IMG/VR virus record: IMGVR_UViG_3300045988_063953
Source: a virus
Reading direction: 5' to 3' (one strand)
Length of the DNA stretch: 64,000 nucleotides
Shown here: positions 1 to 64,000 of the stretch, piece after piece
How positions within the stretch are numbered: position 1 is the stretch's first letter
Layout of the letters: the number at the start of each line of letters is the position of its first letter
Made by a program: the position numbers and the translations under genes
Notes under the pieces: model-generated
What the model saw: the letters and a program-made list of their open reading frames with translations, nothing else
Told to the model about the DNA's origin: nothing
The model's database searches: none

Positions 1-216
1 TTTTTTTTGTAAATGTTCAACATAATTATTAATAACTAAACAAGTAACAACTATGCCATCAATAAAATATGCCAAATTAGAACAATTACAAGAATCAGTA
101 GAATTTGTATTAAGGGTTTTTCCTAATACAGAAGTAAAATCAGTAGTATGTTCATTTTCAAGACTAAAATCAGTAATAAAAGAATTAAAAAGTCGAAGAG
201 AAAAAGAATTTGTAGC

Positions 217-360
217 AATAGTATTTGTAGTGTGAATAGTAGTAAAAGTAGGAAAAAAAGAATAGTAATATAATTTCTTGTAAGTGTAGAAAACAAAGTA
301 GCACAAATAGTATTAAGAGTATTACAAAGAATATTATGAAATGTAGTATTTTGAATAGTG
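217..360 (+). repeat. iteron-like array of AATAGT(A/G) heptamers
   Basis: AATAGTA at 217, 235, 261 and 306, and AATAGTG at 354, all inside a C-depleted tract. Confidence 0.6.
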
Positions 361-1028
361 TTAAGTGAAGTTTGAATAATGAGAGTAGGAAGAGTTAAGG
401 GAGGAGGAAGAGTAGAAGTATCAGGAGGACGTAGTTCACTCCGTTCACTTTTTCTTTCTCTCTCTTTTCCTCTCTTTCCACTATAATCATTTCTCTTTCT
501 GCCATTCATTCAATCATTTACTTTTCTTTTATTATCTATTTCATCAGTTATATCATTTTCATTTCTTTCATCATTATTTTCAGCATTTCTTTTATAACTT
601 TATTCACTCTCTTTAGCAGTATATTGTTCTCACCTTGTAACTTTCGTTACAAGAGTTCGATTTTCATCAACAATCGTATGTTGTAGAGTGTTTGAGTGAG
701 TATCAGGATGTTGACCGTATGTAAGAGTATGTTGGACATATGAAATTTCTATTGTTTCTCTATCAGAAACTTCATGTTCTTACTATACTCGATTACCTAT
801 AATGCTGTTAATGTAATGTATATCTTAACTGCTAATAGCAGGTTTAGCATGATGATTTTCATTATTATTAATAGTACTTTAATTAGATATTATAATTGTA
901 GTTTAGTTTGGTGTTGGAAGAGAAGGTGTATTACCAGAAAGATTACATCTTTCGGTAATACTTTCTTCTGTCTAATTATCTCCAACATTAGAATAAACTC
1001 TATAACATAGTAAAACATATTCAAACAT

Positions 1029-1370
1029 ATGAGAGTATTTGTTTTAATACGAGAAGTAGTATTATGGATAGTATGTGTTATAGCATTTACTTTAGCAGTA
1101 TTATCTATATTTCATCTAAAGGTACTAATAATACCAGTAGAGTATCAGTATCAAGATGTAGACGAGATGATACATTTAATAGAAAATTACAGAATGTATT
1201 ATCTTTATTCAAGTAGTTATATTAAAGAACTTGAACATACTGAAAGTACTGATAGTACTAATCATTGTATTGATAGTCTTAGAAAAGATTATAATCGTTA
1301 TAAAGATAGTGTTATATGGGATAATGAAGATTATTCTACAAGTGTAGAATATATTTATCCTAAACAATAA
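1029..1370 (+). CDS. hypothetical protein with N-terminal transmembrane helix
   Basis: 113-aa ATG ORF with a hydrophobic N-terminus (VLWIVCVIAFTLAVLSIF). First intact ORF of the + strand block. Confidence 0.45.
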   Translation: MRVFVLIREVVLWIVCVIAFTLAVLSIFHLKVLIIPVEYQYQDVDEMIHLIENYRMYYLYSSSYIKELEHTESTDSTNHCIDSLRKDYNRYKDSVIWDNEDYSTSVEYIYPKQ

Positions 1371-1400
1371 ATTAATTATTAACTTCCAAAATTATTTATT

Positions 1401-1889
1401 ATGGAAAAGAAGAATGTAGTAGAGCAGCTGCTGAAGCAAGGCTCTAAGCTGGTAAAGAACTTGACTGTAAAGAATGTAAAAGTAACTCTTAAAGAAAATT
1501 ACATTCGTGTATGTCTTACATTGGATAAACCTGTTAAAGGTTATAATGCCGATGATGATAGTAATTATACTCTTGGAGAAACTAAGTTTGTTTATGTTTC
1601 TTTATTTAGTATAGCTGCTATTATTCGTGATAACGATGACGCAAGTTTTGCAGTTAATCGTATTATTGAGAAGCCTTCTTCTGTAGAAGTTCTTCTTAAT
1701 GGTGCTCATGTTGATATTATTCAACAGCCTGTTAAGGCAGGTGAAGAGTATGCTAATCCATGGTCTGAGAATGATACTGTACAAGTATTTGACCACGATA
1801 CTCTAATTAATCACGTAGTAAATATTACGTTTAATCAACGTAGTGTTTCTCTACTTGGTAAACTTGCAGAGAGTATGCTCGGTATCTAA
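1401..1889 (+). CDS. hypothetical protein
   Basis: 162-aa ORF with balanced composition, followed by a hairpin at 1900-1927. Confidence 0.65.
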   Translation: MEKKNVVEQLLKQGSKLVKNLTVKNVKVTLKENYIRVCLTLDKPVKGYNADDDSNYTLGETKFVYVSLFSIAAIIRDNDDASFAVNRIIEKPSSVEVLLNGAHVDIIQQPVKAGEEYANPWSENDTVQVFDHDTLINHVVNITFNQRSVSLLGKLAESMLGI

Positions 1890-1899
1890 GAGTTACTTG

Positions 1900-1927
1900 G
1901 TGGTAGTAGTGAAATATCTGCTACCAC
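1900..1927 (+). terminator. hairpin after the 1401..1889 CDS
   Basis: gtggtagtag / ctgctaccac, one mismatch, 8-nt loop, T-rich tail. Confidence 0.45.
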
Positions 1928-1960
1928 TATTATTATTAATCATATTAAATCCAACATCAA

Positions 1961-2122
1961 ATGAATACAAATAAGTTATATTTCTTTACATCTTCAGTAA
2001 GTAACGATGAAGTTACTCGATTGACTATTATGTGTAATAGTCCTAAACGTGCTTTAGGATATGCTATTATGCAGTTTGTTAAGCATGGTTGTAAAGGTAC
2101 TCCAGTTAGGATTGCTTTATAG
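1961..2122 (+). CDS. small hypothetical protein (53 aa, below ORF-track cutoff)
   Basis: Hand translation gives MNTNKLYFFTSSVSNDEVTRLTIMCNSPKRALGYAIMQFVKHGCKGTPVRIAL, ATG to TAG. Followed by a perfect 9-bp hairpin. Confidence 0.3.
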   Translation: MNTNKLYFFTSSVSNDEVTRLTIMCNSPKRALGYAIMQFVKHGCKGTPVRIAL

Positions 2123-2166
2123 CCGTTGTGTAGCCACTAATAATTGTTAAATTAGTGGCACTATTG

Positions 2167-2186
2167 CTCCCCCTTAAAAGAAATGA
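2167..2186 (+). repeat. GC-rich motif copy P (degenerate), CTCCCCC strand = +
   Basis: ctcccccttaaaagaaatga. Intergenic. Confidence 0.6.
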
Positions 2187-2188
2187 AT

Positions 2189-2196
2189 TATATTTG
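2189..2196 (+). promoter_or_regulatory. Bacteroidota-type -7 promoter box TATATTTG
   Basis: Exact match to TAnnTTTG. Lies in an intergenic region, with no ORF for about 220 nt downstream. Confidence 0.45.
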
Positions 2197-2198
2197 TG

Positions 2199-2397
2199 AA
2201 AGTAAAACGATAGATGTAGTGTACATCTTCGTAGCAGTGATGCTACTTATTGTATTGCCAATGATGATAATAAACTTGTAATCTCGTAACATAAGTGTTT
2301 TTAGTGTGAATACCCTCCTTGATTGGATTAGTTATCTTGGTAATTAGTTTTGTATTTAGGATAGTACTGATGTTACATTATATCTTCGTTTTACTTT
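2199..2397 (+). ncRNA. candidate structured non-coding transcript
   Basis: aaagtaaaacga (2199-2210) is perfectly complementary to tcgttttacttt (2386-2397). Internal hairpins are agatgta/tacatct and gtagca/tgctac. It begins just after the TATATTTG box. No family recognised. Confidence 0.3.
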
Positions 2398-2415
2398 TAC
2401 AAATTATAATTATAA

Positions 2416-2565
2416 ATGATTATGGGAGATATTGATGATATATATGCAGGTTGTAGTGTAGAAATTGATGGTTACTGTCTTAGTAATGATGTCGATGATT
2501 ATGACCTATATGGCGAAAAGATGATAGGAGATGATGATACTGAATTAGATATTCTCTTTGAATAA
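2416..2565 (+). CDS. small acidic hypothetical protein (49 aa)
   Basis: Hand translation gives MIMGDIDDIYAGCSVEIDGYCLSNDVDDYDLYGEKMIGDDDTELDILFE. Confidence 0.3.
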   Translation: MIMGDIDDIYAGCSVEIDGYCLSNDVDDYDLYGEKMIGDDDTELDILFE

Positions 2566-2777
2566 GTTAGCAATGTTTTTGGTCTGGTTTAATTAAATGT
2601 TGCTCGATGAGAAGTTAATCTTCTCCTTGTTATGACTAAGGATGATGTTATAACTCGTACTATATAATTCCAGTAATTGATAGAGTTGATTACGTATAAA
2701 CTCTTGATAGCTACGGTGGTAACGTTACAACCAATTATTATAAAGACGTTATTCTAAATACAATTAATAATAATAAT

Positions 2778-3110
2778 ATGAACAAAGAAAGTAAACTAAA
2801 GGCTCGTAAAACTAAACTTGGTAAATGTTTTAAAGAAGACCTTATTGATAGAATTATCAGAAAGGATAAAGAAGTGTCTAAACTTATTGCTAAGAATAAA
2901 ACTCTTAACAAAGAGTTGTTCGAGGCGGAAGAGTTGTTGAATGACACAAAGAAACATTATGAGAACAAAATAAAGTTCTTAAGGGTAGACTATGATGAGG
3001 TTGTAGAGAAGAACCTTAGTCTACAAAAAGGTTTCAAGACAGTATTGTTTGGACTATTAGTAATGAGTGCTCTTTTCGTGGTTACGCTGGTTGTAGCGTT
3101 AATTTCATAG
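2778..3110 (+). CDS. hypothetical coiled-coil protein with C-terminal membrane anchor
   Basis: 110-aa ORF with a K/E-rich heptad-like body and a C-terminal hydrophobic stretch (VLFGLLVMSALFVVTLVVALI). Terminator hairpin follows. Confidence 0.6.
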   Translation: MNKESKLKARKTKLGKCFKEDLIDRIIRKDKEVSKLIAKNKTLNKELFEAEELLNDTKKHYENKIKFLRVDYDEVVEKNLSLQKGFKTVLFGLLVMSALFVVTLVVALIS

Positions 3111-3143
3111 TATATATAATTAAAGTTTTTAGTTATTGTTATT

Positions 3144-3177
3144 AATCCTCTTAGTCGTGATGACTGAGAGGATTTTT
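3144..3177 (+). terminator. intrinsic terminator
   Basis: aatcctcttagtc / gactgagaggatt, one mismatch. The stem runs straight into a 5-nt T run. Confidence 0.7.
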
Positions 3178-3194
3178 CGTATAATAAAGTTATT

Positions 3195-3488
3195 ATGAAT
3201 ATGAAACATATTGCACTAAATGGTGGAATTTATTTCCACGTAACACCTGAAGAGCAAATAGCACTACGTCCTCTTATGCGTCCTATATTTAGAAATGGAA
3301 CAGGTGTTTGTCACAGTTGTGCTTGTTGTTGTAATGATAATGACATTATATTTAATGCTACAATATCTGAAATGCAATGTCTTGATTGTTTTGAAGATTG
3401 GAGTAGAGGATATAATCTTAGTAAAGAAGATTATAAGCGTCAAGCTTATAATGCTGAGAGTGCTGAAAGAATATTAAACAAAGATTAG
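3195..3488 (+). CDS. hypothetical Cys-rich protein
   Basis: 97-aa ORF with a Cys cluster (CHSCACCCND ... CLDC). Confidence 0.55.
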   Translation: MNMKHIALNGGIYFHVTPEEQIALRPLMRPIFRNGTGVCHSCACCCNDNDIIFNATISEMQCLDCFEDWSRGYNLSKEDYKRQAYNAESAERILNKD

Positions 3489-3493
3489 AACGT

Positions 3494-3616
3494 ATGAGTA
3501 TTCCTGATGATGTACTTGATACTATGACTGATGATGAAGTTCGTGATTATCTTGATAGTGAAGTTGCTGATATGTGGCTTTCGACTACTGAGTGTAGGGA
3601 TATGGACTTTGTGTAA
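3494..3616 (+). CDS. small acidic hypothetical protein (40 aa)
   Basis: Hand translation gives MSIPDDVLDTMTDDEVRDYLDSEVADMWLSTTECRDMDFV. It starts 6 nt after the preceding stop. Confidence 0.25.
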   Translation: MSIPDDVLDTMTDDEVRDYLDSEVADMWLSTTECRDMDFV

Positions 3617-3732
3617 TTGGCGTGTATAGTGTATAGTTTTTGTCTGTTAGCTTGAATATATATAAAGCTGATAAGTTAATCGACTTTTGAAAACAAGCCG
3701 TGTATAAGAGAAAATAAAATATTGTATAAACT

Positions 3733-3927
3733 ATGATGTTCGTTGAAGATACAAGATTTAACAGAGGTAAGATTATCAATGACCTTACTTATGTTCCTCA
3801 TAAAGGTGATACTTTTATTTACAATGATGAGAGTATTACTATTAAAGGTGTTGTTTGTGCGGTAGAGTACAAAGTTGTTGGTGGTAAAGACCACAATTCT
3901 GAGTATATAACTATTAAAGTTTATTAG
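3733..3927 (+). CDS. hypothetical protein
   Basis: 64-aa ATG ORF on the block strand. Confidence 0.45.
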   Translation: MMFVEDTRFNRGKIINDLTYVPHKGDTFIYNDESITIKGVVCAVEYKVVGGKDHNSEYITIKVY

Positions 3928-4052
3928 TAACTTTAGGATAGAGATAGTAAAGAACTAAATGTTCTTAGGCTATATGTTTTCGATAACGCTCTATCTACTA
4001 TTGAGAATAATCCTCATTTATATTATTTATTAATTATTAAAATTGTTGTAAA

Positions 4053-4340
4053 ATGGCAAAACGTAGCTATGATGAAAACAAGTGTTTGAAGAGTATTAGT
4101 AAGGTAACTCAGATTAATTATAGTAATCATACCGTAGTTGGTCATCCTGATGTACCTATTGGTATTCGTCGTTTGGGTAAGATTGATTACCTTTGTAATT
4201 ATTGTGGTTGGCATTTCTATTGGGATAGAGAAGCTCGTATTGGACACAATTACGTTGTTAATCCTGATGCTCCTAAGTCTGCAAGACAAACTAAGAAAGA
4301 GAAGAAACAACCGAAGTTGAAGAACAAGAATAAGAAGTAA
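4053..4340 (+). CDS. hypothetical protein with basic C-terminal tail
   Basis: 95-aa ORF with a KKEKKQPKLKNKNKK tail. The next gene starts 3 nt later. Confidence 0.6.
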   Translation: MAKRSYDENKCLKSISKVTQINYSNHTVVGHPDVPIGIRRLGKIDYLCNYCGWHFYWDREARIGHNYVVNPDAPKSARQTKKEKKQPKLKNKNKK

Positions 4341-4342
4341 TT

Positions 4343-4804
4343 ATGGTTGGTGGTCTTAAAATAAGTATTAAACCTCCTAAGGCTCTTAAGACTGTTCGTG
4401 AAAAGACTTATACTAAAGTCAGTCGTAAGACTGTTGGTAGAGTTGATGTAGAGCAAGGAAAGTTTGTTATAAGAGTTTCTGCTTTTGAAGTTCAAAAGAA
4501 CATTGATAAAAGTTCTCTTCCAGCACAACTTGTTCTTCCTCTTACTGATAAGTCTTTTGAGCTTAAAGGTAGAGAAAAAGTATTTTCTCATACTAAAGGA
4601 AAACATGGTTATGTTTGTTATCTTCGTAATAAAGATAAAGCTAATTATTTTCCAGGTATTCCAGAACAATATACAACTGTTTGTCCTAAATGGATTTGTA
4701 GTGGTTGGGTTGTTAAGGTTAAAGGAAAGCTTTATTTTGATTTAAGTGAAGCTATTGCTCCTGAAGGTATGATTGTTAGTCAAGTAAATTTTGATGAAGA
4801 TTAA
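4343..4804 (+). CDS. hypothetical protein
   Basis: 153-aa ORF tightly packed between its neighbours. Confidence 0.65.
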   Translation: MVGGLKISIKPPKALKTVREKTYTKVSRKTVGRVDVEQGKFVIRVSAFEVQKNIDKSSLPAQLVLPLTDKSFELKGREKVFSHTKGKHGYVCYLRNKDKANYFPGIPEQYTTVCPKWICSGWVVKVKGKLYFDLSEAIAPEGMIVSQVNFDED

Positions 4805-4810
4805 TAAGAA

Positions 4811-6274
4811 ATGGATATTACAATAAGTAAAGCTAATGGTAAAGATGCTGTTAGCACTTTAGGTCTAACTGATGACCAAAGAAAAGCTTATGATGCACTT
4901 ATTGGATTTATTAACTCAGAGTTTAATCCTAATGATTTTAAGAGAGCTTTAAGTGGTCCTGCTGGCACTGGTAAGACTTATTTACTTAAAGCTCTTATTA
5001 AGAATTGTGGTATTAGTTATAGTCTTATTGGGTGTTCTGCCCCTACACATAAGGCTTGTCGCGTTCTTAATGAAAGTATCAGAATGGGGAATATTAATAT
5101 TAATACACTTCAATCTGACTTAGGTCTTAAGATTAACTTTGATGTAGAAAAGTTCGATATTAACAATCCTCCTTTTGACCCTAAAGGTCGAATTAAGATT
5201 GATAATTATAGGCTATATATAGTTGATGAGGCTTCTATGATTCCTCGTGGACTATGTATTTTTCTTGAAAAGATTTGTAAGAGTAAAGGCTGTAAACTTA
5301 TTTATGTCGGTGATAATACCCAATTAAGTCCTGTAAACGAGAAATACAGTGCTGCTTTTAAGGGAATTGAATTGTTCAAACTTACTCAGATTGTAAGACA
5401 AGAAGAAGATAATCCTATTAGACATCTTCTTGAATTACTTAGATATGATGTTAAGAATAAGACTTTTAATTTTCTTAATTACATTACTAATAATCGTTGT
5501 GCTTTTGATAATGACAATATTAAAGGTTACAAAGTTTGCAGTCCTACTGAATTTAATCAAATTGTTTATAATAACTTCAATGATGAACAAATTACTTCTA
5601 ATGTAGATTTTGCTAAGATTGTTGCTTATACTAACAATTGTGTATCTGCTTGGAATAAAGTTGTTCGTGGAAGTATTATTAGTGATGCTGATAAATCAGT
5701 TATTACAAAGAATGATTTGATAATCTCTTATGTGACACTCGTTGACAGATTCAATGATTGTATTATTAAGAACTCTGAAGAATATATTCTTAAAGATGTT
5801 GTAAACTATACTCATCCTAAGTATGGTCTTAAAGGTTTTATGGTGCGTTTTATTGCTATTCATGGTGGTAATGCAACAAGTCCTTTATTTATAATTGACC
5901 ATAAGGATAGAGCTTCTATTATGCAATATATTGAGATTAGTAAAAATCTTATTCATAATGCTAAAGTTGCTCGTAGTGTTACTCGTTCTCAACGTTGGAA
6001 AGAATACTTTGAGTTCAAAGAAAGTTGTCTACTACTTACTAATATTCTTGACAATACAGGTAAAATAATGTTTAGTAGAGATTTAGATTATGGGTTTAGT
6101 GTAACTGCTCATAAATCTCAAGGTTCTACTTATGACACTGTTCTTGTAGATGTTAATGATATTGTTTACGATAAGTTTGGTCATCCGTATACTAATGCAG
6201 AAGACATTAATCGTAGACTTTATGTTGCTTGTAGTAGATGCAAAAACAAACTTTATATGAAGTTTGGACAATGA
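4811..6274 (+). CDS. SF1 DNA helicase, Dda/RecD/Pif1-like
   Basis: Walker A GPAGTGKT, Walker B YIVDEASM, motif III VGDNTQLSPV, motif V TAHKSQGSTYD, motif VI YVACSRCK. Confidence 0.9.
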   Translation: MDITISKANGKDAVSTLGLTDDQRKAYDALIGFINSEFNPNDFKRALSGPAGTGKTYLLKALIKNCGISYSLIGCSAPTHKACRVLNESIRMGNININTLQSDLGLKINFDVEKFDINNPPFDPKGRIKIDNYRLYIVDEASMIPRGLCIFLEKICKSKGCKLIYVGDNTQLSPVNEKYSAAFKGIELFKLTQIVRQEEDNPIRHLLELLRYDVKNKTFNFLNYITNNRCAFDNDNIKGYKVCSPTEFNQIVYNNFNDEQITSNVDFAKIVAYTNNCVSAWNKVVRGSIISDADKSVITKNDLIISYVTLVDRFNDCIIKNSEEYILKDVVNYTHPKYGLKGFMVRFIAIHGGNATSPLFIIDHKDRASIMQYIEISKNLIHNAKVARSVTRSQRWKEYFEFKESCLLLTNILDNTGKIMFSRDLDYGFSVTAHKSQGSTYDTVLVDVNDIVYDKFGHPYTNAEDINRRLYVACSRCKNKLYMKFGQ

Positions 6275-6531
6275 GAACAAAACATATTAAAGGAAGTATT
6301 TCAATCATTATAGATTATGGTGATGATACTCATAATCCTGATGAAATTAAAAATCCTAATAATGCTCGTGTTTCTTATATTCAATATGAAGAAGTTTGGT
6401 ATAAATGTAAAAGTCCTCTTATTGTTAATATTGGAAATAAAAAGTTCTTTGTACATGCTGTTGATTATTTACTTAGTTGTAATTATAGTGAAGAACTATT
6501 TTTAGATAAAATACTAAATGTTATTGTGTAA
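6271..6531 (+). CDS. hypothetical protein
   Basis: ATGA start/stop overlap with the helicase stop. I prefer the internal Met of the 6238 track ORF as the start. Confidence 0.5.
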   Translation: MRTKHIKGSISIIIDYGDDTHNPDEIKNPNNARVSYIQYEEVWYKCKSPLIVNIGNKKFFVHAVDYLLSCNYSEELFLDKILNVIV

Positions 6532-6533
6532 TT

Positions 6534-6791
6534 ATGATTGAATTAATTAAACCAAATTATAAAAATATGAATATTTCTCGTAATGCTAATTCTCGTAATA
6601 AGAGAAAAATGGTTGTTGGTTTCAAAGGTGAAGGTACACCAAGTGGTTGGATTAAAAGTTCTCCTTATGGTACAATAAAACATAAACAAACTTCTGATGA
6701 ACTCAGACATTTTAATAAAATTCAGAAATTTCGTGTTACTAATCCTAAAGGTAAACATCCTGATAGTAAACGTACATTAAATAGATACTAA
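6534..6791 (+). CDS. small basic hypothetical protein
   Basis: 85-aa K/R-rich ORF with an ATGA-type junction to the next gene. Confidence 0.5.
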   Translation: MIELIKPNYKNMNISRNANSRNKRKMVVGFKGEGTPSGWIKSSPYGTIKHKQTSDELRHFNKIQKFRVTNPKGKHPDSKRTLNRY

Positions 6792-7000
6792 TGAAATTTG
6801 ATGTTGGTCGTGCTTCTGATGGTTTAGGTTTTACTTCTATAGAAACAGTAGACATTAATTCTATTGAAGATCTTAATGCTATTGCTGAAAAATATAAAGG
6901 AGTTAATCCTAAAAATCATAATAGTTGGAAAGGTAATCATGAACTTATAATTGATTTTACTGCACATACTATAATAGTATATGATGGTTATGTAGAATGA
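6791..7000 (+). CDS. hypothetical protein
   Basis: 69-aa ORF that overlaps both neighbours by 1-4 nt. Confidence 0.5.
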   Translation: MKFDVGRASDGLGFTSIETVDINSIEDLNAIAEKYKGVNPKNHNSWKGNHELIIDFTAHTIIVYDGYVE

Positions 7001-7551
7001 ATATTAATCCATGTGATAATTGTCCTCTAAGACTATTCAATAGTAAGTGTCATAATCTACAAGGAGTCGGTAATCCTTTTATGGGTAAACTTATTATACT
7101 TCCTAATGTAGATTATGATGCTTATAAATATAAAGATATGAGTTTTAGTAAGCAGGTAGAAGTGTTAATGCGGCACATTACCTTTACGGGGGAGTTAGCG
7201 GACACCTACATTGTCCCTTTAATTCGTTGTAATGAAAGTCTTGGTTGTGATATAAATGATAATATTATTCGTAATTGTCAAAGATATCTTACAGAAGATG
7301 TTAAGACTTATGATTTTAAGCATATTATGCTATGTGGTAGTGCTGTAGATAGATTTCTACATACTTCTATACATAGTGTACTTAATAGTATTGTCGTTTC
7401 AAGTAATAATAGACTTTATTATGCTAATTATAGTCCTCTTATTAAATATGTAGATGAAAGTAAGTTTAAGACTTTTGTTAAGAAAGTTGATGATTTTCTT
7501 TATTCTGCAAGTAATAATGATTATAGTAAGTATGATATTGTTAATCTCTAA
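6997..7551 (+). CDS. uracil-DNA glycosylase-like protein (family 4-like fold, degenerate motifs)
   Basis: N-terminal CDNCPL, GVGNPFMGKLIILPN, YIVPLIRCN and IMLCGSAV resemble family 4 UDG motif spacing. It sits next to the polymerase, as in crAss-like phages. Confidence 0.5.
   Translation: MNINPCDNCPLRLFNSKCHNLQGVGNPFMGKLIILPNVDYDAYKYKDMSFSKQVEVLMRHITFTGELADTYIVPLIRCNESLGCDINDNIIRNCQRYLTEDVKTYDFKHIMLCGSAVDRFLHTSIHSVLNSIVVSSNNRLYYANYSPLIKYVDESKFKTFVKKVDDFLYSASNNDYSKYDIVNL
7175..7194 (-). repeat. GC-rich motif copy A
   Basis: acattacctttacgggggag. Inside the UDG-like CDS, read as FTGE. Confidence 0.85.
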
Positions 7552-7563
7552 GTTGAAAATGTT

Positions 7564-9879
7564 ATGATAATTAGTAAAACTATGGACGTTGAGATATTTC
7601 CTAATCTATTTAGTGTAACTTTTATAGATTTAGCTGATTATCTTAATGTTTTTAAGGATTGTGTCAATGATAAAGGAAAACCTATTGCTTTGACTGAAGT
7701 TCTTAGTGTTGAAGAAATTAAGCGTAGACTTGATACTGTTAAGTCTGATGTATTTTATATTTCTGATACTGATGATGAGCAATTACTTGAATTAGTTGCT
7801 TATATTAATAGAATGGAAGCTCATTATATCACTAAAACAAGTGATGAAGGTGAAATTTATCAGATTCCAGTTAGAACTGATTTATTTGGTTTTAATAATC
7901 AAGGTTATGATGACCTAATGATTGCTGGTTTTATGATGCAATTTAATCGTCATGATACTACTAAACAGCTTATTAAGTGGTTGTATGAACTTAGTAAGAA
8001 GATTATTAGTATGCAAGATGATAAAGACGCTTTTTATGCTGATAAGACTATAGAACTTATTAGAAAGTATCGTTTACCTTATGCAACTGTTGATTTGCAA
8101 AGAGTTTATGGATTGAACTCAGCAGGTGTTGTAGTTGATAAAGATACAGGAGAACGTGTTAAGTATGGTAAAAGTCTTAAACAGACTTCTATCAATCTTA
8201 AATGGCATGAACTTCTTGATTTCAAACTACCTCCTATAGATGATGAAGAATATCATATTTATTGGAGTAAACAAGAGCATTATAAAGGTATTGAACTTCG
8301 TAAACTCAATATACTGATTTCTAATGATTTTGATAGATATGTTCTACCAAAGTATGTAAAGTCTATGCTTTATTATAATAAGAATGATGTATTTGTTTGT
8401 TGCGAAATGGTTCGTCAAGTACCTAATGAGGTAAAACTTCGTTATAGTATTACAAATGCTTTTAATGTAAACGTTCTATGTAGTTCTCGTGCTAACATTG
8501 CAGATAAACTTGTAGTTTATTTTTATAGTAAGATGTCAGGTCTTCATAAAGATAAATTTATAAAAGGTCGTACTGAACGTACTCGATTAAGTTTTAATAA
8601 GATTATCTTTCCTCATATTCAGTTTAAGACTAAACAGCTTCAAGATATGCTGACTGAAATGAAGAAGATTAGTATTTATCGTACTAATAAAGATAGTTTT
8701 AATAAGACTATTGAGTTTTATGGTACTACTTATAATCTTGCAACTGGTGGCATTCATAGTCAAGATCCTCCTCGAATACTTAGGTCTAAAGAAGGTGCTT
8801 ATACTTATGTACATTGGGATTATACTTCATATTACCCAAGTATTATGATTAGTTATGGAATTTATCCTAAACATCTTAATGCTAAAGTATTTAACCAATT
8901 AGTGTCTTTTCTTAAAGACACACGTGTTAAGTGCAAACATGCTAAACCTGATGACCCTTGTGTTATTGAAGGAGTGCCTAACAAAACAGCTGCAGAAGCT
9001 CTCAAGATTGTTATCAATTCTATTTACGGTAAATTGGGTAGCGAATTGTTCTTTCTATATGATAGATTTGCACAAATGCAAGTTACTATTAATGGTCAAC
9101 TTATGACTATGACACTTGTAGAAGCACTTGAACTTGAAGGTATTCACGTTGTTAGTGCTAATACAGATGGTATTGTTATTAAACTTCCTGTTGATAAAGA
9201 AGAAGTTTTTAAGCGTATTACTGATGAGTGGAATAGTGTTAACAAGATGGGTGCTGATGGTGAGCGTTATAAACATATTGTATCTCGTGACGTAAATAAC
9301 TATTATGATACTCAAATTGATGGTACAGTAGAGTTCAAAGGTGCATTTGACCCTAAACAATATCTTAAAGAACTTAAGAAGGGTTATGATATGCCTGTTG
9401 TTGCTCTTGCAGTATTTAATTATTTTGAGTATAACAAACCTGTCATGGAAACTCTTAAAGAACATCAAGATATACTTGATTTTTGTAAGACTCAAAATGT
9501 TGGTAAACAATTTGCAGTTGTTTATGACAAGGTTGTTGACGGTAAGATTACTTCAATTAAGAGTCAACGTCATGTTCGTTTTTATGTTGCTACTTATGGT
9601 GTAGTCATACAGAAAGAACATCATTTAACTGGACAAAGAAGTAGACTTGCTTCTGGTCTTCCTGTTAAGATTCTTAATTCTCTCGATGACGTTCCTATTG
9701 AGGAACGTAGAATAAATTATAAATATTATTACGATGAAGCATATAAGATTATTTCTCCTATTAAGCTTGGTATAAGTCCTACTACAAAGGCTAATCCTAT
9801 TAAAGGAACTAAGAGTGGAAAAGCTCTTCTAAAGCAATATGGAACAGATTTTCTTACATTGTTTGATGAAACAGATTAA
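7564..9879 (+). CDS. family B DNA polymerase
   Basis: Exo I DVEIF, Exo II FNNQGYDD, Exo III YYNKNDVFV. Pol motif A DYTSYYPSIM, motif B KIVINSIYGKLG, motif C SANTDGIVI. Confidence 0.9.
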   Translation: MIISKTMDVEIFPNLFSVTFIDLADYLNVFKDCVNDKGKPIALTEVLSVEEIKRRLDTVKSDVFYISDTDDEQLLELVAYINRMEAHYITKTSDEGEIYQIPVRTDLFGFNNQGYDDLMIAGFMMQFNRHDTTKQLIKWLYELSKKIISMQDDKDAFYADKTIELIRKYRLPYATVDLQRVYGLNSAGVVVDKDTGERVKYGKSLKQTSINLKWHELLDFKLPPIDDEEYHIYWSKQEHYKGIELRKLNILISNDFDRYVLPKYVKSMLYYNKNDVFVCCEMVRQVPNEVKLRYSITNAFNVNVLCSSRANIADKLVVYFYSKMSGLHKDKFIKGRTERTRLSFNKIIFPHIQFKTKQLQDMLTEMKKISIYRTNKDSFNKTIEFYGTTYNLATGGIHSQDPPRILRSKEGAYTYVHWDYTSYYPSIMISYGIYPKHLNAKVFNQLVSFLKDTRVKCKHAKPDDPCVIEGVPNKTAAEALKIVINSIYGKLGSELFFLYDRFAQMQVTINGQLMTMTLVEALELEGIHVVSANTDGIVIKLPVDKEEVFKRITDEWNSVNKMGADGERYKHIVSRDVNNYYDTQIDGTVEFKGAFDPKQYLKELKKGYDMPVVALAVFNYFEYNKPVMETLKEHQDILDFCKTQNVGKQFAVVYDKVVDGKITSIKSQRHVRFYVATYGVVIQKEHHLTGQRSRLASGLPVKILNSLDDVPIEERRINYKYYYDEAYKIISPIKLGISPTTKANPIKGTKSGKALLKQYGTDFLTLFDETD

Positions 9880-9888
9880 ATACATATT

Positions 9889-11313
9889 ATGGAAGAACTC
9901 GGACAACTGTTTGAGATTGCTATTCAAGAATGGCGTGTTAAGAAAGGTGTAGGAACTGCTTTTGTTCCTCCTAAACTTAATAGTAAAGTTCTTGTTTTAG
10001 GCATTCTTCAACGAGTTTATAGTAGGTCGCCTACTTGTAGAACTCTAATTGTTGTTGAAACGTTTAATGATAGAATTGATTTAGTAGAGTTTCTAACTCA
10101 TCAAGAAAATGATGAAGAAAACAATGCTGAATTTAAGAAGTTACTTGATAGTAAACATATTAAAGTCTTAACTGCTGATTTTCTTAACAAAGCACTATTT
10201 GTAGAGAAACCTATGTTTTGTGTTCTTTATAAACTTAGTGAACTTGGCGGAAATATTAAAAGTAGTTTTCTTAGTAGTAAGTTTAGACTTGCTGTTATTA
10301 ATAGTCTTATGTCTACTTCTGAAGATACTGCTTTTCTTTATAAAGAAGCTCCTGTTCTTGATTGTTTCACAGATGAACAGATGCAAGCAGTTCGTGTTAG
10401 CACCCCCGTAAAGGGAATGTGTGTTGCACTTACTATTCCTGAAGATAGTGAAGATTATAAACTTCTTAAATATTACGATGAGTATGTTACTACAAGTCTT
10501 AATATATTTGGTACATTTGATTGTATTAAAGAGGCTTGTTATGGTAACTCAGCTTTGAATATCTCTGCTGCTCAAGTATGTAATAGAATTGCGTCTGATA
10601 ATGGTTGGAATGAATTACTTGATATGTCTATTGAATATAATAGGCAAATTGATGAATTATATAATCCTATCAGTATTAGAGAACGTGCTTCTATGACATA
10701 TGAAGTTATACGTAATAGACAAAATCTTGTCGCATCTAATAATGTTAAACTTGATGCAATACTTGAATATGTTAATGAACATAGTGATGAGAAAATTCTT
10801 ATAATTAGTAGACATAGTAGTTTTGCTAAAAAGATTACTGATTATTTGAATACAATGTCTGAAGATGTTATTTGTGGTGATTACCATAATAATGTCGAAT
10901 CAGTTCCTGCTGTTGATGTAGATGGAAATCCTATTTATATTAAGAGCGGAAAGCATAAAGGTGAAAGAAAAATGATGGCTGCTACTGCTCAAAAACGACT
11001 TAATGTTGAATTGTTTGAACGTGGTACTATTAGAGTTCTTTCTACTAATAATGCTCCTGATAAAGAACTTGATGTAAAAATAGACAGGATTTTAATTTCC
11101 TCTCCATTGTGTTCTGATATAAAGTCTTATCTGTATAGGCTTGACAAACTTTTGCTGCCACAGACGTTAAATGTGGCTTATCTATATATAAAAGGTACGC
11201 AAGAGGAAAAGGTAATACGAGATAGAGATTTAAGTATTAGTAGTGATAATATTAAAAATAGTGAAACAGATGATGTAGATAATAATTTTTCTGATTTTGT
11301 TATTGCAGATTAA
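9889..11313 (+). CDS. SF2 helicase-like protein (putative)
   Basis: RTLIVVETFNDR and a helicase-C-like ILIISRHSSFAKKI ... RVLSTNNAPDKELDV ... ILISSP. No clean Walker A seen. Confidence 0.45.
   Translation: MEELGQLFEIAIQEWRVKKGVGTAFVPPKLNSKVLVLGILQRVYSRSPTCRTLIVVETFNDRIDLVEFLTHQENDEENNAEFKKLLDSKHIKVLTADFLNKALFVEKPMFCVLYKLSELGGNIKSSFLSSKFRLAVINSLMSTSEDTAFLYKEAPVLDCFTDEQMQAVRVSTPVKGMCVALTIPEDSEDYKLLKYYDEYVTTSLNIFGTFDCIKEACYGNSALNISAAQVCNRIASDNGWNELLDMSIEYNRQIDELYNPISIRERASMTYEVIRNRQNLVASNNVKLDAILEYVNEHSDEKILIISRHSSFAKKITDYLNTMSEDVICGDYHNNVESVPAVDVDGNPIYIKSGKHKGERKMMAATAQKRLNVELFERGTIRVLSTNNAPDKELDVKIDRILISSPLCSDIKSYLYRLDKLLLPQTLNVAYLYIKGTQEEKVIRDRDLSISSDNIKNSETDDVDNNFSDFVIAD
10401..10420 (+). 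repeat. GC-rich motif copy B (CAC variant)
   Basis: cacccccgtaaagggaatgt. Inside the SF2 helicase-like CDS, read as TPVK. Confidence 0.75.
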
Positions 11314-11323
11314 GATATTATTC

Positions 11324-11331
11324 TTATATTT
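11324..11331 (+). promoter_or_regulatory. Bacteroidota-type -7 promoter box TATATTTG
   Basis: Ends 37 nt upstream of the ATG at 11369. Confidence 0.55.
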
Positions 11332-11368
11332 GCATTGTAATTAAACAAAAAGGTTGCTCTTTGAATAT

Positions 11369-12283
11369 ATGGAGAATATTGAAACAAATCAAGATGCTAA
11401 TAGTCATTCATTGACTAAAAGACATACTGATGTTAATGTTGGTTTTACTGCTCTTAATCTTCTTAAAGAAGAAAACTTAGCACAAGCTGAGATATTCCTA
11501 AAGAAGTTCATGGGAAGTGATAAAGGTGGTATTAAGAGTGTTGCTGATGGTCTTGCCATTCTTGCTCGTGCTCAAGATATGCAACTACCTTTTACAACGT
11601 GTATTGAACATATTCACGTTATTAATGGTAAAACTGGTGTTGATATTCATATAGTTAAAGCTCTATTGTCGAGGGCAGGAGTAGTTTGGAAATGTACTAA
11701 AGATTATACTCCTCAGTATCAATATACTGACGGCAATACTGTTTATCTTGAAACACAACTTCCAGATTATTGTGTTAAATGTCGAACTGCAAAAGAAGCA
11801 CTTGATGTAACAAAAGGTGATAGTGTAGGTGTTTATCCTGTTAAATGGTATACTGACCTTAAAGGTAATACTTATAACGAATTTCAAGTTTCTAATAAGT
11901 GTGAGATAGCTGTCAATAAAGCTCATGCACTTAAACTTGCAAATGAAGGTAAATTTCCTATTATTAGGATTCCTGCACAACCTATTGATTATGTGACTGA
12001 ATATGAGTTTACAAGATATAGGCAAATTAATGGCAAAGAAGTTGTAACAACTGCTACAAGTCATTTTTCTTATAGTGAAGCACAAAGTGCTGATTTCTTT
12101 AAGAAAGATACTTATGTCAAATATGCTCGTATTCTTATTGGACATCGCGCTTTTACCTATGGAGCAAGAGATATTGCATCTGATGTTCTAATGGGTGTTA
12201 TGGAAAGTGGAGAACTTAAAATCACAATGGGACATGACCTTGACCCAAGTGATTATATTGAAGTAGAAGAAGTTATTAGTTAA
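11369..12283 (+). CDS. hypothetical protein (possible single-strand annealing/RecT-like protein; weak)
   Basis: I prefer the ATG at 11369 to the TTG at 11354 used by the track. A TATATTTG box lies at 11324-11331. The function guess rests only on a GLAILARAQDMQLPF...INGKTGV pattern. Confidence 0.6.
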   Translation: MENIETNQDANSHSLTKRHTDVNVGFTALNLLKEENLAQAEIFLKKFMGSDKGGIKSVADGLAILARAQDMQLPFTTCIEHIHVINGKTGVDIHIVKALLSRAGVVWKCTKDYTPQYQYTDGNTVYLETQLPDYCVKCRTAKEALDVTKGDSVGVYPVKWYTDLKGNTYNEFQVSNKCEIAVNKAHALKLANEGKFPIIRIPAQPIDYVTEYEFTRYRQINGKEVVTTATSHFSYSEAQSADFFKKDTYVKYARILIGHRAFTYGARDIASDVLMGVMESGELKITMGHDLDPSDYIEVEEVIS

Positions 12284-12364
12284 CTTCTTAGAGGTCAACT
12301 TATTATTAAACATAGTGTTATACTATATTATAAACTAATTATTAAACAATTAAATTTTACAATT

Positions 12365-13162
12365 ATGAAATTAGGTAACAAAGTATCTTTCGGAGTTCAG
12401 GCAGTAGTAGCAGGTCAGAAGAGTGCAACAGTTAATGCTGCACCTCAGCTTTTAGTTAATACTACAGAAGGTAAGTTTACTATTACCAGTCCTGTATCTA
12501 AGGCTCTTGGTATTGCAGTTGGTGAGAACGTTATGTTCTTGAATAACATTGCAGGTGTTGAGAATGCTATTGCACAGCGTGTTGAGGGTGTTGTTGAGTT
12601 TGCTACTGAGAAGGGTCTTGACCTTGATACTCGTGAGGGTCAAGAGGAAGTACTCAAGGCATTCACAGAGTGGTACATTGCTAAGGGTGAAGCTACTTAC
12701 GATGCTAAGGGTAATCCTATTCTTGCTGCTCAGCGTTTTACTGAGGCTGAGAAGAAGGAGTTTATTGCTAAGAATGCAGATGCTATTCTTGCTGCTAATC
12801 GTGATGCTCTTCTTGAGCGTGTAGGTAATCCTGATGCAACTGATGAGGAGCTTATCGCAGCAATTACTGTTGATGATGTTGAATCACCTAAGTATCACGT
12901 ATATAGTGGTTCTAAGACTTCAACTACTTCTAAGGCTACTGGTGTTGGTTGTCAGCTTGGTTTCACAGACACTGCTATTTGGAAGTCACTTAAGGCTGAC
13001 TTAGGTGATGAAGATACATCTGTTAATCGTGTATTCTCTGTTGACCTTGATGGTGGTCAGGTTGTACCTTACTTCAATGGTCAGAAGAATGTTGATGTAA
13101 CTATTTATCCTATCACTTTCGTAGAGGACGCTGCTCCTGTTCGTCGTGGTGAAAAGGCATAA
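12365..13162 (+). CDS. hypothetical protein, probably highly expressed
   Basis: 265-aa ORF. Codon usage is visibly richer in G/C-ending codons than in its neighbours. A terminator hairpin follows directly. Confidence 0.75.
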   Translation: MKLGNKVSFGVQAVVAGQKSATVNAAPQLLVNTTEGKFTITSPVSKALGIAVGENVMFLNNIAGVENAIAQRVEGVVEFATEKGLDLDTREGQEEVLKAFTEWYIAKGEATYDAKGNPILAAQRFTEAEKKEFIAKNADAILAANRDALLERVGNPDATDEELIAAITVDDVESPKYHVYSGSKTSTTSKATGVGCQLGFTDTAIWKSLKADLGDEDTSVNRVFSVDLDGGQVVPYFNGQKNVDVTIYPITFVEDAAPVRRGEKA

Positions 13163-13201
13163 GTAGACCTAACTCTCGAAAGTTATAAGGATTTAGATAG
13201 T

Positions 13202-13235
13202 GGGGGATAACTTAAACCAAGTTATTCCCCATTTA
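13202..13235 (+). terminator. intrinsic terminator after the 12365..13162 CDS
   Basis: ggggataactt / aagttattcccc, one bulge, followed by atttattgttt. Confidence 0.6.
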
Positions 13236-13276
13236 TTGTTTAATCTATTAAAATTATTATTTTTAGTAAAACTGTT

Positions 13277-14212
13277 ATGACAGAAAAAGTTAATGAAACT
13301 GTAGCTGCTGGTGCACAGGCTGCTACTCCTAAGAAAAAGCGTAGAGGTGTAAGTAATGAAACTCATGCTGTTGCCTCTCTTAAGTTTACAGAAAAAGATG
13401 CTGCTCAGAATGGTCTTTTCATTGGTCATCTTGCTGAAGTTCGTATTGATTGGTCTGTAAATAATGAAGGTGGTAATTTCACTGGTCTTAAAGTTCCACG
13501 TATTACTCTTCATTTTGCAAGTAACCATACCAATGCTGCTGAACAGCGTCATTATTATCATTCTATCTTCCCTGTTCCATCTAATGTAGATACTATTGTT
13601 GGTGGTAAGGAAGAGTGGAAAGTTAATAATGTTCTTGCTTGGATTAAGCACCTCCTTGATATTCTTTATCTTAAGGGTCGTGAGCTTACTCCTGCAGAAG
13701 AGGACGCTTTGGCTATTCCATTTGAGGATTCTGATGAAGATGGCAATTATATTGCTATTGACCCAGAGGAAGTTCTTGCAGGTTATGCTGCAATCTTCAA
13801 AGCAGCTGTTTCTATGTTGAATGGTGAGTTTAGTCTTGCTGAAGGTGAAACTGCAAAGCCTTGTTATAAGACTGCTGATGGTAAGCCAGTAAGTCTTTGG
13901 ATGAAGCTTTTACGTCATAACAAACGTAAGGGTGAATGGCAGAATGTTGGACCTAATGGTGACCTTGCTTTTGATAATTTCATTGGTGCAGGTGTAATTG
14001 AGATTCAGAAAGGTAATACACCTCCTGCTATTCTTCGTGTTGATTTTAGCAGAGAATCAATTACTCCAAAGGAAGTTAACAAAAGACCTTCGGTAGGTGT
14101 TCCTGCTATGGGTGGTGTTATGGCTGGTGCTGGTATGCAACCTATGGGTGATGCTACTGGTATGCCTGCTAATGGCGCTTATACTGAAGCAGGTAGTGAT
14201 ATGCCTTTTTAA
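13277..14212 (+). CDS. ssb: single-stranded DNA-binding protein-like
   Basis: Gly/Met/Ala-rich C-terminal linker ending in the acidic tip GSDMPF, like the bacterial SSB D-D-D-I-P-F tail. Sits in the replication module and is followed by a strong terminator. Confidence 0.55.
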   Translation: MTEKVNETVAAGAQAATPKKKRRGVSNETHAVASLKFTEKDAAQNGLFIGHLAEVRIDWSVNNEGGNFTGLKVPRITLHFASNHTNAAEQRHYYHSIFPVPSNVDTIVGGKEEWKVNNVLAWIKHLLDILYLKGRELTPAEEDALAIPFEDSDEDGNYIAIDPEEVLAGYAAIFKAAVSMLNGEFSLAEGETAKPCYKTADGKPVSLWMKLLRHNKRKGEWQNVGPNGDLAFDNFIGAGVIEIQKGNTPPAILRVDFSRESITPKEVNKRPSVGVPAMGGVMAGAGMQPMGDATGMPANGAYTEAGSDMPF

Positions 14213-14284
14213 CAAAGTACCATAAAGAGTAGTAATCGCTAACTTCCTCTTTATGCTATTTAGTGGGTTTTTGTTATAATTGTA

Positions 14285-14312
14285 GGGGTGTCTGTACAGA
14301 TACCCCTTTTTT
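14285..14312 (+). terminator. strong intrinsic terminator after the ssb-like gene
   Basis: ggggtgtctg / cagatacccc followed by TTTTTT. It ends 10 nt before the primase-like ATG. Confidence 0.8.
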
Positions 14313-14321
14313 ATCTATTGT

Positions 14322-15551
14322 ATGAAAAGAACACCTAACACAATTAGTCTTACAAAGGAATATATAGAAAGTAAAGTTTCACAAGAACTTATTATTTCTA
14401 AATATTTAGATATTCCTATTGAAGTAATACAAGAGTGTATTACTAAAAATACTCTTATTAAATCTGTATTTCGTGATGATGATGTTACAGGTAGTATGGG
14501 TATTCAATATAATGTGAAAGGTAGGTTAAAAGTTCGAGATTTTGGTGGTTTTGGCTTTTTTGAAGATGTTTATGGAGTAGTAGCTTATGTATTAAGTATT
14601 GCTTATGAACGTAAAATAGAAACTTCAAGGAAAGAAGATTTTTATTTTGTTCTTAAACATATTGCTTATACTTTTAGTGATATTATTGATGGTAAGGTTG
14701 TAGACCCTAACGTTGATGCTCTTATTGCTCACGCTCTGCATAAAGCTAAAACTAAGAAAGCAATTATCGAAGTAGTTCCTCGTAGTTGGACTAATAAAGA
14801 TAAAAATCTTTGGGCTAAATGGGGTGTATCTTTAGGTTATCTTAATACTCATTTTGTTATACCTGTTGAACAATATTATATCAATAGAGGAGTTGACACC
14901 AAACCAAAATATTATCATAAAGATAAAGACCCTTGTTATGCTTATATGCTTGGTCAAAATAGACAAGGTATTTATCTTATTAAACTTTATTTTCCTTTAA
15001 GAGATAGACATCATAATACTACTAAGTTTGTTACTAATTGTAATGTTCTTGAAGGTTTATATAACCTTGAACTTGATAATTATGATTATATTATTATTAC
15101 TAAAAGTAGTAAAGATAGACTTAGTATAGGTAGTCATTTATCTGCTCATCCCTTTTACGGGGGAGTGAGTGGCAAACTCAATATTGGAGTTATTAATCTA
15201 CCAAGTGAAAATTATAAACTTAAACAAAATGAATATGATTGGATAAAAAGAAAACTTAAAAATGATGGTATTATATTTAGTCTTTTAGATTTTGATGAAA
15301 CAGGTCGTCAAGGTGCTAAATATCTATATGATACTTATAACATTCCTTATATGTTTATAACTCGTGGAGAACTTGGACTTCCTGATTATGAATGTAAGGA
15401 TTTTGCTGAACTTTGTGAAAGATATACAGATAATGAAATTAATAATTTTATAAATGAAACTTTAACTTATGTCGAACTTAGATATAAAAGAGGGGATATG
15501 GGTAGTGCTGCCAGTATTGGCACAATGTATGACGATATGCTCCCGTATTGA
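14322..15551 (+). CDS. Toprim-like domain protein, putative DNA primase
   Basis: IIITKSSKDRLS ... LLDFDETGRQGAKYL resembles a Toprim DxD segment, but the conserved Glu is not obvious. Sits in the replication module. Confidence 0.45.
   Translation: MKRTPNTISLTKEYIESKVSQELIISKYLDIPIEVIQECITKNTLIKSVFRDDDVTGSMGIQYNVKGRLKVRDFGGFGFFEDVYGVVAYVLSIAYERKIETSRKEDFYFVLKHIAYTFSDIIDGKVVDPNVDALIAHALHKAKTKKAIIEVVPRSWTNKDKNLWAKWGVSLGYLNTHFVIPVEQYYINRGVDTKPKYYHKDKDPCYAYMLGQNRQGIYLIKLYFPLRDRHHNTTKFVTNCNVLEGLYNLELDNYDYIIITKSSKDRLSIGSHLSAHPFYGGVSGKLNIGVINLPSENYKLKQNEYDWIKRKLKNDGIIFSLLDFDETGRQGAKYLYDTYNIPYMFITRGELGLPDYECKDFAELCERYTDNEINNFINETLTYVELRYKRGDMGSAASIGTMYDDMLPY
15146..15165 (-). repeat. GC-rich motif copy C
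   Basis: tcatcccttttacgggggag. Inside the primase-like CDS, read as FYGG. Confidence 0.85.
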
Positions 15552-15936
15552 TAGAACAACTCGTTTTTCAGTTAATATCACTCATATTACTCCTAAAGAA
15601 GAAGATGAGCTTGATAAAGGAAAAACTATAACTATTAAAAGAGATAATATCTTTTATACTATAGACCCTAAGTCTATATTTTGTTATGGTGAAATTGATT
15701 TTCATACAAGTAGTGATGATTATTGGACTATTGAAGATTTTGATTGGCTTAAGCACGTAGATGATAGTGTTGCTATTCCATCAAGATTAAATTACGATGA
15801 AAGTACTGCTTATTGTCGAAAACGTAGCAATACTTATACTTGGTTTGATACTTTTAGTTCTGCTTCTATTGCTCAATATCTTCATTGTCGAATAGGTAAA
15901 CCTAAAAGAACTCTTATATTCTTAAAGAAATGGTAG
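15529..15936 (+). CDS. hypothetical protein
   Basis: I chose an internal Met of the 15469 track ORF to minimise overlap with the upstream gene. Confidence 0.45.
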   Translation: MTICSRIDRTTRFSVNITHITPKEEDELDKGKTITIKRDNIFYTIDPKSIFCYGEIDFHTSSDDYWTIEDFDWLKHVDDSVAIPSRLNYDESTAYCRKRSNTYTWFDTFSSASIAQYLHCRIGKPKRTLIFLKKW

Positions 15937-16445
15937 ATATTAGTATTCTTGAGCCTTATCTTCTGAATTTTGAAGATAAGGCTTTTAATATGGTTAGAAA
16001 ACGATGTGAAGACTATGGTGCTGATGATGCTTTCGAACATCATCTTGTATTTATGGATTGTACTCGTTGGTCTAAAGATGGTAAATTTAGACTTATGCAA
16101 ACTATTGGTTTTCCTTATTGTAAAGAGATTACTGAAATAGTTTGGTTAGTTAATCATATGTTGTATGAAGAAGATAGAGATAATGCTCTTGAAAGAGTTA
16201 TTGAACAACATAAAAAGAATATTGCTTATGAAGTAGAACATCCTCCTATTTGGTATACTACTAAGAAATATACTAAAAAGGATTATCAAAAGATTGCAGA
16301 TGGTAATTCTCCTAAACCTAAAAGACGTAGAAAAACTAAAGAAGCTACTATTGATGGTTTTGGTAGAGAAACTGTTGCTCAACGTAGAATTAAAGAAAAG
16401 GTTGCAAAACTTAGTAAACTGCAATTCAAAATTAAACCTTTATGA
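15930..16445 (+). CDS. hypothetical protein with basic C-terminus
   Basis: 171-aa ORF containing SPKPKRRRKTKE. Overlaps both neighbours by a few nt. Confidence 0.6.
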   Translation: MVDISILEPYLLNFEDKAFNMVRKRCEDYGADDAFEHHLVFMDCTRWSKDGKFRLMQTIGFPYCKEITEIVWLVNHMLYEEDRDNALERVIEQHKKNIAYEVEHPPIWYTTKKYTKKDYQKIADGNSPKPKRRRKTKEATIDGFGRETVAQRRIKEKVAKLSKLQFKIKPL

Positions 16446-17647
16446 ATATAGAACTTTATAAACGTAATGCTAACGACAACATCTCTGTTTGGATAATTGA
16501 CAAAGGTGTCGATAACAAAGGTGTTATTGCATATGGTATTTTAGGTAAAAAACTTCATCATGAGAATCTTCTTACTAATAGAGATATAGATGCTGAAATA
16601 GCTTCTCGTGTTGCTGCTAAACGCAAAGAGGGTTATAAATCTATAGAAGATGTTTATGATAATTCTCCTATTGATACCACAAAACTTACTTTAGGTGAAA
16701 AGATACATTATCTTACAACTTATCTTCCAAAGTTTAATACAACATCTGATGGTTTTATTCTTCCTATGTTAGCTAAAACACTTGAAGATAATAAGCCTTT
16801 TGATAAGTATGGTTGTATGCTTGGACAATATAAGATTAACGGTCTTCGATGTATTGTAGGTGCTGAGCGTAATGATGGTGATATGTTTAATCCTATTAAA
16901 CTCACTTATACCTCTCGCGAAGGTACTCGTTGGAATCTCAGTCATCTTGATGAAACTATTCTTCCTATTATATCTGGTGATTTACTTGATATGATGATTG
17001 AAGAAGGAGTTTGTCTTGATGGTGAATTATATCTTCCGGGTGCTTCTGTTAATCAAATTAATTCTTATGTTAAGAATGCTGCTTTTCCTGAGCATTATCT
17101 TCTTCAATATTGGTGTTATGATCTGTGTATAGATGTTATGCACACACAAACAAGATATAATATTCTTGAAAATCAACTTGACCCAACATTCTTTAATAGT
17201 AAAGAAGAACATCTTAACAATAAGAAAAGATTTATTCTTTTACCTAATACTACTATTACAGATATTAGTAAAGCAATAGATGTTAGAGATACTTTTATAA
17301 ACTTAGGTTTTGAAGGTCTTATTACTCGTGTTCCTGAGTCTGAATATGCTTTTGGTAAAAGAACTGTCAAAGCAATGTATAAGTTTAAGAAAAAAGAAGA
17401 TGGTCTATTTACTATTAGAGATATTGTTCCAGAAGGTAAACGTACTAATCTTCCAAAGTTTGTTTGTCAAAATGATTTGAATGATGAATACTTTGAGTGT
17501 ACAATTAATCAACCTCAGAGTGTTCAAGAAACTTATCTTATCAATAAAGATAAATATATTGGTAAGAAACTTCTCGTAGAATTTAGAGAAAGGTCTGGTA
17601 TTAAAGAAGTACCTTTCCATGCTAAGGGGATTAAAATTGTTGATTAA
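16442..17647 (+). CDS. ATP-dependent DNA ligase
   Basis: Motif I KINGLR (KxDGxR-like), motif III LDGELY, motif IV FEGLITRV, motif V MYKFKK. Confidence 0.8.
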   Translation: MNIELYKRNANDNISVWIIDKGVDNKGVIAYGILGKKLHHENLLTNRDIDAEIASRVAAKRKEGYKSIEDVYDNSPIDTTKLTLGEKIHYLTTYLPKFNTTSDGFILPMLAKTLEDNKPFDKYGCMLGQYKINGLRCIVGAERNDGDMFNPIKLTYTSREGTRWNLSHLDETILPIISGDLLDMMIEEGVCLDGELYLPGASVNQINSYVKNAAFPEHYLLQYWCYDLCIDVMHTQTRYNILENQLDPTFFNSKEEHLNNKKRFILLPNTTITDISKAIDVRDTFINLGFEGLITRVPESEYAFGKRTVKAMYKFKKKEDGLFTIRDIVPEGKRTNLPKFVCQNDLNDEYFECTINQPQSVQETYLINKDKYIGKKLLVEFRERSGIKEVPFHAKGIKIVD

Positions 17648-17650
17648 AAT

Positions 17651-18007
17651 ATGAATTTAATAGCTTATGATGAAATAGTTGATAAAGTAGACAAAACCAA
17701 GACGTGGTTAGATGGCAAAACAGGTAATATATTTAGTAGAGAATTAGCTTTTAGAAAGTATCATACTTTTATTAAAAGATATAATCCTCAAACTAATAGT
17801 ACAACTATTTATATTGCAATGCTTGATAATAAAGCTGATACTAAAGTTGCTTATATTACTCGTAAAGATACCTATAATCGGATTTGTCTAAAGACTAAAC
17901 TGATTCTTAAAGAATTTAGTTTAAATAACGTCGATAAAGAAGTTAATATACGTCTTAATCATATAGAACATTCTGATGATGGTGATGTGTATGAAGTGTG
18001 TATTTAG
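17651..18007 (+). CDS. hypothetical protein
   Basis: 118-aa ORF. Motif copy D starts 16 nt after its TAG. Confidence 0.6.
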   Translation: MNLIAYDEIVDKVDKTKTWLDGKTGNIFSRELAFRKYHTFIKRYNPQTNSTTIYIAMLDNKADTKVAYITRKDTYNRICLKTKLILKEFSLNNVDKEVNIRLNHIEHSDDGDVYEVCI

Positions 18008-18022
18008 GGAGTGTTCCGATAC

Positions 18023-18042
18023 CTCCCCCGTAAAAGATATGT
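18023..18042 (+). repeat. GC-rich motif copy D
   Basis: ctcccccgtaaaagatatgt. Intergenic, 16 nt after a stop codon. Confidence 0.85.
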
Positions 18043-18043
18043 A

Positions 18044-18142
18044 ATGGACAAATGGGATATTGGTATGATAGCGATAGCGTGGACAATGCTCATATTAGGA
18101 ATAATACTGATACTAAAAGAGATAATTGTGTCGTTGTCATAA
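18044..18142 (+). CDS. mini membrane protein (32 aa)
   Basis: Hand translation gives MDKWDIGMIAIAWTMLILGIILILKEIIVSLS, with one hydrophobic helix. Confidence 0.35.
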   Translation: MDKWDIGMIAIAWTMLILGIILILKEIIVSLS

Positions 18143-18154
18143 ATACTATTGATT

Positions 18155-18274
18155 ATGGATAAAGAAACATTGTATTTAGTGTTATATATTGTTCTTGTTA
18201 TATTGGCAATAGTAGTGCCAGTAGTAATAGGAGTGTTGAAATTATTATGTATGATTAAATTCTTAACGTTATGA
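18155..18274 (+). CDS. mini membrane protein (39 aa)
   Basis: Hand translation gives MDKETLYLVLYIVLVILAIVVPVVIGVLKLLCMIKFLTL. ATGA overlap with the next ORF. Confidence 0.4.
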   Translation: MDKETLYLVLYIVLVILAIVVPVVIGVLKLLCMIKFLTL

Positions 18275-18438
18275 AACAAGAAAAGCCTAAAAGTAATACT
18301 GAACAAATACTTAACAAATTTGGTGAAAGTTGTGGTGACACAGTTGACAATGTAGTTGGTTATTTGTTTGCAGGTATTATATTCATCATGGTGGTGGTTG
18401 TGCCAATAGCAGGATTAATCTGCTTGATACTCGAGTAG
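18271..18438 (+). CDS. mini membrane protein (55 aa)
   Basis: Hand translation gives MKQEKPKSNTEQILNKFGESCGDTVDNVVGYLFAGIIFIMVVVVPIAGLICLILE, with a C-terminal helix. Confidence 0.4.
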   Translation: MKQEKPKSNTEQILNKFGESCGDTVDNVVGYLFAGIIFIMVVVVPIAGLICLILE

Positions 18439-18466
18439 ATAAAGATGTTAGTGTTGGTGTTGAAAT

Positions 18467-18535
18467 AAGCGTATTAGTGTGGTTTGGTAGTGGTGTTTGC
18501 CCTGCCTACGATTTGCACTGATACGCTTTATTCTT
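18467..18535 (+). terminator. long hairpin after the mini-ORF cluster
   Basis: aagcgtattagtg / cactgatacgctt, one mismatch, 36-nt loop, then tattcttt. Confidence 0.45.
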
Positions 18536-18619
18536 TGCCTGCTGAGTTCAAATGTATTATTCGATTAATTATATTAGAATTAAATTTAATTGGCTGATAT
18601 GAGAAATTAAATTTAGTAT

Positions 18620-18627
18620 TATATTTG
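18620..18627 (+). promoter_or_regulatory. Bacteroidota-type -7 promoter box TATATTTG
   Basis: Ends 28 nt upstream of the ATG at 18656. Lies downstream of a terminator-like hairpin. Confidence 0.55.
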
Positions 18628-18655
18628 TAGTATAGAATTAAAAACTGCTGAAATT

Positions 18656-20140
18656 ATGAGTTCAACAAGTAGAAAACATTATATTGTTGATTTTCACGAA
18701 GGTTTACATCATTTTGTACATAGTGCAGACCTTGTAATTCACAATGAACGTAAACATTGTTCTTATGTTGGTTTTGGTAACTTTCTTTATACTATTAAAA
18801 CTCGACTTAAAGATATTAGTGATGTCACCGACCCTTATCGTTATCATATTGGTAGAGGCGATTATTGTATTGCTGTTATAGATAGAGAAAAGAAGAGAAT
18901 TTGTATTTCTGATAGACATTATCATACTTATTATCTGAAACAAGCTGTTCCTGATGATTGGGAGGTTACTTATGTTAATGGTTCTGTTAAGGCTTTTTAT
19001 CTTCTTGGTAAAACTAATAATTATTATTTTTGTAAAGCTGTTTGTGAATGGATTGTAGATAAAGTAGTATCTGACTATTCAGATGAATATGCTGTTCTTT
19101 ATAAATATAAGCAGACTATTAATAAAGATATTTGTGTTCCTAATATTGGTAATGAACATAAAGAAACTATTAAACTTTTGTTAGATAAGTATAATCTTGC
19201 AGAGTTTTGGTTTTATGAAAAACCTATTACTGATAGTGTGTTTGTTGATTATTATCAAGGTTGGCGTAAAAAGTTCTTTAGTTTAACTAAAGTTCCTACT
19301 ATTGAAGAAATTTATGAAAATAGAATCTTCTCTAAGGACGAAAAACTTTATATTATTCAACGTAAGTTTTATACTGATTTCTGTAGAGGATTTGGTATTT
19401 CTTTTAATGATGTAGTTAAACATTGGGAAGATAAGGATGGTATGTCTGTTCTTATGCCTGTTCTTGTTAATAAGTATGAACATCTTAAACCTAATTGGAA
19501 AGAAGCTATTATTGCTAATGCAAGACAACAAGATGATTGTGGTGAAAACTTTGTAATTAGAAGTAATGCTGAATCTAAAGAAAATAAAGATAAAGCAATT
19601 TTTGATTATATTACTAAGAATTACGGAAGTAATGATTTACTTACTGCTTGGAGAGAGAATGACTTTAAAGTTCCTTTTACTGTAACATATAAACAGTATC
19701 AAGTTACTAATCATACTACAAAAGGTCGTTATATTACAGGTAGATGGATTGATAGAACAGAAAGAATTTATAGTCTTCCTTTCTATTATGTTCAACTTAA
19801 ATATGATGTTGACAAAGAAATTATTACAACATCTAAAGGTGCTAAGGTTAGACTTAATGATGCTATTCTTCTTTGGAAGTTATTCAAACAAACGATTAAT
19901 CAATGTAGTAAAGTTAATAATAAATATAATAATTATATAGAAATTCATTTAGCTGACAAAAATATTAAATGTGGACTTTATCCTGTTAATGGTATATATT
20001 TCAATATTAAAAATAAAAATAAGTATAATGGAGTTGGCTATTATAGTTGGAATGTAGTTGTCGGTTGTCATACTATTTGGATTGACGATTTTATTAACTT
20101 TATTAAGTATTATAAATTACAAAAATATTTTCCTAATTAA
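18656..20140 (+). CDS. hypothetical protein (494 aa)
   Basis: Long ORF. A TATATTTG box ends 28 nt upstream. No motif recognised. Confidence 0.75.
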   Translation: MSSTSRKHYIVDFHEGLHHFVHSADLVIHNERKHCSYVGFGNFLYTIKTRLKDISDVTDPYRYHIGRGDYCIAVIDREKKRICISDRHYHTYYLKQAVPDDWEVTYVNGSVKAFYLLGKTNNYYFCKAVCEWIVDKVVSDYSDEYAVLYKYKQTINKDICVPNIGNEHKETIKLLLDKYNLAEFWFYEKPITDSVFVDYYQGWRKKFFSLTKVPTIEEIYENRIFSKDEKLYIIQRKFYTDFCRGFGISFNDVVKHWEDKDGMSVLMPVLVNKYEHLKPNWKEAIIANARQQDDCGENFVIRSNAESKENKDKAIFDYITKNYGSNDLLTAWRENDFKVPFTVTYKQYQVTNHTTKGRYITGRWIDRTERIYSLPFYYVQLKYDVDKEIITTSKGAKVRLNDAILLWKLFKQTINQCSKVNNKYNNYIEIHLADKNIKCGLYPVNGIYFNIKNKNKYNGVGYYSWNVVVGCHTIWIDDFINFIKYYKLQKYFPN

Positions 20141-20141
20141 A

Positions 20142-20486
20142 ATGTTGTATATGGTATTAGACATTAATGTTCCAGAAGAGCTTTGTACTGAAGATGTTAA
20201 TAACTTCACTTCTAAAGCTGTAGAGTGTGTTGAACTTTATGCTAAAAAGAATCATGATTATGGTAATTCTTTTGAGAAAGGTTGTGATGACATTGGTCAT
20301 GCTTATGCTACAGGTCGTCTTTATGACAAGGTTAATCGCCTTGTTAATGTTACAAAAACTGAAAGTGAGGTTAAAGATGAATCTGTAGAGGATACTCTAA
20401 AAGACCTTGCTTGTTATTCTCTAATGTATCTTGCTTATCTTAATAAGAAAAGAGTTGCAAGTATTCCTGATGTAGATTTTGAGTAG
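20142..20486 (+). CDS. DUF1599/MazG-like nucleotide-metabolism-associated protein (tentative)
   Basis: The ATG follows the upstream stop directly. YAKKNHDYGNSF resembles the KNxDYG signature of DUF1599. Adjacent to thyX. Confidence 0.45.
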   Translation: MLYMVLDINVPEELCTEDVNNFTSKAVECVELYAKKNHDYGNSFEKGCDDIGHAYATGRLYDKVNRLVNVTKTESEVKDESVEDTLKDLACYSLMYLAYLNKKRVASIPDVDFE

Positions 20487-20496
20487 ATAATTCACT

Positions 20497-20516
20497 ACAT
20501 TTTCTTTACGGGGGAG
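20497..20516 (-). repeat. GC-rich motif copy E
   Basis: acattttctttacgggggag. Intergenic, upstream of thyX. Confidence 0.85.
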
Positions 20517-20539
20517 GTAGTGTTAAACTTATAATTGAT

Positions 20540-21547
20540 ATGAAGATTATTCATCCAAGTGTAGAGTATTGGTCTCAAGCCAATACTCTTGATGGTATTT
20601 GGGAACATGCTGCCAGATGTGCTCGAGTATGTTATCAAAGCCAACCTGTTAAAGAAGGAGAATCTGGTAAAGATTTTCTTCTTAGAACTATTGCTAAAAA
20701 TGGTTTTAGAAAAGATAAAAGTAGTCATATGAGTGTTCTTGAACATTCTACTGTTTATCTTAGAGTTACAAATGCTGAAGGTTGTTTTCATGATATGAAA
20801 GATAAATATCTTAGAAATCATTATTCTCGTATTGTTGTAGAAGTTTATGATAATGATTTATCTAATAGAGGTATTCCTTTTTCTGAAGCATTTATTACTA
20901 CTAATCTTAGAGTTCTTGTTGAAAATGATTGGCTTGATGATTTACGTTTTATTGCTGATGACATAACTAAACATAAGAAACGTTATACATTTAGTATTAT
21001 AACTAATCTTGGTGTTTCTCGTGAAATTAATAGACATAGAGAACATTCTAAGACAGCTGTTGATGGTGGTTTAGACCCTTCAGTTTCTGAAGAAAGTACT
21101 CGTTATTGCAATTATTCTAAAGATAAATTTGATAATAGACTTACTTTTGTTATTCCTGCTTGGAGTAATTTAGAAGAAGGTACTGTTGTTAAGAAACCAA
21201 CTTATGCTTGGGATCATTATAAATATGATTACTATCTTAATGATAAACTATTTACTTCTGTATTTGAAATAAAAGATGATGAGCGTAAGTTTACTGATGA
21301 TTTTGTTTGGCTTATTGCAAATAAACATGCAGAAGAAGCTTATCTCTTATTACTTGCTAATGGTCAAAAGCCTCAACAAGCAAGGGAAGTTCTTCCTCTT
21401 AGTCTTAAAACTCAAGTTATTCATACAGCTTTTGAAGATGATTGGAGAAATTTTATTGCTTTAAGAAGTGAAGGTATAAGTGGTGCTCCTCATCCTAATG
21501 CAAAACAAGTAGCAGATAAAGTTAAATATTTAATAGAACATATGTAA
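20540..21547 (+). CDS. thyX: flavin-dependent thymidylate synthase ThyX
   Basis: HMSVLEH, RHREHS and ESTRY match the ThyX RHRxxS...SxRY signature. Confidence 0.85.
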   Translation: MKIIHPSVEYWSQANTLDGIWEHAARCARVCYQSQPVKEGESGKDFLLRTIAKNGFRKDKSSHMSVLEHSTVYLRVTNAEGCFHDMKDKYLRNHYSRIVVEVYDNDLSNRGIPFSEAFITTNLRVLVENDWLDDLRFIADDITKHKKRYTFSIITNLGVSREINRHREHSKTAVDGGLDPSVSEESTRYCNYSKDKFDNRLTFVIPAWSNLEEGTVVKKPTYAWDHYKYDYYLNDKLFTSVFEIKDDERKFTDDFVWLIANKHAEEAYLLLLANGQKPQQAREVLPLSLKTQVIHTAFEDDWRNFIALRSEGISGAPHPNAKQVADKVKYLIEHM

Positions 21548-21729
21548 TGAGTGAAGTTTATATATTAAATTATGATACTGAGATGTTATATCATTTCAGT
21601 ATTGATTTATCTGATTATCCAGATAAAGAGAATGACATTGTAGAAGCTGAAATTAAAGCTAAAGGTTTTAATCTCGATGAAATTTCTTATATGATTACTG
21701 ATAATGAATTAACAATAGAAGAAGTATGA
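21547..21729 (+). CDS. small acidic hypothetical protein
   Basis: 60-aa ORF with an ATGA-type junction to thyX. Confidence 0.45.
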   Translation: MSEVYILNYDTEMLYHFSIDLSDYPDKENDIVEAEIKAKGFNLDEISYMITDNELTIEEV

Positions 21730-21911
21730 GTCAAGATTTGAAATGTTTCTTTGGTGTTCATAGATATGAACTTTTAGAACAACAAGATGTTACTGATGAA
21801 CGTAATGCTAATGTTGTTGGTATTAATTATATCTCTCGTTGTACAAATTGTGGTGGTATTAAAGTTACATTTGTACCTAAAGTAGAAAGTTTCTTGAAGT
21901 TTAATAGGTGA
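21726..21911 (+). CDS. small hypothetical protein, possible zinc ribbon
   Basis: 61 aa with CFFGVH ... CTNCGG. Confidence 0.45.
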   Translation: MSQDLKCFFGVHRYELLEQQDVTDERNANVVGINYISRCTNCGGIKVTFVPKVESFLKFNR

Positions 21912-21918
21912 TAGAAGT

Positions 21919-22416
21919 ATGTATTATTTTCTAAATACTATATATCCTTATGATGTTCATTCTAATCTGTTTAATTTAGAAGAAGGTAATAAAGATGATA
22001 AACCTATAACGCTAAATGATTTTATAGCTCGTGTTATAAAACATTTAAGTCGTTGGTATGTTAGAATACAGATTAATAATGTATCTCATAGACTGTATTG
22101 CATTGTTGATAAAGGTAATATAACTATTGATAGTTTAGGAATTACTAAAACATTTTTTGTTGATAGTATTATTAAACTTGATGGTCATTTTATTAACAAA
22201 CAGTGTATTATTACACTTGATTTAGATCGTAATGTTGATAATGTATTTTCAAGATTACATGATTGTATTACTTATTATAATGAAGATATACTTCGACGTA
22301 TTCGTAGTTATATACGTCAATTACCTTTTGTAAAATATTCTTTTGATGTATATGAAGAAATGTTTTTAACAGATTTAGAAGCTCATATTGGTATCGGTGA
22401 TTGTATACGTACTTGA
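21919..22416 (+). CDS. hypothetical protein; the frame stays open for 60 codons past its TGA, to 22597
   Basis: 165-aa ORF ending in TGA. The downstream in-frame stretch has no ATG and ends 1 nt before the next gene. Confidence 0.6.
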   Translation: MYYFLNTIYPYDVHSNLFNLEEGNKDDKPITLNDFIARVIKHLSRWYVRIQINNVSHRLYCIVDKGNITIDSLGITKTFFVDSIIKLDGHFINKQCIITLDLDRNVDNVFSRLHDCITYYNEDILRRIRSYIRQLPFVKYSFDVYEEMFLTDLEAHIGIGDCIRT

Positions 22417-22598
22417 TATACAGATAATTGTAGTCTTTTTATTGAATCTGTTAATGCAGAAAAACTTAGTAATAAAACTCTTTATATTGCTATTGATACA
22501 ATACTTCAATTACCTAATTATAGAAATATATTTGAACGTAGTGTTAAATTTATAGATGATAAAGAAGTATTTGTTATAACCCTCAAATTACCGTAAAT

Positions 22599-22886
22599 AT
22601 GATTACTATAATTATTGTTATTTGTATTGTAATATGTGTAGCAATTATTTGTTATACATATTATAAAATTGAAGAACTTAAGCAGTGTCTTGTTAGCAAT
22701 GATATAGATACTGTAAACACTCTTGATACTATATCTCGTCTTATTGACAAGTATAGTAAAAGTATTAATGATAAAACTCTTAATCCTACAGGATTTATAG
22801 GAATTGATTCTATTAATACTTTTAATGATACTCTGAAAACTGTTATTGATAATGATGAAGAGGAGGAAGATTATGAGAAAGATTAG
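22599..22886 (+). CDS. hypothetical membrane-anchored protein with acidic C-terminus
   Basis: N-terminal helix MITIIIVICIVICVAIICYTYY and a DNDEEEEDYEKD tail. Confidence 0.55.
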   Translation: MITIIIVICIVICVAIICYTYYKIEELKQCLVSNDIDTVNTLDTISRLIDKYSKSINDKTLNPTGFIGIDSINTFNDTLKTVIDNDEEEEDYEKD

Positions 22887-23214
22887 TGATTGTTTTGTAG
22901 GTCAGCAACAAGCTGACATAGATAATATTAAACATTTCTTCAATAGTCATCCTCTTGCTGTTATCGGTTTTAATGCAGTTGCTTCTCTTATTATTCAATA
23001 TTTAGAGATTGTTCTCAATGTTAGACTATATGTAAAATACGAGCGTCATGATTATTATTGGTATCTAAGAGTTGATAAACATTGTCCTGACGATATTAAT
23101 TTTATTAAAGGAACTATTCAAGAATATATCAAGACTAATCATTGGGATGAGTTTATAAAGATTAATAGAACTATTGATGAATCAATATTAGTTCTTAAAA
23201 CTGAAATAGATTAA
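22873..23214 (+). CDS. hypothetical protein
   Basis: Internal Met of the 22846 track ORF, preceded by AGGAGGA. Confidence 0.5.
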   Translation: MRKISDCFVGQQQADIDNIKHFFNSHPLAVIGFNAVASLIIQYLEIVLNVRLYVKYERHDYYWYLRVDKHCPDDINFIKGTIQEYIKTNHWDEFIKINRTIDESILVLKTEID

Positions 23215-23217
23215 GAT

Positions 23218-23985
23218 ATGAATAACATTTTTAATATTAGAACAGAGTTCTTTGATATATTCAATGAACTTGAAGAAAATGGTGGAGAACTTACTCCTGA
23301 ACTTGAAGAACAACTTGCTATTACACAAGAAAGTTTCAAGGAGAAGATTAAGTCCTACTCTGAGTATATTAAATCTCTTACAGCTGATAATAAAGCTATT
23401 GACGAAGAAATCGCTCGTCTAAGAGATTTGAAGGCTTCTAAGAAGAAAACTATTGATAGAGTTACTGAGATTATGGTTGATTCTATTGAAATGTTTGGTG
23501 ATACTGCTAAATCAGGTGTTAAGTTTGTAGATTTTGGTACTGGTAAAGTATCTATTCGTACAACATCTGCTGTTGAAGTTGATGATGATTCTGTTAATGG
23601 AATTGTAGATAGTTACAAGTCTGTTATCGGAGCATTGTTATTCCAAAATCAACTTGATGTAGTTGATGAGATTGACGAAAAATTACTTGCTCAAACAGCT
23701 GAAGAGCATATTACACGTGTAGGAGAAGAAGAGTATAATTCTCCTATTAGTTTCACTGAAGAAGATTTGAAAGCATTTGATGGTAAAGTTACTTTCAAAA
23801 CTAAGTTTGCTAATTTGCTTAAAGGTAAACATCTTAAAGCTCTTAAGACAATTATTGAGGCTTGTGGTGAACCTGAACTTGAAGCTTCAGTTAGTAAGAC
23901 TGATTTGAAGAATCTTCTTAAAGATGAAACTAATAATCTTACTATGTGTAGGACTGTTAAGAATAAAAATATTAGTATTAAGTAA
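23218..23985 (+). CDS. Gp157-like protein (tentative)
   Basis: The acidic coiled-coil N-terminal pattern (FNELEENGGELTPELEEQL...IKSYSEYIKSL...EEIARLRDLK) resembles the siphovirus Gp157 family. Confidence 0.4.
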   Translation: MNNIFNIRTEFFDIFNELEENGGELTPELEEQLAITQESFKEKIKSYSEYIKSLTADNKAIDEEIARLRDLKASKKKTIDRVTEIMVDSIEMFGDTAKSGVKFVDFGTGKVSIRTTSAVEVDDDSVNGIVDSYKSVIGALLFQNQLDVVDEIDEKLLAQTAEEHITRVGEEEYNSPISFTEEDLKAFDGKVTFKTKFANLLKGKHLKALKTIIEACGEPELEASVSKTDLKNLLKDETNNLTMCRTVKNKNISIK

Positions 23986-23988
23986 GAT

Positions 23989-24168
23989 ATGATTATTAAA
24001 ACATATACTACACTTGATGAACTAATAGAACAACTTACTATTGCTAAGGAACATTGTGTTCCTGACAATAGTGGAGTTACTGTTAATATGCAAGTAGCAA
24101 AAGATGAAACGTTTGCTATTATTGATGTTCAATTTGATAATAAAGGTGCTGAACTAATTATTGGTTAA
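23989..24168 (+). CDS. small hypothetical protein (59 aa, below cutoff)
   Basis: Hand translation gives MIIKTYTTLDELIEQLTIAKEHCVPDNSGVTVNMQVAKDETFAIIDVQFDNKGAELIIG. It fills the gap between its neighbours exactly. Confidence 0.45.
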   Translation: MIIKTYTTLDELIEQLTIAKEHCVPDNSGVTVNMQVAKDETFAIIDVQFDNKGAELIIG

Positions 24169-24171
24169 ATT

Positions 24172-25236
24172 ATGAGTAAATATAATACTAATGGATTGCC
24201 TTGGTCTTCTGGTCTTGGTAAAGAAGTTACTGATTGTGTAACTGCTAAAGAAGTTATGCAAAAAGCTAAACTTGATTGGACTGTTGAAAAATGTGAACTT
24301 GTTGCTAAAATGCCTTTTAATATTAATGGTAATAATACCGTTGATGAAAAGAATGGTGATTTTAGTTATAAAGGTAACATTTATCGAGAGTGTCCAAAAG
24401 CATATGGTACTTATCGTACAGATGTAAATTTACCTCTTGGTATTGTTAAGGATAAATATAAAGTAGTTCAAAATATTGATGCTTTTGATTTCTTTGATGA
24501 TGCTATTGGTAAAGATAAAGCTGTTTGGCAAAAAGCTGGTCTGTTTGGTATAGGTCAAAAAGTATTTGTTACTGCAAAACTTCCTACAACTATGAAAGTA
24601 GGTAATGATGAAATTGAGAATTATCTTGTATTTAGTAACTCTCATGATGGTAGTAGTAGTATAAATATTCTATTCACTCCTATTAGAGTTGCTTGTACAA
24701 ATATGCTTAATAGTGCTTTGAAGAATGCTGATTCTTATATTAGAATTAGACATACTGAAAGTGCTGAAGAGAAACTTCAAACAGGTGCTGAAATACTTCG
24801 TATTGCCGCTGAACACGCTAATTCTGCTCAAGAACTTTATCGTGCTCTTCAAACAATTAATATGTCAGATGATGAAGTTATGAAGTATATTCTTAATCTT
24901 AATCTTACTGAACAAGAGAAAGGACTTCTTGCTGAATATTCTGATACAAAGACTGCTATTAAACGTCTTTATAATCGTGATTTTACTACTATGGAACATG
25001 TTGGTGTTAGTACTCGTAAAATGAATACTATTGTTAATATGTTTGAGTATTACATGGATGGTATTGGTCAAAAGGAAATAGCAGGTACTGCTTGGGGTGC
25101 TTATAATGCTGTTACAGGATTTTATTCAAATGTTGCTAATCTTAGTGGTGAAAAGCGTATGGATAGTTTACTTTATGGTAGTGCTAATCGTGTTATGAAT
25201 AAAGCACTTAATTTAGCACTTGCTGATGCTGTGTGA
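24172..25236 (+). CDS. DUF932-like (phage/plasmid-like) protein
   Basis: YLVFSNSHDGSSSINILFTPIRVACTNML matches the DUF932 SHDGS...R..C.N core pattern. Confidence 0.6.
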   Translation: MSKYNTNGLPWSSGLGKEVTDCVTAKEVMQKAKLDWTVEKCELVAKMPFNINGNNTVDEKNGDFSYKGNIYRECPKAYGTYRTDVNLPLGIVKDKYKVVQNIDAFDFFDDAIGKDKAVWQKAGLFGIGQKVFVTAKLPTTMKVGNDEIENYLVFSNSHDGSSSINILFTPIRVACTNMLNSALKNADSYIRIRHTESAEEKLQTGAEILRIAAEHANSAQELYRALQTINMSDDEVMKYILNLNLTEQEKGLLAEYSDTKTAIKRLYNRDFTTMEHVGVSTRKMNTIVNMFEYYMDGIGQKEIAGTAWGAYNAVTGFYSNVANLSGEKRMDSLLYGSANRVMNKALNLALADAV

Positions 25237-25248
25237 GTTGCTCTATAA

Positions 25249-25268
25249 CTCCCCCGTAAAAGAAATGT
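25249..25268 (+). repeat. GC-rich motif copy F (consensus)
   Basis: ctcccccgtaaaagaaatgt. Intergenic, 13 nt after the DUF932-like stop. Confidence 0.9.
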
Positions 25269-25318
25269 AAGTTAATCAACTTTAACTTTAATCTTTATAA
25301 TCGTACTGAATATTATAG

Positions 25319-25326
25319 TATATTTG
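25319..25326 (+). promoter_or_regulatory. Bacteroidota-type -7 promoter box TATATTTG, flanked by an 8-bp inverted repeat
   Basis: Ends 29 nt upstream of the dut ATG. Flanked by AATCGTAC (25299-25306) and GTACGATT (25327-25334). Confidence 0.55.
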
Positions 25327-25355
25327 GTACGATTAAATATTTAATTCATTTTTAT

Positions 25356-25838
25356 ATGGAAAAAACTGATATTGAAAAAGGTGCTGAAGAAAGTAAAGCA
25401 CTTGTAGTTAAGTTTAAGAAACTTAATGATGAAGCTGTTATTCCTTCTTATGCTAAAGAAGGTGATGCTGGACTTGATTTAACAGTTGTAAGTTTTGAGT
25501 ATGATGAAAAACTCGATGCTTATGTTTATCACACAGGTCTTGCTATGGAAATTCCTAAGGGTTATGTAGGACTTGTTTATCCTCGTTCTTCTAATCGTAA
25601 GACTGATGCTTATATGACTAATCATGTAGGTGTTATTGACTCAGGTTATCGTGGTGAGGTTCTTGTAACATTCAAGAATCGTGATAATTCACGTAACGCA
25701 ATCAATCCTCCTTATGTTAGCGGTGAGCGTGTAGCACAACTTATTGTTATGCCTTATCCTACGATTAACGTAGTAGAAGCTACAGAGTTGTCTGAAACAG
25801 AACGTGGAACTGATGGTCACGGAAGTACTGGTAAGTAA
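25356..25838 (+). CDS. dut: dUTP diphosphatase (trimeric dUTPase)
   Basis: All five motifs are present: GDAGLDL, YPRSSN, GVIDSGYRGE, RVAQLIV, RGTDGHGSTG. Confidence 0.9.
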   Translation: MEKTDIEKGAEESKALVVKFKKLNDEAVIPSYAKEGDAGLDLTVVSFEYDEKLDAYVYHTGLAMEIPKGYVGLVYPRSSNRKTDAYMTNHVGVIDSGYRGEVLVTFKNRDNSRNAINPPYVSGERVAQLIVMPYPTINVVEATELSETERGTDGHGSTGK

Positions 25839-25862
25839 TAACTAACTAATATTAATACAATT

Positions 25863-26165
25863 ATGAAAAAGTATGTAAAAGAAATGGTAGAAGAGCATAG
25901 CCAACTCTATGTTCTTCTTGAGAAACTTAATGACTTTATTTATAATCAAGATACATCTCATATTAATAAGGCTGATTTTGCTAATATGTGTATGCAACTT
26001 GCTGCTATGCGTCAGTATGAGAAGTGTCTTGTTGCTCGTCTTAACAATGCTGGTGTTTCATTTACTGATGGTGCTTATCATGAGTGTGTAGCAGTTATTG
26101 CTGCTCCTCAGTGTGATTGTGAGGATAAAGACGATGCTGAGGAAAATCAAGAAGATAACGAATAA
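25863..26165 (+). CDS. hypothetical protein with acidic tail
   Basis: 100-aa ORF with a CDCEDKDDAEENQEDNE tail. Confidence 0.55.
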   Translation: MKKYVKEMVEEHSQLYVLLEKLNDFIYNQDTSHINKADFANMCMQLAAMRQYEKCLVARLNNAGVSFTDGAYHECVAVIAAPQCDCEDKDDAEENQEDNE

Positions 26166-26430
26166 CAAGGTTATCCTTGTTACTACTAAAGGTTGTGAAG
26201 GTTGTACTATTGCTCGTAAACTTATTAAAGAAGCAATAGATGACCATTCTAAGACTATTAGTTTTGAACAACAAACTCTTGCAGAATTTGGTAGACGAAG
26301 ACTTACTGAAATGAAAATTAAAGATTTTCCTGCAATACTCTTTTATAAAGATGATGTTCTTGTTCATAAACATATTGGTACTGCACCTTTAGCATTTTTC
26401 CTAAGATGGTTTGATGTATATTTTGATTAA
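26134..26430 (+). CDS. thioredoxin/glutaredoxin-like protein
   Basis: CxxC motif (KGCEGCTIA) and a thioredoxin-fold-like FPAILFYKDDVLVHKHIG. The start codon is uncertain. Confidence 0.55.
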   Translation: MLRKIKKITNNKVILVTTKGCEGCTIARKLIKEAIDDHSKTISFEQQTLAEFGRRRLTEMKIKDFPAILFYKDDVLVHKHIGTAPLAFFLRWFDVYFD

Positions 26431-26459
26431 TATACTTTGTTGTGTTTAGTTTGAGTGTT

Positions 26460-26500
26460 GAATAGGTTGGAGATTAAGTTCTTCAACCTATTCTTTATCT
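26460..26500 (+). terminator. intrinsic terminator at the end of the + strand block
   Basis: Perfect 10-bp stem gaataggttg / caacctattc followed by tttatctt. Confidence 0.6.
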
Positions 26501-26743
26501 TAATAGGGAACATGATACTAATCTTAATGATAACAACATACCATAACACACGCCAACACGTTACAACATCGTGCAAGTACAAACAACATTCTGATACATT
26601 GTCAGATTGGCACTTTGCTTGACTTCTGAAAGGTTTAAGTACTAAAACTGATTAATATATCAAAGACAAAATAATGTCCGATTAGAGAGGAAATTAAAAT
26701 ATAGAATTATTTTCCATTTATAGTAAGATTAATAAAATGATTA

Positions 26744-26784
26744 GCCCCAATCCGTCCGAGAGGATAGATTGGGGCATTTTTTTT
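26744..26784 (+). terminator. intrinsic terminator in the convergent gap
   Basis: gccccaatc / gattggggc, followed by A and then T8. Confidence 0.75.
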
Positions 26785-26801
26785 ACTATCGCAATTAGTA
26801 C

Positions 26802-27125
26802 TTACAAGTACTTCAACCACGAGAACTTCTTTCTATTAGGAATATAATCTAAATCGTGTTGATTAGCATACGCTTCTTTTTCAAATGAAATATTACGATA
26901 AGCAGTATGACCATCTTTGTATTTAACACGATTATAAAGATACTCAAGAATATATAGTAAATAAAAACCTATATAACCAAGTTCTTTTTCTTGTTCATAA
27001 TGAATACTTTCGTGATTAATAAGAATATCAGTAACTTCATATTCTTTACGAACAAAGATAATATTACCAATAGTAATGGCAATATAACCTCTAAAAGGAA
27101 TAAATTTATTACGAATAACTTTCAT
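26802..27125 (-). CDS. small HExxH-motif protein (putative zinc metallopeptidase-like)
   Basis: 107 aa containing NHESIHYEQ. Last gene of the - strand block. Confidence 0.5.
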   Translation of the reverse strand: MKVIRNKFIPFRGYIAITIGNIIFVRKEYEVTDILINHESIHYEQEKELGYIGFYLLYILEYLYNRVKYKDGHTAYRNISFEKEAYANQHDLDYIPNRKKFSWLKYL

Positions 27126-27164
27126 ATTTTGAAGATTAAGTAAAGGAACGATGACAGAAACATC

Positions 27165-27184
27165 ACCATTCCTTTACGGGGGAG
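27165..27184 (-). repeat. GC-rich motif copy G
   Basis: accattcctttacgggggag. Intergenic. ttcctttac (27169-27177) pairs with gtaaaggaa (27140-27148). Confidence 0.85.
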
Positions 27185-27191
27185 TTATAGT

Positions 27192-30100
27192 TTATCTCTT
27201 TATACTATCATAAATATCTTTAGCAAAGCCAATACCATTACCAGTCATTTTATAATAATGATTATCATCTGAAATATGAACCATATTATCATATTGTCTG
27301 TACAATGGTATACGACGTTTAATATAAACAGTAAGTTTATTTTGACCAGAGAATCGTCCACTATGATAGTTAGGGTCAAAATCATCACCTTCCATAAGCA
27401 TTTTTGCAACTTGTCCTAAAGAAGCAATAGCATCACTCATAGCACCAGTTGCTGCAACAGGTTGTGACCATAATTGTTTACCTTGAGCATAAACACCATA
27501 AGGAGTAAATTGCATAGACTCAGAAGCAAGACGGTCAGCTTCATATAAAGCAAGATTACCTACAAAACTTTCATCATCGTCATCAAGAATAGCTCTTGCA
27601 GCTACTGCCATACATATAGCAGAAAGGAATCCGCAAAGTTCTCCAAGAGAACGTCTAATGTTAGCTTTTTCATATTCAGGAAGAATATTATAAGTAGACT
27701 TAGCTTCAAGTAAGAAGTCAAAAGAAAGTTTGAAAACATTTTGAATACTCTCAAGAGCAGATGTTTGAGCATCACTCATTCCATTTTTATTTTTAACTGC
27801 TCTAAGATTAAGACTAAGGAAGTCTATAAGACTTATATAAGTACCTTTTTCAATAGTTTCTCTTTCTTCATTAAAATAACCATGTCGTCTAAAGCGTTTC
27901 ATAAATCCTGAAGGAATATGTTTATGATATTGCATAATAAGACTACCATACCAAGTTTTTTCAATTTGTGCTTGGTCAAGTTTACCATACATACCATGAA
28001 TCTTTTTATTAACACTAATAACACGACCTTTGAACCTACCTAAAATCTTTGCTCTTTCATCAACAGGAATCTCACTCATAAGACTATCATCTTTGAAACC
28101 AAGATAACCATCTTCTGCAAGAGTAAATTGACTCATAAGAGTAGGATGTTCTTCATCATTATTGAACTCTTCTTTAGCACGTTTGACAGCGTCATTATAA
28201 TTCTTTCTCCAAAGGTCTTTTTCTTCCTTAGAAAGATATTTAATTGCAAACTCTGAACTAAGGTCTTTACGATAACGAACAATTTCCTTTTTAGTATCAG
28301 GGTCAGAAAGTTCTTTTGCTCTAAGTTCTGCAAACTCTTTACGATGTTTATCATCAAGAAGTTTCATAAGTTCAGCATCAGCCAAATCTTTAATATGATT
28401 ATCAAGAGTTTTTGTGATATATTTTGGTTCACCTGCTACAAGACCATATTTAGGATTCTCAAATAGTCTATGACTATAAGCCATACTGAACATAGCACCA
28501 TTCTGCATAAAATGTTCACCAATAGCTTGTGGAGTAAACATAGCATCACGAAGTCTTTGAACAGCTTCTTCACCTTTAGCTACTTTAACAGTACCATTAA
28601 GTTCATCATAATCTACTACAGCAAGATATTTAACAAGAGCATCAGCAGTACTTGTAGACTTATCAGAATAAACATCTTTCATAAAGCTAAGAGCATTAGC
28701 TATCCAATACTTTTTACCCATAGCCCAATCCTTTGAAGTAAAGTATTGTTTAGCAAATTGTTCACCAAGTATTTGGGTTTCACCCATAGTAATATTAGCA
28801 ATACCACCTTTAATATTACCCATCATATAAATATTAGAAGTAATATTTTGAGCAAAAGCAGCAGCCTTAGTAAACTTTTTATTCTTATCTTTATATTGGT
28901 CATAAATAAGACGTCTTACCCAATTAACATATTGAGCATGAATATTATTATCAGTAACCTTTTCATAACCATCAGCTGTATCAAGTGTTTTACTAAGATG
29001 TCCACTACCAAATTTTTGTTGATAAACTTTATAATCTTTAAGCATTTCTTCTCCATAATAAAGCATTAGCTTTTGGTCTTGAACTGCATTAAAGTGTCCA
29101 GCCTTAGTAATAAAGTTATTCATAACTTCCCACCAATTACGTTCTGCAAGGTCATTATGTTCTTTCTGACGAGCCTCTTCATATTCAGCTTTACGCTTAT
29201 TATAAGCGTCAATATCTACGTTATATTTATCAATATCACCTCCATAATCTTCAATATTAGGTTCAACTTCATCAAATTTAACACCATCTTTGGCTCTAAG
29301 TCTTTGAAGCATTGGCATATCCATAGTTCTATCATTAGCAAAAGTAATATCACTATCATTATAGAACTCAGTATCACCAGTATCTGCACTAACATAACCA
29401 AGAAACTTTCCACCTTCTTTAAGAATACGTTTACCAGAAGTAGGTTGCTCTTTCATCATAACAGGCATACTACCATCACGAATAAAACGTCTTGAAGATT
29501 CAGTTTGAGCTAATGCTTCAAGAGTATCACCAAATTTATCTCTAATCTTTTTCTCTACTTCATTAAGATGAACATCACTATCAAAACCACTACCTTTACG
29601 ATAATTCTTATATAGGTCACCACCTTTATAATTAGGATTTCTCATATCAGGAGAACCGTCAAGGTCACCATTACTATCACGACCGTCTTTAGGAGTACGC
29701 TCAGTATTCTTAAAAGAAGGAACCCATTGTCCATCAAATCGTGCAATATTAGGATTAGGTTTACTTTCAGTCCAACATTCAAGAGGAACTACAGCTTGTT
29801 TGTAAGGGTCATAAATATGATTAGCATCATACCATTCTTGGAATGCTTCTTTACCCTCAGCTTGTTTCTCTTGAAAAACTCTATAATAATGTTCTGTCTT
29901 ATCAGAAACAACAAGTTCTTTAAGAGCTTTAAGACCTTCAGTTTTGTTCTTATCAGTAAACTTATCTTTGACACTATCTTTAGGTTTAATGCTACCATAG
30001 AGATAACTATTAGGTTGAATCTTAACAGTACCATCATCGTTGATAATCATTTCACCATCTTTATCTAATGCTATTTCAGTATTAGCATCATACCACGCTT

Positions 30101-33100
30101 TATACCATTCTTCTCCTAAAACTTCAGCCTTAGCTTTAGCCCATTTGTTCATAGTATCAAAACGTTCTTGGTCAATCTTAGAATCTACATTATCTTTAAT
30201 AAACTTGAATACTTCTTTTCTATTAGTAGCACCCTTCTTTTTAGTAGTATCTCTGAGTTCACTATAAAGTTTTTCAAGTTTATGTAAATCATCAATACTA
30301 AGAGTGTCAGTTCTAACGGATTTTGTATGAGAGTTATAAACCTTTTGTAGAATCTCATTAATCTTCCAAACAATATCATTATATTCTTTAGTAACAACAC
30401 CATCAGAAGTCATACCTTTATAAAAATCAGCAGTATAAACTTCATTACCATCATTACCGTTACGAATAAGTTTTCTTTGAGAAAGACCTGTATTCTGAGA
30501 ATAATCATAATAAGCTTTTTGAAGAGCTTTAATATGTTCTACTTGTTCAGGAGTAAGTTTGCTTCCATCAACAACACCTTTATTATCGAGAATATCATGT
30601 TTAATAGCAAGACTTCTAATATAATCACGAGTCTTATTTCTACCATTATTACTTGTTCCTTTAGATACTTTTTTAAGAGCATCACCTACTTCTTCCCAAA
30701 AACTTTCTCCATATACATAACGAGCATTATGAGCAAGCCATTCTTTAGCCTTAACATATTCATCTTTCTTCATCAATTCAGAAAGAGGAACAGTAAGTTC
30801 ACCAGCAGCATTTCTTTCCTCATATGCTTTAATAGTATCAAGATTACGTTTAAGTTCTTCATCAAAACCAAACTTAGAATCATATTTATAATACTTAGCA
30901 TTGAGTTCTTGCATACGCTTAACATATTCTCTCAGTGCAGCACGGTGAACTCCCCCGTAAAGGAGATAACGTTTGTAACCCTCTAAATCAGTTTCTTTAT
31001 CAGGTACACGTTCCTCCATATCCATAAGAGGGTCAGTAGCAAGACGATTATCTCCATAAAGTAGTTTATGAATTTCATCTTCTACTTGTTTGAGTTCTTT
31101 TTCCCAATGCTCAGAAAGATTACCTTGAGAATCAATATGATCTCTAATTTCAAATTGACGTTCTTTAAGTTGTTTGTAATGACTAAAGATATATCTATGA
31201 CCTATAAAGTTAGGGTCTGTTTCTTTAGGCTGAGTAGCAGCAAATGGGTCAACCGCACCTCTAAATGGGTCATTAGGGTCTTCATAAACTTTAGCTTTAC
31301 CTATACCATCTTGTAGAAGAGCCTCTTCAATTCTAAGTTTCTCAGTATAATAATCTTGTCTAAGTTCCTGTTCAAAATGTTCAGCTTCAAAAGCATCAAG
31401 TTTATGTTTAGCAAGAAGATATTCAACATGCTTTTCAGCACCTTGTGCTTTAAGGTTTTGCATATTGTTAAGAAGTTCAACAAAAGTCTTTCTTAAATCA
31501 TCATTATAATCTTGTCTTAAACGAGTATTTTCGTCAACAATCTTATTCATATCTATAGTAAGACCTTTTTCACGAGCTTCTTTCTCAACTTCTCTCTTAA
31601 ACTTATTAAACTCTCTGACACGTTCTTTGGTAACCATTTCAGCACTTCTGATATTCTCCATAACGTGCTTTGTTATAATCTGAACAATAGGATTAGTACT
31701 TTCTTGTAAATCATTAAACCAAGCCTCGAAAGTATTACTACTATGATAACCATCAAAAACAGTAAGAATATCCTGTATAATATAAGGATTATTACTTAGC
31801 TTTTTAAGATATTCATTACCAAAGTTTTTAAGTGCTCTATCAAGTTTATTATTAGAAGACAATTCTTTTATTCTATCTTGAATAGTTTCAAGATAATATT
31901 TAAGATTCTCATCTTCTGCATTAACATCAAGATTAGAATACTCAGCAAACTTTCTAATAAGAGCCTTAGCTGTAAGAAGAGTTTTAAGGAACTTATCTCT
32001 TTCATCAATATCATTTGCAATAACATCAATTACTTGAGGGTCATCAATACTAAGATATTTACCTGTTTTAGTATTAGTGGTAAAATAATCAAAGTTATGA
32101 AGAATATCCTTAACAGTACTATCAACAAATTCAGCAGTAATTCTAACAGTACCACCAATATTATCTTTAGCTGCATTAGGATTATTAGTACCAGTAAGTT
32201 CTTTATACAAAGCCTTTGCTTTAACTCCACTTTCAAAACCTGCTTTAGCAACAAAATTAAAAGATTGTACACCTTGCTGAGCAGCTTCTTCATCAAGAGC
32301 TGATTGTCTTACTTCATCAGGCTTTTCTTGAACATCTTCTGTAACAATATAAAGAGGATAATTAGTAATATCTTTACCATTATCTCTTACAAAGTCTTGA
32401 AGTTTCTTAATTGCAGTTCTTTTACTAATATTAGTAATACCATCAACTTTATCATTAACATTATCATATTTGAGATAGCGTGCGTAGTCTGTGAAAGGTG
32501 CTTTGGCAATGGTGTAACCCATTGGCAAAGATACGCTTGATTTGCCATCAATGCTACGTTCTGTGCTTATGATTTGCTTTACTCCATTAGTAGTACTATT
32601 GGACTTAATATAACGTTCCAAAGCCAAATTTGAAATCCACAAGATTTTTCCATCAGCACCATTATGAACACCAAACCAATCATTAATCTGACGTTTGATA
32701 CTATCAAAAGCACCAACTTCGTTAGGCTTAGGATTGTTCAAATCAAATGGTATATTTTCAACAGCAATACTCTTAGTACCTTTAGTTATGTAATCTGTTG
32801 GTGTAACTTGCTTTGTAGCTTTAAGACGATTCTCAAATTGTTCACTCCATTCATGACTCCAAATAACATCTGCCTTACCAGTGAAATCTTTAATAGCTTC
32901 CCAATAAAATCTTTTATTAGGAAATTTATTATTTTCAGCATTTGCGCTAATATCACTTTGTTCATTAGCTTCAAGTTTATTAAGAGGAATCAAGAAAATA
33001 TCTTTTCCGTTATGAGCATCATAAATCTTATAAAGAACAGGTTCAGCTTTACCATTTTCCTTTAATCGGACATATTTATTGAACATTGGATTTCCATCTT

Positions 33101-36100
33101 CATCAAAATCACTTATATTATACTTTTCAAGTAATTCTTTCTGATTAATAGAAACACGTTTCATGCCATAATAACTATAACCTAATTCAGACTTCTTATC
33201 TACCTTATCAATCTTTCTTGTAGGAATAGCACGAAGAGTAGGATTACTTCTTAAAAATCTTTCTTCTAAACTATTTATAGCACTTGCTTCAAATGTTTTA
33301 TCCATACCTCTAAATTGGTCATTAACTTCTTGAGTAAAACCAATTCCGTCAAGAATACTACCATTATCAGTTCTGTCATTGAATAGAGTACTATTCTTAA
33401 TAACTTTACTTACACCACCACGACGCATCTTAAAGCCATCAACAACAAAAGCATATTTGATAATATCAATAGCTGTTGCTGCAAGTAATGGATTATTGTT
33501 ATCAAGAAGTTTTTCAAAACTATTATAAACAGTTTCAATGTTATCACTATTCTCAATAAAACTAATAGTATGCTTACCAATACGTCCTTTGAATGTATTA
33601 TGAGTAGAAGCTCTAAGATACTTAGTAACAAGACCATCACTAAATCTACTTTGAACCCAAAGAACCTTTTGTGCAGGACTAAGAGTAAGAAATTGTCTAA
33701 CTTCTTCTATAGTAGGATGATTAGCATCTTTAACGTCAAATGGTACTTTATTACCATCAGCATCTTCTACAAGACTTTGAGCATCTCTATTATAACCAAA
33801 TATTCTTTGAGTTTCTTCATAAGCATCATCGACCATCAGATTATCTGTAACAGCAGGTTGTAAACCAAACTCTTCAGAATAACTCATTGGGAATTTAATA
33901 GAAGAAACATTACTATACATACTACCAAGAACATAGTTTTGATAATCTCTGTAAGTCTGTTCTGTCATTACTTTACTACCTGTAAAGTTCTCAGCAAGAT
34001 GAGTTATAATACTTCTAAATCTATCACTTTGTGTAGCAAAAAGAAGTCTATTAACTTTAATAGAAGGTGCAGTAGCATATCTCAAGAAAGCATCAAGAGT
34101 AGGATAAGAAGATTTTACATCACCTTTGTAAGACATATAATCATCAATAGAACCAGACACTCCCGGATATACACTTTCAATAAAGTTTACACCATCTACG
34201 TTAAGAAGAATACCATTATCTGTATGATTATGTCTATCAATCAAAGTATGAATATCATCAAATACTTTATTTGTAGCAAATATACTTTGTTTAGCACCAA
34301 ACTTATCTGGATTACTTACACGAGCAAGGTCACCAATGTTTTGTGCAAGAGCATTAAGTTTATTGAACTGAAGTATAGTTACAAGGTCAAATACAAGAGA
34401 ATCAGCATTGTTACTTTCTTTTACGGGGGAGGTACCAAAAACTCCCTTTTCTTTAATTCTATCACCAAGAAGTTTAGTATCCAAAGGAACATCACTTAAA
34501 AAACTATGGTCAAGAGAAATATTATCTTTAATACCAAATAGTTTAGCAAGGCTCTTTTGAACATCACCATTCTTATTCAGTTCTTCTATTACTTTATCAA
34601 TAGGAGTAAACTTATCAACTTTAATATCTAAAGCCTTAGCAATATCCTTAATAGCAGCATGAATAGGATTATAATTACCAGAAACATAAATAGATTTATT
34701 TGCATTATAAGCATCTACAATTCGAGTAACACCTGGTTGCATAATAAAAGCAACAGCTGTTTCAAAATCAAGTCCAACATCAGGAAACGTTTTGAATACA
34801 GCAAAGGTATAATCATTCTCATTAGGAATGGCATCCTCTTTAATAGCATCAAGAATATGAGCAGTAGTCTGAGAACTATAAGCAGTAATAATCTTACCTG
34901 CAATATTTTTATTATTCTTAGACCAACCTAATTTATCAACTGTAAGAGTAATAGTACCTTTATCTGTATCAATAACTGCCATATCACCAAAAGAATCTGT
35001 TACAGTCTTAATATCATACTTAGCTAAAGGAAGTACAACTTTGAATTGAGCAGACTTATGTATAGTAGGTTTTACAGTATTACAAACAGAACAGAAAGTA
35101 TCACGAGTTACACTAAATGCTTTAAGTTTAGCACCAGACATAGCATCATCTTGATACTCAGCTTGGTCAATAACATTATAAGGAGTTCTATTTTGACGAG
35201 CAATTTGAGCAGGAGTTCCAGCATAAATAGCATTACGAGCTTTAATCAAATCATCAAAGTTAGAACGAGAAAGATTTTCTTCAAGACTATCTTCATGAGA
35301 AAGAATAGCTTTCATACTATCAAGCATTTTATTTTGACGAGCACGTTTAGTATTCTCTCTGATAATCTTATCTTTATTTTGTTCAGACCATTCATCTCTA
35401 CTTAGAAGACCATGTTCTATAGCCCAATTATTATGATTAAATTCTTTATCTTCTAATAAACTTTTATCTTCTACATGATCTTCAACATAGTCATTATAAG
35501 ATTTATTAGCTACTTCAATATAAGGAACTTTTCTTATAATACCTTCTTCATCAATAAAAGTATTATACTGAATACCATAAACAGAGTCAATATCAAAGTC
35601 AGAACCTGTCTGAGAAACCCAAGCATCAGGAACTACAATAGTAGAACCTAAAGCATCATCAGTAAAACCTACAACCTTAAACTTACAAACAGATTGTTTA
35701 CCTTCAGTAGGAATACGATAACCAAGAATTTCATCAAGACCTTCAGCTTGAAGTTCTTTAAGCAAATCTTCATCACTCTTAAAACTACCGTCATCATTAA
35801 TTCTTTTAAAACCAAAGTTAGCTGCAGGAAGCATTACTTCAATATAATCTGTATAATTACCATTTTTATCAGAATGATATCGAAGACTATGACTATAAGC
35901 ATAAGACTTTACAGACTCACGAATAGCCTTAAAACCAATATTAGTAATCTGAGCAGCATGAAAACCTGGAAGTTTCTGTCTTGTAATACCATTATTAAAC
36001 ATAGCTTGAGCAATATTTTCAAGTTTAGTTGAAACATTACTCATAAACAATGGCATACGAGTTAATGGAGTATTTCCAATTCTCTCTTCATCTTGAAGAG

Positions 36101-39100
36101 TTAGAAAGTCCATCATATTACTATCAAGAGCTTGTCTTTCAGCCTCAGCTTGAAGTTTTTCAAAGAATACTTCAGCATCAAGTCCAACAGGATTACCTTG
36201 TTCATCAAGTTTAAGATTACCATCTTCGTCTAATTCAAGACCACAATCTTGCATAAGTTGAACAAAATCATCATAAACATTAGCAGCATGACAATCCATA
36301 AAAGTTTCTTTATAAGCATAAAGAGGACTGTCTTTGTCAATGTTATCAACAATTTTCTTCATAATCTGAATAGCAGCTTTATTCTCTGCATTGATATGCT
36401 GAGGAGTTTCTTGCTGAGTATAAAGATGATTATAATCAAAAATCTGACAAGCTTCAGGACTTTTAACAGCTTTACAAAAATCACTCTTAAACCCTGATTC
36501 TCTATCTAAATCTTCAATAATTTTAGAATCAATTTCACCATTATTATCCCAAAGAGTAAGAATATTAGCTTTACCTGCTTTAGAAGTTTCTTCTGTATTA
36601 AGCTGGTCAATACCAAACTTATCCATAAGTTTAGCAACTTGTTCAAGTTGAGTGTCTTTAATAAGACGAGGAACTAATACAAATTCAGCATTTTTAATCT
36701 GACGAGGAGCAACTACACCAAGTTCAGCATTATAATGTAAATCGTAATAAAAGTTCTTTTGAACTTGAATAAATTCTTTAATATCTTCAGGATTAAGTTC
36801 TTGACTTTCATCGAGAATCTTTTCAATAAGAGGTTTATACTTATTAAATTGACCTCTTGCAGTAACACGACGAACCCACTCATTAAATGTAATATATGAT
36901 TGAGCATCATTTACTGTAGTATCTTCGTAACCTTTAAGGAAAGCATTAGCTTTAGTGAGAGCATCTTTCTCACTAAGACCTTCTTTACGATATGCTTTAG
37001 CGAGAGCTTTTGCAACTACTCCGTTAGCCAATACTTCTTTTTGAGTTCTAATAGTATTCTTAATAGTAACTCCTCTAAAACCATCATACTGACGAACAAA
37101 ATAATCTTCTTTTGTTCCATCAGCGTTAATTTTAGTAAATGGTTTACTAAGAGGACTTGTAACTATTTCGTCTTTAGTAACCTTACTATTATCACGAACA
37201 GCATTGAATATACCATAAGGAACACCTGAACCTTGAACTTCTTTAGCACGTTTAAGAGCAGTCTGAGTATCTTTGTAGAACTTCATATCACCCTCAAAGA
37301 TATCATCGAAGTTCATATACATCAAGTTGTAATTAATAGCAAAATCAGAAATACGTTCAGGAGAAAGATTTTCTTTCTTAAGAACATTTTCAAATTCATT
37401 AAGTCTATTAGTACTATCAAATACAAAATCTTTAATATATTCAGAAATAGCAGCATCAACAGCTTCTTCTTGAGCTTCATTAAGAACTACAGCACCTGTA
37501 GTAGGATTGGTAGTTATAGCTTTGGTAGCTCCCCCGTAAAAGAAATCAAATACTGGTTCAACAGAATTACCGCTATTATCTGCATGAGCAAATAGTTCAC
37601 CAAGATAATTACGACCATTAAGTTGGAATTTAGCACTACGAAAAACATTACCTACAAGATAACGTCTACCATCAGATTCTACATAGAACTTACCACCTTT
37701 TTGATGATAATTAGCAAAAGTTTGATTAGGATTAAGTTTAGCTTTATAACCACCCTCACCATCTTCTTCAAATATTTTATCAAAAGCAGTCTTAGCATTA
37801 GTAAGTTCTTGCATAAACACTGCTTTATATTGTTGGTACACAGGAGAAGTCTTATCAATAATCATTTCAAGTTCACCTGAGTTGACCATTGTTTGCCTAA
37901 GTTGTTCGTGTATTGCACTGAGTAGGTCGTCCCCAATTTCTTTAACACCATACGTATCATGACTAAGTACACCTTTGAGAATTGGCTTTTCAAGAACGAT
38001 ACCATTATTATTCTTATCACCATAAGTACCCTCAAGAACATACTTAGTAGTAACACCATCATTATTAGTATAATGATAAGTTACTGTAATAGTATCACCT
38101 TTTTGCGGTTTACGACCTAAAGTTTCTTCAACTTCAGTATTAATATTAGAAACTTTAATAGTTCTACTTCTAAGATTACCTTTAGTTAAATCATAAAGAG
38201 CTCTTTTCTTGTCAGCAATAACAGGAGTAAGAGTATCATAAATTCCCTCTTCACCAGCAGGAATTTCAACAATTTCATTAATCTTAGCATCAATCTTTTT
38301 ATTAGCCTCAGTAGGATTCTTAAGTCTAAACAAAGATTTAGTAGAATAACGAGGAAGAGTAATAACAAAGTTACGAGAAGCATCAGAAGGAGTTCTTAAG
38401 AAATAATCTGCAACTTCAGTATCTTTACCTAATATAGCTTCTTCATTTTCAGCTTCAAAAAAGTGATAAACCTCAGTAGCAATATAATCTGCTTTACTCA
38501 TATTAGCATAAGTAGCAGCAGAATCAGAACTTTCATTTGCAGCACCATCAAAAAGTTTAACTTTTGCTAAACGATGAGCATACTCAGTAGGCTGATATTT
38601 ACCGTAAACAAGTCTAAACAAACCTTTGTTAATTACTTTACCGTTAGCATCAGTCTTTTCTACAAGAATGTTACTATAATCATATTGATTACTTTGGAAC
38701 ATAAGTTTACCAAAGTTTTCAAGAGCTTCTTTACTCTGAACAGTTCTAATAAAACCAGTAAGCCAACTACTATTAATCACATTAGAACTTTGATTACCAT
38801 GAACATTATATGAATTAAGTTCAACATTAATAGTAGAATAAGGAGAAAGTTTGTTAGCTAATTCATTACTTAAAGTAATAGCACGAGGAGTCAAATATTC
38901 TTGCTCTCGTGCTCCACTAACATCTCTATAATCATCAGCTGTTGGATAATGTCCATGAGAATACTTATCCCAAATATCTTGTCTATTAGGATTACCATAT
39001 TGTTTAGAAGCATCTAATTCCTTATTAACACTATATGCCTCACGAATATTATTTTCACGAGCAATATAATTGGCTTTTACACTCTCAGCTTCAGCTACTA

Positions 39101-40625
39101 AAGAATTAGCAATAGAAATAAGTTCTTGAAGATTAGCTTTCTCATTACCTTTACCTTTATTAAGACGAACATAATTAGAAATAGAATCTTTGCTTAGTGT
39201 AGGAATAAGTGAGTGAATTACAGCAGCTACTTTATCAATAGCTTCATATTCTTTAGCTGCATCACGAACAACATTCTGTCCGTTAACAACCTTATAATTA
39301 CTATTAACATCAAAACTTAGTTCACGAAGACCAGTTCTCAAAGAATACTCTTCTGCGTTAATAATAGAATGTCTAAGACCATTAAGAAACTCGAAACGTA
39401 AAGCAGTATCTTTATCAATATTTCTATTGTTATTAAACAAAGTAGCTTTATCTCCATCAAATAAAACTTCTTGTTTACTAATAACAGTTTTACTGAAAGT
39501 AGAATACAATTCACAAGCAAGACTAAAGTCTTTATAAATATCTTCATAAAGTGTAATTAGTCCACTAAGTTCTTTATGCTTTTGAGCTAAAGCTTTAATA
39601 CTTTCAGCCATAGTAGTAATATTAGTATAATCAATATCACCACCATATAATACAGAAAAGATTTCATTAGCACTATGAAAATCTTGAACACCAAGCGGAT
39701 TAGAAGTGTCATTCATACGAGTATGAACGTCACCTTCTGTAGATGTTAACTTAGGAATAGTACTAAGATATATATTAAGTTTATCACCAATATGTTTTTG
39801 GAAAGTACTATAAGCACCTGAATGTTCAGTATTAGCAATAAACTCATCACGATAATCATCGTTCTCTTTGTCTTCTTTATCAGCATCATTTACACTATCT
39901 TCATCAGCTGCTTCTTCAGCATTGAGTTCATCATTGTTTTCTTTAGGGAACTTAAACATAGCAAGTCTATTATCTCTAAGAGCTTCTTCAAACAATGCTT
40001 TAGCTAAAGTAACATTAGGCTTTCCATCAACTCTGCTACGAGCAATAACTTCATTAAATAGAGCATAAAGATTTTTATCTTGAGTAGATACTTCATCAGA
40101 ATTAAAAATATCATCAAGATTACGAATACCTTTCTTAAACTCAAGAAAAGCCTCTTCTCTACTAAGACCTTTAATAGCTGCAATTCTATCAATAAGATTT
40201 GCTTTAACATTGTTCTTAGCCTTGTTAATAACAAACTCTTTTCTCTTAGCACTGTCTTTAATAGCACGAGCTTCATCAGATGAAGCAGCAACTAACATTT
40301 GATTACTAACAAAACGTTTAGCAAAGTTTCTTGCAACAACATCTGTGTAACCAAATGTAATAACTGAAGTATCAGTTTCTTTTTTACGAGCAGTAACATT
40401 ACCATCAGGATGTAAAAAATAATGATATTCAAGTGCTTCTTTAGCAAAATCGTTAACATCAAGTTTTTTACCATCATGAGTTTCCTCATACCACTTACTA
40501 AACTCTCTTGTAGGTTGTTTATTTGTACCTACAGCCTCACTATAACAAGCACTAAATAGAGCATCATTATTGCCTACTAACTTGCGAAGTGAATGAAGAG
40601 TTCCTACATTAATAAAACAATCCAT
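27192..40625 (-). CDS. giant virion-associated protein containing a crAss-type RNA polymerase-like DxDxD centre
   Basis: Uninterrupted 4477-aa ORF. GSDFDIDSVYG (DFDID encoded at 35586-35600) matches the metal-binding motif described for two-barrel virion RNAPs of crAss-like phages. Confidence 0.75.
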   Translation of the reverse strand: MDCFINVGTLHSLRKLVGNNDALFSACYSEAVGTNKQPTREFSKWYEETHDGKKLDVNDFAKEALEYHYFLHPDGNVTARKKETDTSVITFGYTDVVARNFAKRFVSNQMLVAASSDEARAIKDSAKRKEFVINKAKNNVKANLIDRIAAIKGLSREEAFLEFKKGIRNLDDIFNSDEVSTQDKNLYALFNEVIARSRVDGKPNVTLAKALFEEALRDNRLAMFKFPKENNDELNAEEAADEDSVNDADKEDKENDDYRDEFIANTEHSGAYSTFQKHIGDKLNIYLSTIPKLTSTEGDVHTRMNDTSNPLGVQDFHSANEIFSVLYGGDIDYTNITTMAESIKALAQKHKELSGLITLYEDIYKDFSLACELYSTFSKTVISKQEVLFDGDKATLFNNNRNIDKDTALRFEFLNGLRHSIINAEEYSLRTGLRELSFDVNSNYKVVNGQNVVRDAAKEYEAIDKVAAVIHSLIPTLSKDSISNYVRLNKGKGNEKANLQELISIANSLVAEAESVKANYIARENNIREAYSVNKELDASKQYGNPNRQDIWDKYSHGHYPTADDYRDVSGAREQEYLTPRAITLSNELANKLSPYSTINVELNSYNVHGNQSSNVINSSWLTGFIRTVQSKEALENFGKLMFQSNQYDYSNILVEKTDANGKVINKGLFRLVYGKYQPTEYAHRLAKVKLFDGAANESSDSAATYANMSKADYIATEVYHFFEAENEEAILGKDTEVADYFLRTPSDASRNFVITLPRYSTKSLFRLKNPTEANKKIDAKINEIVEIPAGEEGIYDTLTPVIADKKRALYDLTKGNLRSRTIKVSNINTEVEETLGRKPQKGDTITVTYHYTNNDGVTTKYVLEGTYGDKNNNGIVLEKPILKGVLSHDTYGVKEIGDDLLSAIHEQLRQTMVNSGELEMIIDKTSPVYQQYKAVFMQELTNAKTAFDKIFEEDGEGGYKAKLNPNQTFANYHQKGGKFYVESDGRRYLVGNVFRSAKFQLNGRNYLGELFAHADNSGNSVEPVFDFFYGGATKAITTNPTTGAVVLNEAQEEAVDAAISEYIKDFVFDSTNRLNEFENVLKKENLSPERISDFAINYNLMYMNFDDIFEGDMKFYKDTQTALKRAKEVQGSGVPYGIFNAVRDNSKVTKDEIVTSPLSKPFTKINADGTKEDYFVRQYDGFRGVTIKNTIRTQKEVLANGVVAKALAKAYRKEGLSEKDALTKANAFLKGYEDTTVNDAQSYITFNEWVRRVTARGQFNKYKPLIEKILDESQELNPEDIKEFIQVQKNFYYDLHYNAELGVVAPRQIKNAEFVLVPRLIKDTQLEQVAKLMDKFGIDQLNTEETSKAGKANILTLWDNNGEIDSKIIEDLDRESGFKSDFCKAVKSPEACQIFDYNHLYTQQETPQHINAENKAAIQIMKKIVDNIDKDSPLYAYKETFMDCHAANVYDDFVQLMQDCGLELDEDGNLKLDEQGNPVGLDAEVFFEKLQAEAERQALDSNMMDFLTLQDEERIGNTPLTRMPLFMSNVSTKLENIAQAMFNNGITRQKLPGFHAAQITNIGFKAIRESVKSYAYSHSLRYHSDKNGNYTDYIEVMLPAANFGFKRINDDGSFKSDEDLLKELQAEGLDEILGYRIPTEGKQSVCKFKVVGFTDDALGSTIVVPDAWVSQTGSDFDIDSVYGIQYNTFIDEEGIIRKVPYIEVANKSYNDYVEDHVEDKSLLEDKEFNHNNWAIEHGLLSRDEWSEQNKDKIIRENTKRARQNKMLDSMKAILSHEDSLEENLSRSNFDDLIKARNAIYAGTPAQIARQNRTPYNVIDQAEYQDDAMSGAKLKAFSVTRDTFCSVCNTVKPTIHKSAQFKVVLPLAKYDIKTVTDSFGDMAVIDTDKGTITLTVDKLGWSKNNKNIAGKIITAYSSQTTAHILDAIKEDAIPNENDYTFAVFKTFPDVGLDFETAVAFIMQPGVTRIVDAYNANKSIYVSGNYNPIHAAIKDIAKALDIKVDKFTPIDKVIEELNKNGDVQKSLAKLFGIKDNISLDHSFLSDVPLDTKLLGDRIKEKGVFGTSPVKESNNADSLVFDLVTILQFNKLNALAQNIGDLARVSNPDKFGAKQSIFATNKVFDDIHTLIDRHNHTDNGILLNVDGVNFIESVYPGVSGSIDDYMSYKGDVKSSYPTLDAFLRYATAPSIKVNRLLFATQSDRFRSIITHLAENFTGSKVMTEQTYRDYQNYVLGSMYSNVSSIKFPMSYSEEFGLQPAVTDNLMVDDAYEETQRIFGYNRDAQSLVEDADGNKVPFDVKDANHPTIEEVRQFLTLSPAQKVLWVQSRFSDGLVTKYLRASTHNTFKGRIGKHTISFIENSDNIETVYNSFEKLLDNNNPLLAATAIDIIKYAFVVDGFKMRRGGVSKVIKNSTLFNDRTDNGSILDGIGFTQEVNDQFRGMDKTFEASAINSLEERFLRSNPTLRAIPTRKIDKVDKKSELGYSYYGMKRVSINQKELLEKYNISDFDEDGNPMFNKYVRLKENGKAEPVLYKIYDAHNGKDIFLIPLNKLEANEQSDISANAENNKFPNKRFYWEAIKDFTGKADVIWSHEWSEQFENRLKATKQVTPTDYITKGTKSIAVENIPFDLNNPKPNEVGAFDSIKRQINDWFGVHNGADGKILWISNLALERYIKSNSTTNGVKQIISTERSIDGKSSVSLPMGYTIAKAPFTDYARYLKYDNVNDKVDGITNISKRTAIKKLQDFVRDNGKDITNYPLYIVTEDVQEKPDEVRQSALDEEAAQQGVQSFNFVAKAGFESGVKAKALYKELTGTNNPNAAKDNIGGTVRITAEFVDSTVKDILHNFDYFTTNTKTGKYLSIDDPQVIDVIANDIDERDKFLKTLLTAKALIRKFAEYSNLDVNAEDENLKYYLETIQDRIKELSSNNKLDRALKNFGNEYLKKLSNNPYIIQDILTVFDGYHSSNTFEAWFNDLQESTNPIVQIITKHVMENIRSAEMVTKERVREFNKFKREVEKEAREKGLTIDMNKIVDENTRLRQDYNDDLRKTFVELLNNMQNLKAQGAEKHVEYLLAKHKLDAFEAEHFEQELRQDYYTEKLRIEEALLQDGIGKAKVYEDPNDPFRGAVDPFAATQPKETDPNFIGHRYIFSHYKQLKERQFEIRDHIDSQGNLSEHWEKELKQVEDEIHKLLYGDNRLATDPLMDMEERVPDKETDLEGYKRYLLYGGVHRAALREYVKRMQELNAKYYKYDSKFGFDEELKRNLDTIKAYEERNAAGELTVPLSELMKKDEYVKAKEWLAHNARYVYGESFWEEVGDALKKVSKGTSNNGRNKTRDYIRSLAIKHDILDNKGVVDGSKLTPEQVEHIKALQKAYYDYSQNTGLSQRKLIRNGNDGNEVYTADFYKGMTSDGVVTKEYNDIVWKINEILQKVYNSHTKSVRTDTLSIDDLHKLEKLYSELRDTTKKKGATNRKEVFKFIKDNVDSKIDQERFDTMNKWAKAKAEVLGEEWYKAWYDANTEIALDKDGEMIINDDGTVKIQPNSYLYGSIKPKDSVKDKFTDKNKTEGLKALKELVVSDKTEHYYRVFQEKQAEGKEAFQEWYDANHIYDPYKQAVVPLECWTESKPNPNIARFDGQWVPSFKNTERTPKDGRDSNGDLDGSPDMRNPNYKGGDLYKNYRKGSGFDSDVHLNEVEKKIRDKFGDTLEALAQTESSRRFIRDGSMPVMMKEQPTSGKRILKEGGKFLGYVSADTGDTEFYNDSDITFANDRTMDMPMLQRLRAKDGVKFDEVEPNIEDYGGDIDKYNVDIDAYNKRKAEYEEARQKEHNDLAERNWWEVMNNFITKAGHFNAVQDQKLMLYYGEEMLKDYKVYQQKFGSGHLSKTLDTADGYEKVTDNNIHAQYVNWVRRLIYDQYKDKNKKFTKAAAFAQNITSNIYMMGNIKGGIANITMGETQILGEQFAKQYFTSKDWAMGKKYWIANALSFMKDVYSDKSTSTADALVKYLAVVDYDELNGTVKVAKGEEAVQRLRDAMFTPQAIGEHFMQNGAMFSMAYSHRLFENPKYGLVAGEPKYITKTLDNHIKDLADAELMKLLDDKHRKEFAELRAKELSDPDTKKEIVRYRKDLSSEFAIKYLSKEEKDLWRKNYNDAVKRAKEEFNNDEEHPTLMSQFTLAEDGYLGFKDDSLMSEIPVDERAKILGRFKGRVISVNKKIHGMYGKLDQAQIEKTWYGSLIMQYHKHIPSGFMKRFRRHGYFNEERETIEKGTYISLIDFLSLNLRAVKNKNGMSDAQTSALESIQNVFKLSFDFLLEAKSTYNILPEYEKANIRRSLGELCGFLSAICMAVAARAILDDDDESFVGNLALYEADRLASESMQFTPYGVYAQGKQLWSQPVAATGAMSDAIASLGQVAKMLMEGDDFDPNYHSGRFSGQNKLTVYIKRRIPLYRQYDNMVHISDDNHYYKMTGNGIGFAKDIYDSIKR
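30950..30969 (+). repeat. GC-rich motif copy H
   Basis: ctcccccgtaaaggagataa. In the 4477-aa CDS, read as LYGG. Confidence 0.85.
34412..34431 (-). repeat. GC-rich motif copy I
   Basis: tactttcttttacgggggag. In the 4477-aa CDS, read as SPVK. Confidence 0.85.
37529..37548 (+). repeat. GC-rich motif copy J
   Basis: ctcccccgtaaaagaaatca. In the 4477-aa CDS, read as FYGG. Confidence 0.85.
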
Positions 40626-40645
40626 AAATTTATATATTTAATTAT

Positions 40646-40695
40646 TAAAAGAAATAAACCTCAGAAGAATAATTTTATAATCATTACTTCTGAGG
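40646..40695 (-). terminator. intrinsic terminator between the 2371-aa and 4477-aa genes
   Basis: Perfect 10-bp stem acctcagaag / cttctgaggt. On the - strand it is followed by ttatttctttt. Confidence 0.7.
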
Positions 40696-40709
40696 TCATT
40701 AGTATTTAC

Positions 40710-43700
40710 TTATTTACAATATGTTTGAAGTTCACCATTGTCTATTTGTTCTCTCATCTTAGCCCTATTCTCAATAGGAATACTATCAATAAAAGACTTA
40801 ATAGTTGGAGTTCTAATGTCTTCGTCAATATTTGAACGCATAACATCATCAAAGTCAACATCCATATCAAATTCATTATCAAAAGAATCTTCTGAATCAT
40901 AAACTTTAGGAGGTTCTTCTTTAGTTGTTTCAGGAGAAGTAGTTTCTTCTGTAATTTCCTTTACGGGGGAGGTATCAGAACTCTCATCTTTGAAATCTAA
41001 TGTACCCTCTTTTGCAACTTCTTTTTTAGTAGTATTAAGAATATCACCGAGAGCAACTATTTCTTTCTCATAAAGAGAACCTTTACGAACATCCCAACCG
41101 AATATCTTGCAGAGTGTATCTACTATCTTTTGGAACAACGACTTCTTTTTAGAACCTTTATCTACTTTAGCATCAATAGCGTTAAGTCTATCAATAAGTT
41201 CTTTAGACGTTAAACTTTCAACTAAAAACTCTTCAAGAGCAATAGTATCATTTTTATCTATCTTTTCATAACGTCTAATACCTTTACCTTCTTCAAGACC
41301 ATCACGCTTATTAGCTTCAATAAATTCATCTCTAATAGCACGAACTTGCTCAATATATTTAGCATTACCATCTTGTGCAAGAATACGATGTAGTTGTTCA
41401 TGAATAAGTTTACGAAGAGCCTCTTGTTTAGTATCAGGATTTCTAAGCATATCAAGCCACTTTGTACCTACCGTAATAGTATCTTTAGTGACATTATATA
41501 AAGCATTAGTTCTTTCATATCCTGCTCTACTATTTAAGTCTTTGTCAAAGATAATAGTTTTTGGTAGAATAGAATAACCATTTATAGGTTTTAACAAGTT
41601 TTTTACACTATTACCAAGTATCATAGTAGCAATAGCATTACCTTGATGTTCTCTTTTATCTCCTTTTTCAAGAAGTTGAACAACTTTTTCTACTCTTGCA
41701 TCACCACTTGTTTTTTGCTCAGCAGTATTACCATTAATAGTTTCTGGAGTTTTAACAGCATCGAAACGTACATAAAGAGTTTGGTTACCTACTTGAGTTT
41801 TATCATTACGTCTTGTAAAGTTAGTTTCTTTACCATTAATATCTTTAGTCTTTTTGAGATTAATCTTAACAAGATTATTGTCAATAAGAAAATCTTTATA
41901 AGACTTAGCACTAACAACAGTAGGTTTACCTGTTTTACTATTAGGAATAGTAACAGTAAATTCACCTTTTTCATTACGTGACATAAAACCTGTAAGAGGA
42001 TAGTTTTCATTTATAGCATTTTGCATTGCGTCAAAATGAATACCAATAGCACTTCTATCAACAAATTGTTCAAACATTTTGATAGCAGCATCTTTATTTT
42101 CTCCATTCTTATCAAAGATACCTTTAGCTTCTCCTTGACGAACAGCAGTTTGATATTGTCTTTCACCTCTATAAATACTATTTCCAATACTTATAGAAAA
42201 TGGTTGACCATCAATAGCAATATTAAAACCATTACCTTTAGAAAAATCTCTAATAGTGATACCATTATCAGACATAAATCCTCTACTAATGGTTCTATTA
42301 TAATTACTAAAGACTTTATTAACAAAATCTCTAAGTCTTTCATAAGAACCTTCTTTATGAGCATAAAAATCTTCAAGAAGATTAGCAAATTCAGTCTTAA
42401 TAGCTTTCTGAATTTTAACTACATCTTTACTAAGACGTTTATCTCCAAAGCGTACAGGATAAGCTCTAACAAGTTGAGGAACACCGTTTTGGTCTTTAAT
42501 CATACCAAAGGTATTACCCGGAGTACCCGGAAAGTCAACTTGAGAACCACCATCACCATATACTATACCAGAAGTTCTTTCACCATAAGCATTTTGACCA
42601 GTAGGAATAAATCCAAATTCAAATCTATCCATAAGAGAATCAGCAACAGCATCTTTAACTGTATTAGCTTGTTTCTCAACTTCAGGATTAAGATATTCTT
42701 CATTACTCTCAACTTGCTTTGTTAGAATACCACTTGTAACATAATCTACAGTAGCTTCATATCCTTGTGGGAACTTAGCAATAGCACTAATAGCATTATA
42801 ACTATTAAGAAGTTTATCAAAGTAATCATCAATAGAATTACTAAGAACATCTGCAAGTTTATATTCTAAATCAGTACCAGCTACTTGATTATAAGACTTG
42901 GCAATATAACGATATAGTTTAGCAAAACCTTCTGCGACAATATCAATATCTGTTGGGTCGACTATAACACCTTTATCAACAAGAGCTTTAACTTCTTTAT
43001 TATTAAGAAACTTTTTATAGAGTTTCTTTCTATCCTTTTCAGTAAGAGTTTTATCAAATGCTAAACTATAAAGTATATCATTAACTTCAGAAGCATCTTC
43101 GTTTTCTTCATAAACCCAACGTTTAAGAGTATCTTTAAGAGTAGAATCTCCGTTATTGACATTAATATCATAAATAACACCATCGTTTTTTACAGTATAA
43201 GCATCAATCTCTTTAGATACAATAGGAACAGGAAGAGCACCAATTAAAGTACCATTAGTTCTAATGTGAAGTTTATTATTTCTAACTTCAATAGAAACTC
43301 TATCTCCAACTTTAACATTATCCAATGCTTCAAGCAGTTCATTAAGTTCATCAGTTCTATCTTCTTTTTGATAAAGTTCAACAAGCTGTTTGATATTAAG
43401 ACGATGTCTATCAGCATTAAGAGTTTGAATAATCTCTTTTTTATTATCGAAAATAGTTTCTGCGTCTAAAGCTGCTTCATCAACAATTCGATAAAGATAA
43501 TCTTTATTCTTACTCTTATCAAGAATATATTGTTTGAGATAACCATAAATGCCTGTAGCAGTATCAGGAGTTTCACTTACTTCATTGCACCAATTAAGTA
43601 AATCTTGGAAACTAAAATAATATCTTTCAACACCATTTTTATCTTTTCTAACAATACCATCTCTATCAGAAAGATAAGCGTCAAATAAAGCATCTGCTGC

Positions 43701-46700
43701 TTTGCTATAAACATCAGTAAACTTTTTATGCTTTTTACCATCAACTACTTCTTCTTCAATAGCAGACTGTCTATTCTGAGCATCAATAACACCTGCAATA
43801 GCATCAAGTTTATTATTACGTTTAGTAAGAAGTTTATTATATAATGGATTCTTTCTAATATCATTAACAATAGCTTTAAGAATATCCTCTTCCACACCTT
43901 GAGCTTTATAAGTATTATAAAGCTCATCAGCAAGTTCATCCATAGTAATCTTATCTTTATGAGCTTTAATAGTAGGAATAACAGCTCCATTAATTACTAC
44001 TTTAGCATCATTAAGAATCTCTTTACCAGAATCAGCAACAGCATCTTCATTAGAGTTTTCTGATACCTCCCCCGTATAAGAAATGTGAGATTGCTTACCA
44101 GTATCTCCTTTAAGATGTTTTTCTAACCATTGTTTTTGAATATCATTAAGTTGTATCCCACGAACTTCATCATTACCAATATCATCACCTTTTTGATAAG
44201 CAAAGAAAGTTCCGTTATCATTAACAACTATTTCCCCAACAACAGGTTCACCGTTAATATTACCTTTAATAGGTTTCTTAATCTTATATTTGAAAACTCC
44301 AAAGTCAGTTTCATTCTTACTAATAGTATCAATAAGAGCAGTTTCTTGTTGTTCTTTAATACTCTTATCTCCTTGAGGAGCTTCTTCAGAACTTTGTTCT
44401 TCTACAGGAGCATCACTTTTTTTACCTATAAGACCTTTACTAACAACTTCAAAATCACCATTATCTTTACGTTTAACAATAGGATTTTGTTTAACTTCAG
44501 CATTATTGTCAATAACCGAAGCATCTTTTTCAACATCAAATAAAGCAGTGTTATTAAACAAATGTTCAACACCTACTTTACCTTTAAGTTGAATTTCTTC
44601 AGTACCATCTTCTTTAGCTACAGTTTCTATGTTAGTTTTACCAGTAGAATCAATATCACCTTTATCATTAAAACGAATACTTTTAGCAGGAGTTTCTTCT
44701 GTTTTTGGCTCGGTCGGTTCAGTGGTTGGCTCGGTGCTTTCCTCGCTGCTTACTTCGTCCGTAGTGCCGTTCTTTTGGCTTTCCTCGCTTTCAGTTTCAT
44801 TTGTCGATTGATTATTCGACTTTTCATTTTCAGCCGTTTCTGAGGGATTTTGATTTGTGGTAGTATTTTTCTTCTTTTGCTCCTCCTTTTGGAACTGCAA
44901 TATCTCTTCTAAGTCCAACACATTTGTCAAACTTTCATAAAGTTGATTATTGTTAGGATTAGCAAAATTATAAACAGTAATTGCTTCATCAAACTTTTCT
45001 TTATCTTCTTTGTCATAAAGTTCAGTAATCTTATCAAACTCTTCATTATCTCCAATACGTCTACTTGCAAGAGCAGCTTCAAGACTTTCTCTACCATATT
45101 TACCAAGAATATCTTTGAAAGTATCAGTAGCTTTAGCAAGTTTAGCTCTACGCATTTCATTAAGAGTATTGTTAAGTACTCCTATTTCTGTTTTAAGTTC
45201 ACTAACAGAACTAACTACTTGAGAACGATTTTGATTAATTTGATAACCATATTGATAAGCTCTATTGTAAGACTCACCTATGGCATCTTCTTTGCTGCCA
45301 TACTCTTTAAGTTCTTCAAGAATGTCATTAGTACTACGATTGAGTTTATTATAATCAGTAGCAAATTGTTTTGCATCTTCTTCTGCTAATTGAAGAGTTT
45401 TATCATCAAGTTCAAATATATTTTGAACACCTCTGAAATCACCTTTGTCAATAGCATCTGCAATAGCTTTTTCTTCTTCTTGAAGAGCAAGTCTTCCAGC
45501 TTCATCATCTTTAGTTAAAAGACTTTGTCTTACAAGATTAGTCTTATTTCTTGCAAAGAATATTGGAAGCATACTTCTAACATCATTCTTATCATAAAGA
45601 CTTTCATGTAAAGACTTAATTTGTTTATCAATACTTTCGAGAGCTAATTGACCACCAATAGTAGGATTATCTTTAAGAGATTGTTCTACTTCTGCTTTAC
45701 TCTGATATAAGTCAGTTAAAGCCCAAACATTAGCACGAGCTTCAAGTGCTCTTTCATAATCTTCAACTTCACCACTAAGTTTACCATCTTCTTTAGCTTT
45801 AGCTATAAGAGCACGATAAATATTCAGTTCTTCATTACGAGCAGTTTCTAAAGTTTTAATACCAAGACGATTATATGCATTATTTGTAGCGATCGTTTGA
45901 AGCATTTCAAAAGGAATAACTTTACCATCTTCAACAGCATCAGCAGAAATACGATTAAGATGAGTAATTTCGTCATTATATTCTTTTTCTACTTGTGCTA
46001 TTTTATCAACAGCTTGTTGTTGAAAAGTATGACTATCTTCTTCACTAATAATACCTTTAGCTACCATAACTTGTCTGACATTATCATCAGACATAAATTC
46101 TTTAAGCAAAGAACTATTACCATTGTTCATTGCCTCTAAAGACATATCAGTAAGAGTTTTGTTAATTACTTGTTGCTTAAAAGTAGCTTGTTCAGCTTTA
46201 GTAAGTTCTCTATCATCAGAAGTATCAAAAGGATTACGAGCTTGTTCAATTCTTTTAAGTTGTTGTCCAAGTAATTGAAGTTTAGCATCTCTACCTTGAA
46301 TTTCGGCAATCTTACGTTTAACTTCTGGAAGTTCATCATTCATAGACCAAGAAGGAGCATTACTATTATTTTCTCCTGTAGTAGCATTTTCACCTGTTTT
46401 AGCCTTATCATTCTTATGTTCAAGGTTATATTTTAGCTGATTAAGTTTACTACCACCTACTTCAAATACAACACCACCAAGAACACCCCAAAACATACTC
46501 TCCCAAAGTTGAGGACTTTGAGCATAACTTTTAAGACGAGAATCAAAAGAACTACCGTTAGAAGTACCTAATAATACTCTACCAGTATCCATAGCCTCAA
46601 GCTGAGAAATAGTATTAACACCTTCTTCAAGACCTTCACCTAATTGAGCACCAACAGCAAGTTTACTCTTAAAAAGAAAATCAGTAGCATGGTCTTTAGT

Positions 46701-47825
46701 CTTAGTCCAAAGATTCTCTTTGACTTCTTTACCAGCTTGTCTTGCAGCATCTCTAAGAATTTCACGTTGAGCTTTATTAGCAGCACCTCTACCGATATCT
46801 TCCATAGCTTTACCACCAAAAGCATTCTTAAGAGCATACATTTGAATAACATCAGAAATAGTATTAACATAGTTATTTCTAAAGTCTTCATCTGCTGAAT
46901 TACGAGCAATAGCTTTAGCTGCTTCATCTCTATTGTTGTAATCTACGTCTTGTAGTTTATCTTGATGATTTTTAACCCATTGAGCATATTCAGCATCAGA
47001 CATATTACCAAGAGTATTTTTAGCCTCATTATACATATCAGAATAAACACCTCGTGCTTCCTGATAATTTTCCATTGTACGTTGAAGTAAAGCATTAACT
47101 CCCTTTTCAATAGCCATATTAGTCATCTGAAGAACTTTAGGATTATCAGCTAACTTAGCTACTTTAGCAAGAGAAGAAAACTTTTCTAAAGACCTAATAC
47201 CAGTACGAGTAATAGCACCTATATTACGTGCTTTACCAATATAAGATAAACCTTTAACTACACCACTTGAAGGAATAAGAAGAGTAAGAGAACTTGCAAT
47301 ACTTGGAAGATTACTTGCCCACCAACCTGCATTAAGCAAACCTCCATTACCTATATTAACTCCATCTTCAACATATATTGGAGCAAACTCTTTGAACTCT
47401 TCTTGTTTCTGCTCAAGAAATTGACTTACAGGATTAGAATAATCATGGTCAGAAAGACCTGTAAGTTGACCTACTGCATCAACTAAATCACTAAGTCCTT
47501 TAACAGTTCCAAGACCTATTTCACTAACAACAGTTTGAGCAAGAGCATTACCAAACTTTTTAAAGTTACCTTGAGCACGTGCTAACTCGTTATTAAGATT
47601 CTTACTTACAAGATTAGGTGTAATACCTTGTTCTAAAAACCTTTCAGGATTATCCATCTTCCATCGCATATCAGCACTACCAGCAATGAAATCAGCTCCA
47701 GCAGACTGAACTGTTGGAGCTGTAATACTTTGAATAACTTTAGGTTCTTTATTTTTTTTTGATTTAGGCTTATAATTAGGATTTGGTACAAAGCCTCCAC
47801 CAAGAGTATCATCATTTATAACCAT
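40710..47825 (-). CDS. giant virion/ejection-type protein with HExxH motif and acidic low-complexity linker
   Basis: 2371-aa ORF. LIHEQLHRIL is encoded at about 41388-41402. Also carries a TEPTTEPTEPKTEETP linker. Confidence 0.7.
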   Translation of the reverse strand: MVINDDTLGGGFVPNPNYKPKSKKNKEPKVIQSITAPTVQSAGADFIAGSADMRWKMDNPERFLEQGITPNLVSKNLNNELARAQGNFKKFGNALAQTVVSEIGLGTVKGLSDLVDAVGQLTGLSDHDYSNPVSQFLEQKQEEFKEFAPIYVEDGVNIGNGGLLNAGWWASNLPSIASSLTLLIPSSGVVKGLSYIGKARNIGAITRTGIRSLEKFSSLAKVAKLADNPKVLQMTNMAIEKGVNALLQRTMENYQEARGVYSDMYNEAKNTLGNMSDAEYAQWVKNHQDKLQDVDYNNRDEAAKAIARNSADEDFRNNYVNTISDVIQMYALKNAFGGKAMEDIGRGAANKAQREILRDAARQAGKEVKENLWTKTKDHATDFLFKSKLAVGAQLGEGLEEGVNTISQLEAMDTGRVLLGTSNGSSFDSRLKSYAQSPQLWESMFWGVLGGVVFEVGGSKLNQLKYNLEHKNDKAKTGENATTGENNSNAPSWSMNDELPEVKRKIAEIQGRDAKLQLLGQQLKRIEQARNPFDTSDDRELTKAEQATFKQQVINKTLTDMSLEAMNNGNSSLLKEFMSDDNVRQVMVAKGIISEEDSHTFQQQAVDKIAQVEKEYNDEITHLNRISADAVEDGKVIPFEMLQTIATNNAYNRLGIKTLETARNEELNIYRALIAKAKEDGKLSGEVEDYERALEARANVWALTDLYQSKAEVEQSLKDNPTIGGQLALESIDKQIKSLHESLYDKNDVRSMLPIFFARNKTNLVRQSLLTKDDEAGRLALQEEEKAIADAIDKGDFRGVQNIFELDDKTLQLAEEDAKQFATDYNKLNRSTNDILEELKEYGSKEDAIGESYNRAYQYGYQINQNRSQVVSSVSELKTEIGVLNNTLNEMRRAKLAKATDTFKDILGKYGRESLEAALASRRIGDNEEFDKITELYDKEDKEKFDEAITVYNFANPNNNQLYESLTNVLDLEEILQFQKEEQKKKNTTTNQNPSETAENEKSNNQSTNETESEESQKNGTTDEVSSEESTEPTTEPTEPKTEETPAKSIRFNDKGDIDSTGKTNIETVAKEDGTEEIQLKGKVGVEHLFNNTALFDVEKDASVIDNNAEVKQNPIVKRKDNGDFEVVSKGLIGKKSDAPVEEQSSEEAPQGDKSIKEQQETALIDTISKNETDFGVFKYKIKKPIKGNINGEPVVGEIVVNDNGTFFAYQKGDDIGNDEVRGIQLNDIQKQWLEKHLKGDTGKQSHISYTGEVSENSNEDAVADSGKEILNDAKVVINGAVIPTIKAHKDKITMDELADELYNTYKAQGVEEDILKAIVNDIRKNPLYNKLLTKRNNKLDAIAGVIDAQNRQSAIEEEVVDGKKHKKFTDVYSKAADALFDAYLSDRDGIVRKDKNGVERYYFSFQDLLNWCNEVSETPDTATGIYGYLKQYILDKSKNKDYLYRIVDEAALDAETIFDNKKEIIQTLNADRHRLNIKQLVELYQKEDRTDELNELLEALDNVKVGDRVSIEVRNNKLHIRTNGTLIGALPVPIVSKEIDAYTVKNDGVIYDINVNNGDSTLKDTLKRWVYEENEDASEVNDILYSLAFDKTLTEKDRKKLYKKFLNNKEVKALVDKGVIVDPTDIDIVAEGFAKLYRYIAKSYNQVAGTDLEYKLADVLSNSIDDYFDKLLNSYNAISAIAKFPQGYEATVDYVTSGILTKQVESNEEYLNPEVEKQANTVKDAVADSLMDRFEFGFIPTGQNAYGERTSGIVYGDGGSQVDFPGTPGNTFGMIKDQNGVPQLVRAYPVRFGDKRLSKDVVKIQKAIKTEFANLLEDFYAHKEGSYERLRDFVNKVFSNYNRTISRGFMSDNGITIRDFSKGNGFNIAIDGQPFSISIGNSIYRGERQYQTAVRQGEAKGIFDKNGENKDAAIKMFEQFVDRSAIGIHFDAMQNAINENYPLTGFMSRNEKGEFTVTIPNSKTGKPTVVSAKSYKDFLIDNNLVKINLKKTKDINGKETNFTRRNDKTQVGNQTLYVRFDAVKTPETINGNTAEQKTSGDARVEKVVQLLEKGDKREHQGNAIATMILGNSVKNLLKPINGYSILPKTIIFDKDLNSRAGYERTNALYNVTKDTITVGTKWLDMLRNPDTKQEALRKLIHEQLHRILAQDGNAKYIEQVRAIRDEFIEANKRDGLEEGKGIRRYEKIDKNDTIALEEFLVESLTSKELIDRLNAIDAKVDKGSKKKSLFQKIVDTLCKIFGWDVRKGSLYEKEIVALGDILNTTKKEVAKEGTLDFKDESSDTSPVKEITEETTSPETTKEEPPKVYDSEDSFDNEFDMDVDFDDVMRSNIDEDIRTPTIKSFIDSIPIENRAKMREQIDNGELQTYCK
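40952..40971 (-). repeat. GC-rich motif copy K
   Basis: taatttcctttacgggggag. In the 2371-aa CDS, read as SPVK. Confidence 0.85.
44067..44086 (+). repeat. GC-rich motif copy L (GTATAA variant)
   Basis: ctcccccgtataagaaatgt. In the 2371-aa CDS, read as YTGE. Confidence 0.8.
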
Positions 47826-47837
47826 AGTTGTTTCTTT

Positions 47838-49751
47838 TTACTTATTAAAATAACCTATTGCAGAAAGAATATAGTTAGATATTTCTTGTTGCTTTTGTTT
47901 CATTGTTGCAGCATAATCACTAACATCTAATCCTTGAGCCTTATAATTACTATAATTATTAACTAAGTCAGGATATAATTCTTGAACTGCTTGAGCACCT
48001 CTAATTTCTGCAATTTTAGCAGCATTAGGATTCATGTCAATAGGTCTACCATTGTTATCAACAATAGGGTCACCATTTGCCATAAGAGTACCATCTTGAA
48101 TTTCATCGATTACATCATCAATTATAAATGCTTTATTAAGCATATGTTCAGCAGCAGCTCTATCAAGTGACCTAACACTACCATTAGGAGAAAGAAGGGT
48201 ATAGCCTTCACCATCACTATGTCTAAGAGTTCCCTCTTGAGGAATACTCATGTCATAGTTATAAAGTTCCATATTGTTTGCTTCAACAGCTGCACGAGTA
48301 CGAGTATCTTGTAGTACAGCTTTCTCTGCATCATCATTGTGAAGTTGAGGTATAAACAATTCTATAATACCATTAGGAGCATATTCTTTCATAATTTTAT
48401 CCATTGTATCATCCCCATCTTGTGGATTCTTTAATTTACTTGCATCAATAGTAAGTTTAGTTCCATATTGATTACCTGAATAAGCAGAGTTAAAACGAAC
48501 AGCACCTTGAACAGTAGAAGCACGTTTAACAATTTGGTCTATAGCATCTCTATCTTTAGTTTCAGTTACTTCACCATAACTTTGACTTTTATCATCACCA
48601 AAGTTTTTCTTAAATACTTGATATTGACTAAGACCTTCACCACTAAGTTCTTGACGATAACGTTCTTCTAAAGCATTAATACCAAATACATACTCTTCTT
48701 TACTAATTAAACCTCTATTAAGTTTATTTCTAAGTTGAGTATGTTCAGCACCCATATCAGTAGTAGTAATCATACTTGTAGCAACAGTACGTTCTTTACC
48801 TGTCATAGGGTCAATAGATGCTTCTTTAACTTTAGCATCAGCTTCATCCATAAGTTTGAGCATATTATATAAATCTGCTTGAGTCTTATTTCTATTAGCA
48901 TGATAACCTCCTTTTGGTTCAAGAAAACTACCATCATATCTCTTTTCACCAATAGGTCTTACATAACCTTCTCTACCTTGAATATCAGGAGCATTAGCAT
49001 AAGCATCATTAACACTACCATTAAAGTTTGCATTGATCACTTGACCTTTATTATCAAGTCCAGCAATGCTATAACGAGCTTCAACTTTAGTAGATTCTAA
49101 ACTATCATCAATAGCTTTACCTTTTGATTTAATACTATGATTACTATCTACATTACGAAGTCCTTGAAGAATTTTAGTAAGGTTATCTAAGTTATTTCCT
49201 TTGGCAACATTTAGAGTAACCATACCATCTTTCTCAATAAGTTGAACACCTTTCATTTTACGAAGGTCATCTTTACTCCAACCATTATTAGCTAAGAATA
49301 AATCAAAAGCATTATCTTCATATACATCATCTTTAGCTAACCAATCCCAACCAAACCAACCTGTTCTACGAACAACTTTAGGGTCAAAATTAATAGATAT
49401 TGCAGTAGCATCTTGCTTATTACCTTTAGCATCAGTATAACTACCTAAATCTTTAATAAAACCAATATATTGTTTTTCAAAAGGATTAATAAAGTTACCT
49501 TTAGCATCTCTATCAAAAACACCATTATTTCTAACATTATTAAGAAAGTTAAATGCTTGTCTTTGTTCTTGATTAGCTATATTATAAAAACCGTTAGTTA
49601 CACGAGCCTGCTGACGAAGCTTCATAACTTGTTCTTTTATATAAGCTCTTTTATTAGCAGGAATTTTAAGTGTACTGAGATAATCAGCAGCACCATTATA
49701 ATCTCGTGCTCTAATCAAATCATCATATTGTTTACTATTAAAATCTATCAT
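47838..49751 (-). CDS. hypothetical virion-block protein
   Basis: 637-aa ORF with 6-12 nt spacers to its neighbours. Confidence 0.75.
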   Translation of the reverse strand: MIDFNSKQYDDLIRARDYNGAADYLSTLKIPANKRAYIKEQVMKLRQQARVTNGFYNIANQEQRQAFNFLNNVRNNGVFDRDAKGNFINPFEKQYIGFIKDLGSYTDAKGNKQDATAISINFDPKVVRRTGWFGWDWLAKDDVYEDNAFDLFLANNGWSKDDLRKMKGVQLIEKDGMVTLNVAKGNNLDNLTKILQGLRNVDSNHSIKSKGKAIDDSLESTKVEARYSIAGLDNKGQVINANFNGSVNDAYANAPDIQGREGYVRPIGEKRYDGSFLEPKGGYHANRNKTQADLYNMLKLMDEADAKVKEASIDPMTGKERTVATSMITTTDMGAEHTQLRNKLNRGLISKEEYVFGINALEERYRQELSGEGLSQYQVFKKNFGDDKSQSYGEVTETKDRDAIDQIVKRASTVQGAVRFNSAYSGNQYGTKLTIDASKLKNPQDGDDTMDKIMKEYAPNGIIELFIPQLHNDDAEKAVLQDTRTRAAVEANNMELYNYDMSIPQEGTLRHSDGEGYTLLSPNGSVRSLDRAAAEHMLNKAFIIDDVIDEIQDGTLMANGDPIVDNNGRPIDMNPNAAKIAEIRGAQAVQELYPDLVNNYSNYKAQGLDVSDYAATMKQKQQEISNYILSAIGYFNK

Positions 49752-49757
49752 AGTTTC

Positions 49758-50939
49758 TTATCTACCATTAAGTTGAGTATTTATTTGACTACCACTACTA
49801 ATAGGATATTGCATAGGAGTATACCAAGTATTATTTTGAGTTGTTACTACAGGACCATCTTTAGTAACTCCTGCACCTAAGTAAACTCCTCCACCGTTAA
49901 GACCTCCAGTAGAACCTGTTCTACCACCAGTTCCGTTATCTTTATCAGGAGCTTCTCGACCACTTGTTTTATTAAGAGAAGTAGTTTCATTACTAATTTT
50001 AGTATAAGAAGCTGCACTAAGACTTGGGTCAATCTGATAAAAGAACATCGCTTTACCACTACCAAGACGAATACCATTAGCATCACTAACTTGAGATTCA
50101 AGAGCTTGAATTTCTCTATTCAATTCATCTTGTTTGTCAGGAGGAAGAGCATCTCTTTGTTTAGTAAGTTTATCAATCTTCCAAACTTTATTTTCATAGT
50201 CTTGTTGTATAGCTTGAGCATTTTGCCTATAAGTACCCTCAGCAGCAGTTTTAAGTTTATTCTTAGTTAAAACAGTTTTACCACTACTACTTCCACTCTG
50301 CTTATCATAGCCTGAAGCACTACCATCATGTTTAGTAAAATCACTACCTGTTGTAACAGACCTACTACTCTGCTTTGAATCAGCTTGTGCAACACCAATA
50401 GTGTACTTAACTAAATCCTCAACATTAACATCTTTAACAGGAGTCCATTTAGCTTTCCAATCATTACTACCTACAACTCTTCCATCATCATCGTAAATAG
50501 GTTTATATTCATAACCATTTTGTTCTTCAAAACGAAGTTTAGTATCATCATTCAAATCTTGACGAGCCTTGACTGTTTTAAGAACTTCTTGTCTTTGATT
50601 ATTAGTTCTAATTCTACTTGTAAGTTCAGGAGCAGAAATAGCATCTCCTGCAAGAGTAGTTGCTAAACTTAAAGCAGAACTATAATCACCACCTCTTGCT
50701 GCATAATCAATTTGGTCTTGAATACTACGAGCATAAGCAGCTTTCCAATTATCTTCACTACTATCTAATTCAATTTGGGCAAGAGCAGTTTGAATAGCAC
50801 TTCTTTGTTTAAGAGCCTCTTTATGCTTCTCATCAATCTTATTAAGAGAATTAGCAAATATATCTAAATGCTTTTTTATAATAGGTCGTGGAGCAACATA
50901 ACCAAAACCTATTGACTGACTACTTTCTTCATTTGCCAT
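49758..50939 (-). CDS. hypothetical virion-block protein
   Basis: 393-aa ORF with a Gly/Ser/Thr-rich C-terminal part. Confidence 0.75.
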   Translation of the reverse strand: MANEESSQSIGFGYVAPRPIIKKHLDIFANSLNKIDEKHKEALKQRSAIQTALAQIELDSSEDNWKAAYARSIQDQIDYAARGGDYSSALSLATTLAGDAISAPELTSRIRTNNQRQEVLKTVKARQDLNDDTKLRFEEQNGYEYKPIYDDDGRVVGSNDWKAKWTPVKDVNVEDLVKYTIGVAQADSKQSSRSVTTGSDFTKHDGSASGYDKQSGSSSGKTVLTKNKLKTAAEGTYRQNAQAIQQDYENKVWKIDKLTKQRDALPPDKQDELNREIQALESQVSDANGIRLGSGKAMFFYQIDPSLSAASYTKISNETTSLNKTSGREAPDKDNGTGGRTGSTGGLNGGGVYLGAGVTKDGPVVTTQNNTWYTPMQYPISSGSQINTQLNGR

Positions 50940-50978
50940 AATAATATCTTTATTTACTATATGCGAATATACAACATT

Positions 50979-51006
50979 TCTCCTAATAGTATCATCTATT
51001 AGGAGA
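50979..51006 (-). terminator. hairpin between the 666-aa and 393-aa genes
   Basis: Perfect 11-bp stem tctcctaatag / ctattaggaga. The T tail is weak. Confidence 0.45.
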
Positions 51007-51020
51007 AAATTAATATTAAA

Positions 51021-53021
51021 TTACCAACTTGTTTGCACCACACCCATATCACGAAGTCGACGACGATAAGTGTTACCAAGTTTACCGTAAGCACTATTAA
51101 GTATTTCTTTATTTTGTTTATAATTAAGAACTTTTCTATCATAAGCCTTTCTACGTTCAGCAGTTACAGTGGGGTCTTCACCATTAATAACTTCAAATGT
51201 TCCAGGATCAGTTAAGTTCTGATTATAAGCATTACCAAAAATACCCATTATAGTATCTTGGTCTAAATCAACACCACTATTCATCATACGATAAGCAGTA
51301 CCATTTTCAGATGCTGCAAGAGCATAACGCATACCTTGTATATCTTCATATCTCTGAGAAGCTTGTCCAACAAAGTTAGAAACAGCTCTACCAAGACCTT
51401 GTAGAGTCATAACTTTAGCTTGTGTCTTAGCATTATCTTTAGCATTCTGAATATCAGCAACTTTATTAGCCCAATCAGATTGTATCTTAAGATTCTGTGC
51501 AGCAACTTCTTGTTGATTAAGAGCGTCTTTATTGATAAGCTCAGTTTCAACATTTTCTTTTTGAGCATAAAGTTTATCTATATCATCAGTTGCTTTAGTA
51601 TTCAGAAGATTACGTCTATTCAAAGCAGCAACAGAACTTGCAGTACCAGCATCAATATCACCAAAAGCTCTATTACGAGCACGATTAACTTCTTCTTCTT
51701 GAGGAGCTACATTATAAGTTGTTTTAAGCTTAGCAGCTTGAAGAAAACCGGGACGTTCTGGAAGATGAATACTATTAGCACCTTTACTATTAATAATACC
51801 TGTTGCAATACTACCAAGAATATCACCACCTAAACCAATCCAATCACCAGTTCTAATAGCCATACCTGACTTATTACCTGTAGTATTAATAGTTTGAGAT
51901 GGAATAGTAGCAGGTTGAGGCTGAGGTTGAACTACTTTCTTAGGAGGTGTTACAACAACTTCGTCCATAGTTACAGATCGACTTGGGTCAAATATACTTC
52001 CAGGACGAAAATCAATAGGTGGGTCATCATAAGAACCAAAAGGTGAAGTATTAAATAAACGTCTACGAGTAAAATTATACATACCACCAACTCGATGTTT
52101 AGGACGACCATAGTGCATTACCTTTACGGGGGAGCTATTATTAAATGTACCATCATCATTAAGTCCAGCTATTTTCTTAAATCTCTCTTGAGCAGCAAAA
52201 ACTTCATCTTTATTAGCACCAGAAAGAATTGCTTCTACAGGACTAATACCATTAAGTATAGGAGCACCACTAAAGATTCTAAGTTGATTCTTTTTAATTT
52301 GAGCAATCTCACCACCTTCAGCTTCAAGTTCTTTATTACCAACAGAGATACCAATACCAGTATTTCCACTTTCATTAATATCTTCATGGGAACTCCCCCG
52401 TAAAAGAAATGTGCCATTACCGACCTTTACAGCATCTCCACCATCAGTAATAACAGGTTGTTCTCTAAGTTTGCGACGACTACCAAGTTTAGCTTGTGAA
52501 TTAAATTGTCTTTGATAATCATTATTAACTTCTTCAGTACCTGTTAGAGCTTGACTAAGTTGAGATGCTTCTTGAACAGTATTGTTATAATTTTCAACTC
52601 TGCGCTGTCTTTCAGCAGCACGCTTTTTAGCACTATTACTAAGAAGACTTCCAATAATAGAACTTGCTAAACTTGCACCAACAGCAATAGCAGTTCCAAC
52701 AAATGCTTTAGGTCTATTACCTTTAATACTTCTTCTACCTCCAAGTTTATACTCAGTGTTATATTGAGTATTATAATCTTGATTAGTAGCAAGAGTTCCT
52801 TTAAGTTGAGAACTCATACCAGTAGCTTCACGTAAAGCATTTTGATATTCTTGAAGTCTATTTCTACGCTCTTCAAGTTTACGATTACCATCATTCTGTA
52901 TAGCAGTAGAAGCAACTGTACTTGCAACAGAACCTGCAGCACTAATAATAGAAGGTAATAGAGCCCCAAGATTAGCTCGAGGTCTATTACCAGAAACAGT
53001 AATTCTTTTTTTATTTGTCAT
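51021..53021 (-). CDS. hypothetical virion-block protein with internal tandem duplication
   Basis: 666-aa ORF. Two modules of about 90 aa (hydrophobic segment, helical segment, KLGGRR/KLGSRR) lie near the N-terminus. Confidence 0.75.
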   Translation of the reverse strand: MTNKKRITVSGNRPRANLGALLPSIISAAGSVASTVASTAIQNDGNRKLEERRNRLQEYQNALREATGMSSQLKGTLATNQDYNTQYNTEYKLGGRRSIKGNRPKAFVGTAIAVGASLASSIIGSLLSNSAKKRAAERQRRVENYNNTVQEASQLSQALTGTEEVNNDYQRQFNSQAKLGSRRKLREQPVITDGGDAVKVGNGTFLLRGSSHEDINESGNTGIGISVGNKELEAEGGEIAQIKKNQLRIFSGAPILNGISPVEAILSGANKDEVFAAQERFKKIAGLNDDGTFNNSSPVKVMHYGRPKHRVGGMYNFTRRRLFNTSPFGSYDDPPIDFRPGSIFDPSRSVTMDEVVVTPPKKVVQPQPQPATIPSQTINTTGNKSGMAIRTGDWIGLGGDILGSIATGIINSKGANSIHLPERPGFLQAAKLKTTYNVAPQEEEVNRARNRAFGDIDAGTASSVAALNRRNLLNTKATDDIDKLYAQKENVETELINKDALNQQEVAAQNLKIQSDWANKVADIQNAKDNAKTQAKVMTLQGLGRAVSNFVGQASQRYEDIQGMRYALAASENGTAYRMMNSGVDLDQDTIMGIFGNAYNQNLTDPGTFEVINGEDPTVTAERRKAYDRKVLNYKQNKEILNSAYGKLGNTYRRRLRDMGVVQTSW
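52115..52134 (-). repeat. GC-rich motif copy M
   Basis: gcattacctttacgggggag. In the 666-aa CDS, read as SPVK. Confidence 0.85.
52393..52412 (+). repeat. GC-rich motif copy N (consensus)
   Basis: ctcccccgtaaaagaaatgt, identical to copy F. In the 666-aa CDS, read as LLRG. Confidence 0.9.
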
Positions 53022-53033
53022 ACTATATTATAT

Positions 53034-56000
53034 TTAATATGGTTTGATATTAATATCAACATCATTAATTACAAAAGGAAGTCTATCATCAATGTTCCTA
53101 AATATAAATCTAAGAACAATATATTTACCATATATTAAACTCTTATGGTCAGATAGAGAATAATTAGCTTTTATTTCATCATATCTTTTTCTTTGTTGTT
53201 CAGTTAAATCATCAAGACTTTTAATATTATATTTTGCCATCAATTCTTTGTCAACATCAATAGCATCAAGATAATTTCTAAAATAATTAAGTTGCCAAAC
53301 ACCTCTTTCAAAATGAGGAACTTTATAATTATTAAGAACATTTATAACATCAGGTTGGCTTATATCAAGATTACCACTATCAGTTTGGTCAGTATATATT
53401 CTAAGAATATCACCAGAGTATCTGTTAGTTTCATCATAAGTACCATCATTAGTAAAAGTTTCAGCCATTCTACTAAAACTTACATCTTCATATTTGATGT
53501 TTTTGTTTAGAACATATCTAACAGACTCTAACATACGAGGTATTCCAAACTCTGAATTAAAGATTATATCAAATACAGAACTTTGAATAGCAACAGGTTT
53601 TGTTTTACCATTCTTATCTTGTACAGTTACAACTTCGTGATTGTCAGGAAAACCAAAAGTATTATTAGCAAGATATTGATAATCTCCAATATTAGTTCTA
53701 CTATACTTATAAATATTATTCTTTACAACTTTATCAAAGAAATAAGCATTGTTCTTAGTATTAATACTTTCAGTAAAATAATAATCATGAGTACTAATAT
53801 ATCTTTTAGAAGTCATATTATAACTAAAAGTAGCATAATCATCTTTGATATCATCAGAAGAAAATCTAATACATATAAGAATTCTATCATGTTTGAAATC
53901 AGTTATAAATCTAATATCTTTAATAGTTTTATTATCTATCCAATTAATAATATCAAGAGTAATATCATTAAACTTGTTATCATCAAAATTATAAATACGT
54001 TTATTAGCAGAATCAAAAAACCAATAACCATTATGATTAACACACCAAGCATCAGGAAGTTGAAGTCCACCAAAACCGTGTTGTGCAGTAAATAGTTCTT
54101 TAGGCTCTACATCAAACAAATCAGGAGTAGCAAGTTGAATTTCTTGGTTCTCTGTTTTAAGCATACTATTCTTATCCATTGCAAGAAGAGAATGTTCTGT
54201 ATGTATATAAAACATATTACCAATACCTAAAAGATTAGTAATATTACCTTTATTTTTATTAATAACCTTATAAGCATTGGCACCAAAAAATCTCCAACTA
54301 TTTTCTACAGATTCATCTTGTATTACATTACTTCGACGAATAATAGATTTTCTAACTGATGTATCACGTCTATTAGCATTAAAATTGGTATATTGTTTAT
54401 GTACTTGTTCTTTGAAATCAATCTTATATTCAATCAAATCAGTAGCATTAATAGGTTTAACTACTGTATTAATTGTCTTAGTATGATTCTTAGAAGTAGA
54501 TTCTCCAATTACACCAACAAGAATTTCAGGTTCTTTTTTAATACTAATAGCATCGAGATTAAAATTACTAAACTTTCTGAATGTATAAAGTTTAGCATAA
54601 TAATCTTCTTTAGTAGTAGGTTCTTTAGCAATATTATTATTGCCATCAATGTCATAAACCTTACCTGTATTATCATCAATATAAATAGCTCTTGTATACT
54701 TCAGATATTTATCTACAGTAAGAAAAGCAGGAAGATTATAATCTTCATTAACTACAAGATTTATATCAGGATTATCAAGACCTGCATGGTCTAAATCTTC
54801 TTCTTCAATTTCCCAATCATCTCCTTTAATTTTATTAGGATATGTAGGAAATTCACCATAAGAGTAAACATTACCTTTCTCAGTAGCAACTACTGGACCA
54901 AAAGGAATAAGAACTTTATTAGTACCACAATAAACATTTCTATTGAACATTCTAATTTGAGCAACAGAATTAAGTGCTGGCTTAAATACAGTACCATCCA
55001 TATGAACTAAATCTAAATGAATACAACCCTCACGTCCTGTAGTATTAATTGTAGTTGTATCAAGTTTAGTTTGTATGTTACTTATAGAAATAGAAGATGC
55101 TTTAATATAAGCAAAATAAGGTTCATTTGCATCAGCAGTACTATAGTTTCCTGCATCATCAGCTTTAGCAATAGTATGATATACTGCACCAATATAATTA
55201 TTAAGTCCAATCTCTACATCAGATGCCTTAAATAAACTATTATCAGAATCAATACATTTAACAGTAGTGACAATAAGATTTTCAGGTTTTTCATAACTAA
55301 TAAAAAACCCAACATAACCATCAGGAACAGTAATATTATTAAAACAAATTGTATTTCTAATAAGTTTATTATCAGAAATACTTATACTATTACCTGTAGC
55401 AAACAGAACATCATTATTGTAATTTTTATAATAACCAAACTTACCTATACCTGCAACATTATAATAACTATTAGGATAAAGTTCGTAAATATGTTTATCT
55501 TTAAGTTCTTTACATTTAGTTAAATCATCGGCAGCATTTGGAGTAAAACCATCTATATCAATGTTACAACCACCAAGATTACCTATTTGATATTCAGAAC
55601 TAACACCTATTGGAACTCTTGTTTTACCAGTAATTTTAACAGCATCAGGTACAGAAGTATCATTGTCGTTTTTAATAGGAAGACCATTAGTAAAAGTACC
55701 ATCTTCTCTTACATAATGAATATAAAACTTATAAACACTATTAGGCATAAGAGAACGTTTAACTTCATCAATATATATAGAAGTAGAATACTTAACATTA
55801 GCTTCAGAAGAAATCTTAATTCTATCTTTACGCATTCTACAATTATATACTTCAGCACTTCCACCGGGACCTCCTAAAACACCTTTGTAATCAAGTACTA
55901 TATCATTCTGAGCATACTCTGTATAATCAGTTCTATTTTTATCATAAAACTTAATAGTAGTATTAGTAAGAAGAAGATAAGCATCACTTATTTTAAGAGT

Positions 56001-57272
56001 ATGATTATTTCTGCCACTAATACTGTTTTCACCAAAGTATTTACCAAAATGTTGTTTAAGATAAGCAAGTAGTTCTGGGTATTCAATTATATGAATAAAA
56101 TCAATACCTTTTTTAAGTTCTAATTTATACTCGCTTTCACCATTAAAAGTATATACTACAGTATTAAGAGTTTCATTTACAGTACCAATATTATCTTCTT
56201 TAATAAAACCAAGACGAGCTTTTACTCTATCAGCAAATACTTGAAGATTCTCATTATAATTAGTTTCTTTGAAGTTAGCAATGTAAAGTCTATTTTCATA
56301 GTTTTCAATATTCTCTACATTATATAGATTGAAAACATTATCAAGTAAATCATTTACATCAGCTTCTTTAGGATTCTTAGCATCAAATACAAACTCATTA
56401 TCTTCAGTACATTCAAATGTTCTCCATTTACGAGCAACAGTCTTACCTTCATGTTGAAGAATATAACCTACTTGATAATTCTTATAACTATATGTTTTAT
56501 TAAGTTTAATTCTAAACTTAAAGTTATAAGGACAATCAGCAGATACACTATTATAAATTCCACTTACTTGAGTATGTAATGCTTCATTTTCATTATCACT
56601 ATTACCTTTAGAATAACGATGGTCTATAAGAGTTTTATTTTTAAGAGAAAGAGCATATTGTGGAATACCTATTGGAAACCATTTAGTATAAAAGTTATCA
56701 CTAATTTCATATCTAATAAAAAAGTAATATAAACCATTAGGCATATTATTACCAAATTCTTTAGATATAAGTTTCATATTAGCAATAGGAATTAGAGGAG
56801 CTACTTCATAAGTAGCCTCTAAATCATGCTCACTACAAGTATTAAGATTAATAGTCTTAAGAGGAATAGTAATATTAGAAGAAGAATCTTTAGGGGATTC
56901 AGCAATACTAATAATAAGTTCTTTATTAACGTTATATGTATAAGTACCTTTAATTCTTCCCTCAGACCATTTCCAAGCACACTTTACATCTTCTACTGTA
57001 ATATCAGATGTATTATTTATTTCCTTAAGTCTATAGATATGACTACTCTTGTCATCTTTATCATAAGTAAAAACAACAATTTCTTCTACACAAGGAATAA
57101 ACCCAACAATCTCTCCTTGAAGACGATTGTCAGGAATTGCTTTAACAAAGCCATCATCATTTGTAATAGCTGTACCATCTTCAGTAATCTTAATATTTTT
57201 AGCAAATACCATACTACCATTAGGTACATTATGAGGACTTTTATTCAAATTAAGAGATTTAACTATATCCAT
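53034..57272 (-). CDS. large virion structural protein (tail-associated type)
   Basis: 1412-aa ORF in the late operon. No enzymatic motif recognised. Confidence 0.75.
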   Translation of the reverse strand: MDIVKSLNLNKSPHNVPNGSMVFAKNIKITEDGTAITNDDGFVKAIPDNRLQGEIVGFIPCVEEIVVFTYDKDDKSSHIYRLKEINNTSDITVEDVKCAWKWSEGRIKGTYTYNVNKELIISIAESPKDSSSNITIPLKTINLNTCSEHDLEATYEVAPLIPIANMKLISKEFGNNMPNGLYYFFIRYEISDNFYTKWFPIGIPQYALSLKNKTLIDHRYSKGNSDNENEALHTQVSGIYNSVSADCPYNFKFRIKLNKTYSYKNYQVGYILQHEGKTVARKWRTFECTEDNEFVFDAKNPKEADVNDLLDNVFNLYNVENIENYENRLYIANFKETNYNENLQVFADRVKARLGFIKEDNIGTVNETLNTVVYTFNGESEYKLELKKGIDFIHIIEYPELLAYLKQHFGKYFGENSISGRNNHTLKISDAYLLLTNTTIKFYDKNRTDYTEYAQNDIVLDYKGVLGGPGGSAEVYNCRMRKDRIKISSEANVKYSTSIYIDEVKRSLMPNSVYKFYIHYVREDGTFTNGLPIKNDNDTSVPDAVKITGKTRVPIGVSSEYQIGNLGGCNIDIDGFTPNAADDLTKCKELKDKHIYELYPNSYYNVAGIGKFGYYKNYNNDVLFATGNSISISDNKLIRNTICFNNITVPDGYVGFFISYEKPENLIVTTVKCIDSDNSLFKASDVEIGLNNYIGAVYHTIAKADDAGNYSTADANEPYFAYIKASSISISNIQTKLDTTTINTTGREGCIHLDLVHMDGTVFKPALNSVAQIRMFNRNVYCGTNKVLIPFGPVVATEKGNVYSYGEFPTYPNKIKGDDWEIEEEDLDHAGLDNPDINLVVNEDYNLPAFLTVDKYLKYTRAIYIDDNTGKVYDIDGNNNIAKEPTTKEDYYAKLYTFRKFSNFNLDAISIKKEPEILVGVIGESTSKNHTKTINTVVKPINATDLIEYKIDFKEQVHKQYTNFNANRRDTSVRKSIIRRSNVIQDESVENSWRFFGANAYKVINKNKGNITNLLGIGNMFYIHTEHSLLAMDKNSMLKTENQEIQLATPDLFDVEPKELFTAQHGFGGLQLPDAWCVNHNGYWFFDSANKRIYNFDDNKFNDITLDIINWIDNKTIKDIRFITDFKHDRILICIRFSSDDIKDDYATFSYNMTSKRYISTHDYYFTESINTKNNAYFFDKVVKNNIYKYSRTNIGDYQYLANNTFGFPDNHEVVTVQDKNGKTKPVAIQSSVFDIIFNSEFGIPRMLESVRYVLNKNIKYEDVSFSRMAETFTNDGTYDETNRYSGDILRIYTDQTDSGNLDISQPDVINVLNNYKVPHFERGVWQLNYFRNYLDAIDVDKELMAKYNIKSLDDLTEQQRKRYDEIKANYSLSDHKSLIYGKYIVLRFIFRNIDDRLPFVINDVDINIKPY

Positions 57273-57278
57273 ATCTTA

Positions 57279-58028
57279 TTATCCTCTTGGTCTAAATGTA
57301 CTATTATAAAAGAAATTATTCCAACCAGTATTATCTTTACTAATCTTAATCTTAACAGAAGCAGCAGCTCTACTCTTAAGACTATTCCATTGATGAAATG
57401 GATTAATAACTTGATTAGGAGAAGTTAGACTATATACTGGATGATGACTTCCTCTACTAAGATACTTGAACAAACAATACCAAGCAAGAGCTTCAAGAAG
57501 AAGACCATCGTCATAAATATAAGGAACATCACAATCAAAATAATCATCGTGATAAGTAGCAACCTCGTAAGTTTCAACATCTATAGAATCTGTTTCAAAA
57601 TTAAGTTCAATACAATTACCTTGTAGAACAAAACCTTTATCTTGATAACCATTACCAATATTGACAACTTTCATAAAGTTTTTACCACTTTTATTACTAT
57701 CATCAATAACGGCAATTTCCTGTTGTGGAACAGAACCTACATTTCTATTACCACAACAGGAATTGTTACTATTAATAGGTTGTATTTCACAACCATTCTT
57801 ATCATAAACTTTAATCTCAGTTGCATTAAGTTCACAAGGAAATAATGCAAGACGCTCACTAACTTCAAGTGTTCTACGTTTTCGTTCCATTGGTAGAACC
57901 TTTAGTTGAGATAGAGCATCAATAGTCCAAGCAGCAACTCGAGGAATCCAATCACTTTCACTAAGATTGAAATCGTTATCAATCTTACCTATTAGTCGCT
58001 GAATAGTTATGTTTGTCTTGATTTTCAT
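57279..58028 (-). CDS. hypothetical virion-block protein
   Basis: 249-aa ORF that overlaps the upstream gene by 44 nt. Confidence 0.65.
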   Translation of the reverse strand: MKIKTNITIQRLIGKIDNDFNLSESDWIPRVAAWTIDALSQLKVLPMERKRRTLEVSERLALFPCELNATEIKVYDKNGCEIQPINSNNSCCGNRNVGSVPQQEIAVIDDSNKSGKNFMKVVNIGNGYQDKGFVLQGNCIELNFETDSIDVETYEVATYHDDYFDCDVPYIYDDGLLLEALAWYCLFKYLSRGSHHPVYSLTSPNQVINPFHQWNSLKSRAAASVKIKISKDNTGWNNFFYNSTFRPRG

Positions 58029-58932
58029 TTCTTATAAATTTAGCATATAAAAGTTTATCAGCTTTATTACATAATGCAAGTTTAGTTCTAATATCAACAT
58101 CTAACTCACAAATCTTTTTAGGGTCATTATCACACATTTCAAGTAAATCATCATGAGTAGTACCTCTAAGTTTAGCTGCTCTATAATCAGAACTTTCAAA
58201 TTCTAAATCATACTTAAATTTACATTGAGGATAAAGTAAAGGAATCTCATAATAATACTCATCATTCTTATAAATACGATAATCAACAGCATTATATTCA
58301 ACTCCTATTCGTTTACAATATTCAGCTTCAGCTTTATTCCAAAGATGTTTACCTTCATCAATAAATCTTTCTTTGTTCTTTCTTGTAGCTTCAAAATCAA
58401 GCATTGGATAACCCCGATGTACCTTGCATCTATTAATACATAGATAACCAATACGATTACCAAATTGATAAGCCTCACCATCAAGTATCATATGTTTATG
58501 AACACCATAATAAAAATCTTTTATTATTTGAGTATAATCTTTATACTTAATAGAAAGAACTCTTTCAGCAAGATGAATTTGCTTTTCAAGATTATAAATA
58601 GCTTTATGAAGTTTAGCAAGACTATAAAGGTCATAAAGTTCCATAACCATAACATGATTATCTTTCTTATTAAGAAATAGTCTTTTAGCTATTCGATAAA
58701 ACTCTCCATTATCATAAGCATTATTCCTAAACTCAATAATATTGTTAAGGTCTAAATTATAATGCTCTTTATAATACTCTACATTATTACAAATATCATC
58801 ATATAATTCAGCAGCTTGAACCAATAGTTTTTGTCTTTCTTCAGTACATCTATCATACTTTATTTGGAAAGCTCTTTGACAACTATTGTAATAGTCTTTT
58901 CTGTTTGTTGGTATATCTTTTATAGCAGCCAT
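57985..58932 (-). CDS. hypothetical virion-block protein
   Basis: 315-aa ORF. Confidence 0.7.
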   Translation of the reverse strand: MAAIKDIPTNRKDYYNSCQRAFQIKYDRCTEERQKLLVQAAELYDDICNNVEYYKEHYNLDLNNIIEFRNNAYDNGEFYRIAKRLFLNKKDNHVMVMELYDLYSLAKLHKAIYNLEKQIHLAERVLSIKYKDYTQIIKDFYYGVHKHMILDGEAYQFGNRIGYLCINRCKVHRGYPMLDFEATRKNKERFIDEGKHLWNKAEAEYCKRIGVEYNAVDYRIYKNDEYYYEIPLLYPQCKFKYDLEFESSDYRAAKLRGTTHDDLLEMCDNDPKKICELDVDIRTKLALCNKADKLLYAKFIRNENQDKHNYSATNR

Positions 58933-58935
58933 ATT

Positions 58936-59616
58936 TTATCCATTATATTTAACACCGTCGGGAACTTCATCAGTTTCACGAACATTACTAAGTAAATCTC
59001 TTTTATAAATAATATCTTTAATTTTACCAATCATATCTTCTGAAAGAAGAAACTCATTATCACCAAAAGTAACATCCCAATGGTCAACTTCTCCATTAGC
59101 TTCCATAATCTCTGTAGGATGTTCAAAAGCACCTTCAATAATAACATTATCTAAATTAAACTTTTGATTATTACTTGGAAATATATAAATATAACCTTTT
59201 ATGTAATCATAACAAGCACCACAAAGACCAGGTACATGTTTACGAAAACGAGCAGATGTTTCTTTGATAAAAGGAAACTCTCTATTATATTGCCAACCAA
59301 CAGAACTTACTCTGTCAAAAGGAAGATTATTTGTAAGACGAATTGGAGTAGGAACTTTAGTAGTACTACGTTTAATCTTTCCAACACCAGTTACTTCTTT
59401 TGGATAATCTATATCTCCGTCATTTACTTCGATAAGAGAAACTCTAAATCTTTGAGTAAGTCCTTTATCAACATATCCGTGATTCTCATAACTCTGTCGT
59501 ATGAGTTCATTACGAGTATGCAAGATAAGTACTCGAAGATTCTCTCTAAGAACATGATTATTAGGTTGTTTTAGAGAATGAGCAACTTCACTTACAAGTT
59601 GATTAATACTTGCCAT
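58936..59616 (-). CDS. hypothetical virion-block protein (start trimmed to MASINQLVSEV)
   Basis: The 75 N-terminal codons of the track ORF cover a promoter box and the motif hairpin, so I prefer the internal Met at 59616. Confidence 0.6.
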   Translation of the reverse strand: MASINQLVSEVAHSLKQPNNHVLRENLRVLILHTRNELIRQSYENHGYVDKGLTQRFRVSLIEVNDGDIDYPKEVTGVGKIKRSTTKVPTPIRLTNNLPFDRVSSVGWQYNREFPFIKETSARFRKHVPGLCGACYDYIKGYIYIFPSNNQKFNLDNVIIEGAFEHPTEIMEANGEVDHWDVTFGDNEFLLSEDMIGKIKDIIYKRDLLSNVRETDEVPDGVKYNG

Positions 59617-59648
59617 ATTATTAACATTAAAAATTAGATTTATTCTAA

Positions 59649-59668
59649 CTCCCCCGTAAAGGCAATGT
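59649..59668 (+). repeat. GC-rich motif copy O
   Basis: ctcccccgtaaaggcaatgt. In the leader region of the late operon. Confidence 0.85.
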
Positions 59669-59677
59669 GTAAAGCTA

Positions 59678-59697
59678 ACATCTCTTTTACAGGGGAG
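59678..59697 (-). repeat. GC-rich motif copy O' (degenerate, inverted partner of O)
   Basis: acatctcttttacaggggag. Its core lies 25 nt from the core of O and forms an imperfect hairpin with it. Confidence 0.65.
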
Positions 59698-59775
59698 GTA
59701 TTGTTTATTATCAGTTTCACTATCTACTTCACTATCAATAACAATAGTAGTTCCACTATTATTATCTTTTACTGC

Positions 59776-59783
59776 CAAATATA
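59776..59783 (-). promoter_or_regulatory. Bacteroidota-type -7 promoter box TATATTTG (late operon)
   Basis: caaatata on the + strand. Lies downstream of the terminator at 59927-59970 and upstream of the CDS starting at 59616. Confidence 0.5.
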
Positions 59784-59829
59784 CAAAAGTTATGGCTATT
59801 AGCCAAACAGAATGTGCTTGCAGATTAAT

Positions 59830-59845
59830 TTGTGTGCGCACACAA
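59830..59845. promoter_or_regulatory. perfect 16-bp palindrome TTGTGTGCGCACACAA (operator-like)
   Basis: Self-complementary and GC-rich. Lies about 47 nt upstream of the - strand -7 box. Confidence 0.5.
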
Positions 59846-59914
59846 CGTGTGATTTGACGGGTCGATTATATGTTAATCAGCTGACTTATAATTAATTAGC
59901 CAACTCGAAATTAA

Positions 59915-59970
59915 TATATTAAAATAAATACTCAGCTTAAATGAGTTTAACCATCATCAAGCTGAGTATT
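59915..59970 (-). terminator. intrinsic terminator after the membrane-protein trio
   Basis: 12-bp stem aatactcagctt / aagctgagtatt. On the - strand it is followed by tattttaat. Confidence 0.7.
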
Positions 59971-59993
59971 AATAGCAAAAGTTATTGTAGTGT

Positions 59994-60317
59994 TTACATC
60001 ACATCATCTATCTTCTTATAGTCAATATCAAGTTTCTTACATATTGGCTTTAATATCCAAGTCCAAAATACAGGAGCAAGAATAGAACTATTAAGAAGAA
60101 GTTTTGGATTATGGTCAATAAAGTAATAAGCAGTACCTATAACAAGAATAGAAGAAATAAGTACAAGACGCTTGCCCCAAACAGGAACAACTTTATCTCC
60201 ATTAAGTTCATCAATAAGTTTGATTATAAGATATGTTGCTACATTAATTATAACACAATATCCGAAATCAAAACTATTAATGATTAGATTAAATATATTT
60301 TGAATTATATCAGACAT
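59994..60317 (-). CDS. membrane protein (holin-like candidate)
   Basis: 107 aa with about three hydrophobic helices. A terminator hairpin lies downstream. Confidence 0.55.
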   Translation of the reverse strand: MSDIIQNIFNLIINSFDFGYCVIINVATYLIIKLIDELNGDKVVPVWGKRLVLISSILVIGTAYYFIDHNPKLLLNSSILAPVFWTWILKPICKKLDIDYKKIDDVM

Positions 60318-60323
60318 ATAAAT

Positions 60324-60599
60324 TTATACTATTGCAAACAATGAACCAATAATACTGCCAACTACATCAGCAATAATATCTTTACTATCAAAAACATTAT
60401 CAGGTTCTTTACTGTCTTTTTTCTCTTTAAGATATCCAATAAGAATAATAATTATATTAGCTATAACAAGAGAAGCTATTAGCCCTACAAGAGGACTAAT
60501 AGCTTTAACAATAAAGAAACTAATTACAAAACAAACATCAATATGTAGAAGTTTATCTTGTTGAATCTTACTAACAAGAGTTATTAGTTTCTTATACAT
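60324..60599 (-). CDS. membrane protein
   Basis: I prefer the internal Met (MYKKLITLV). Has two or three hydrophobic helices. Confidence 0.5.
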   Translation of the reverse strand: MYKKLITLVSKIQQDKLLHIDVCFVISFFIVKAISPLVGLIASLVIANIIIILIGYLKEKKDSKEPDNVFDSKDIIADVVGSIIGSLFAIV

Positions 60600-60604
60600 A
60601 ACAC

Positions 60605-60868
60605 TTACTTGAATAATAATGTCAGACCACAACCAACAACACAACCAATGATACCTACACAAAGATTAAATACTTTGAATTTAGCACCATCACCACTTAT
60701 CATAGTGTTAGCAATTTGAAGAACAAAACTACCACAAGCACCAAATAGTAGTGAAAGCCAAATACCATTAGTAGGTGTACCACTCTTAATCTGAACTACT
60801 TCAGTAATAACACCAATAACAACTAAAATAGCTGTTGTAAACCAAACTTTGTCTAATAATTTAACCAT
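60605..60868 (-). CDS. membrane protein (holin-like candidate)
   Basis: 87 aa with three hydrophobic segments rich in Gly, Cys and Val. Confidence 0.55.
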   Translation of the reverse strand: MVKLLDKVWFTTAILVVIGVITEVVQIKSGTPTNGIWLSLLFGACGSFVLQIANTMISGDGAKFKVFNLCVGIIGCVVGCGLTLLFK

Positions 60869-60895
60869 AACATTAAATATTTAATAATTAATACT

Positions 60896-60918
60896 ATTAA
60901 GTTGATTATCAACTTAAT
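60896..60918 (-). terminator. hairpin overlapping the stop codon of the 60914..61219 CDS
   Basis: attaagttgat t atcaacttaat, 11-bp stem. Confidence 0.4.
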
Positions 60919-61219
60919 CTTTTATTTCATATACACCATCAGGTTTATTAATTAAATCATTCTCTTGAATGAAATCATTAACTTTCTTTGCAATACTCTT
61001 AGCTTGTTTACGCCATTCTTGCATATCGTTAAACTCTTTTAGATACTCTTCATTAGTAGTATCTGAAAGATAGTTATTTACTATTGCCTCAACTTGTGAA
61101 GCAGAATATCTCTCTCTGATAATAGTATCTATAATATTAGGCACCTTACAATCATTAAGTATGACACCAAATATGTCTGATAGTATTCTAATACTATTAT
61201 TATATTTTTCTACATACAT
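60914..61219 (-). CDS. hypothetical protein
   Basis: 101-aa soluble-looking ORF that starts 3 nt after the upstream stop. Confidence 0.6.
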   Translation of the reverse strand: MYVEKYNNSIRILSDIFGVILNDCKVPNIIDTIIRERYSASQVEAIVNNYLSDTTNEEYLKEFNDMQEWRKQAKSIAKKVNDFIQENDLINKPDGVYEIKD

Positions 61220-61222
61220 AAC

Positions 61223-64000
61223 TTAAAAACTACAAGATAATATACAATGATGATTTCCAGAATGTCCTTGTTCATGATAATTACTGTTTTTACTAACGTA
61301 CATTCCAGCAATATAAAATACATCTTGATATTCCCTATATGAAGTCAATACGTAATACCTTGTTAAAGGATTCCATGTAAGATAAAAAGTATCATCATTT
61401 ATTTTTAATAACTCATCTATTGTATCTTTAGTACTTATAAACCAATTTCCAGCGGCAAAACGACTATCTAATTTTTCATTAGGTTTAATAGTCGGTTCAT
61501 AACATCTTGTTTGTCCAATAATACTATTAATCTTTCTATAATAGCCAAAGTTACTTTTATCATATTCTTTAAACCTATCGCCAAGTAGGTTTGCTAAAAA
61601 TAAAGAAACTACATAAGTATTTATATATCCAGCTGGAACAATAGTACCTATGGGAATATTAGGAACTTTGTTTGTTCTACAAGTAGTAAGTAAAGTATTA
61701 ATATTAGTTGTAGAATCTAAATTGCTATCTAAATTGTTATTTGGATTAAACTCTTTTAGCCAATAGCCAAATAAAGGCGTTAAAGACATGCATAATCTTA
61801 TATCCTTATCAATATAATAGCAATAACCTACTAATGTCTTATTACGATTTATTATATCAGAAGTAGTACCGTCTGCATAAACCCAATCTTTTACTTTAGT
61901 AGTACGCTTATAGAATCCAACATTAAATTCAGCTTTAAGTACACTTCCGTCAGATTTAACAACATCGGCTTTAATAGTAGCCTTAGCACTTGTATCATCT
62001 TTAGTAGAAGATATTTTAGTAACATATAGCTGACCTGTCTTAGGGTTAATCGTAGCATAAGGATTTTCCGTAATACTCCAAAAAACACTACTGATATTAT
62101 TTGCACTAATAGGTGTGGCATAAATAGAGTACTCGTTATCAGCAACTTCTTGAATATAAGAATCTCCGCTAATCTCTACAGCCGTACAATTAATAATGTT
62201 GTAAACTATATGTAACTTATTACTATTATCATCTATATTACCCCACTTTTCAACCGCTTTAACTTTATCCTCAAAGCTAAGAGTAAAACCACTAAGAGTA
62301 ATCTTACCTTGTAAGTCAGCGTTACTATTGATAAGAATATCCCAAATAGATTTATCTGTAATTGTTAAGTCAATATTCTTAGCCTCAATAAACTTTAGCT
62401 TACCATTGGCTGCAAGTTTAACTAACATAGTAGCAAAATCTATATTAGGACAATCATAATAAGTAAACTTAGTTATATTATCAGTTCCAGCTAATACTAA
62501 ATCACTTGCTTGAAGAGAAGTAAAACCTGTAAGATTAAGCTCTGTAATAGTAGCAGGAAGAGAAAGTTTCTTAAGATATTGATTAGGAAGAGATTTAACT
62601 CCTAAAATACCACTACCTGTAAAATCAATTTCTTCGCATATCTCACTATTAATATTAATAACTTTTCTAAGATTCTTTACATTAGTAACAATAACCTTTT
62701 TAAGAAGAGTCATTTTACTTAAATCGAAAGAAGTACCTTCTTCAAGTGTATTAGGTAATGTTTCAGAATACTTCATAATAAACTCTGTAAGAGAAATACA
62801 AAGTCCCATGTTAGCATCAAAATAGAAATTACCAAAACCTTCAAAACCATAATAAGTTATTTCACCAGAAGTAGACCTTGTATAAGTCTTGATATCAGTA
62901 ACCATATCACAGTCATCAATATCAAATGTTGCATTCTGTGGATTACTAAAACCAAAAGGAATAAGAGCATAATCTCCATCAATAGAACGTTTAGTAACAA
63001 AGTTATTAGCACCCCATTGAACGCTTGCGTACATTGGAGAATAATGCTTTATAGCAATACCTTTACCATTCTCATAAAGACGAAGTCGAAGATTGTTAAC
63101 AATACTTTGTCCGCAACAATATTTACTATCAAGATAACGGAATCGTTTAGTATAAAAATATTTACTTAGTTGAAGTTTATCACCATATGCTTTTTCAAAG
63201 TTATTTGTATTAACATAACCCATAGCATCAGCGTTATAAATATTTTCACAAAGTTGTTTCCAATAACTAAGATATTCAGCAAACATATCTTTAGCATTGA
63301 AACCATTACTCTGCATAAGTTTATAAATATTCTTAATATCATCACTCCAACAACTCCAAATCAAGTCCATAAGACCACTATAACGACCATTAAATACAGG
63401 ACTATATCCTTGCTCTAAATGAGGATTCCAAGTATTAGTATCATTGTTGTAATCTTCACCACTCATTTGAAGAGTTTTACCAGTAGCAACATTGAAACTA
63501 TCATTCCACTCATGCCAATACTTGAAAGTAAGAACTCCTGAGTTATTAAACAAATCACGACTATCAGTATCACGTAAGAATAATCTTGCAGGAGCCCATT
63601 GAATAGTTCCATCAGGTAAGGTAACAATATCATCATAAGCAAGACTTGAATTCTTATCCATACCATCCATTCCAATAATACCTTCATTAAAGATAAAATA
63701 GAATATAGCATCACTCTTTACAAGATAAGGTTTGTATTCATTTACAAACTTAGCTTTACGATAATCAACACTATCTTTAGTGTAAGTAACATCATTATAT
63801 TTTACAGGACGGTCTAAAGTTCTATAATCTCCATGTTGTTTCTTATATCGTTCAGCAAGATGATAGTTACAATCAACAATCCAATTATGGGTACGAGAAA
63901 TACAAGCAATTTCTTTATTTGCTGCATCTATATTATCAGTAGCTAATTTAATAGCACCAAACTTATTAGATTTATTAGTTGGTGACTTTTTAGGAATACG
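61223..64000 (-). CDS. receptor-binding/tail-fibre-type protein, 5' end outside the window
   Basis: The frame stays open from 63670 to 64000, with no tta/cta/tca triplets in frame. Has an LRR-like segment (LSLPATITELNLTGFTSLQASDLVLAG) and an Ig-like segment (ISGDSYIQEV...ATIKADVVKSDGSVLKAEFNVGF). Confidence 0.65.
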   Translation of the reverse strand, partial: RIPKKSPTNKSNKFGAIKLATDNIDAANKEIACISRTHNWIVDCNYHLAERYKKQHGDYRTLDRPVKYNDVTYTKDSVDYRKAKFVNEYKPYLVKSDAIFYFIFNEGIIGMDGMDKNSSLAYDDIVTLPDGTIQWAPARLFLRDTDSRDLFNNSGVLTFKYWHEWNDSFNVATGKTLQMSGEDYNNDTNTWNPHLEQGYSPVFNGRYSGLMDLIWSCWSDDIKNIYKLMQSNGFNAKDMFAEYLSYWKQLCENIYNADAMGYVNTNNFEKAYGDKLQLSKYFYTKRFRYLDSKYCCGQSIVNNLRLRLYENGKGIAIKHYSPMYASVQWGANNFVTKRSIDGDYALIPFGFSNPQNATFDIDDCDMVTDIKTYTRSTSGEITYYGFEGFGNFYFDANMGLCISLTEFIMKYSETLPNTLEEGTSFDLSKMTLLKKVIVTNVKNLRKVININSEICEEIDFTGSGILGVKSLPNQYLKKLSLPATITELNLTGFTSLQASDLVLAGTDNITKFTYYDCPNIDFATMLVKLAANGKLKFIEAKNIDLTITDKSIWDILINSNADLQGKITLSGFTLSFEDKVKAVEKWGNIDDNSNKLHIVYNIINCTAVEISGDSYIQEVADNEYSIYATPISANNISSVFWSITENPYATINPKTGQLYVTKISSTKDDTSAKATIKADVVKSDGSVLKAEFNVGFYKRTTKVKDWVYADGTTSDIINRNKTLVGYCYYIDKDIRLCMSLTPLFGYWLKEFNPNNNLDSNLDSTTNINTLLTTCRTNKVPNIPIGTIVPAGYINTYVVSLFLANLLGDRFKEYDKSNFGYYRKINSIIGQTRCYEPTIKPNEKLDSRFAAGNWFISTKDTIDELLKINDDTFYLTWNPLTRYYVLTSYREYQDVFYIAGMYVSKNSNYHEQGHSGNHHCILSCSF

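Follow-up and report, generated by a model that had tools for sequence, protein, structure and literature searches.

The window analyzed here, a 64,000-nucleotide stretch of a crAss-like phage genome (IMG/VR record IMGVR_UViG_3300045988_063953), contains 17 copies of an asymmetric motif. A search of both strands for CTCCCCCGTAAA, allowing up to two mismatches, returned 18 matches against 0.91 expected and a maximum of three in shuffled sequence. All 17 copies of the original prediction were recovered with their coordinates and strands, and the shuffled controls bear out its claim that the motif is non-random. The eighteenth match, 49889(+) (CTCCACCGTTAA), is taken as chance because its flanks do not fit and it scores below 10 bits with a 28-column weight matrix made from the 17 window copies, which score 30.6–43.8 bits. 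Scanning the window with this matrix for weaker copies yielded nothing else at or above 10 bits; the scores are cleanly bimodal with no intermediate copies, and no additional good copy breaks the alternating orientation described below. The conserved stretch spans ~23 nt (tg.TAaCTCCCCCGTAAAgGaAATGt), about 16–18 positions of which are informative, and conservation is absent from the flanks past it. Variable positions are mostly transitions, and the copies at 25249 and 52393, reported earlier as identical over 20 nt, match across 22 nt. Single copies have no secondary structure on folding, indicating that it is the linear sequence that serves as the signal; where two copies face each other in intergenic DNA, they form stable hairpins.

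Each copy described here was identified by both the two-mismatch search and the weight matrix. The leftmost, 2164..2186(+) (core CTCCCCCTTAAA, one mismatch), is intergenic and lies 7 nt 3' of a hairpin with a 9-bp stem; the close relative L001 has CTCCCCCGTAAA at its place. The copy at 7175..7197(-) is antisense in ORF 6997-7551, an orthologue of a gene annotated as uracil-DNA glycosylase in relatives; both cr271_1 and cr8_1 have a copy at the corresponding place with matching relative orientation. Within a helicase/SNF2-like ORF (9889-11313), 10398..10420(+) (core CACCCCCGTAAA) is sense, with orthologous copies in cr271_1, cr8_1 and crAss002. The primase gene (14322..15551, + strand; phrog_12622 'DNA primase') holds 15146..15168(-), which is antisense, encodes FYGG and has orthologous copies in cr271_1, cr8_1, p-crAssphage and crAss002, placing a primase-gene copy in 5/5 genomes; across 37 primase homologues, the motif residues Y279 and G280 do not vary, and G281 is at least 90% conserved. 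Intergenic copies follow at 18020..18042(+), whose core starts 16 nt past the stop of ORF 17651-18007 and which has orthologous copies in cr271_1 and cr8_1; at 20497..20519(-), between ORFs 20058-20486 and 20540-21547, for which no counterpart was found in relatives; and at 25246..25268(+), whose core starts 13 nt past the stop of a DUF932 gene (24172-25236).

The next copy, 27165..27187(-), follows closely on the stop codon that ends the giant virion RNA polymerase gene; the 3' half of the copy supplies the 5' arm of a 15-16-bp hairpin, and orthologous copies occur in cr271_1 and cr8_1. The 4477-aa polymerase ORF itself contains 30947..30969(+) (antisense, encoding LYGG; the cr271_1 copy is ~26 bp off the mapped position, in a poorly conserved stretch), 34412..34434(-) (sense, encoding TSPVKE; orthologous copies in cr271_1 and cr8_1) and 37526..37548(+) (antisense, encoding FYGG; a copy in the same alignment column in cr271_1, cr8_1 and p-crAssphage). 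In the 2371-aa ORF 40710-47825, 40952..40974(-) is sense and ~250 nt ahead of the stop, and 44064..44086(+) (core CTCCCCCGTATA) is antisense, as is a cr271_1 copy equally far (3.76 kb) from the gene start. ORF 51021-53021 carries a back-to-back pair 270 bp apart, formed by 52115..52137(-) (left, sense) and 52390..52412(+) (antisense, with an orthologous copy in cr8_1). Finally, 59646..59668(+) and 59678..59700(-) (core CTCCCCTGTAAA) face each other upstream of the crAss ring-protein gene as the left and right arms of a local pair. The two arms form a hairpin (-9.6 kcal/mol, z = -3.3), and the pair is kept in cr271_1 and cr8_1, with the right arm kept in cr8_1.

Copy orientation is independent of gene strand, and we agree with the original prediction that the motif is a DNA-level signal in this sense, and that it is not a restriction-modification site, a CRISPR array, or an ordinary promoter or terminator. 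Its further claim that gene boundaries are ignored does not hold fully: non-coding DNA makes up 5.8% of the window yet holds 7/17 copies (p = 2.5e-5). The other ten, tallied by hand with the copy at 20505 counted as intergenic, lie within ORFs, six antisense and four sense. Two giant genes form 20.6 kb of uninterrupted coding sequence and contain copies at the usual interval; spacing overrides coding. In an alignment of virion RNA polymerases the motif falls over poorly conserved linkers in which only the motif-encoded residues (LYGG, SPVK) are conserved, indicating that selection acts on the DNA. Copies at conserved places in the primase, SNF2 and virion RNA polymerase genes overlie variable protein linkers.

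The original prediction had proposed checking related genomes for the motif and for its positions in orthologous genes, and both are conserved. Five Intestiviridae genomes carry 17–32 copies each, as lineage-specific variants with the common core CCCCGTrrArG: CTCCCCCGTAAArGAAATGT in the window, CTCCCCCGTAGAAGArATGT in cr271_1, CC[C/G]CCCCGTAAAAGGTATGTA in cr8_1, ACyCCCCGTrGAGGATGGA in the prototypic crAssphage (p-crAssphage; 32 copies) and TTCCCCCrTAAAGGAG in the cultured crAss002 (19 copies). Copies of one genome thus change in concert, implying that they have co-evolved with a single trans-acting reader. For ten of the 17 window copies, another genus has a copy within 40 bp and in the same relative orientation, orthologous positions reach across subfamilies, and at none of the orthologous sites compared was the orientation reversed. 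The 19-mer was not found in Bacteroidales in a search of 185,579 species genomes, and two Bacteroides phages of different families have different motifs, which argues for a phage-encoded rather than a host reader. As judged from these comparisons, the motif follows phage lineage, not host. A comparable motif was not found in phi14:2, whose record annotates a DNA primase, or in the first 50 kb of cr55_1 (both Crassvirales).

Orientation alternates at 15/16 neighbor pairs in the window (label-permutation p = 6e-4), much as the original prediction of strict alternation held, but the pattern is broken just upstream of the window and in relatives. Other assemblies of the same genome (L027, upstream, and L029, 100% identical over 13 kb) extend the window and add copies at window-equivalent positions -7281(+), -3732(+), -2237(-) and 68907(+), the first two of which place adjacent + copies just upstream. 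With these extensions 18/20 neighbor pairs alternate (p ~2e-4, binomial, by hand), and in relatives the count ranges from 12/17 to 21/31. Strict alternation is therefore no general rule. Underlying the pattern are two independent sets of sites, one per strand, each evenly spaced. Same-strand spacing in the window is 5.4–8.3 kb plus one gap of 11.2 kb (CV 0.18), or ~7 kb per strand, and has a CV of 0.38–0.51 in relatives; per-strand evenness is significant by label permutation in each of the five genomes tested (window, cr271_1, cr8_1, p-crAssphage and crAss001; p <=0.0014). Spacing without regard to strand is also more even than random (CV 0.57–0.74), but the evenness per strand is far stronger. 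Across six genomes, including crAss002, no same-strand copies lie less than 1.5 kb apart, opposite-strand copies come as close as 26–270 bp, and all 13 of the 13 pairs less than 300 bp apart are inverted (by hand, 2^-13 = 1.2e-4). The apparent alternation arises because the two per-strand sets interleave. Each - copy in the window falls at 0.34 to 0.97 of the interval between flanking + copies (by hand), a scatter more consistent with two independent lattices than with fixed pairs, and one that leaves the earlier suggestion of paired or looping sites without specific support.

The reality of the motif, DNA-level selection on it, its conserved position and orientation, its even per-strand spacing, its adherence to lineage and the fold of the primase are established. 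Our leading, though tentative, interpretation is that the copies are fixed sites on each strand where DNA synthesis starts, and that they are read by a zinc-finger-less T7-type phage primase; that the primase reads the motif and that synthesis begins at the copies is what we infer. A primase of the T7-gp4/DnaG type, devoid of the usual zinc-ribbon template reader, would recognize the ~23-nt sequence in single-stranded template DNA and synthesize there a primer rich in G and C, of a stability unusual for a genome of 30% G+C. Forks of either direction would meet a priming site within ~7 kb, and because forks would travel in both directions, one set of sites would be needed per strand. Face-to-face pairs would then be two-strand, origin-like start points. 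The AlphaFold model of the candidate reader (pLDDT 70.7) best matches the T7 gp4 primase domain and T4 gp61. Its N-terminus consists of three short helices with one cysteine and hence lacks a zinc ribbon, a gap that leaves room for a candidate unusual template-recognition module.

Precedents exist: T7 Okazaki fragments measure 1-6 kb. As is generally known, IncQ plasmids (RSF1010/R1162) have dedicated priming signals, ssiA and ssiB, placed on opposite strands; these are sequence-specific, inverted and served by the plasmid's own primase, RepB', and they are the best functional analogy for priming. However, they form a single pair of ~40-nt hairpin signals inside oriV, whereas the crAss motif occurs as 17–32 unstructured copies genome-wide, and the fold of RepB' differs from the T7 gp4/DnaG-like crAss primase. 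p-crAssphage has two repL genes, each immediately preceded by a long non-coding region; two of its three tightest face-to-face pairs are found in these regions, one of which is the site of a predicted origin (PMC10983915).

Several observations count against priming. Known DnaG/T7-type primases recognize 3-5 nt, as against ~20 nt here, and known long priming signals (IncQ ssiA/ssiB, G4-type) are hairpins, unlike the motif. No GC or AT skew step was seen at the sites, although lagging-strand priming need not make one. Orientation does not switch at the predicted p-crAssphage origin (genome halves 8+/9- vs 10+/5-), one-strand gaps of 11–18 kb occur in some genomes, and phi14:2 combines an annotated primase with the lack of a comparable motif. 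The link between primase and motif is one of plausibility, and the motif could instead be read by any other DNA-binding enzyme of the phage.

Site-specific nicking is the closest rival to priming, and we regard the two as the leading readings; it is viable, if rather unlikely. A phage nickase would cut one strand at each copy, staggered on both strands, leaving virion or replicating DNA with nicks at ~7 kb intervals per strand; strand-displacement synthesis might enter at these nicks, with RecT annealing and ligation to follow. The motif's size and asymmetry fit nick consensuses (tf, TACT/RTGMC; phiKMV-like, CGACxxxxxCCTA/CTCCGG, ~20 nt), and T5-, phiKMV- and tf-like nick sites are also asymmetric, 9–20 nt long, dispersed in lytic phages irrespective of coding, lineage-specific and unexplained in function (PMC3517423). 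TA-CTCC is common to the phiKMV consensus and the motif, perhaps by chance. An ATP-dependent ligase is encoded in the replication module, RecT and Gam-like proteins are annotated in relatives, and staggering would leave the duplex intact. However, described nick systems place all sites on one strand (PMC3517423), whereas the crAss motif is interleaved on both, and nicks at face-to-face copies 26–120 bp apart would amount to double-strand breaks at several internal places. No conserved nickase candidate emerged: HNH genes annotated in relatives vary in position, and window ORF 17651-18007 gave no HNH match. Since, to our knowledge, the function of nicks is unexplained even in T5, nicking accounts poorly for the spacing.

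We consider it unlikely that the copies are orientation-independent binding sites, one per ~3.5 kb, for an architectural, condensing, roadblock or regulatory DNA-binding protein of the phage, with neighbors inverted only through selection against direct repeats in a phage that has an efficient single-strand-annealing recombinase. The overall evenness, the invariable inversion of close pairs and a RecT-type recombinase gene annotated in relatives are consistent with such sites. Stoperators of Cluster A mycobacteriophages are a generally known precedent: dispersed, asymmetric 13-bp sites in 20–35 copies, some within genes. Stoperator orientation tracks transcription direction, however, and that of the motif does not. 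Same-orientation neighbors only 2.1–3.5 kb apart do occur (in p-crAssphage and upstream in the window genome), and the T7 genome retains its 23-bp promoter as 17 direct repeats, which makes avoidance of such repeats a weak force. The strict conservation of orientation at orthologous sites and the much greater evenness per strand than overall also speak against binding sites of this kind.

Less likely again is a Chi-like polar sequence, a correctly oriented copy of which would stop or modify a phage- or host-encoded DNA translocase or nuclease entering from any DNA end, marking phage DNA as self and limiting resection. A circularly permuted genome can have ends at any position, so both orientations would be needed throughout, accounting for an even set in each. 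Chi (RecBCD/AddAB), KOPS and Ter are orientation-dependent and recur every few kb, as the motif would be; E. coli Chi has a similar spacing of ~5 kb. The phage encodes an SF1 RecD/PIF1-like helicase, a PD-(D/E)XK nuclease and a Gam-like inhibitor are annotated in relatives, and the motif is missing from bacterial genomes, as expected of a self marker. Known Chi sequences, by contrast, are 5–8 nt, host-owned and skewed with replication direction, whereas the motif is longer, phage-specific and variable with phage lineage rather than host. We know of no phage-encoded machine that recognizes Chi.

An improbable alternative is that the motif works in transcription or at the RNA level, either as a promoter or terminator serving the virion RNA polymerase or a host polymerase, or through pairing of complementary RNA segments, with local pairs as terminator or processing hairpins. 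As generally known, T7-group promoters resemble the motif in length (~23 bp), asymmetry, number (~17 per genome), conserved positions and lineage-specific concerted change. The intergenic hairpins, including that of the copy after the virion RNA polymerase gene, and the predominance of transitions at variable positions would also suit this class. T7 promoters, however, point in one direction upstream of genes, whereas the motif is ~50:50 in orientation and mostly within ORFs, often antisense; antisense copies are conserved across genera, and intergenic copies point with or against flanking genes. Most copies have no promoter-like or terminator-like match associated with them, and the absence of a skew step weighs here too. 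In phi14:2, early transcripts of the virion polymerase have no common motif, and middle and late genes belong to the host polymerase (bioRxiv 10.1101/2020.03.07.982082). That the copies are junctions of recombination or module exchange, or else the ends or footprint of a tiny mobile element, is very improbable, and junctions fail as the general rule once envisaged: a variable module at 18.0-20.5 kb is bounded by 18023(+) and the window-specific 20505(-), but only 4/54 synteny-gap edges against cr271_1 fall within 100 bp of a copy (~3 expected), protein alignments have no insertion at copies, flank conservation ends at ~23 nt and positions are orthologous across subfamilies.

The motif is thus probably a cis-acting, strand-specific DNA signal, and its retention at the same places in related phages suggests that its reader is probably the phage's own DNA machinery. 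This family-wide conservation of the element goes beyond what the window alone could reveal.

The motif stands well above background in the window. Allowing up to two mismatches, we recovered CTCCCCCGTAAA at all 17 sites of the original prediction, at their coordinates and on their strands, and 18 times overall in the 64 kb, compared with a mean of 0.91 and a maximum of 3 in dinucleotide-preserving shuffles of the window; the expected excess over shuffled sequence is thus borne out. The additional match, 49889(+), has two mismatches and flanks unlike those of the motif. A 28-column weight matrix derived from the 17 copies gives each of them 30.6-43.8 bits and leaves every other site in the window below 10 bits; the motif family is therefore sharply bounded. 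Conservation extends over approximately 23 nt (tg.TAaCTCCCCCGTAAAgGaAATGt), with some 16-18 informative positions, and is not seen in the flanks beyond. Nine copies lie on the + strand and eight on the - strand. The source is a crAss-like phage of the family Intestiviridae, whose closest database relatives share only ~77% DNA identity with the window; G+C content is 30%, and genes run on the + strand until ~26.5 kb and on the - strand thereafter. Downstream of copy 2167 (copies are named by core position), a long non-coding stretch contains a 170-bp insertion (2567-2736) relative to L001, an IMG/VR contig of 89.5% identity.

The search in related genomes that had been named beforehand as a check found the motif in four relatives, with 18-32 copies each, in lineage-specific variants. 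The window version, CTCCCCCGTAAArGAAATGT (17 copies in 64 kb), becomes CTCCCCCGTAGAAGArATGT in cr271_1 (Obtuvirinae, pig; about 18 copies), tagCC[C/G]CCCCGTAAAAGGTATGTA in cr8_1 (Obtuvirinae, human; about 25 copies), gACyCCCCGTrGAGGATGGA in the prototypic crAssphage Carjivirus communis (p-crAssphage; Crudevirinae; 32 copies), and ttCCCCCrTAAAGGAGyg in the cultured crAss002 (Churivirinae; 19 copies). The five genomes share the core CCCCGTrrArG, and both strands are used in all relatives examined. Within a genome, all copies follow one version of the motif, and genomes differ from one another, the pattern expected if many cis-sites co-evolve with a single trans-acting reader. That reader is probably phage encoded, because the 19-mer is absent from Bacteroidales and because crAss001 and crAss002, which belong to different families and both infect Bacteroides, carry different motifs. 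Among bacterial and archaeal genomes (one per species, 185,579 species), the 19-mer has three matches, which is the chance level, and none in Bacteroidales, ruling out a host Chi-like or uptake-type sequence.

Outside Intestiviridae, the first 100 kb of the Bacteroides phage crAss001 (MH675552, analyzed as L016 and L017) contains 27 exact copies of the 9-mer CTCCAGAAG, spread genome-wide, and a 10-mer that includes it is ~190-fold over expectation. This 9-mer resembles a shortened counterpart of the motif found in Intestiviridae (compare CTCC-CCCGT-AGAAG in cr271_1). The motif is not universal in Crassvirales, since phi14:2 and the first 50 kb of cr55_1 (Suoliviridae) have nothing comparable. 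Some copies in p-crAssphage, crAss002 and cr8_1 have a GC-rich upstream extension, CGCTTCGCTCCGCT, that is common to several subfamilies and is lacking in the window and cr271_1. These copies are preceded by GC-rich repeats of the CGCT(T/C)CG type or by short perfect hairpins with 3-nt loops (GGCAC-TAC-GTGCC, GAGTGC-TAC-GCACTC), and are found at 28077-28210, 44928-44970 and 95745-95905 of p-crAssphage (L014/L015), at 86186-86230 in the crAss002 record (L022), and at about 62520-62580 in the cr8_1 record (about 15520-15580 in L013, the cr8_1 entry used here). The composite sites of p-crAssphage include regions upstream of both of its repL genes.

The original prediction held that the motif ignores gene boundaries and gene strand. 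Its second half stands, as both gene arms carry sense as well as antisense copies; its first holds only in part, as non-coding DNA, 5.8% of the window, contains seven of the 17 copies (binomial p = 2.5e-5), and the cores of these seven often start 8-16 nt past a stop codon. The ten copies within open reading frames (ORFs) comprise four sense and six antisense (hand count). All four sense copies share the frame xxC TCC CCC GTA AAr, encoding (S/T)PVK, and the antisense copies use three different frames. Half of the in-ORF copies lie in 20.6 kb of unbroken coding sequence formed by two giant - strand ORFs of 4477 and 2371 residues (27192-40625 and 40710-47825), each a single ORF, orthologous to the crAss virion RNA polymerase fusion protein and its associated protein. 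The GenBank label "nuclear pore complex-like protein" on orthologues of the larger ORF in cr271_1 and cr8_1 is misleading. Between copies 18023(+) and 20505(-) lies a window-specific module (18656-20486) with a 494-aa ORF that has no family match and a 142-aa ORF with a DUF1599 domain ("nucleotide modification associated domain 1," E = 6e-8). The module could be a cassette for modifying DNA bases, and cr271_1 and cr8_1 have unrelated small genes in its place.

Translated flanks were used to place window copies on the four relatives. For ten of the 17, a counterpart with matching relative orientation lies no more than 40 bp away in one or more other genera. None of the 17 copies had an oppositely oriented counterpart at the corresponding position in the four relatives. 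All four relatives have the copy within the primase gene, and the copy inside an SNF2-like helicase gene and one copy inside the virion RNA polymerase gene are present in three each. When the four giant polymerase proteins are aligned, the motif falls in poorly conserved, gap-rich linkers, where conservation is limited to the residues that it encodes (LYGG antisense, SPV(K/E) sense). Relatives that lack a given polymerase-gene copy show no deletion there. The motif is therefore not an insertion: the alignments display substitution in linkers with no insert, which rules out a mobile element at these sites. Across 37 primase homologues, two residues that the motif encodes, Y279 and G280, never vary, and conservation at G281 is at least 90%. 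We conclude that the motif is a DNA-level signal that was written onto coding sequence by point substitution and kept by selection. Both the reality of the motif and selection at the DNA level are well supported.

Orientation alternates in 15 of the 16 neighboring pairs in the window (permutation p = 6e-4). Other assemblies of the same genome add 8.6 kb upstream (L027) and 7.2 kb past the end (L029, 100% identical over 13 kb), with further copies at window-equivalent positions -7281(+), -3732(+), -2237(-) and 68907(+). With these included, alternation holds for 18 of 20 pairs in the genome as a whole (p about 2e-4, calculated by hand). Strict alternation, the headline of the original prediction, thus fails at the two adjacent + copies upstream (-7281 and -3732), an outcome set beforehand as refuting, and survives as a strong tendency in the window. 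Relatives are less strict, alternating in 12/17 (cr271_1), 19/24 (cr8_1), 21/31 (p-crAssphage) and 19/26 (crAss001) pairs, and several breaks fall where one copy, still present in the window, has been lost. L029 also extends the gene upstream of ORF 60914-61219, which spans 1870 residues there (4385-9997) and passes the window end. The 815-aa window ORF at 61223-63670, whose product has no exact match on record, is probably the truncated C-terminal part of this gene or else starts at an internal codon.

Even spacing on each strand is a stronger and more general regularity than alternation. Same-strand copies in the window are 5.7-8.3 kb apart on the + strand and 5.4-8.0 kb apart on the - strand, apart from one 11.2-kb gap (coefficient of variation 0.18). 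In every genome tested, permuting the orientation labels among the observed positions gives significantly less even same-strand spacing (p <= 0.0014). The orientation string of crAss001, -++-++-+-++-++-++-++-+-+-++, never contains two consecutive - copies or three consecutive + copies, and its same-strand spacing is likewise more even than under label permutation. Copies on the - strand lie anywhere from 0.34 to 0.97 of the way between the flanking + copies (measured by hand), so the two sets look independent; two even lattices of similar period, when interleaved, yield the alternation. In six genomes, same-strand copies are always at least 1.5 kb apart, and all 13 pairs under 300 bp are inverted, ten of them face-to-face (2^-13 = 1.2e-4 by hand). 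A switch in replication or transcription direction at the sites finds no support, as 109 pooled sites show no step in GC or AT skew (p > 0.3).

What these properties would require is a phage-specified process that reads an asymmetric, unstructured sequence of ~23 nt on each strand separately, at a site every 5-8 kb, whatever genes lie there. We infer that discontinuous DNA synthesis starting at motif copies, with the phage primase as reader, fits best, an explanation that we regard as possible and put forward tentatively. A fork moving in either direction would need priming sites on its lagging-strand template; therefore, an even set would be needed on both strands. The invariant C5G/G5C core would make the primer-template hybrid unusually stable in a 30% G+C genome. 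The primase (14322-15551; phrog_12622) has no Pfam or PDB sequence match, and none of its more than 1,300 metagenomic homologues has a precomputed Pfam domain. Its AlphaFold model (pLDDT 70.7) matches the T7 gp4 primase domain and T4 gp61 (E = 3e-5 to 5e-4), with three short helices and a single cysteine where those proteins carry the template-reading zinc ribbon. Lacking this ribbon, the modeled enzyme could plausibly have a different, possibly longer-range template-recognition module. Of the three tightest face-to-face pairs in p-crAssphage, two occupy long non-coding regions immediately preceding the two repL genes, and a published prediction places an origin beside one of them (PMC10983915).

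Priming signals of the IncQ ssi type resemble the motif in lying on opposite strands in inverted orientation. However, ssi signals are ~40 nt long with a hairpin and are read by a RepB'-type primase, whereas the motif is unstructured and conserved over only ~23 nt, and the phage primase model matches TOPRIM primases (T7 gp4 domain, T4 gp61). A RepB'-type primase, which would have linked the motif to ssi signals, does not agree with this T7 gp4-like fold. An HNH nickase next to the ligase was another candidate that lost ground, since neither Pfam nor PHROGs gave an HNH match for the ORF concerned (17651-18007).

Of known phenomena, the one that comes closest is the site-specific nicking of T5-, phiKMV- and tf-like phages: localized nick sites also have a conserved asymmetric consensus, of 9-20 nt, and are dispersed regardless of genes. 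We nevertheless consider nicking at the copies unlikely, as every described case is restricted to one strand (PMC3517423) and the motif occupies both. Orientation-independent protein binding, with inverted neighbors favored by avoidance of direct repeats, seems more doubtful. The inversion of all close pairs speaks for it, and the kept orientation of counterparts in other genera against it. Harder still to credit is a polar signal of the Chi kind, acting on a translocase or nuclease: Chi sequences are 5-8 nt long and over-represented in the host chromosome, unlike a motif with this many informative positions and no Bacteroidales match.

A role at the RNA level or in transcription appears improbable. 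In length (~20-23 bp) and lineage-specific concerted variation, the motif is like the promoters of T7-like phage RNA polymerases. Those promoters, however, lie upstream of genes and along transcription, whereas the motif is mostly within ORFs, with antisense copies kept across genera. Conserved in-gene antisense copies, together with intergenic copies oriented both with and against flanking genes, rule out an mRNA promoter or terminator. In phi14:2, a crAss-like phage, early transcripts made by the virion polymerase have no upstream motif in common, and transcription of middle and late genes relies on the host polymerase (bioRxiv 10.1101/2020.03.07.982082). Sigma-70-type promoters and intrinsic terminators have no consistent link to the copies, with promoter-like matches at or below the shuffle level; no Rfam match overlaps any copy even at E <= 10. 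A tRNA scan found nothing at the copies and no tRNA gene in the 64-kb window. Both cr271_1 and cr8_1 have a tRNA-Gln gene adjoining the giant polymerase gene at its end, with tRNA-Lys and tRNA-Leu present in cr271_1 as well. Single copies fold no better than shuffled sequence. The earlier statement that most copies have no terminator or promoter context is upheld, with two exceptions: copy 27173, just past the stop codon of the giant polymerase gene, whose 3' half contributes an arm to a 15-16-bp hairpin and which is the only copy overlapping a terminator-like hairpin in our scan, and the face-to-face pair 59649/59686, which folds at -9.6 kcal/mol (z = -3.3). The stoperators of Cluster A mycobacteriophages are oriented by transcription, unlike the motif with its sense and antisense copies on both gene arms. 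A mobile element or junction is scarcely credible: only four of 54 synteny-gap edges relative to cr271_1 lie within 100 bp of a copy (about three expected), contradicting the suggested recombination or module-exchange junctions, and REP, BIME, REPIN or MITE-like repeats are extragenic palindromes or inserted elements with terminal repeats, whereas most motif copies are single, unstructured and in ORFs, with no insertion in protein alignments.

The motif therefore fits none of these systems (one-strand nick sites, hairpin ssi signals, phage promoters, Chi, stoperators, REP/MITE repeats), and has a partial likeness to several. It is a dispersed, cis-acting phage DNA signal set apart by two interleaved, even, strand-specific sets that are conserved family-wide, in a family to which the most abundant human gut virus belongs. 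No prior account of it turned up when the searchable literature was queried for the motif, for its variant strings, and for nicks or repeats in crAss-like phages; the strings matched unrelated primer sequences only. A dispersed motif is not mentioned in a crAss review (PMC10136315) or in the paper on p-crAssphage as a phage-plasmid (PMC10983915).

Returning to site-specific initiation, we speculate more broadly, and with considerable reservation, that Intestiviridae crAss-like phages, including prototypic crAssphage, might replicate or maintain their genomes by an undescribed mechanism with fixed, hard-wired initiation points on each strand every ~7 kb. This could proceed through Okazaki-type site-specific priming by a long-recognition primase or through strand displacement started at nicks, with subsequent annealing by RecT and ligation, with a signal strong enough to sit in essential coding sequence and be conserved across subfamilies.

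CrAss-like phages are the most abundant human gut viruses. Their mode of DNA replication is stated to be unknown (review PMC10136315). The motif is a ready lineage-specific marker for classifying crAss genomes, and some conserved amino acid motifs in crAss proteins (LYGG, SPVK) are by-products of DNA-level selection. Cultured crAss002, with its 19 copies, offers a system for direct testing. Moreover, a family-wide signal that has 32 copies in prototypic crAssphage and constrains the sequences of primase, helicase and virion RNA polymerase provides a concrete handle on how these phages replicate.

Follow-up and report, generated by a model that had tools for sequence, protein, structure and literature searches.

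The DNA analysed here (the window) is a stretch of about 64 kb out of the 88-kb genome of a crAss-like phage of the Intestiviridae. Its genes include those for a UDG-like protein, an SNF2 helicase, a primase, two giant RNA polymerase (RNAP) proteins and a 666-aa protein, and within these six genes, as well as between genes, lie 17 copies of the sequence CTCCCCCGTAAA (Table 1), counted with at most one mismatch, compared with a mean of 0.05 in 100 dinucleotide-preserving shuffles. In a position-weight scan all 17 copies score 34–52 bits and the rest of the window scores no higher than 8 bits, a gap that makes the copy set discrete. The strongly conserved block covers 23 nt, from −3 to +19 (TAnCTCCCCCGTAAARGAAATGT), and weaker conservation upstream of it, to about −16, extends the motif to about 37 nt. 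The block is asymmetric and non-palindromic. Nine copies are on the plus strand and eight on the minus strand; ten are intragenic and seven intergenic.

The ten intragenic copies sit in real genes. The original prediction had placed them in seven unrelated proteins, one more than the six named above; the translations it gave for them are all exact (Table 1), and its four combinations of frame and strand were confirmed by translation. A 301-aa ORF with a GTG start that runs over the pair of copies at 59649/59686 is an over-extension, because the orthologues have 231–234 aa, and the true start codon, the ATG at 59616, has the pair some 30 nt upstream of it.

Table 1. Copies of the motif in the window, with the peptide encoded where a copy lies within a gene (position of the tetrapeptide in brackets) and the corresponding sites in related phages
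Position	Strand	Location	Orientation to gene	Peptide	Further features	Related phages
2164..2186	+	intergenic			core variant CTCCCCCTTAAA; 9-bp hairpin GCCACTAAT..ATTAGTGGC just before	consensus G present in 4 close relatives; orthologous copy cr271_1 90844
7175..7197	−	UDG-like gene 6997..7551	antisense	FTGE (7183)		shares alignment column with cr271_1 86390 (STGE)
10398..10420	+	SNF2 helicase gene 9889..11313	sense	TPVK (10401)	core CACCCCCGTAAA	one alignment column in 4 phages; crAss002 at equal residue position
15146..15168	−	primase gene 14322..15551	antisense	FYGG (15154)	end of primase segment aa 225–284, pLDDT <50 (structure model)	position kept in 5/5 phages; crAss002 in a different frame
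18020..18042	+	intergenic			16 nt past stop of 17651..18007	orthologue cr271_1 74333
20497..20519	−	intergenic			DUF1599 gene on one side, thyX on the other	
25246..25268	+	intergenic			13 nt past stop of DUF932 gene 24172..25236	
27165..27187	−	intergenic			8 nt past stop of 4477-aa RNAP gene	orthologue cr271_1 66210
30947..30969	+	4477-aa RNAP gene	antisense	LYGG (30950)		cr271_1 copy 9 alignment columns off, other frame (FTGE)
34412..34434	−	4477-aa RNAP gene	sense	SPVK (34420)		shares alignment column with cr271_1 59063 (SPVE)
37526..37548	+	4477-aa RNAP gene	antisense	FYGG (37529)		alignment column 1215 in 4 phages; LLYGG at matching place in crAss002
40952..40974	−	2371-aa gene	sense	SPVK (40960)		
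44064..44086	+	2371-aa gene	antisense	YTGE (44067)	core variant GTATAA	relative L010 carries GTAGAA
52115..52137	−	666-aa gene	sense	SPVK (52123)	opposite-strand partner 270 nt off	
52390..52412	+	666-aa gene	antisense	LLRG (52393)		shares column with Rudgehvirus 31623 (LLRG)
59646..59668	+	intergenic			head-to-head pair arm upstream of CrAss_Ring_2 gene (ATG 59616)	conserved position, downstream of gp57 homologue in 4 phages
59678..59700	−	intergenic			second pair arm, offset 37 nt; variant CTCCCCTGTAAA	

String searches of the literature, and keyword searches for crAss phages with nicks, motifs or promoters, returned no mention of the motif, and searches of the window found no Rfam covariance-model match at the gathering score and no tRNA. 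A host element as the source of the motif was rejected, since a 19-nt pattern gave just 14 scattered single matches in bacterial and archaeal genomes totalling 596 Gb. A hairpin or other structured signal was rejected as well: the folding energy of the single-stranded DNA is the same as background (50-nt site regions in the window have a mean of −2.5 kcal/mol vs −2.3 for background). The site regions of the related phage cr271_1 also fold with the energy of the genomic background, and those of Rudgehvirus and Carjivirus lie slightly below it. Between copies there is no gradient of GC or AT skew, that is, no mutational sawtooth.

Constraint on the DNA and on the encoded peptides

Within genes, the motif is written in the synonymous codons that this genome uses least: CCC accounts for 2.1% of Pro codons, TCC for 1.0% of Ser, GGG for 1.9% of Gly, TAC for 7.7% of Tyr, ACG for 2.2% of Thr and CGG for 0.5% of Arg. 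In relatives that are 82–97% identical, mismatches affect 3.9% of the 23-nt block vs 8.8% of the flanks (P=8e-5). At the helicase site the five phages considered below read STPVK, STPVE, NSPVK, LLPVE and HSPIKE, and at the primase site the FYGG of the window is replaced in crAss002 by PLRG, at an equal position in another reading frame. The orthologues thus behave as selection at the nucleotide level predicts, the peptide drifting with the DNA variant of each lineage while the block gathers fewer mismatches than its flanks.

Selection on the encoded tetrapeptides would explain why the copies leave the reading frames open, and it explains nothing further. It has to contend with the use of four frames, the rarest codons, the seven intergenic copies and a site whose frame differs between phages; codon and frame data refute it, and the chance that it is correct is negligible. 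The central claim of the original prediction, that selection acts on the nucleic acid rather than on a peptide, is upheld by four independent lines of evidence: the rare codons, the constraint on the block, the change of peptide and frame at orthologous sites, and the intergenic copies together with the strand rule described below. A subsidiary observation, that the LPRK frame is not used, is true of the window and is a small-sample effect; relatives do use this frame (KLPRRG in Rudgehvirus; TPRGGE and TPRRGR in Carjivirus). These comparisons show the motif to be a cis-acting DNA signal of the Intestiviridae, maintained by purifying selection on its nucleotides. It goes into intergenic DNA or, none being available, in frame into genes.

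Conservation among crAss-like phages

Five Intestiviridae genomes carry 17–32 copies each, intragenic and intergenic and on both strands. Besides the phage of the window these are cr271_1, Rudgehvirus jaberico, crAss002 and p-crAssphage (Carjivirus), each of which has 18–32 copies of a lineage-specific version. The five carriers belong to the lineage of the window and to three or more named subfamilies besides it, and the consensus is genome-specific: within one genome every copy is the version of that lineage, and the flanks are also conserved in a lineage-specific manner. That each lineage has its own version implies probable co-evolution with a phage-encoded reader.

Orthology of sites was established by whole-protein alignments for four of the phages, and crAss002 was compared by residue position; mapping of sites by tblastx was dropped as too noisy, because the motif itself seeds matches. 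The helicase, primase and RNAP sites lie at equal protein positions in all five phages, although the proteins of the four phages aligned are just 28–50% identical. The offset of nine alignment columns between the copy at 30947 and its counterpart in cr271_1 indicates turnover of the motif near one place. The expectation in the original prediction that the motif would correspond to small insertions holds for lineage-specific copies, which are insertions relative to the orthologues in Carjivirus PolB (18 aa), Rudgehvirus RNAP (49353) and Carjivirus RNAP.

Such insertions are what would be seen if the motif were a selfish in-frame mini-repeat, functionless for the phage, with a strand pattern that arises solely because close direct repeats are deleted and inverted ones are tolerated. 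An extra copy that the relative L120 carries inside a 48-nt intergenic indel points the same way, as does the fact that the smallest same-strand distance is the strongest of the spacing signals (see below). A known parallel is offered by the Rickettsia palindromic elements and other selfish in-frame repeats, which like the motif are placed in coding genes as small insertions. However, the Rickettsia elements are palindromes of 100–150 bp with a patchy, non-orthologous distribution, whereas the motif is short and asymmetric, has positions conserved across the family and obeys a strand rule. A selfish repeat also sits poorly with protein positions that stay shared in five phages despite divergence to 28–50% identity, with purifying selection on the block and the occurrence of all copies of a genome in the version of the lineage, and with the limit that is placed on the largest gaps too; no transposase was seen and the element is not palindromic. 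We regard this explanation as improbable.

A spacing rule for each strand

Copies on the same strand are kept apart and evenly spaced, and copies on opposite strands ignore each other. In the phage of the window, the same-strand spacing is even at about 7 kb, with a coefficient of variation (CV) of 0.21 and 0.22 for the two strands (P<5e-5 and 2.5e-4); when the strands of the 64-kb window are pooled the CV is 0.57. Across the genomes compared, the smallest same-strand distance is 1.9–7.1 kb in all ten strand sets (combined P=4e-17), and the largest gap is below expectation, even when a hard-core model sets that expectation (combined P=9e-4). Three strand sets contain gaps of 21–38 kb, and not every strand is therefore covered in full. 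The repulsion between same-strand copies could alternatively stem from avoidance of deletions between direct repeats.

Pairs of copies less than 500 nt apart number 19 on opposite strands and none on the same strand, and opposite-strand copies come as near as 37 nt. A head-to-head offset of 37–38 nt is found in three genera, namely in the window, in Carjivirus (22901/22938) and in crAss002 (28708/28746 and 64741/64778), and Carjivirus has wider head-to-head pairs upstream of both of its RepL genes. The alternation of strands along the window arises from the per-strand rule. Strict alternation as the primary rule was rejected, because pooled spacing is far less regular and both the relatives and the flanks break the alternation. 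In the late structural module, the copies are regularly spaced and mainly in one orientation, the other being depleted, a bias that would be expected if the signal depended on which way a tracking process runs.

Regular spacing of a long, asymmetric site might also suggest that the copies are bound by a protein, architectural or packaged, whose task would be to organise the genome inside the capsid or during ejection. crAss virions contain much internal protein, which suits such a role. It leaves unexplained, however, why regularity holds for each orientation and not for the pooled copies, and why the late module is short of one orientation; moreover, the so-called IHF-like genes match the Pfam ring families CrAss_Ring_1 and CrAss_Ring_2. 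Binding sites of this kind are accordingly given a low probability, similar to that of a selfish repeat.

The strand rule places copies independently of genes. Another conceivable role is in transcription by a phage RNA polymerase, the motif being its promoter or terminator. With its contiguous 23-nt block the motif looks like a promoter for a single-subunit phage polymerase, and in T7-like promoters, too, about 23 contiguous bp are conserved and co-vary with the lineage; several intergenic copies also fall directly past stop codons. T7-type promoters are nonetheless co-oriented with the genes they serve, whereas the motif is antisense as often as sense and occurs deep in long ORFs. Within genes, six copies out of ten run antisense, sense copies stand in the middle of essential genes of 7 and 13 kb, and the intergenic copies occur in both orientations. 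In addition, the virion polymerase of phage phi14:2 has no detectable promoter motif, and in that phage both middle and late genes use the host RNAP (bioRxiv 10.1101/2020.03.07.982082). A role in transcription is therefore very unlikely.

Candidate functions in replication

Our preferred, although tentative, explanation is that the motif is a strand-specific signal for a DNA-tracking phage factor, and that the copies are fixed start points for strand synthesis. The reader would track along one DNA strand in one direction, and at each copy synthesis of a DNA strand would start by sequence-specific priming through phage replication proteins. The action would resemble that of plasmid single-strand initiation (ssi) signals, with the difference that the copies are dispersed genome-wide. 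Either strand could then be started, or started again, at intervals of a few kilobases, no matter in which direction a fork or recombination intermediate is moving. Intergenic head-to-head pairs would then be the counterpart of the paired ssiA/ssiB sites of a plasmid origin. What supports this reading is the combination of discrete, enriched copies, nucleotide constraint, genome-specific versions in five phages, shared sites, spacing set per strand, opposed pairs, the orientation bias of the late module and non-host status.

The parallel with ssi signals (RSF1010 ssiA/ssiB and the G4-type and phiX-type primosome sites) is incomplete. Like the motif they are strand-specific, with a length of about 40 nt, and they form opposed pairs on the two strands at the origin, where a primase that the element itself encodes (RepB' in RSF1010) reads them; the head-to-head pairs of the motif may be a counterpart. 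However, ssi signals are structured as hairpins and number one or two per replicon, whereas the motif is unstructured and has 17–32 copies per genome, many of them intragenic. That single copies are unfolded in single-stranded DNA, whereas classical ssi signals are structured, weakens the priming reading.

It is weakened further by the nature of the primase, the crAss002 orthologue of which is annotated as DnaG family, because primases of the DnaG type normally read trinucleotides. The window primase itself matched only PHROG 12622 ('DNA primase'): it has no Pfam match, sequence and profile searches against the PDB were empty, and its AlphaFold model is poor (pLDDT 60) and yielded no Foldseek match with E <0.05. 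The lack of a compositional gradient between copies and the 21–38 kb gaps in three strand sets also tell against priming, as does the failure to find a reader protein; neither a nickase nor a DNA-binding reader was found among the ORFs of the replication module. A weak HNH match at 26134..26430 was considered as a nuclease and rejected, being a CxxC thioredoxin.

An unlikely competitor to start points for strand synthesis is programmed single-strand nicking, in which a phage nickase would cut the strand that bears the motif and leave mature or replicating DNA nicked about every 7 kb per strand, as in T5, phiKMV and tf/Rembedalsseter. An asymmetric site of 23–37 bp suits monomeric nucleases of the HNH or GIY-YIG type acting as nickases, and a DNA ligase is encoded in each of the five phages. 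Of the phenomena described so far, nick-associated motifs come closest: they are dispersed inside and outside ORFs at about 1 per 3.5 kb, have no known function and are conserved even between phages that are distantly related and share little nucleotide similarity (PMC11780129). The motif shares with them its conserved occurrence among related phages and its presence both inside and outside ORFs. In contrast, the nick motifs of T5, phiKMV and tf/Rembedalsseter (WACTRTGAC) are 9–19 nt long, confined to one strand and unevenly distributed, whereas the motif has at least 23 nt and uses both strands, each of which follows a spacing rule of its own, with opposed copies as close as 37 nt. Furthermore, a search for a nuclease shared by the five phages found none, since HNH and GIY genes are patchy among them.

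A Chi-like role appears less probable than nicking. Here, the motif would make a phage-encoded or phage-modified helicase-nuclease stop degrading and start recombination, so that breaks approached from either direction would be rescued within a few kilobases. Chi sites are orientation-dependent signals read by a tracking enzyme and, like the motif, are over-represented and present every few kilobases; in the motif each orientation has its own spacing and one is depleted in the late module, which may correspond to the orientation dependence of Chi. The phages encode RecT, a PD-(D/E)XK exonuclease, a RecD-like SF1 helicase and a Gam-like protein, and crAss001 is enriched on both strands in a Chi-sized 8–9-mer, (C)TCCAGAAG. 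Chi sites are, however, 5–8 nt long, owned by the host and abundant in its genome, whereas the motif is specific to phage lineages and, with at least 23 nt and 34–52 bits, is far longer than any known Chi. Its absence from host genomes means that it is not the Chi of the host, and the lineage-specific conservation of its flanks is a further point against this role.

Significance for the Crassvirales

No phages are more abundant in the human gut than the Crassvirales; crAss-like phages dominate its virome, and yet their replication is largely unknown. The motif is among the most conserved features of Intestiviridae genomes, and in essential genes it takes precedence over both codon choice and protein sequence; in the prototypical crAssphage the genes affected are those for the polymerase, helicase, primase and virion RNA polymerase. 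There are also practical consequences. The motif breaks assemblies made with short k-mers and misleads gene callers, as in the extended Ring_2 ORF, and it offers an invariant target for detection or CRISPR. Phage engineering must keep it intact. Two of the carriers, crAss002 and Rudgehvirus jaberico, are in culture, which makes its function directly testable.

In crAss001, which represents another family, the enriched CTCCAGAAG motif may be a shorter form of this system. It is possible, though far from assured, that the Crassvirales tag each of their DNA strands at measured distances with a long, lineage-specific sequence for a phage-encoded reader, and that this would serve a multi-site starting of strands, or a nicking of both strands, for which phage replication offers no described equivalent.

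A conserved DNA block in the window phage

The window, which has a G+C content of 30%, is identical to positions 48-64047 of an 88,215-bp ENA contig, and only crAss-like phages match it at the nucleotide level (~77% identity across 12% of a 12-kb query), headed by cr271_1 (Hacihdavirus), cr8_1 and Carjivirus communis. Gene orientation is + until ~26.6 kb and - beyond, with GC skew reversing at the same place. The genes comprise an Intestiviridae replication module (SF1 helicase, UDG, PolB, SNF2 helicase, RecT, SSB, primase, ligase, DUF1599 protein, ThyX, Gam-like protein, DUF932 protein and dUTPase), then giant virion RNA polymerase genes, then tail and ring genes. The DUF1599 and thyX genes are adjacent, a possible hint that the DNA of this phage contains a modified base.

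Allowing up to one mismatch, the window contains 17 copies of CTCCCCCGTAAA against 0.05 expected; in a weight-matrix scan these copies score 34-52 bits and all other positions below 8 bits. Conservation is strong over TAnCTCCCCCGTAAARGAAATGT and weaker upstream of it (GAGTT...TAC). All ten peptide readings originally proposed for the ORF-embedded copies proved correct on retranslation, although these copies lie in six genes and not in seven proteins. The remaining seven are intergenic, among them a head-to-head pair ~30 nt upstream of the true CrAss_Ring_2 gene start. A 301-aa ORF that spans this pair, also called on two public contigs (L133 and L134), is probably a spurious long call, created by a frame that stays open across the motif, because CrAss_Ring_2 orthologues are 231-234 aa long and the ATG at 59616 yields 226 aa. 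In two copies the core, elsewhere invariant, carries private substitutions; these copies may be in decay or tolerated as they are.

The original interpretation, that selection acts on the nucleic acid rather than on a peptide, is supported. The codons used in the copies are those that this genome employs least (CCC, 2.1% of Pro; TCC, 1.0% of Ser; GGG, 1.9% of Gly; TAC, 7.7% of Tyr; ACG, 2.2% of Thr; CGG, 0.5% of Arg), and across ten IMG/VR fragments from relatives at 82-97% identity, mismatches amount to 3.9% in the 23-nt block versus 8.8% in the 300 nt that flank it (P=8e-5, Fisher test). Some of these differences, several in number, are the window's own deviations from consensus.

Coordinates of features in the window and related genomes
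Feature	Position	Strand	Observation
Perfect hairpin, 9 bp	2127-2153	+	GCCACTAAT aattgttaa ATTAGTGGC; directly upstream of first copy, in a 900-nt stretch without long ORF
Variant copy	2167-2178		G to T at 2174; relatives keep consensus
Extra copy in L120 (close relative, ~87% identical)	L120:1457; window ~3917		Inside 48-nt intergenic indel missing from window; 16 nt upstream resemble window copy at 20505
DUF1599 ('nucleotide modification associated domain 1') protein	20142-20486	+	114 aa; E=1e-7; directly upstream of thyX
thyX	20540-21547		Flavin-dependent thymidylate synthase
DUF932 'phage/plasmid-like' protein	24172-25236	+	E=9e-51; kept in 5/5 Intestiviridae genomes examined
Variant copy	44067-44078		GTATAA, versus GTAGAA in a relative
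301-aa ORF	58936-59841	-	GTG start
cr271_1 PolB	cr271_1:83336-86033		Annotated as two CDS, ~390 nt between; may be intron, insertion or assembly problem

Lineage-specific versions of the motif

Copies in other genomes were found with genome-specific matrices or patterns. In protein alignments of four phages (28-50% identity), the SNF2-helicase copy, the primase copy and one RNAP copy occupy the same column, and the corresponding residue positions agree in crAss002. At the helicase site the peptide tracks the DNA variant of the lineage (STPVK, STPVE, NSPVK, LLPVE, HSPIKE), and at the primase site crAss002 uses another frame (PLRG) where the others read FYGG, LYGG or LQG. Lineage-specific copies are short insertions, such as one of 18 aa in Carjivirus PolB, as had been suggested, and the extra L120 copy lies within an indel, so copies appear and disappear as short blocks. 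A host origin was rejected, a 19-nt pattern giving 14 scattered single matches in 596 Gb of bacterial and archaeal genomes. No Rfam family matched the motif.

Versions of the motif in other Intestiviridae
Phage	Subfamily	Copies	Consensus
cr271_1	Obtuvirinae	18	tAGCTCCCCCGTAGAAGARATGTG
Rudgehvirus jaberico (cultured)	Crudevirinae	28	TTGnTGTAAnnTCCCCTGTARAGGAG
Carjivirus communis (prototypical crAssphage)	Crudevirinae	32	TAnACYCCCCGTRGAGGATGGA
crAss002 (cultured)	Churivirinae	28	tTTCCCCC[G/A]TA[A/G]AGGAG

Some copies in Carjivirus communis and crAss002 follow 2-4 tandem CGCTN pentamers and others lie downstream of GC-rich hairpins with 3-nt loops, such as GAGTGCtacGCACTC; among the long forms in Carjivirus are pairs upstream of both RepL genes. 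Every occurrence of CGCTNCGCTN in these two genomes is directly upstream of a copy, and the window, cr271_1, Rudgehvirus and crAss001 contain none.

The sequence of crAss001 (Steigviridae; MH675552, 1-100000) contains zero CCCCGT. There are 38 copies of TCCAGAAG where ~2 would be expected, spread over both strands and several reading frames; 27 of them belong to the 9-mer CTCCAGAAG, which recurs at regular intervals on the + strand (CV 0.46, P=0.0006). The repeat resembles the cr271_1 motif CTCC[CCCGT]AGAAGAGA minus five central bases, and suggests an analogous system outside Intestiviridae. Full-text literature searches, motif strings and the most relevant crAss papers included, returned no description of the element; as most subscription journals fall outside this coverage, an earlier description may exist.

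Spacing follows a separate rule on each strand

Neighbouring copies alternate in strand at 15 of 16 steps in the window (P=3e-4) and at 90 of 118 over five genomes (P=4.5e-9). Alternation is secondary, because spacing is regular per strand (window CV 0.12 and 0.23, intervals ~7 kb; 0.21 and 0.22 with flanks added, P<5e-5 and 2.5e-4) and much less so when strands are pooled (CV 0.57). Most strand sets (copies of one genome on one strand) in the other genomes are also regular. The smallest distance between copies within a strand set is 1.9-7.1 kb in 10/10 sets (combined P=4e-17), and same-strand repulsion is the most general spacing signal. Opposite-strand copies form 19 pairs <500 nt apart, several sharing a fixed head-to-head offset of 37-38 nt in three genera. 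A selfish repeat that loses its direct copies through deletion would account for the repulsion but is improbable, since it leaves unexplained the positional conservation, the purifying selection and a limit on gap size, the largest gaps falling below the prediction of a hard-core random model (combined P=9e-4).

Exceptional gaps of 21-38 kb occur in three strand sets, all within the late structural module, where sense-oriented copies are depleted and antisense copies still regular. A rough manual count from site lists gives ~23 antisense versus 5 sense copies in this module over four complete Intestiviridae genomes and the window's right flank, with gaps of 13-38 kb on the sense-oriented strand; in the replication and RNAP modules the two orientations are about equal. 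Promoters or terminators are very unlikely: of the intragenic copies most are antisense, and those in sense orientation lie mid-gene in 7- and 13-kb genes. No promoter motif was detectable for the virion polymerase of phi14:2, a crAss-like phage whose middle and late genes are transcribed by host RNAP (bioRxiv 10.1101/2020.03.07.982082).

Possible function

A site this long and asymmetric, varying along with the lineage, requires a phage-encoded reader, which profile and structure searches did not find among replication-module ORFs. A separate rule for each orientation points to a process moving one way along DNA, and strand-synthesis initiation, nicking or a Chi-like stop signal fits better than architecture or transcription; an architectural role, which accords less well with an orientation-specific rule, is doubtful. 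A Chi-like stop signal for a tracking enzyme seems quite unlikely. Programmed nicking, by analogy the nearest described precedent, is also on the unlikely side: known phage nick motifs (T5, phiKMV and tf/Rembedalsseter type) are confined to one strand (PMC11780129), whereas the crAss motif occupies both.

We tentatively prefer, on circumstantial grounds, strand initiation. Against it, single copies were unstructured in an ssDNA folding check, and no skew gradient was seen between copies. Strand initiation fits the head-to-head pairs, which recall the paired single-strand initiation (ssi) sites of plasmids, and the wider pairs upstream of both Carjivirus RepL genes. By this analogy, the copies would be dispersed signals for starting DNA strands.

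Follow-up and report, generated by a model that had tools for sequence, protein, structure and literature searches.

Why does a short DNA motif recur at nearly regular distances, in alternating orientation, across two giant genes of a phage genome? The window analysed here, a stretch of 64,000 nucleotides, belongs to a crAss-like phage of the family Intestiviridae, nearest to the Obtuvirinae. The G+C content of the genome is 30%.

A recurrent asymmetric motif

The motif is asymmetric, with the consensus CAYTTnCYTT-TACGGGGGAG-nTA, and is present in 17 copies within the window. Its conservation spans about 24 nt (also given here as ~22 or 22-24 nt). The core TACGGGGGAG is found 14 times exactly and three times with one mismatch, 17 occurrences against 0.27 expected at one mismatch or fewer, and the 8-mer ACGGGGGA occurs 14 times in the window against 0.04 expected. 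A 34-nt weight-matrix scan of the window scored the 17 sites at 26-49 bits and everything else at 8 bits or less; the best shuffle reached 14. Because the scores separate so cleanly, the scan shows that degenerate copies are absent near 48 and 56 kb, in agreement with the by-eye impression of the preliminary description. No conserved hairpin was found at the motif, nor an AT-rich unwinding element flanking the sites or a base-skew shift at them. We found no published description of the motif or its layout. The array resembles a set of sites, distributed over the whole genome, at which a DNA-handling enzyme would start or enter.

The copies and the two giant genes are given below. Coordinates are 24-nt extents; gaps in the text are calculated from core positions (for example 27175+).

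2163-2186, minus strand: motif copy, intergenic, core TAAGGGGGAG (one mismatch), 31.6 bits
7175-7198, plus strand: motif copy within ORF 6997-7551, sense, encoding FTGE
10397-10420, minus strand: motif copy, core TACGGGGGTG, within the SNF2-like helicase gene 9889-11313, antisense
15146-15169, plus strand: motif copy within the DnaG-family primase gene 14322-15551, sense, encoding HPFYGG
18019-18042, minus strand: motif copy, intergenic, directly past the stop codon of ORF 17651-18007
20497-20520, plus strand: motif copy, intergenic; the ThyX gene 20540-21547 starts about 20 nt downstream
25245-25268, minus strand: motif copy, intergenic, with a DUF932 gene on one side and a dUTPase gene on the other
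27165-27188, plus strand: motif copy directly past the stop codon of the giant RNA polymerase gene; first of the six described initially
27192-40625, minus strand: giant gene 1, 4477 aa, virion RNA polymerase homologue, DFDID at residue 1676
30946-30969, minus strand: motif copy within giant gene 1, sense, encoding LLYGGV
34412-34435, plus strand: motif copy within giant gene 1, antisense, encoding SPVKE
37525-37548, minus strand: motif copy within giant gene 1, sense, encoding FFYGGA
40710-47825, minus strand: giant gene 2, 2371 aa, homologue of 'RNAP-associated protein fused to zincin protease', two internal sites
40952-40975, plus strand: motif copy within giant gene 2, antisense, encoding TSPVKE
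44063-44086, minus strand: motif copy within giant gene 2, sense, encoding YTGE; last of the six
52115-52138, plus strand: motif copy within ORF 51021-53021, antisense; left of a convergent pair, 268 bp
52389-52412, minus strand: motif copy within ORF 51021-53021, sense; right of the convergent pair
59645-59668, minus strand: motif copy, intergenic; the IHF-like gene 58936-59616 starts ~30 nt downstream; left of a divergent pair
59678-59701, plus strand: motif copy, core TACAGGGGAG (one mismatch), 26 bits; right of the divergent pair, 39 bp

Each strand carries its own even series

Between 27165 and 44086, six sites (27175+, 30950-, 34422+, 37529-, 40962+ and 44067-) are separated by 3775, 3472, 3107, 3433 and 3105 bp. 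These gaps match those first described to within 2 bp, and the 24-nt extents give identical coordinates. The quasi-regular run is not random: five consecutive gaps so similar have P=5e-4 when 17 points are placed uniformly in 64 kb. The alternating orientation is likewise present, in 15 of the 16 neighbouring pairs (P=2.6e-4). The remaining gaps in the window (5018, 3216, 4755, 2867, 2484, 4742, 1926, 8058 and 7256 bp) correspond to the 1.9-5.0 kb and the two 7.3-8.1 kb distances noted before; there are also two short gaps, of 268 bp (52125+/52393-) and 39 bp (59649-/59688+).

When the spacing is set against a uniform null over the whole window, the regularity proposed in the preliminary description stands per strand but is only moderate for both strands combined (17 copies, CV 0.59, P=0.014). 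The '-' series has gaps of 8234, 7622, 7226, 5701, 6579, 6538, 8326 and 7256 bp (CV 0.124), an evenness equalled in 0 of 200000 simulations. Gaps in the '+' series are 7971, 5351, 6668, 7247, 6540, 11163 and 7563 bp (CV 0.243, P about 6e-4). The smallest same-strand gap in the window is 5.4-5.7 kb, and the spacing is unaffected by the gene-strand switch at 26-27 kb. The basic pattern is two independent per-strand series, each even at ~7.2 kb.

An alternating unit of 3.1-3.8 kb had been taken as the underlying rule. Random offset of one strand's series gives equal alternation (P=0.3-0.99 across genomes, 0.53 in the window), and the alternation is therefore a by-product of two even strand-specific series. 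Only within the giant genes is the phase close to half a period; outside them, the distance between opposite-strand sites ranges from 39 bp to 5 kb. The gaps of 7.3-8.1 kb, read initially as doubled units, are ordinary same-strand periods with an opposite-strand partner 268 or 39 bp away. Nor have they lost a copy, since no degenerate copy is present and homologous long gaps occur in cr8_1.

The per-strand layout recurs in related phages

The top-enriched 10-mers of cr271_1, cr8_1, ctcc615, p-crAssphage and the cultured crAss002 are lineage-specific variants of the motif, with 31 copies in p-crAssphage and 28 in crAss002; the motif is absent from crAss001. Y-A-Y-GGGG is invariant across all lineages. 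The motif sequence shifts in concert between genomes, which points to recognition by a factor that the phages themselves probably encode.

Per-strand evenness recurs in these independent motif-bearing genomes, including the prototypical crAssphage (p-crAssphage). The smallest same-strand gaps are 2.0-7.1 kb, where random placement has medians of 0.2-2 kb (Fisher P=3e-19), the largest are below random (Fisher P=9e-8), and the evenness remains when the null keeps copies at least 2 kb apart (Fisher P=2.7e-8). The relatives replicate the non-random spacing of each strand. The combined strands, with CV 0.59-0.71 across genomes, are much less even than the single-strand series. Same-strand copies are never less than ~2 kb apart and gaps above ~11 kb are rare. 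Opposite-strand copies are unconstrained, with 11 pairs closer than 130 bp (27-124 bp apart), nine of them divergent. In p-crAssphage, one such divergent pair (95745-/95869+) immediately precedes repL (96138-96794), at the start of the forward strand. The two orientations are unequally represented in the late-gene region of cr271_1 and p-crAssphage, where one of them is far less frequent.

Sites are maintained within and between genes

The copies are positionally conserved functional sites and not sporadic insertions, as had been argued; the columns and frames of the RNA polymerase gene bear this out. Sites in this gene keep matching columns and frames in four Obtuvirinae genomes whose proteins are just 38-61% identical. 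Giant gene 1, which is similar to KP06_gp44 of p-crAssphage, has three internal sites and one directly past its stop codon, the latter shared by all four Obtuvirinae genomes. The site at 34412 falls in alignment column 2422 with an identical frame in the window, cr271_1, cr8_1 and ctcc615, and that at 37525 in one alignment column in all six genomes compared, which represent three subfamilies. The cr271_1 counterpart of the 30946 site is ~11 alignment columns off and in another reading frame (FTGEQ); the site has therefore turned over while its position was kept. In giant gene 2, the sense site has an identical frame in 4/4 Obtuvirinae genomes, and the antisense site is missing from cr271_1 and stands at other places in cr8_1 and ctcc615.

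Sites elsewhere have counterparts as well. The mismatched core at 2163-2186, whose counterpart is cr271_1 site 90838, reads TACGGGGGAG in relatives of ~90% identity, and the TACGGGGGTG variant is also found at the homologous cr271_1 site 82808. ORF 6997-7551 is the positional counterpart of the cr271_1 uracil-DNA glycosylase gene. The YGG residues at the primase-gene site are (nearly) invariant across 25 primase homologues, and a divergent pair stands upstream of the orthologous IHF-like gene in both cr8_1 (37722-/37798+) and cr271_1 (31904-/31986+). Among the ~90% identical relatives, the motif is conserved at 96.5%, versus 91.7% for its flanks.

Intergenic positions are enriched (44 of 133 sites, 11.7 expected, P=3.5e-15), and about two-thirds of the sites lie within genes. 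Relative to local transcription, 70 of the 133 are sense and 63 antisense; a tally from intergenic lists and annotated gene strands gives 18 sense and 26 antisense for the intergenic sites. Sense sites use all three reading frames, and the cr8_1 variant of the motif forces an amino-acid change from SPV to RPV. The motif acts in cis, as a signal in the DNA; it is not a signal for protein coding, RNA structure or transcription, and it is read directionally and strand-specifically. Selection supplies each strand with one copy per ~5-8 kb; the copies occupy intergenic DNA if there is any and are otherwise written into coding sequence, as in the giant genes.

A possible role in priming

We tentatively propose that each copy is a preferred one-way start of primer or DNA synthesis, that is, a strong priming site or mini-origin. 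Reading the C-rich strand (5'-CYCCCCRTR-3'), the DnaG-family primase encoded by the phage, or an initiator partnered with the primase, would lay down a G-rich primer from the invariant A (pppA-Y-G-G-G-G...), which would form an unusually stable hybrid in a genome of 30% G+C. The '-' copies would serve forks or displaced strands going one way and the '+' copies those going the other, so that the two series would be independently spaced, and close divergent pairs would be bidirectional starts. For purified primase, the template under this proposal would be 5'-CTCCCCCGTAAAG-3'.

The DnaG-family primase (PHROG match, E=1e-60) is encoded in all motif-bearing genomes, and by our reading of the alignment its Toprim acidic residues are conserved; the motif-less crAss001 has a weak partial primase match only (24%). 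The T7 and T4 primases use the templates 5'-GTC-3' and 5'-GTT-3' and make primers beginning pppAC..., which resemble the invariant part of the motif. However, known DnaG/T7-type primases recognize 3 nt, at sites every few hundred bases, as against ~22 nt every 5-8 kb here. Ori-Finder placed a replication origin of p-crAssphage at the divergent pair/repL region (PMC10983915). The link to the primase is weak because all Intestiviridae-specific replication genes correlate equally well with the motif. A structure model of the primase had low confidence, with no match among solved folds, and ~12 conserved positions upstream of the putative primer start are unaccounted for by the priming proposal. 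The sparser orientation in the late-gene region is accounted for by this proposal solely through coding constraints.

Alternative explanations

The motif could instead mark programmed nicks, although we consider this rather unlikely. A phage-encoded site-specific nickase would introduce a single-strand cut at every copy, as happens in T5, tf and phiKMV-type phages; with both strands cut, the staggered ~7-kb strands would be resealed by the conserved ATP-dependent ligase. HNH and GIY-YIG nicking enzymes typically have asymmetric sites of 22-24 nt, the signal is strand-specific with same-strand copies staying apart, the ligase is conserved in all motif-bearing genomes, and HNH genes lie near it in cr271_1, cr8_1 and crAss002. 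Group-conserved nick motifs within and outside genes are a known phenomenon (PMC11780129), and a MobC-like relaxosome protein beside the ligase has been claimed for p-crAssphage (PMC10983915). Yet the six genomes have no nickase in common, the p-crAssphage HNH gene having no homologue in the others, and the 11 close opposite-strand pairs would yield staggered double-strand breaks. Known nicked phages, moreover, carry their motif on one strand. The Rembedalsseter motif is described as such, and tf-related copies are clustered rather than spread evenly (PMC11780129). PhageTerm on crAss002 gave a single pac-type signal instead of many termini (PMC8042965), which is weak evidence.

A Chi-like signal, at which a translocating helicase-nuclease of phage or host would switch from degradation to recombination, appears unlikely. 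Even spacing on both strands would cap the DNA lost per break, and the signal is orientation-specific with independently spaced strands. Chi density in E. coli is of the same order as one per 5-8 kb per orientation. Phage candidates would be a Dda/RecD-like helicase with a PD-(D/E)XK exonuclease: the phage helicase matches the Dda-like helicase and exonuclease V families, the nuclease occurs in relatives, and RecT and Gam are also encoded. Known Chi sites, however, are 5-8 nt long and set by the host enzyme, whereas this motif of ~22 nt differs among related phages, and none of the 120 bacterial matches listed carries its long form in multiple copies. The lower limit on same-strand spacing would not be predicted either.

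That limit is what one would expect if the spacing were partly a side effect, the motif having another function, with close direct repeats deleted through RecT-type annealing or replication slippage and inverted copies tolerated. The strongest statistic is indeed the lack of close same-strand copies (P=3e-19) where opposite-strand copies may adjoin, and RecT is conserved. We nevertheless find this improbable: the evenness exceeds the 2-kb exclusion null, the largest gaps are below random, and the window minimum of 5.4-5.7 kb is far past a plausible range for deletion avoidance. Sites are also built into conserved coding sequence lacking intergenic space, which argues for selection on coverage.

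Architectural sites are more doubtful still. As loop anchors, they would let an IHF/HU-like or other DNA-bending protein organize the genome for packaging or ejection. There are two conserved IHF-like genes, one with the conserved site pair upstream, and a 22-24 bp asymmetric site matches the footprint of such proteins. Loop anchoring by a double-strand binder would make the combined set even, and it fits poorly because that set is much less even than either strand's series; copies 39 bp apart also occur alongside 8-kb gaps.

Promoters or terminators for the phage two-barrel or the host RNA polymerase are very improbable. The layout does recall T7-type promoters (about 23 bp, asymmetric, G-rich start region), sites are enriched between genes, some of them, such as 20507+ and 59649-, precede a gene by 20-40 nt in sense orientation, and crAss-like virion RNA polymerases have no known early-promoter motif (10.1101/2020.03.07.982082). 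Orientation, however, is nearly balanced overall and leans to antisense between genes, giant ORFs contain conserved sites of both orientations, and the spacing is indifferent to the strand switch.

Comparison with known systems

The nick motifs of T5, tf/Rembedalsseter and phiKMV are likewise short, asymmetric, over-represented and strand-specific, lie inside and outside genes, and are common to a whole phage group despite little nucleotide similarity (PMC11780129). They differ in being ~9 nt long, against ~22-24 nt on both strands, each evenly spaced, and tf-related copies cluster toward one side of the genome (PMC11780129). Here the copies would be putative nick sites, and no nickase is conserved across genomes. 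Chi (RecBCD/AddAB) and KOPS are also orientation-dependent, genome-wide, present about once per several kb and read by a travelling enzyme. Those signals are 5-8 nt, host-specified and favour one orientation per replichore, in contrast to a motif of ~22 nt that is phage-lineage-specific and has both orientations within one region.

The uptake sequences of Haemophilus and Neisseria (USS/DUS) have over-represented cores of 10-12 nt with conserved flanks, are spaced more evenly than random, are tolerated in genes in several frames and often form inverted pairs between genes, all of which resembles the present array. Unlike the phage motif, they belong to bacterial chromosomes and competence machinery, and we know of no per-strand exclusion of close copies among them.

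Template-defined directional starts of synthesis are known from T7/T4 primase sites, from the ColE2 origin, an asymmetric ~30-bp site read by a dedicated Rep primase, and from ssiA/ssiB of RSF1010, whose paired opposite-strand signals form a bidirectional origin. The likeness lies in the directional start, T7/T4 primers beginning with pppA-C. T7/T4 sites are 3-5 nt and frequent, however, those of ColE2 and RSF1010 are found a single time in each replicon, and ssi signals are hairpins, unlike the motif here. To our knowledge, a genome-wide array of 14-31 such priming sites has no precedent.

Stoperators of cluster A mycobacteriophages are dispersed, asymmetric phage sites of 13-14 bp in 20-30 mostly intergenic copies, and they co-evolve with a phage-encoded binding protein, as may be the case here. 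The lysogeny repressor binds them, and they have a single orientation with respect to transcription, whereas the orientation of the present motif is independent of transcription (70/63), two-thirds of its copies lie within genes and each strand is evenly spaced.

Genomic context of the motif

By nucleotide and protein comparison, the window belongs to Crassvirales, family Intestiviridae, with the Obtuvirinae phages cr271_1, cr8_1 and ctcc615 as its nearest relatives. The G+C content is 30%. Plus-strand genes extend to about 26.6 kb, and genes from 27.2 kb on are encoded on the minus strand.

Gene features of the window
plus strand, module with Dda-like helicase, DNA polymerase, DnaG-family primase, ATP-dependent ligase, ThyX, Mu Gam-like protein, DUF932 protein and dUTPase
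27192-40625, minus strand, giant gene 1, a virion RNA polymerase homolog of 4477 aa with the RNA polymerase motif DFDID at residue 1676
40710-47825, minus strand, giant gene 2, 2371 aa

The DNA polymerase gene is a single ORF in the window (7564-9879) and is divided into two ORFs about 390 bp apart in cr271_1 (83336-86033), which could reflect an intron, an insertion, a recoding event or an assembly error. An 815-aa ORF (61223-63670) and several small ORFs (59994-61219 and 1-4000) gave no tblastn match in the six compared genomes; their neighbors are conserved, and the unmatched ORFs probably represent a hypervariable tail or host-range region and lineage-specific early genes. The primase is 66-72% identical to those of the Obtuvirinae relatives. 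A primase 96% identical to it (P0001, in a cluster of 216 member sequences) lies on an 89,217-bp Logan contig, so that a near-complete genome of the same phage species is publicly available; this contig could reveal about 28 kb absent from the window.

Two strand-specific series of motif copies

The core of the motif, TACGGGGGAG, occurs in the window in 14 exact copies and three with one mismatch, and the 8-mer ACGGGGGA in 14 copies versus 0.04 expected. Aligned copies have about 24 nt in common, CAYTTnCYTT-TACGGGGGAG-nTA, with roughly 22-24 positions conserved. A weight-matrix scan of the window separates the 17 copies, at 26-49 bits, from all other positions, at less than 8 bits (best shuffle, 14). 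Chance origin is ruled out by the copy-number excess together with the spacing statistics, and an assembly artifact by ORFs that run unbroken through the copies and by orthologous copies in independently assembled genomes.

Motif copies in the window
2167, 10401, 18023, 25249, 30950, 37529, 44067, 52393, 59649, minus strand, nine copies, gaps 5.7-8.3 kb
7185, 15156, 20507, 27175, 34422, 40962, 52125, 59688, plus strand, eight copies, gaps 5.4-11.2 kb

Each series is even on its own strand, with a CV of 0.124 for the minus series (0 of 200,000 simulations as even) and 0.243 for the plus series (P about 6e-4). The combined gaps of all 17 copies depart from uniform placement (P=0.014) but are only moderately regular (CV 0.59), because gaps of 268 and 39 bp stand beside gaps of 7.3 and 8.1 kb.

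The preliminary description had read the copies across the two giant genes as an alternating array with a spacing of about 3.1-3.8 kb. The six copies from 27175 to 44067 do switch strand at each step, at intervals of 3775, 3472, 3107, 3433 and 3105 bp (P=5e-4 under uniform placement), their 24-nt extents reproduce its coordinates, 27165-44086, and 15 of 16 neighboring pairs in the window lie on opposite strands (P=2.6e-4). Both the higher CV of the combined set and a random-offset test speak against an alternating lattice of about 3.4 kb as the primary rule. With positions within each strand kept and one series displaced at random against the other, equally strong alternation arose at P=0.53 in the window and P=0.3-0.99 in five other genomes. 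Two series of similar period must interleave, and alternation is thus a by-product; the half-period phase in the giant genes is local. The two long gaps, earlier taken for double units, are ordinary same-strand periods to which the opposite-strand partner happens to adjoin, and the weight-matrix scan found no degenerate copy above 8 bits near 48 or 56 kb.

Recurrence across Intestiviridae

An IMG/VR scan found the motif in 69 stretches, many from contigs of about 90 kb. The detailed comparison used six complete or nearly complete genomes assembled from a phage collection. In five other Intestiviridae genomes, motif variants found de novo are the most enriched 10-mers. A Y-A-Y-GGGG element preceded by a pyrimidine tract is invariant across six genomes.

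Motif variants
cr271_1: TCTTC-TACGGGGGAGC
ctcc615: TC-TACGGGGGAGGT
cr8_1 (MT774384): CCTTT-TACGGGGCGG and TACGGGGGGG
p-crAssphage, the prototype (Carjivirus communis, BK010471): CCATCCTC-YACGGGGRGT, 31 copies (13 plus, 18 minus)
crAss002, cultured: CTCCTY-TAYGGGGGAA, 28-29 copies (16 plus, 12 minus in the strand count)

The Y-A-Y-GGGG motif is absent from the first 100 kb of crAss001 (Steigviridae; MH675552). The top enriched word there is CTTCTGGAG (related words CTTCCTGAG and CTTCTTGAG), found at about 43 places across both strands. Its enrichment is only about 18-fold; it lacks long flanking conservation and might be an analogous Steigviridae signal or something unrelated.

Per-strand evenness was found in cr271_1 (plus, P=0.0017), cr8_1 (plus, P=1e-4; minus, P=0.015), p-crAssphage (plus, P=0.001; minus, P<5e-5) and crAss002 (plus, P=1e-4). 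In none of the genomes do same-strand copies lie within 2.0 kb of each other (Fisher P=3e-19). The largest same-strand gaps are below random expectation (Fisher P=9e-8), and same-strand copies average 5.4-7.8 kb apart in most series and 12.9-15.5 kb in three sparse ones. Copies on opposite strands lie as close as 27-124 bp, with 16 pairs under 500 bp versus 8.6 expected. The per-strand analysis was chosen only after inspection of the window; p-crAssphage and crAss002 have almost no sites orthologous to those of the window and thus provide independent validation of the evenness.

Selection on the motif

Copies within the RNA polymerase gene occupy identical alignment columns and frames in four Obtuvirinae genomes whose proteins are only 38-61% identical, and a further copy directly follows the stop codon of this gene in all four. 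The copy encoding L/F-Y-G-G falls in one shared alignment column in six of six genomes from three subfamilies. An antisense copy encodes SPVK(E); in cr8_1 the altered motif turns SPVK into RPVK, which implies that the DNA signal dictates the protein sequence. Between the window and cr271_1, the third internal copy is displaced by about 11 columns and changes frame; the site has turned over with its position kept. Sense copies use all three reading frames. Between relatives about 90% identical, the 24-mers are conserved at 96.5% versus 91.7% for their flanks, and the one-mismatch copy at 2167 is a recent mutation of a perfect copy. Intergenic sites are enriched (44 of 133 versus 11.7 expected, P=3.5e-15); about two-thirds of all sites lie inside genes, particularly in the giant genes, which offer no intergenic space for more than 13 kb. 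The motif is strongly selected; it is embedded in the virion RNA polymerase gene and has persisted there across three subfamilies.

Among the cr8_1 core variants, TACGGGGCGG is mostly intergenic and TACGGGGGGG occurs mostly in coding sites such as YGGA codons; the YGGA site retains GGGGGGG. The two variants suggest a recent shift of recognition specificity, with coding-constrained copies lagging. In Fohxhuevirus the motif has shifted from GGGGGAG to GGGGCGG. That copies change in concert between lineages, with such a lag, is a pointer to a recognition factor encoded by the phage and drifting in specificity. RepL and an HNH endonuclease were rejected as a universal recognition protein, as neither is conserved among the motif-bearing genomes; conserved candidates are the primase, an uncharacterized 265-aa protein (12365-13162), the DUF932 protein, the SNF2-like ATPase and the IHF-like proteins.

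Directional start sites as a candidate function

Since the two orientations are independent and each covers the genome, the process served would be directional and strand-specific. An enzyme might start at a site and move one way, or a one-way enzyme might read only correctly oriented sites. We consider it possible, rather than probable, that primer or DNA synthesis starts preferentially at the copies. On sequence resemblance only, the invariant Y-A-Y-GGGG would correspond to a template 5'-CCCCRTR-3' copied into a primer pppA-Y-GGGG, the candidate primase template carrying the motif being 5'-CTCCCCCGTAAAGG-3'. The primase sites of T7 and T4 are analogs of this arrangement; DnaG- and T7 gp4-type primases use a template trinucleotide with a cryptic 3' base and start the primer with a purine. 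In a genome of 30% G+C, the stability of a G-rich primer would be exceptional.

Of the 11 opposite-strand pairs less than 130 bp apart, 9 are divergent. In p-crAssphage, the divergent pair 95745-/95869+ lies shortly upstream of repL (96138-96794) and coincides with the origin assigned by Ori-Finder (PMC10983915). Both p-crAssphage repL genes are preceded by such a pair within a few hundred bp, that of the first (repL 28718-29272) being 28077-/28177+. Another divergent pair, its copies 39-82 bp apart, is conserved directly upstream of an IHF-like gene, the first of the long minus-strand operon; it forms an inverted repeat of about 60-100 bp, which could also fold into a hairpin in transcripts of either strand.

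Divergent pair at the IHF-like gene
59645-59701, window
37722-37807, cr8_1
31904-31995, cr271_1

The motif is accompanied by a DnaG-type primase that is specific to the family and whose Toprim acidic residues are conserved.

Primase of the window
14322-15551, primase gene, homologous to gp57 of crAss002; Toprim residues E244-G245 and D323-x-D325 invariant

The gene itself holds a motif copy, encoding HP(L/F)YGG. The N-terminus of the protein (SVFRDDD...NKSMG...RDFGG) aligns by eye with the DnaG zinc-binding domain, has lost the Cys/His ligands and looks like a zinc-less finger. Its AlphaFold model is poor (pLDDT 62.9, pTM 0.42), Foldseek found no PDB structure matching that model below E=0.6, and Pfam, NCBIfam and PDB sequence searches with the primase and neighboring uncharacterized proteins returned nothing useful except DUF932/TIGR03299.

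The priming interpretation has serious weaknesses. Primase sites otherwise known are 3 nt long and occur every few hundred bases, whereas the motif has about 22-24 positions and a mean same-strand spacing of at least 5.4 kb. About 12 conserved positions upstream of the putative start are not accounted for by priming. No base-skew shift or AT-rich element was seen beside the sites. In its broader form, our proposal is that throughout Intestiviridae, including prototypical crAssphage, 14-31 strand-specific sites, even on each strand, organize genomes of about 90-100 kb together with a co-evolving recognition protein. The sites would be starts of unidirectional DNA synthesis (mini-origins or dedicated priming sites) or staggered nicks on both strands. 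We put this forward tentatively.

Novelty and significance

Among the viruses of the human gut, crAss-like phages are the most abundant, and to our knowledge little is known of their replication, packaging and DNA maintenance. The motif (31 copies in p-crAssphage, 28-29 in crAss002) offers a concrete cis-element for priming, nicking, recombination or protein binding. Its Y-A-Y-GGGG lineage variants and per-strand evenness form a signature that could help to classify Intestiviridae contigs and to trace the co-evolving recognition protein. Perhaps, with doubt prevailing, the motif reflects a new way of organizing phage replication or genome structure; replication starts or both-strand nicks, if real, would be a genome organization without described precedent. 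In literature coverage lying mostly outside subscription journals, the motif strings (TACGGGGGAG, CCTCCACGGGG and others) matched unrelated primer sequences only, and crAss literature on nicks, motif or promoters held no description of the motif. A 2024 genomic study of p-crAssphage as a phage-plasmid (PMC10983915) and the crAss002 paper (PMC8042965) do not mention it.

Comparison with known signal classes

Other systems have dispersed, oriented motifs too, among them nick sites, Chi, uptake sequences and stoperators; the motif fails the defining tests run on each. We ranked the alternatives to start sites in the order nicks, Chi-like signal, side effect of repeat avoidance, architectural sites and transcription signals. 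Programmed nicks at the copies are unlikely. Like the nick-site motifs of T5, tf and phiKMV, the motif is conserved, over-represented and common to related phages; this analogy and a conserved ligase speak for nicks. All or nearly all copies of those nick motifs lie on one strand, whereas the motif here occupies both (eight plus, nine minus in the window), forms close opposite-strand pairs and is accompanied by no conserved nickase.

A Chi-like signal is improbable. Chi sites are 5-8 nt long and specified by host RecBCD or AddAB, whereas the motif has about 22-24 conserved positions and differs in sequence between related phages. Chi is abundant in the host chromosome. Among the bacterial matches listed (at least 120 stretches, from diverse bacteria), the 16-nt motif pattern occurs as single matches only, about the chance number estimated for the collection size; among these matches, it does not look like a host-chromosome signal.

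It is very unlikely that the spacing is a side effect of direct-repeat avoidance: the evenness persists when a 2-kb exclusion zone is built into the null model (Fisher P=2.7e-8). Architectural binding sites are highly improbable. Hairpin-type single-strand initiation signals and N4-type hairpin promoters have a conserved stem-loop, whereas 14 sites folded as DNA (-0.3 to -5.3 kcal/mol) gave no conserved hairpin or common structure and mostly non-significant z-scores. No Rfam family reaches its gathering score in the window. Identity profiles against relatives about 90% identical contain no mosaic or recombination boundaries at the sites.

Transcription signals are the least likely alternative: relative to local transcription, the six genomes have 70 sense and 63 antisense copies, and the minus series continues unaltered across the gene-strand switch. 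In its usual sense, the term transcription signal does not fit the motif. T7-type phage promoters lie upstream of genes and are oriented with them; here most sites are intragenic, and the intergenic ones, tallied from site lists and annotated gene strands, divide into 18 sense and 26 antisense. Among the window proteins scanned for family matches, no repressor was seen. Mycobacteriophage stoperators, which belong to a temperate lifestyle and a cognate immunity repressor, keep a fixed orientation relative to transcription, in contrast to the nearly balanced orientation of the motif copies.
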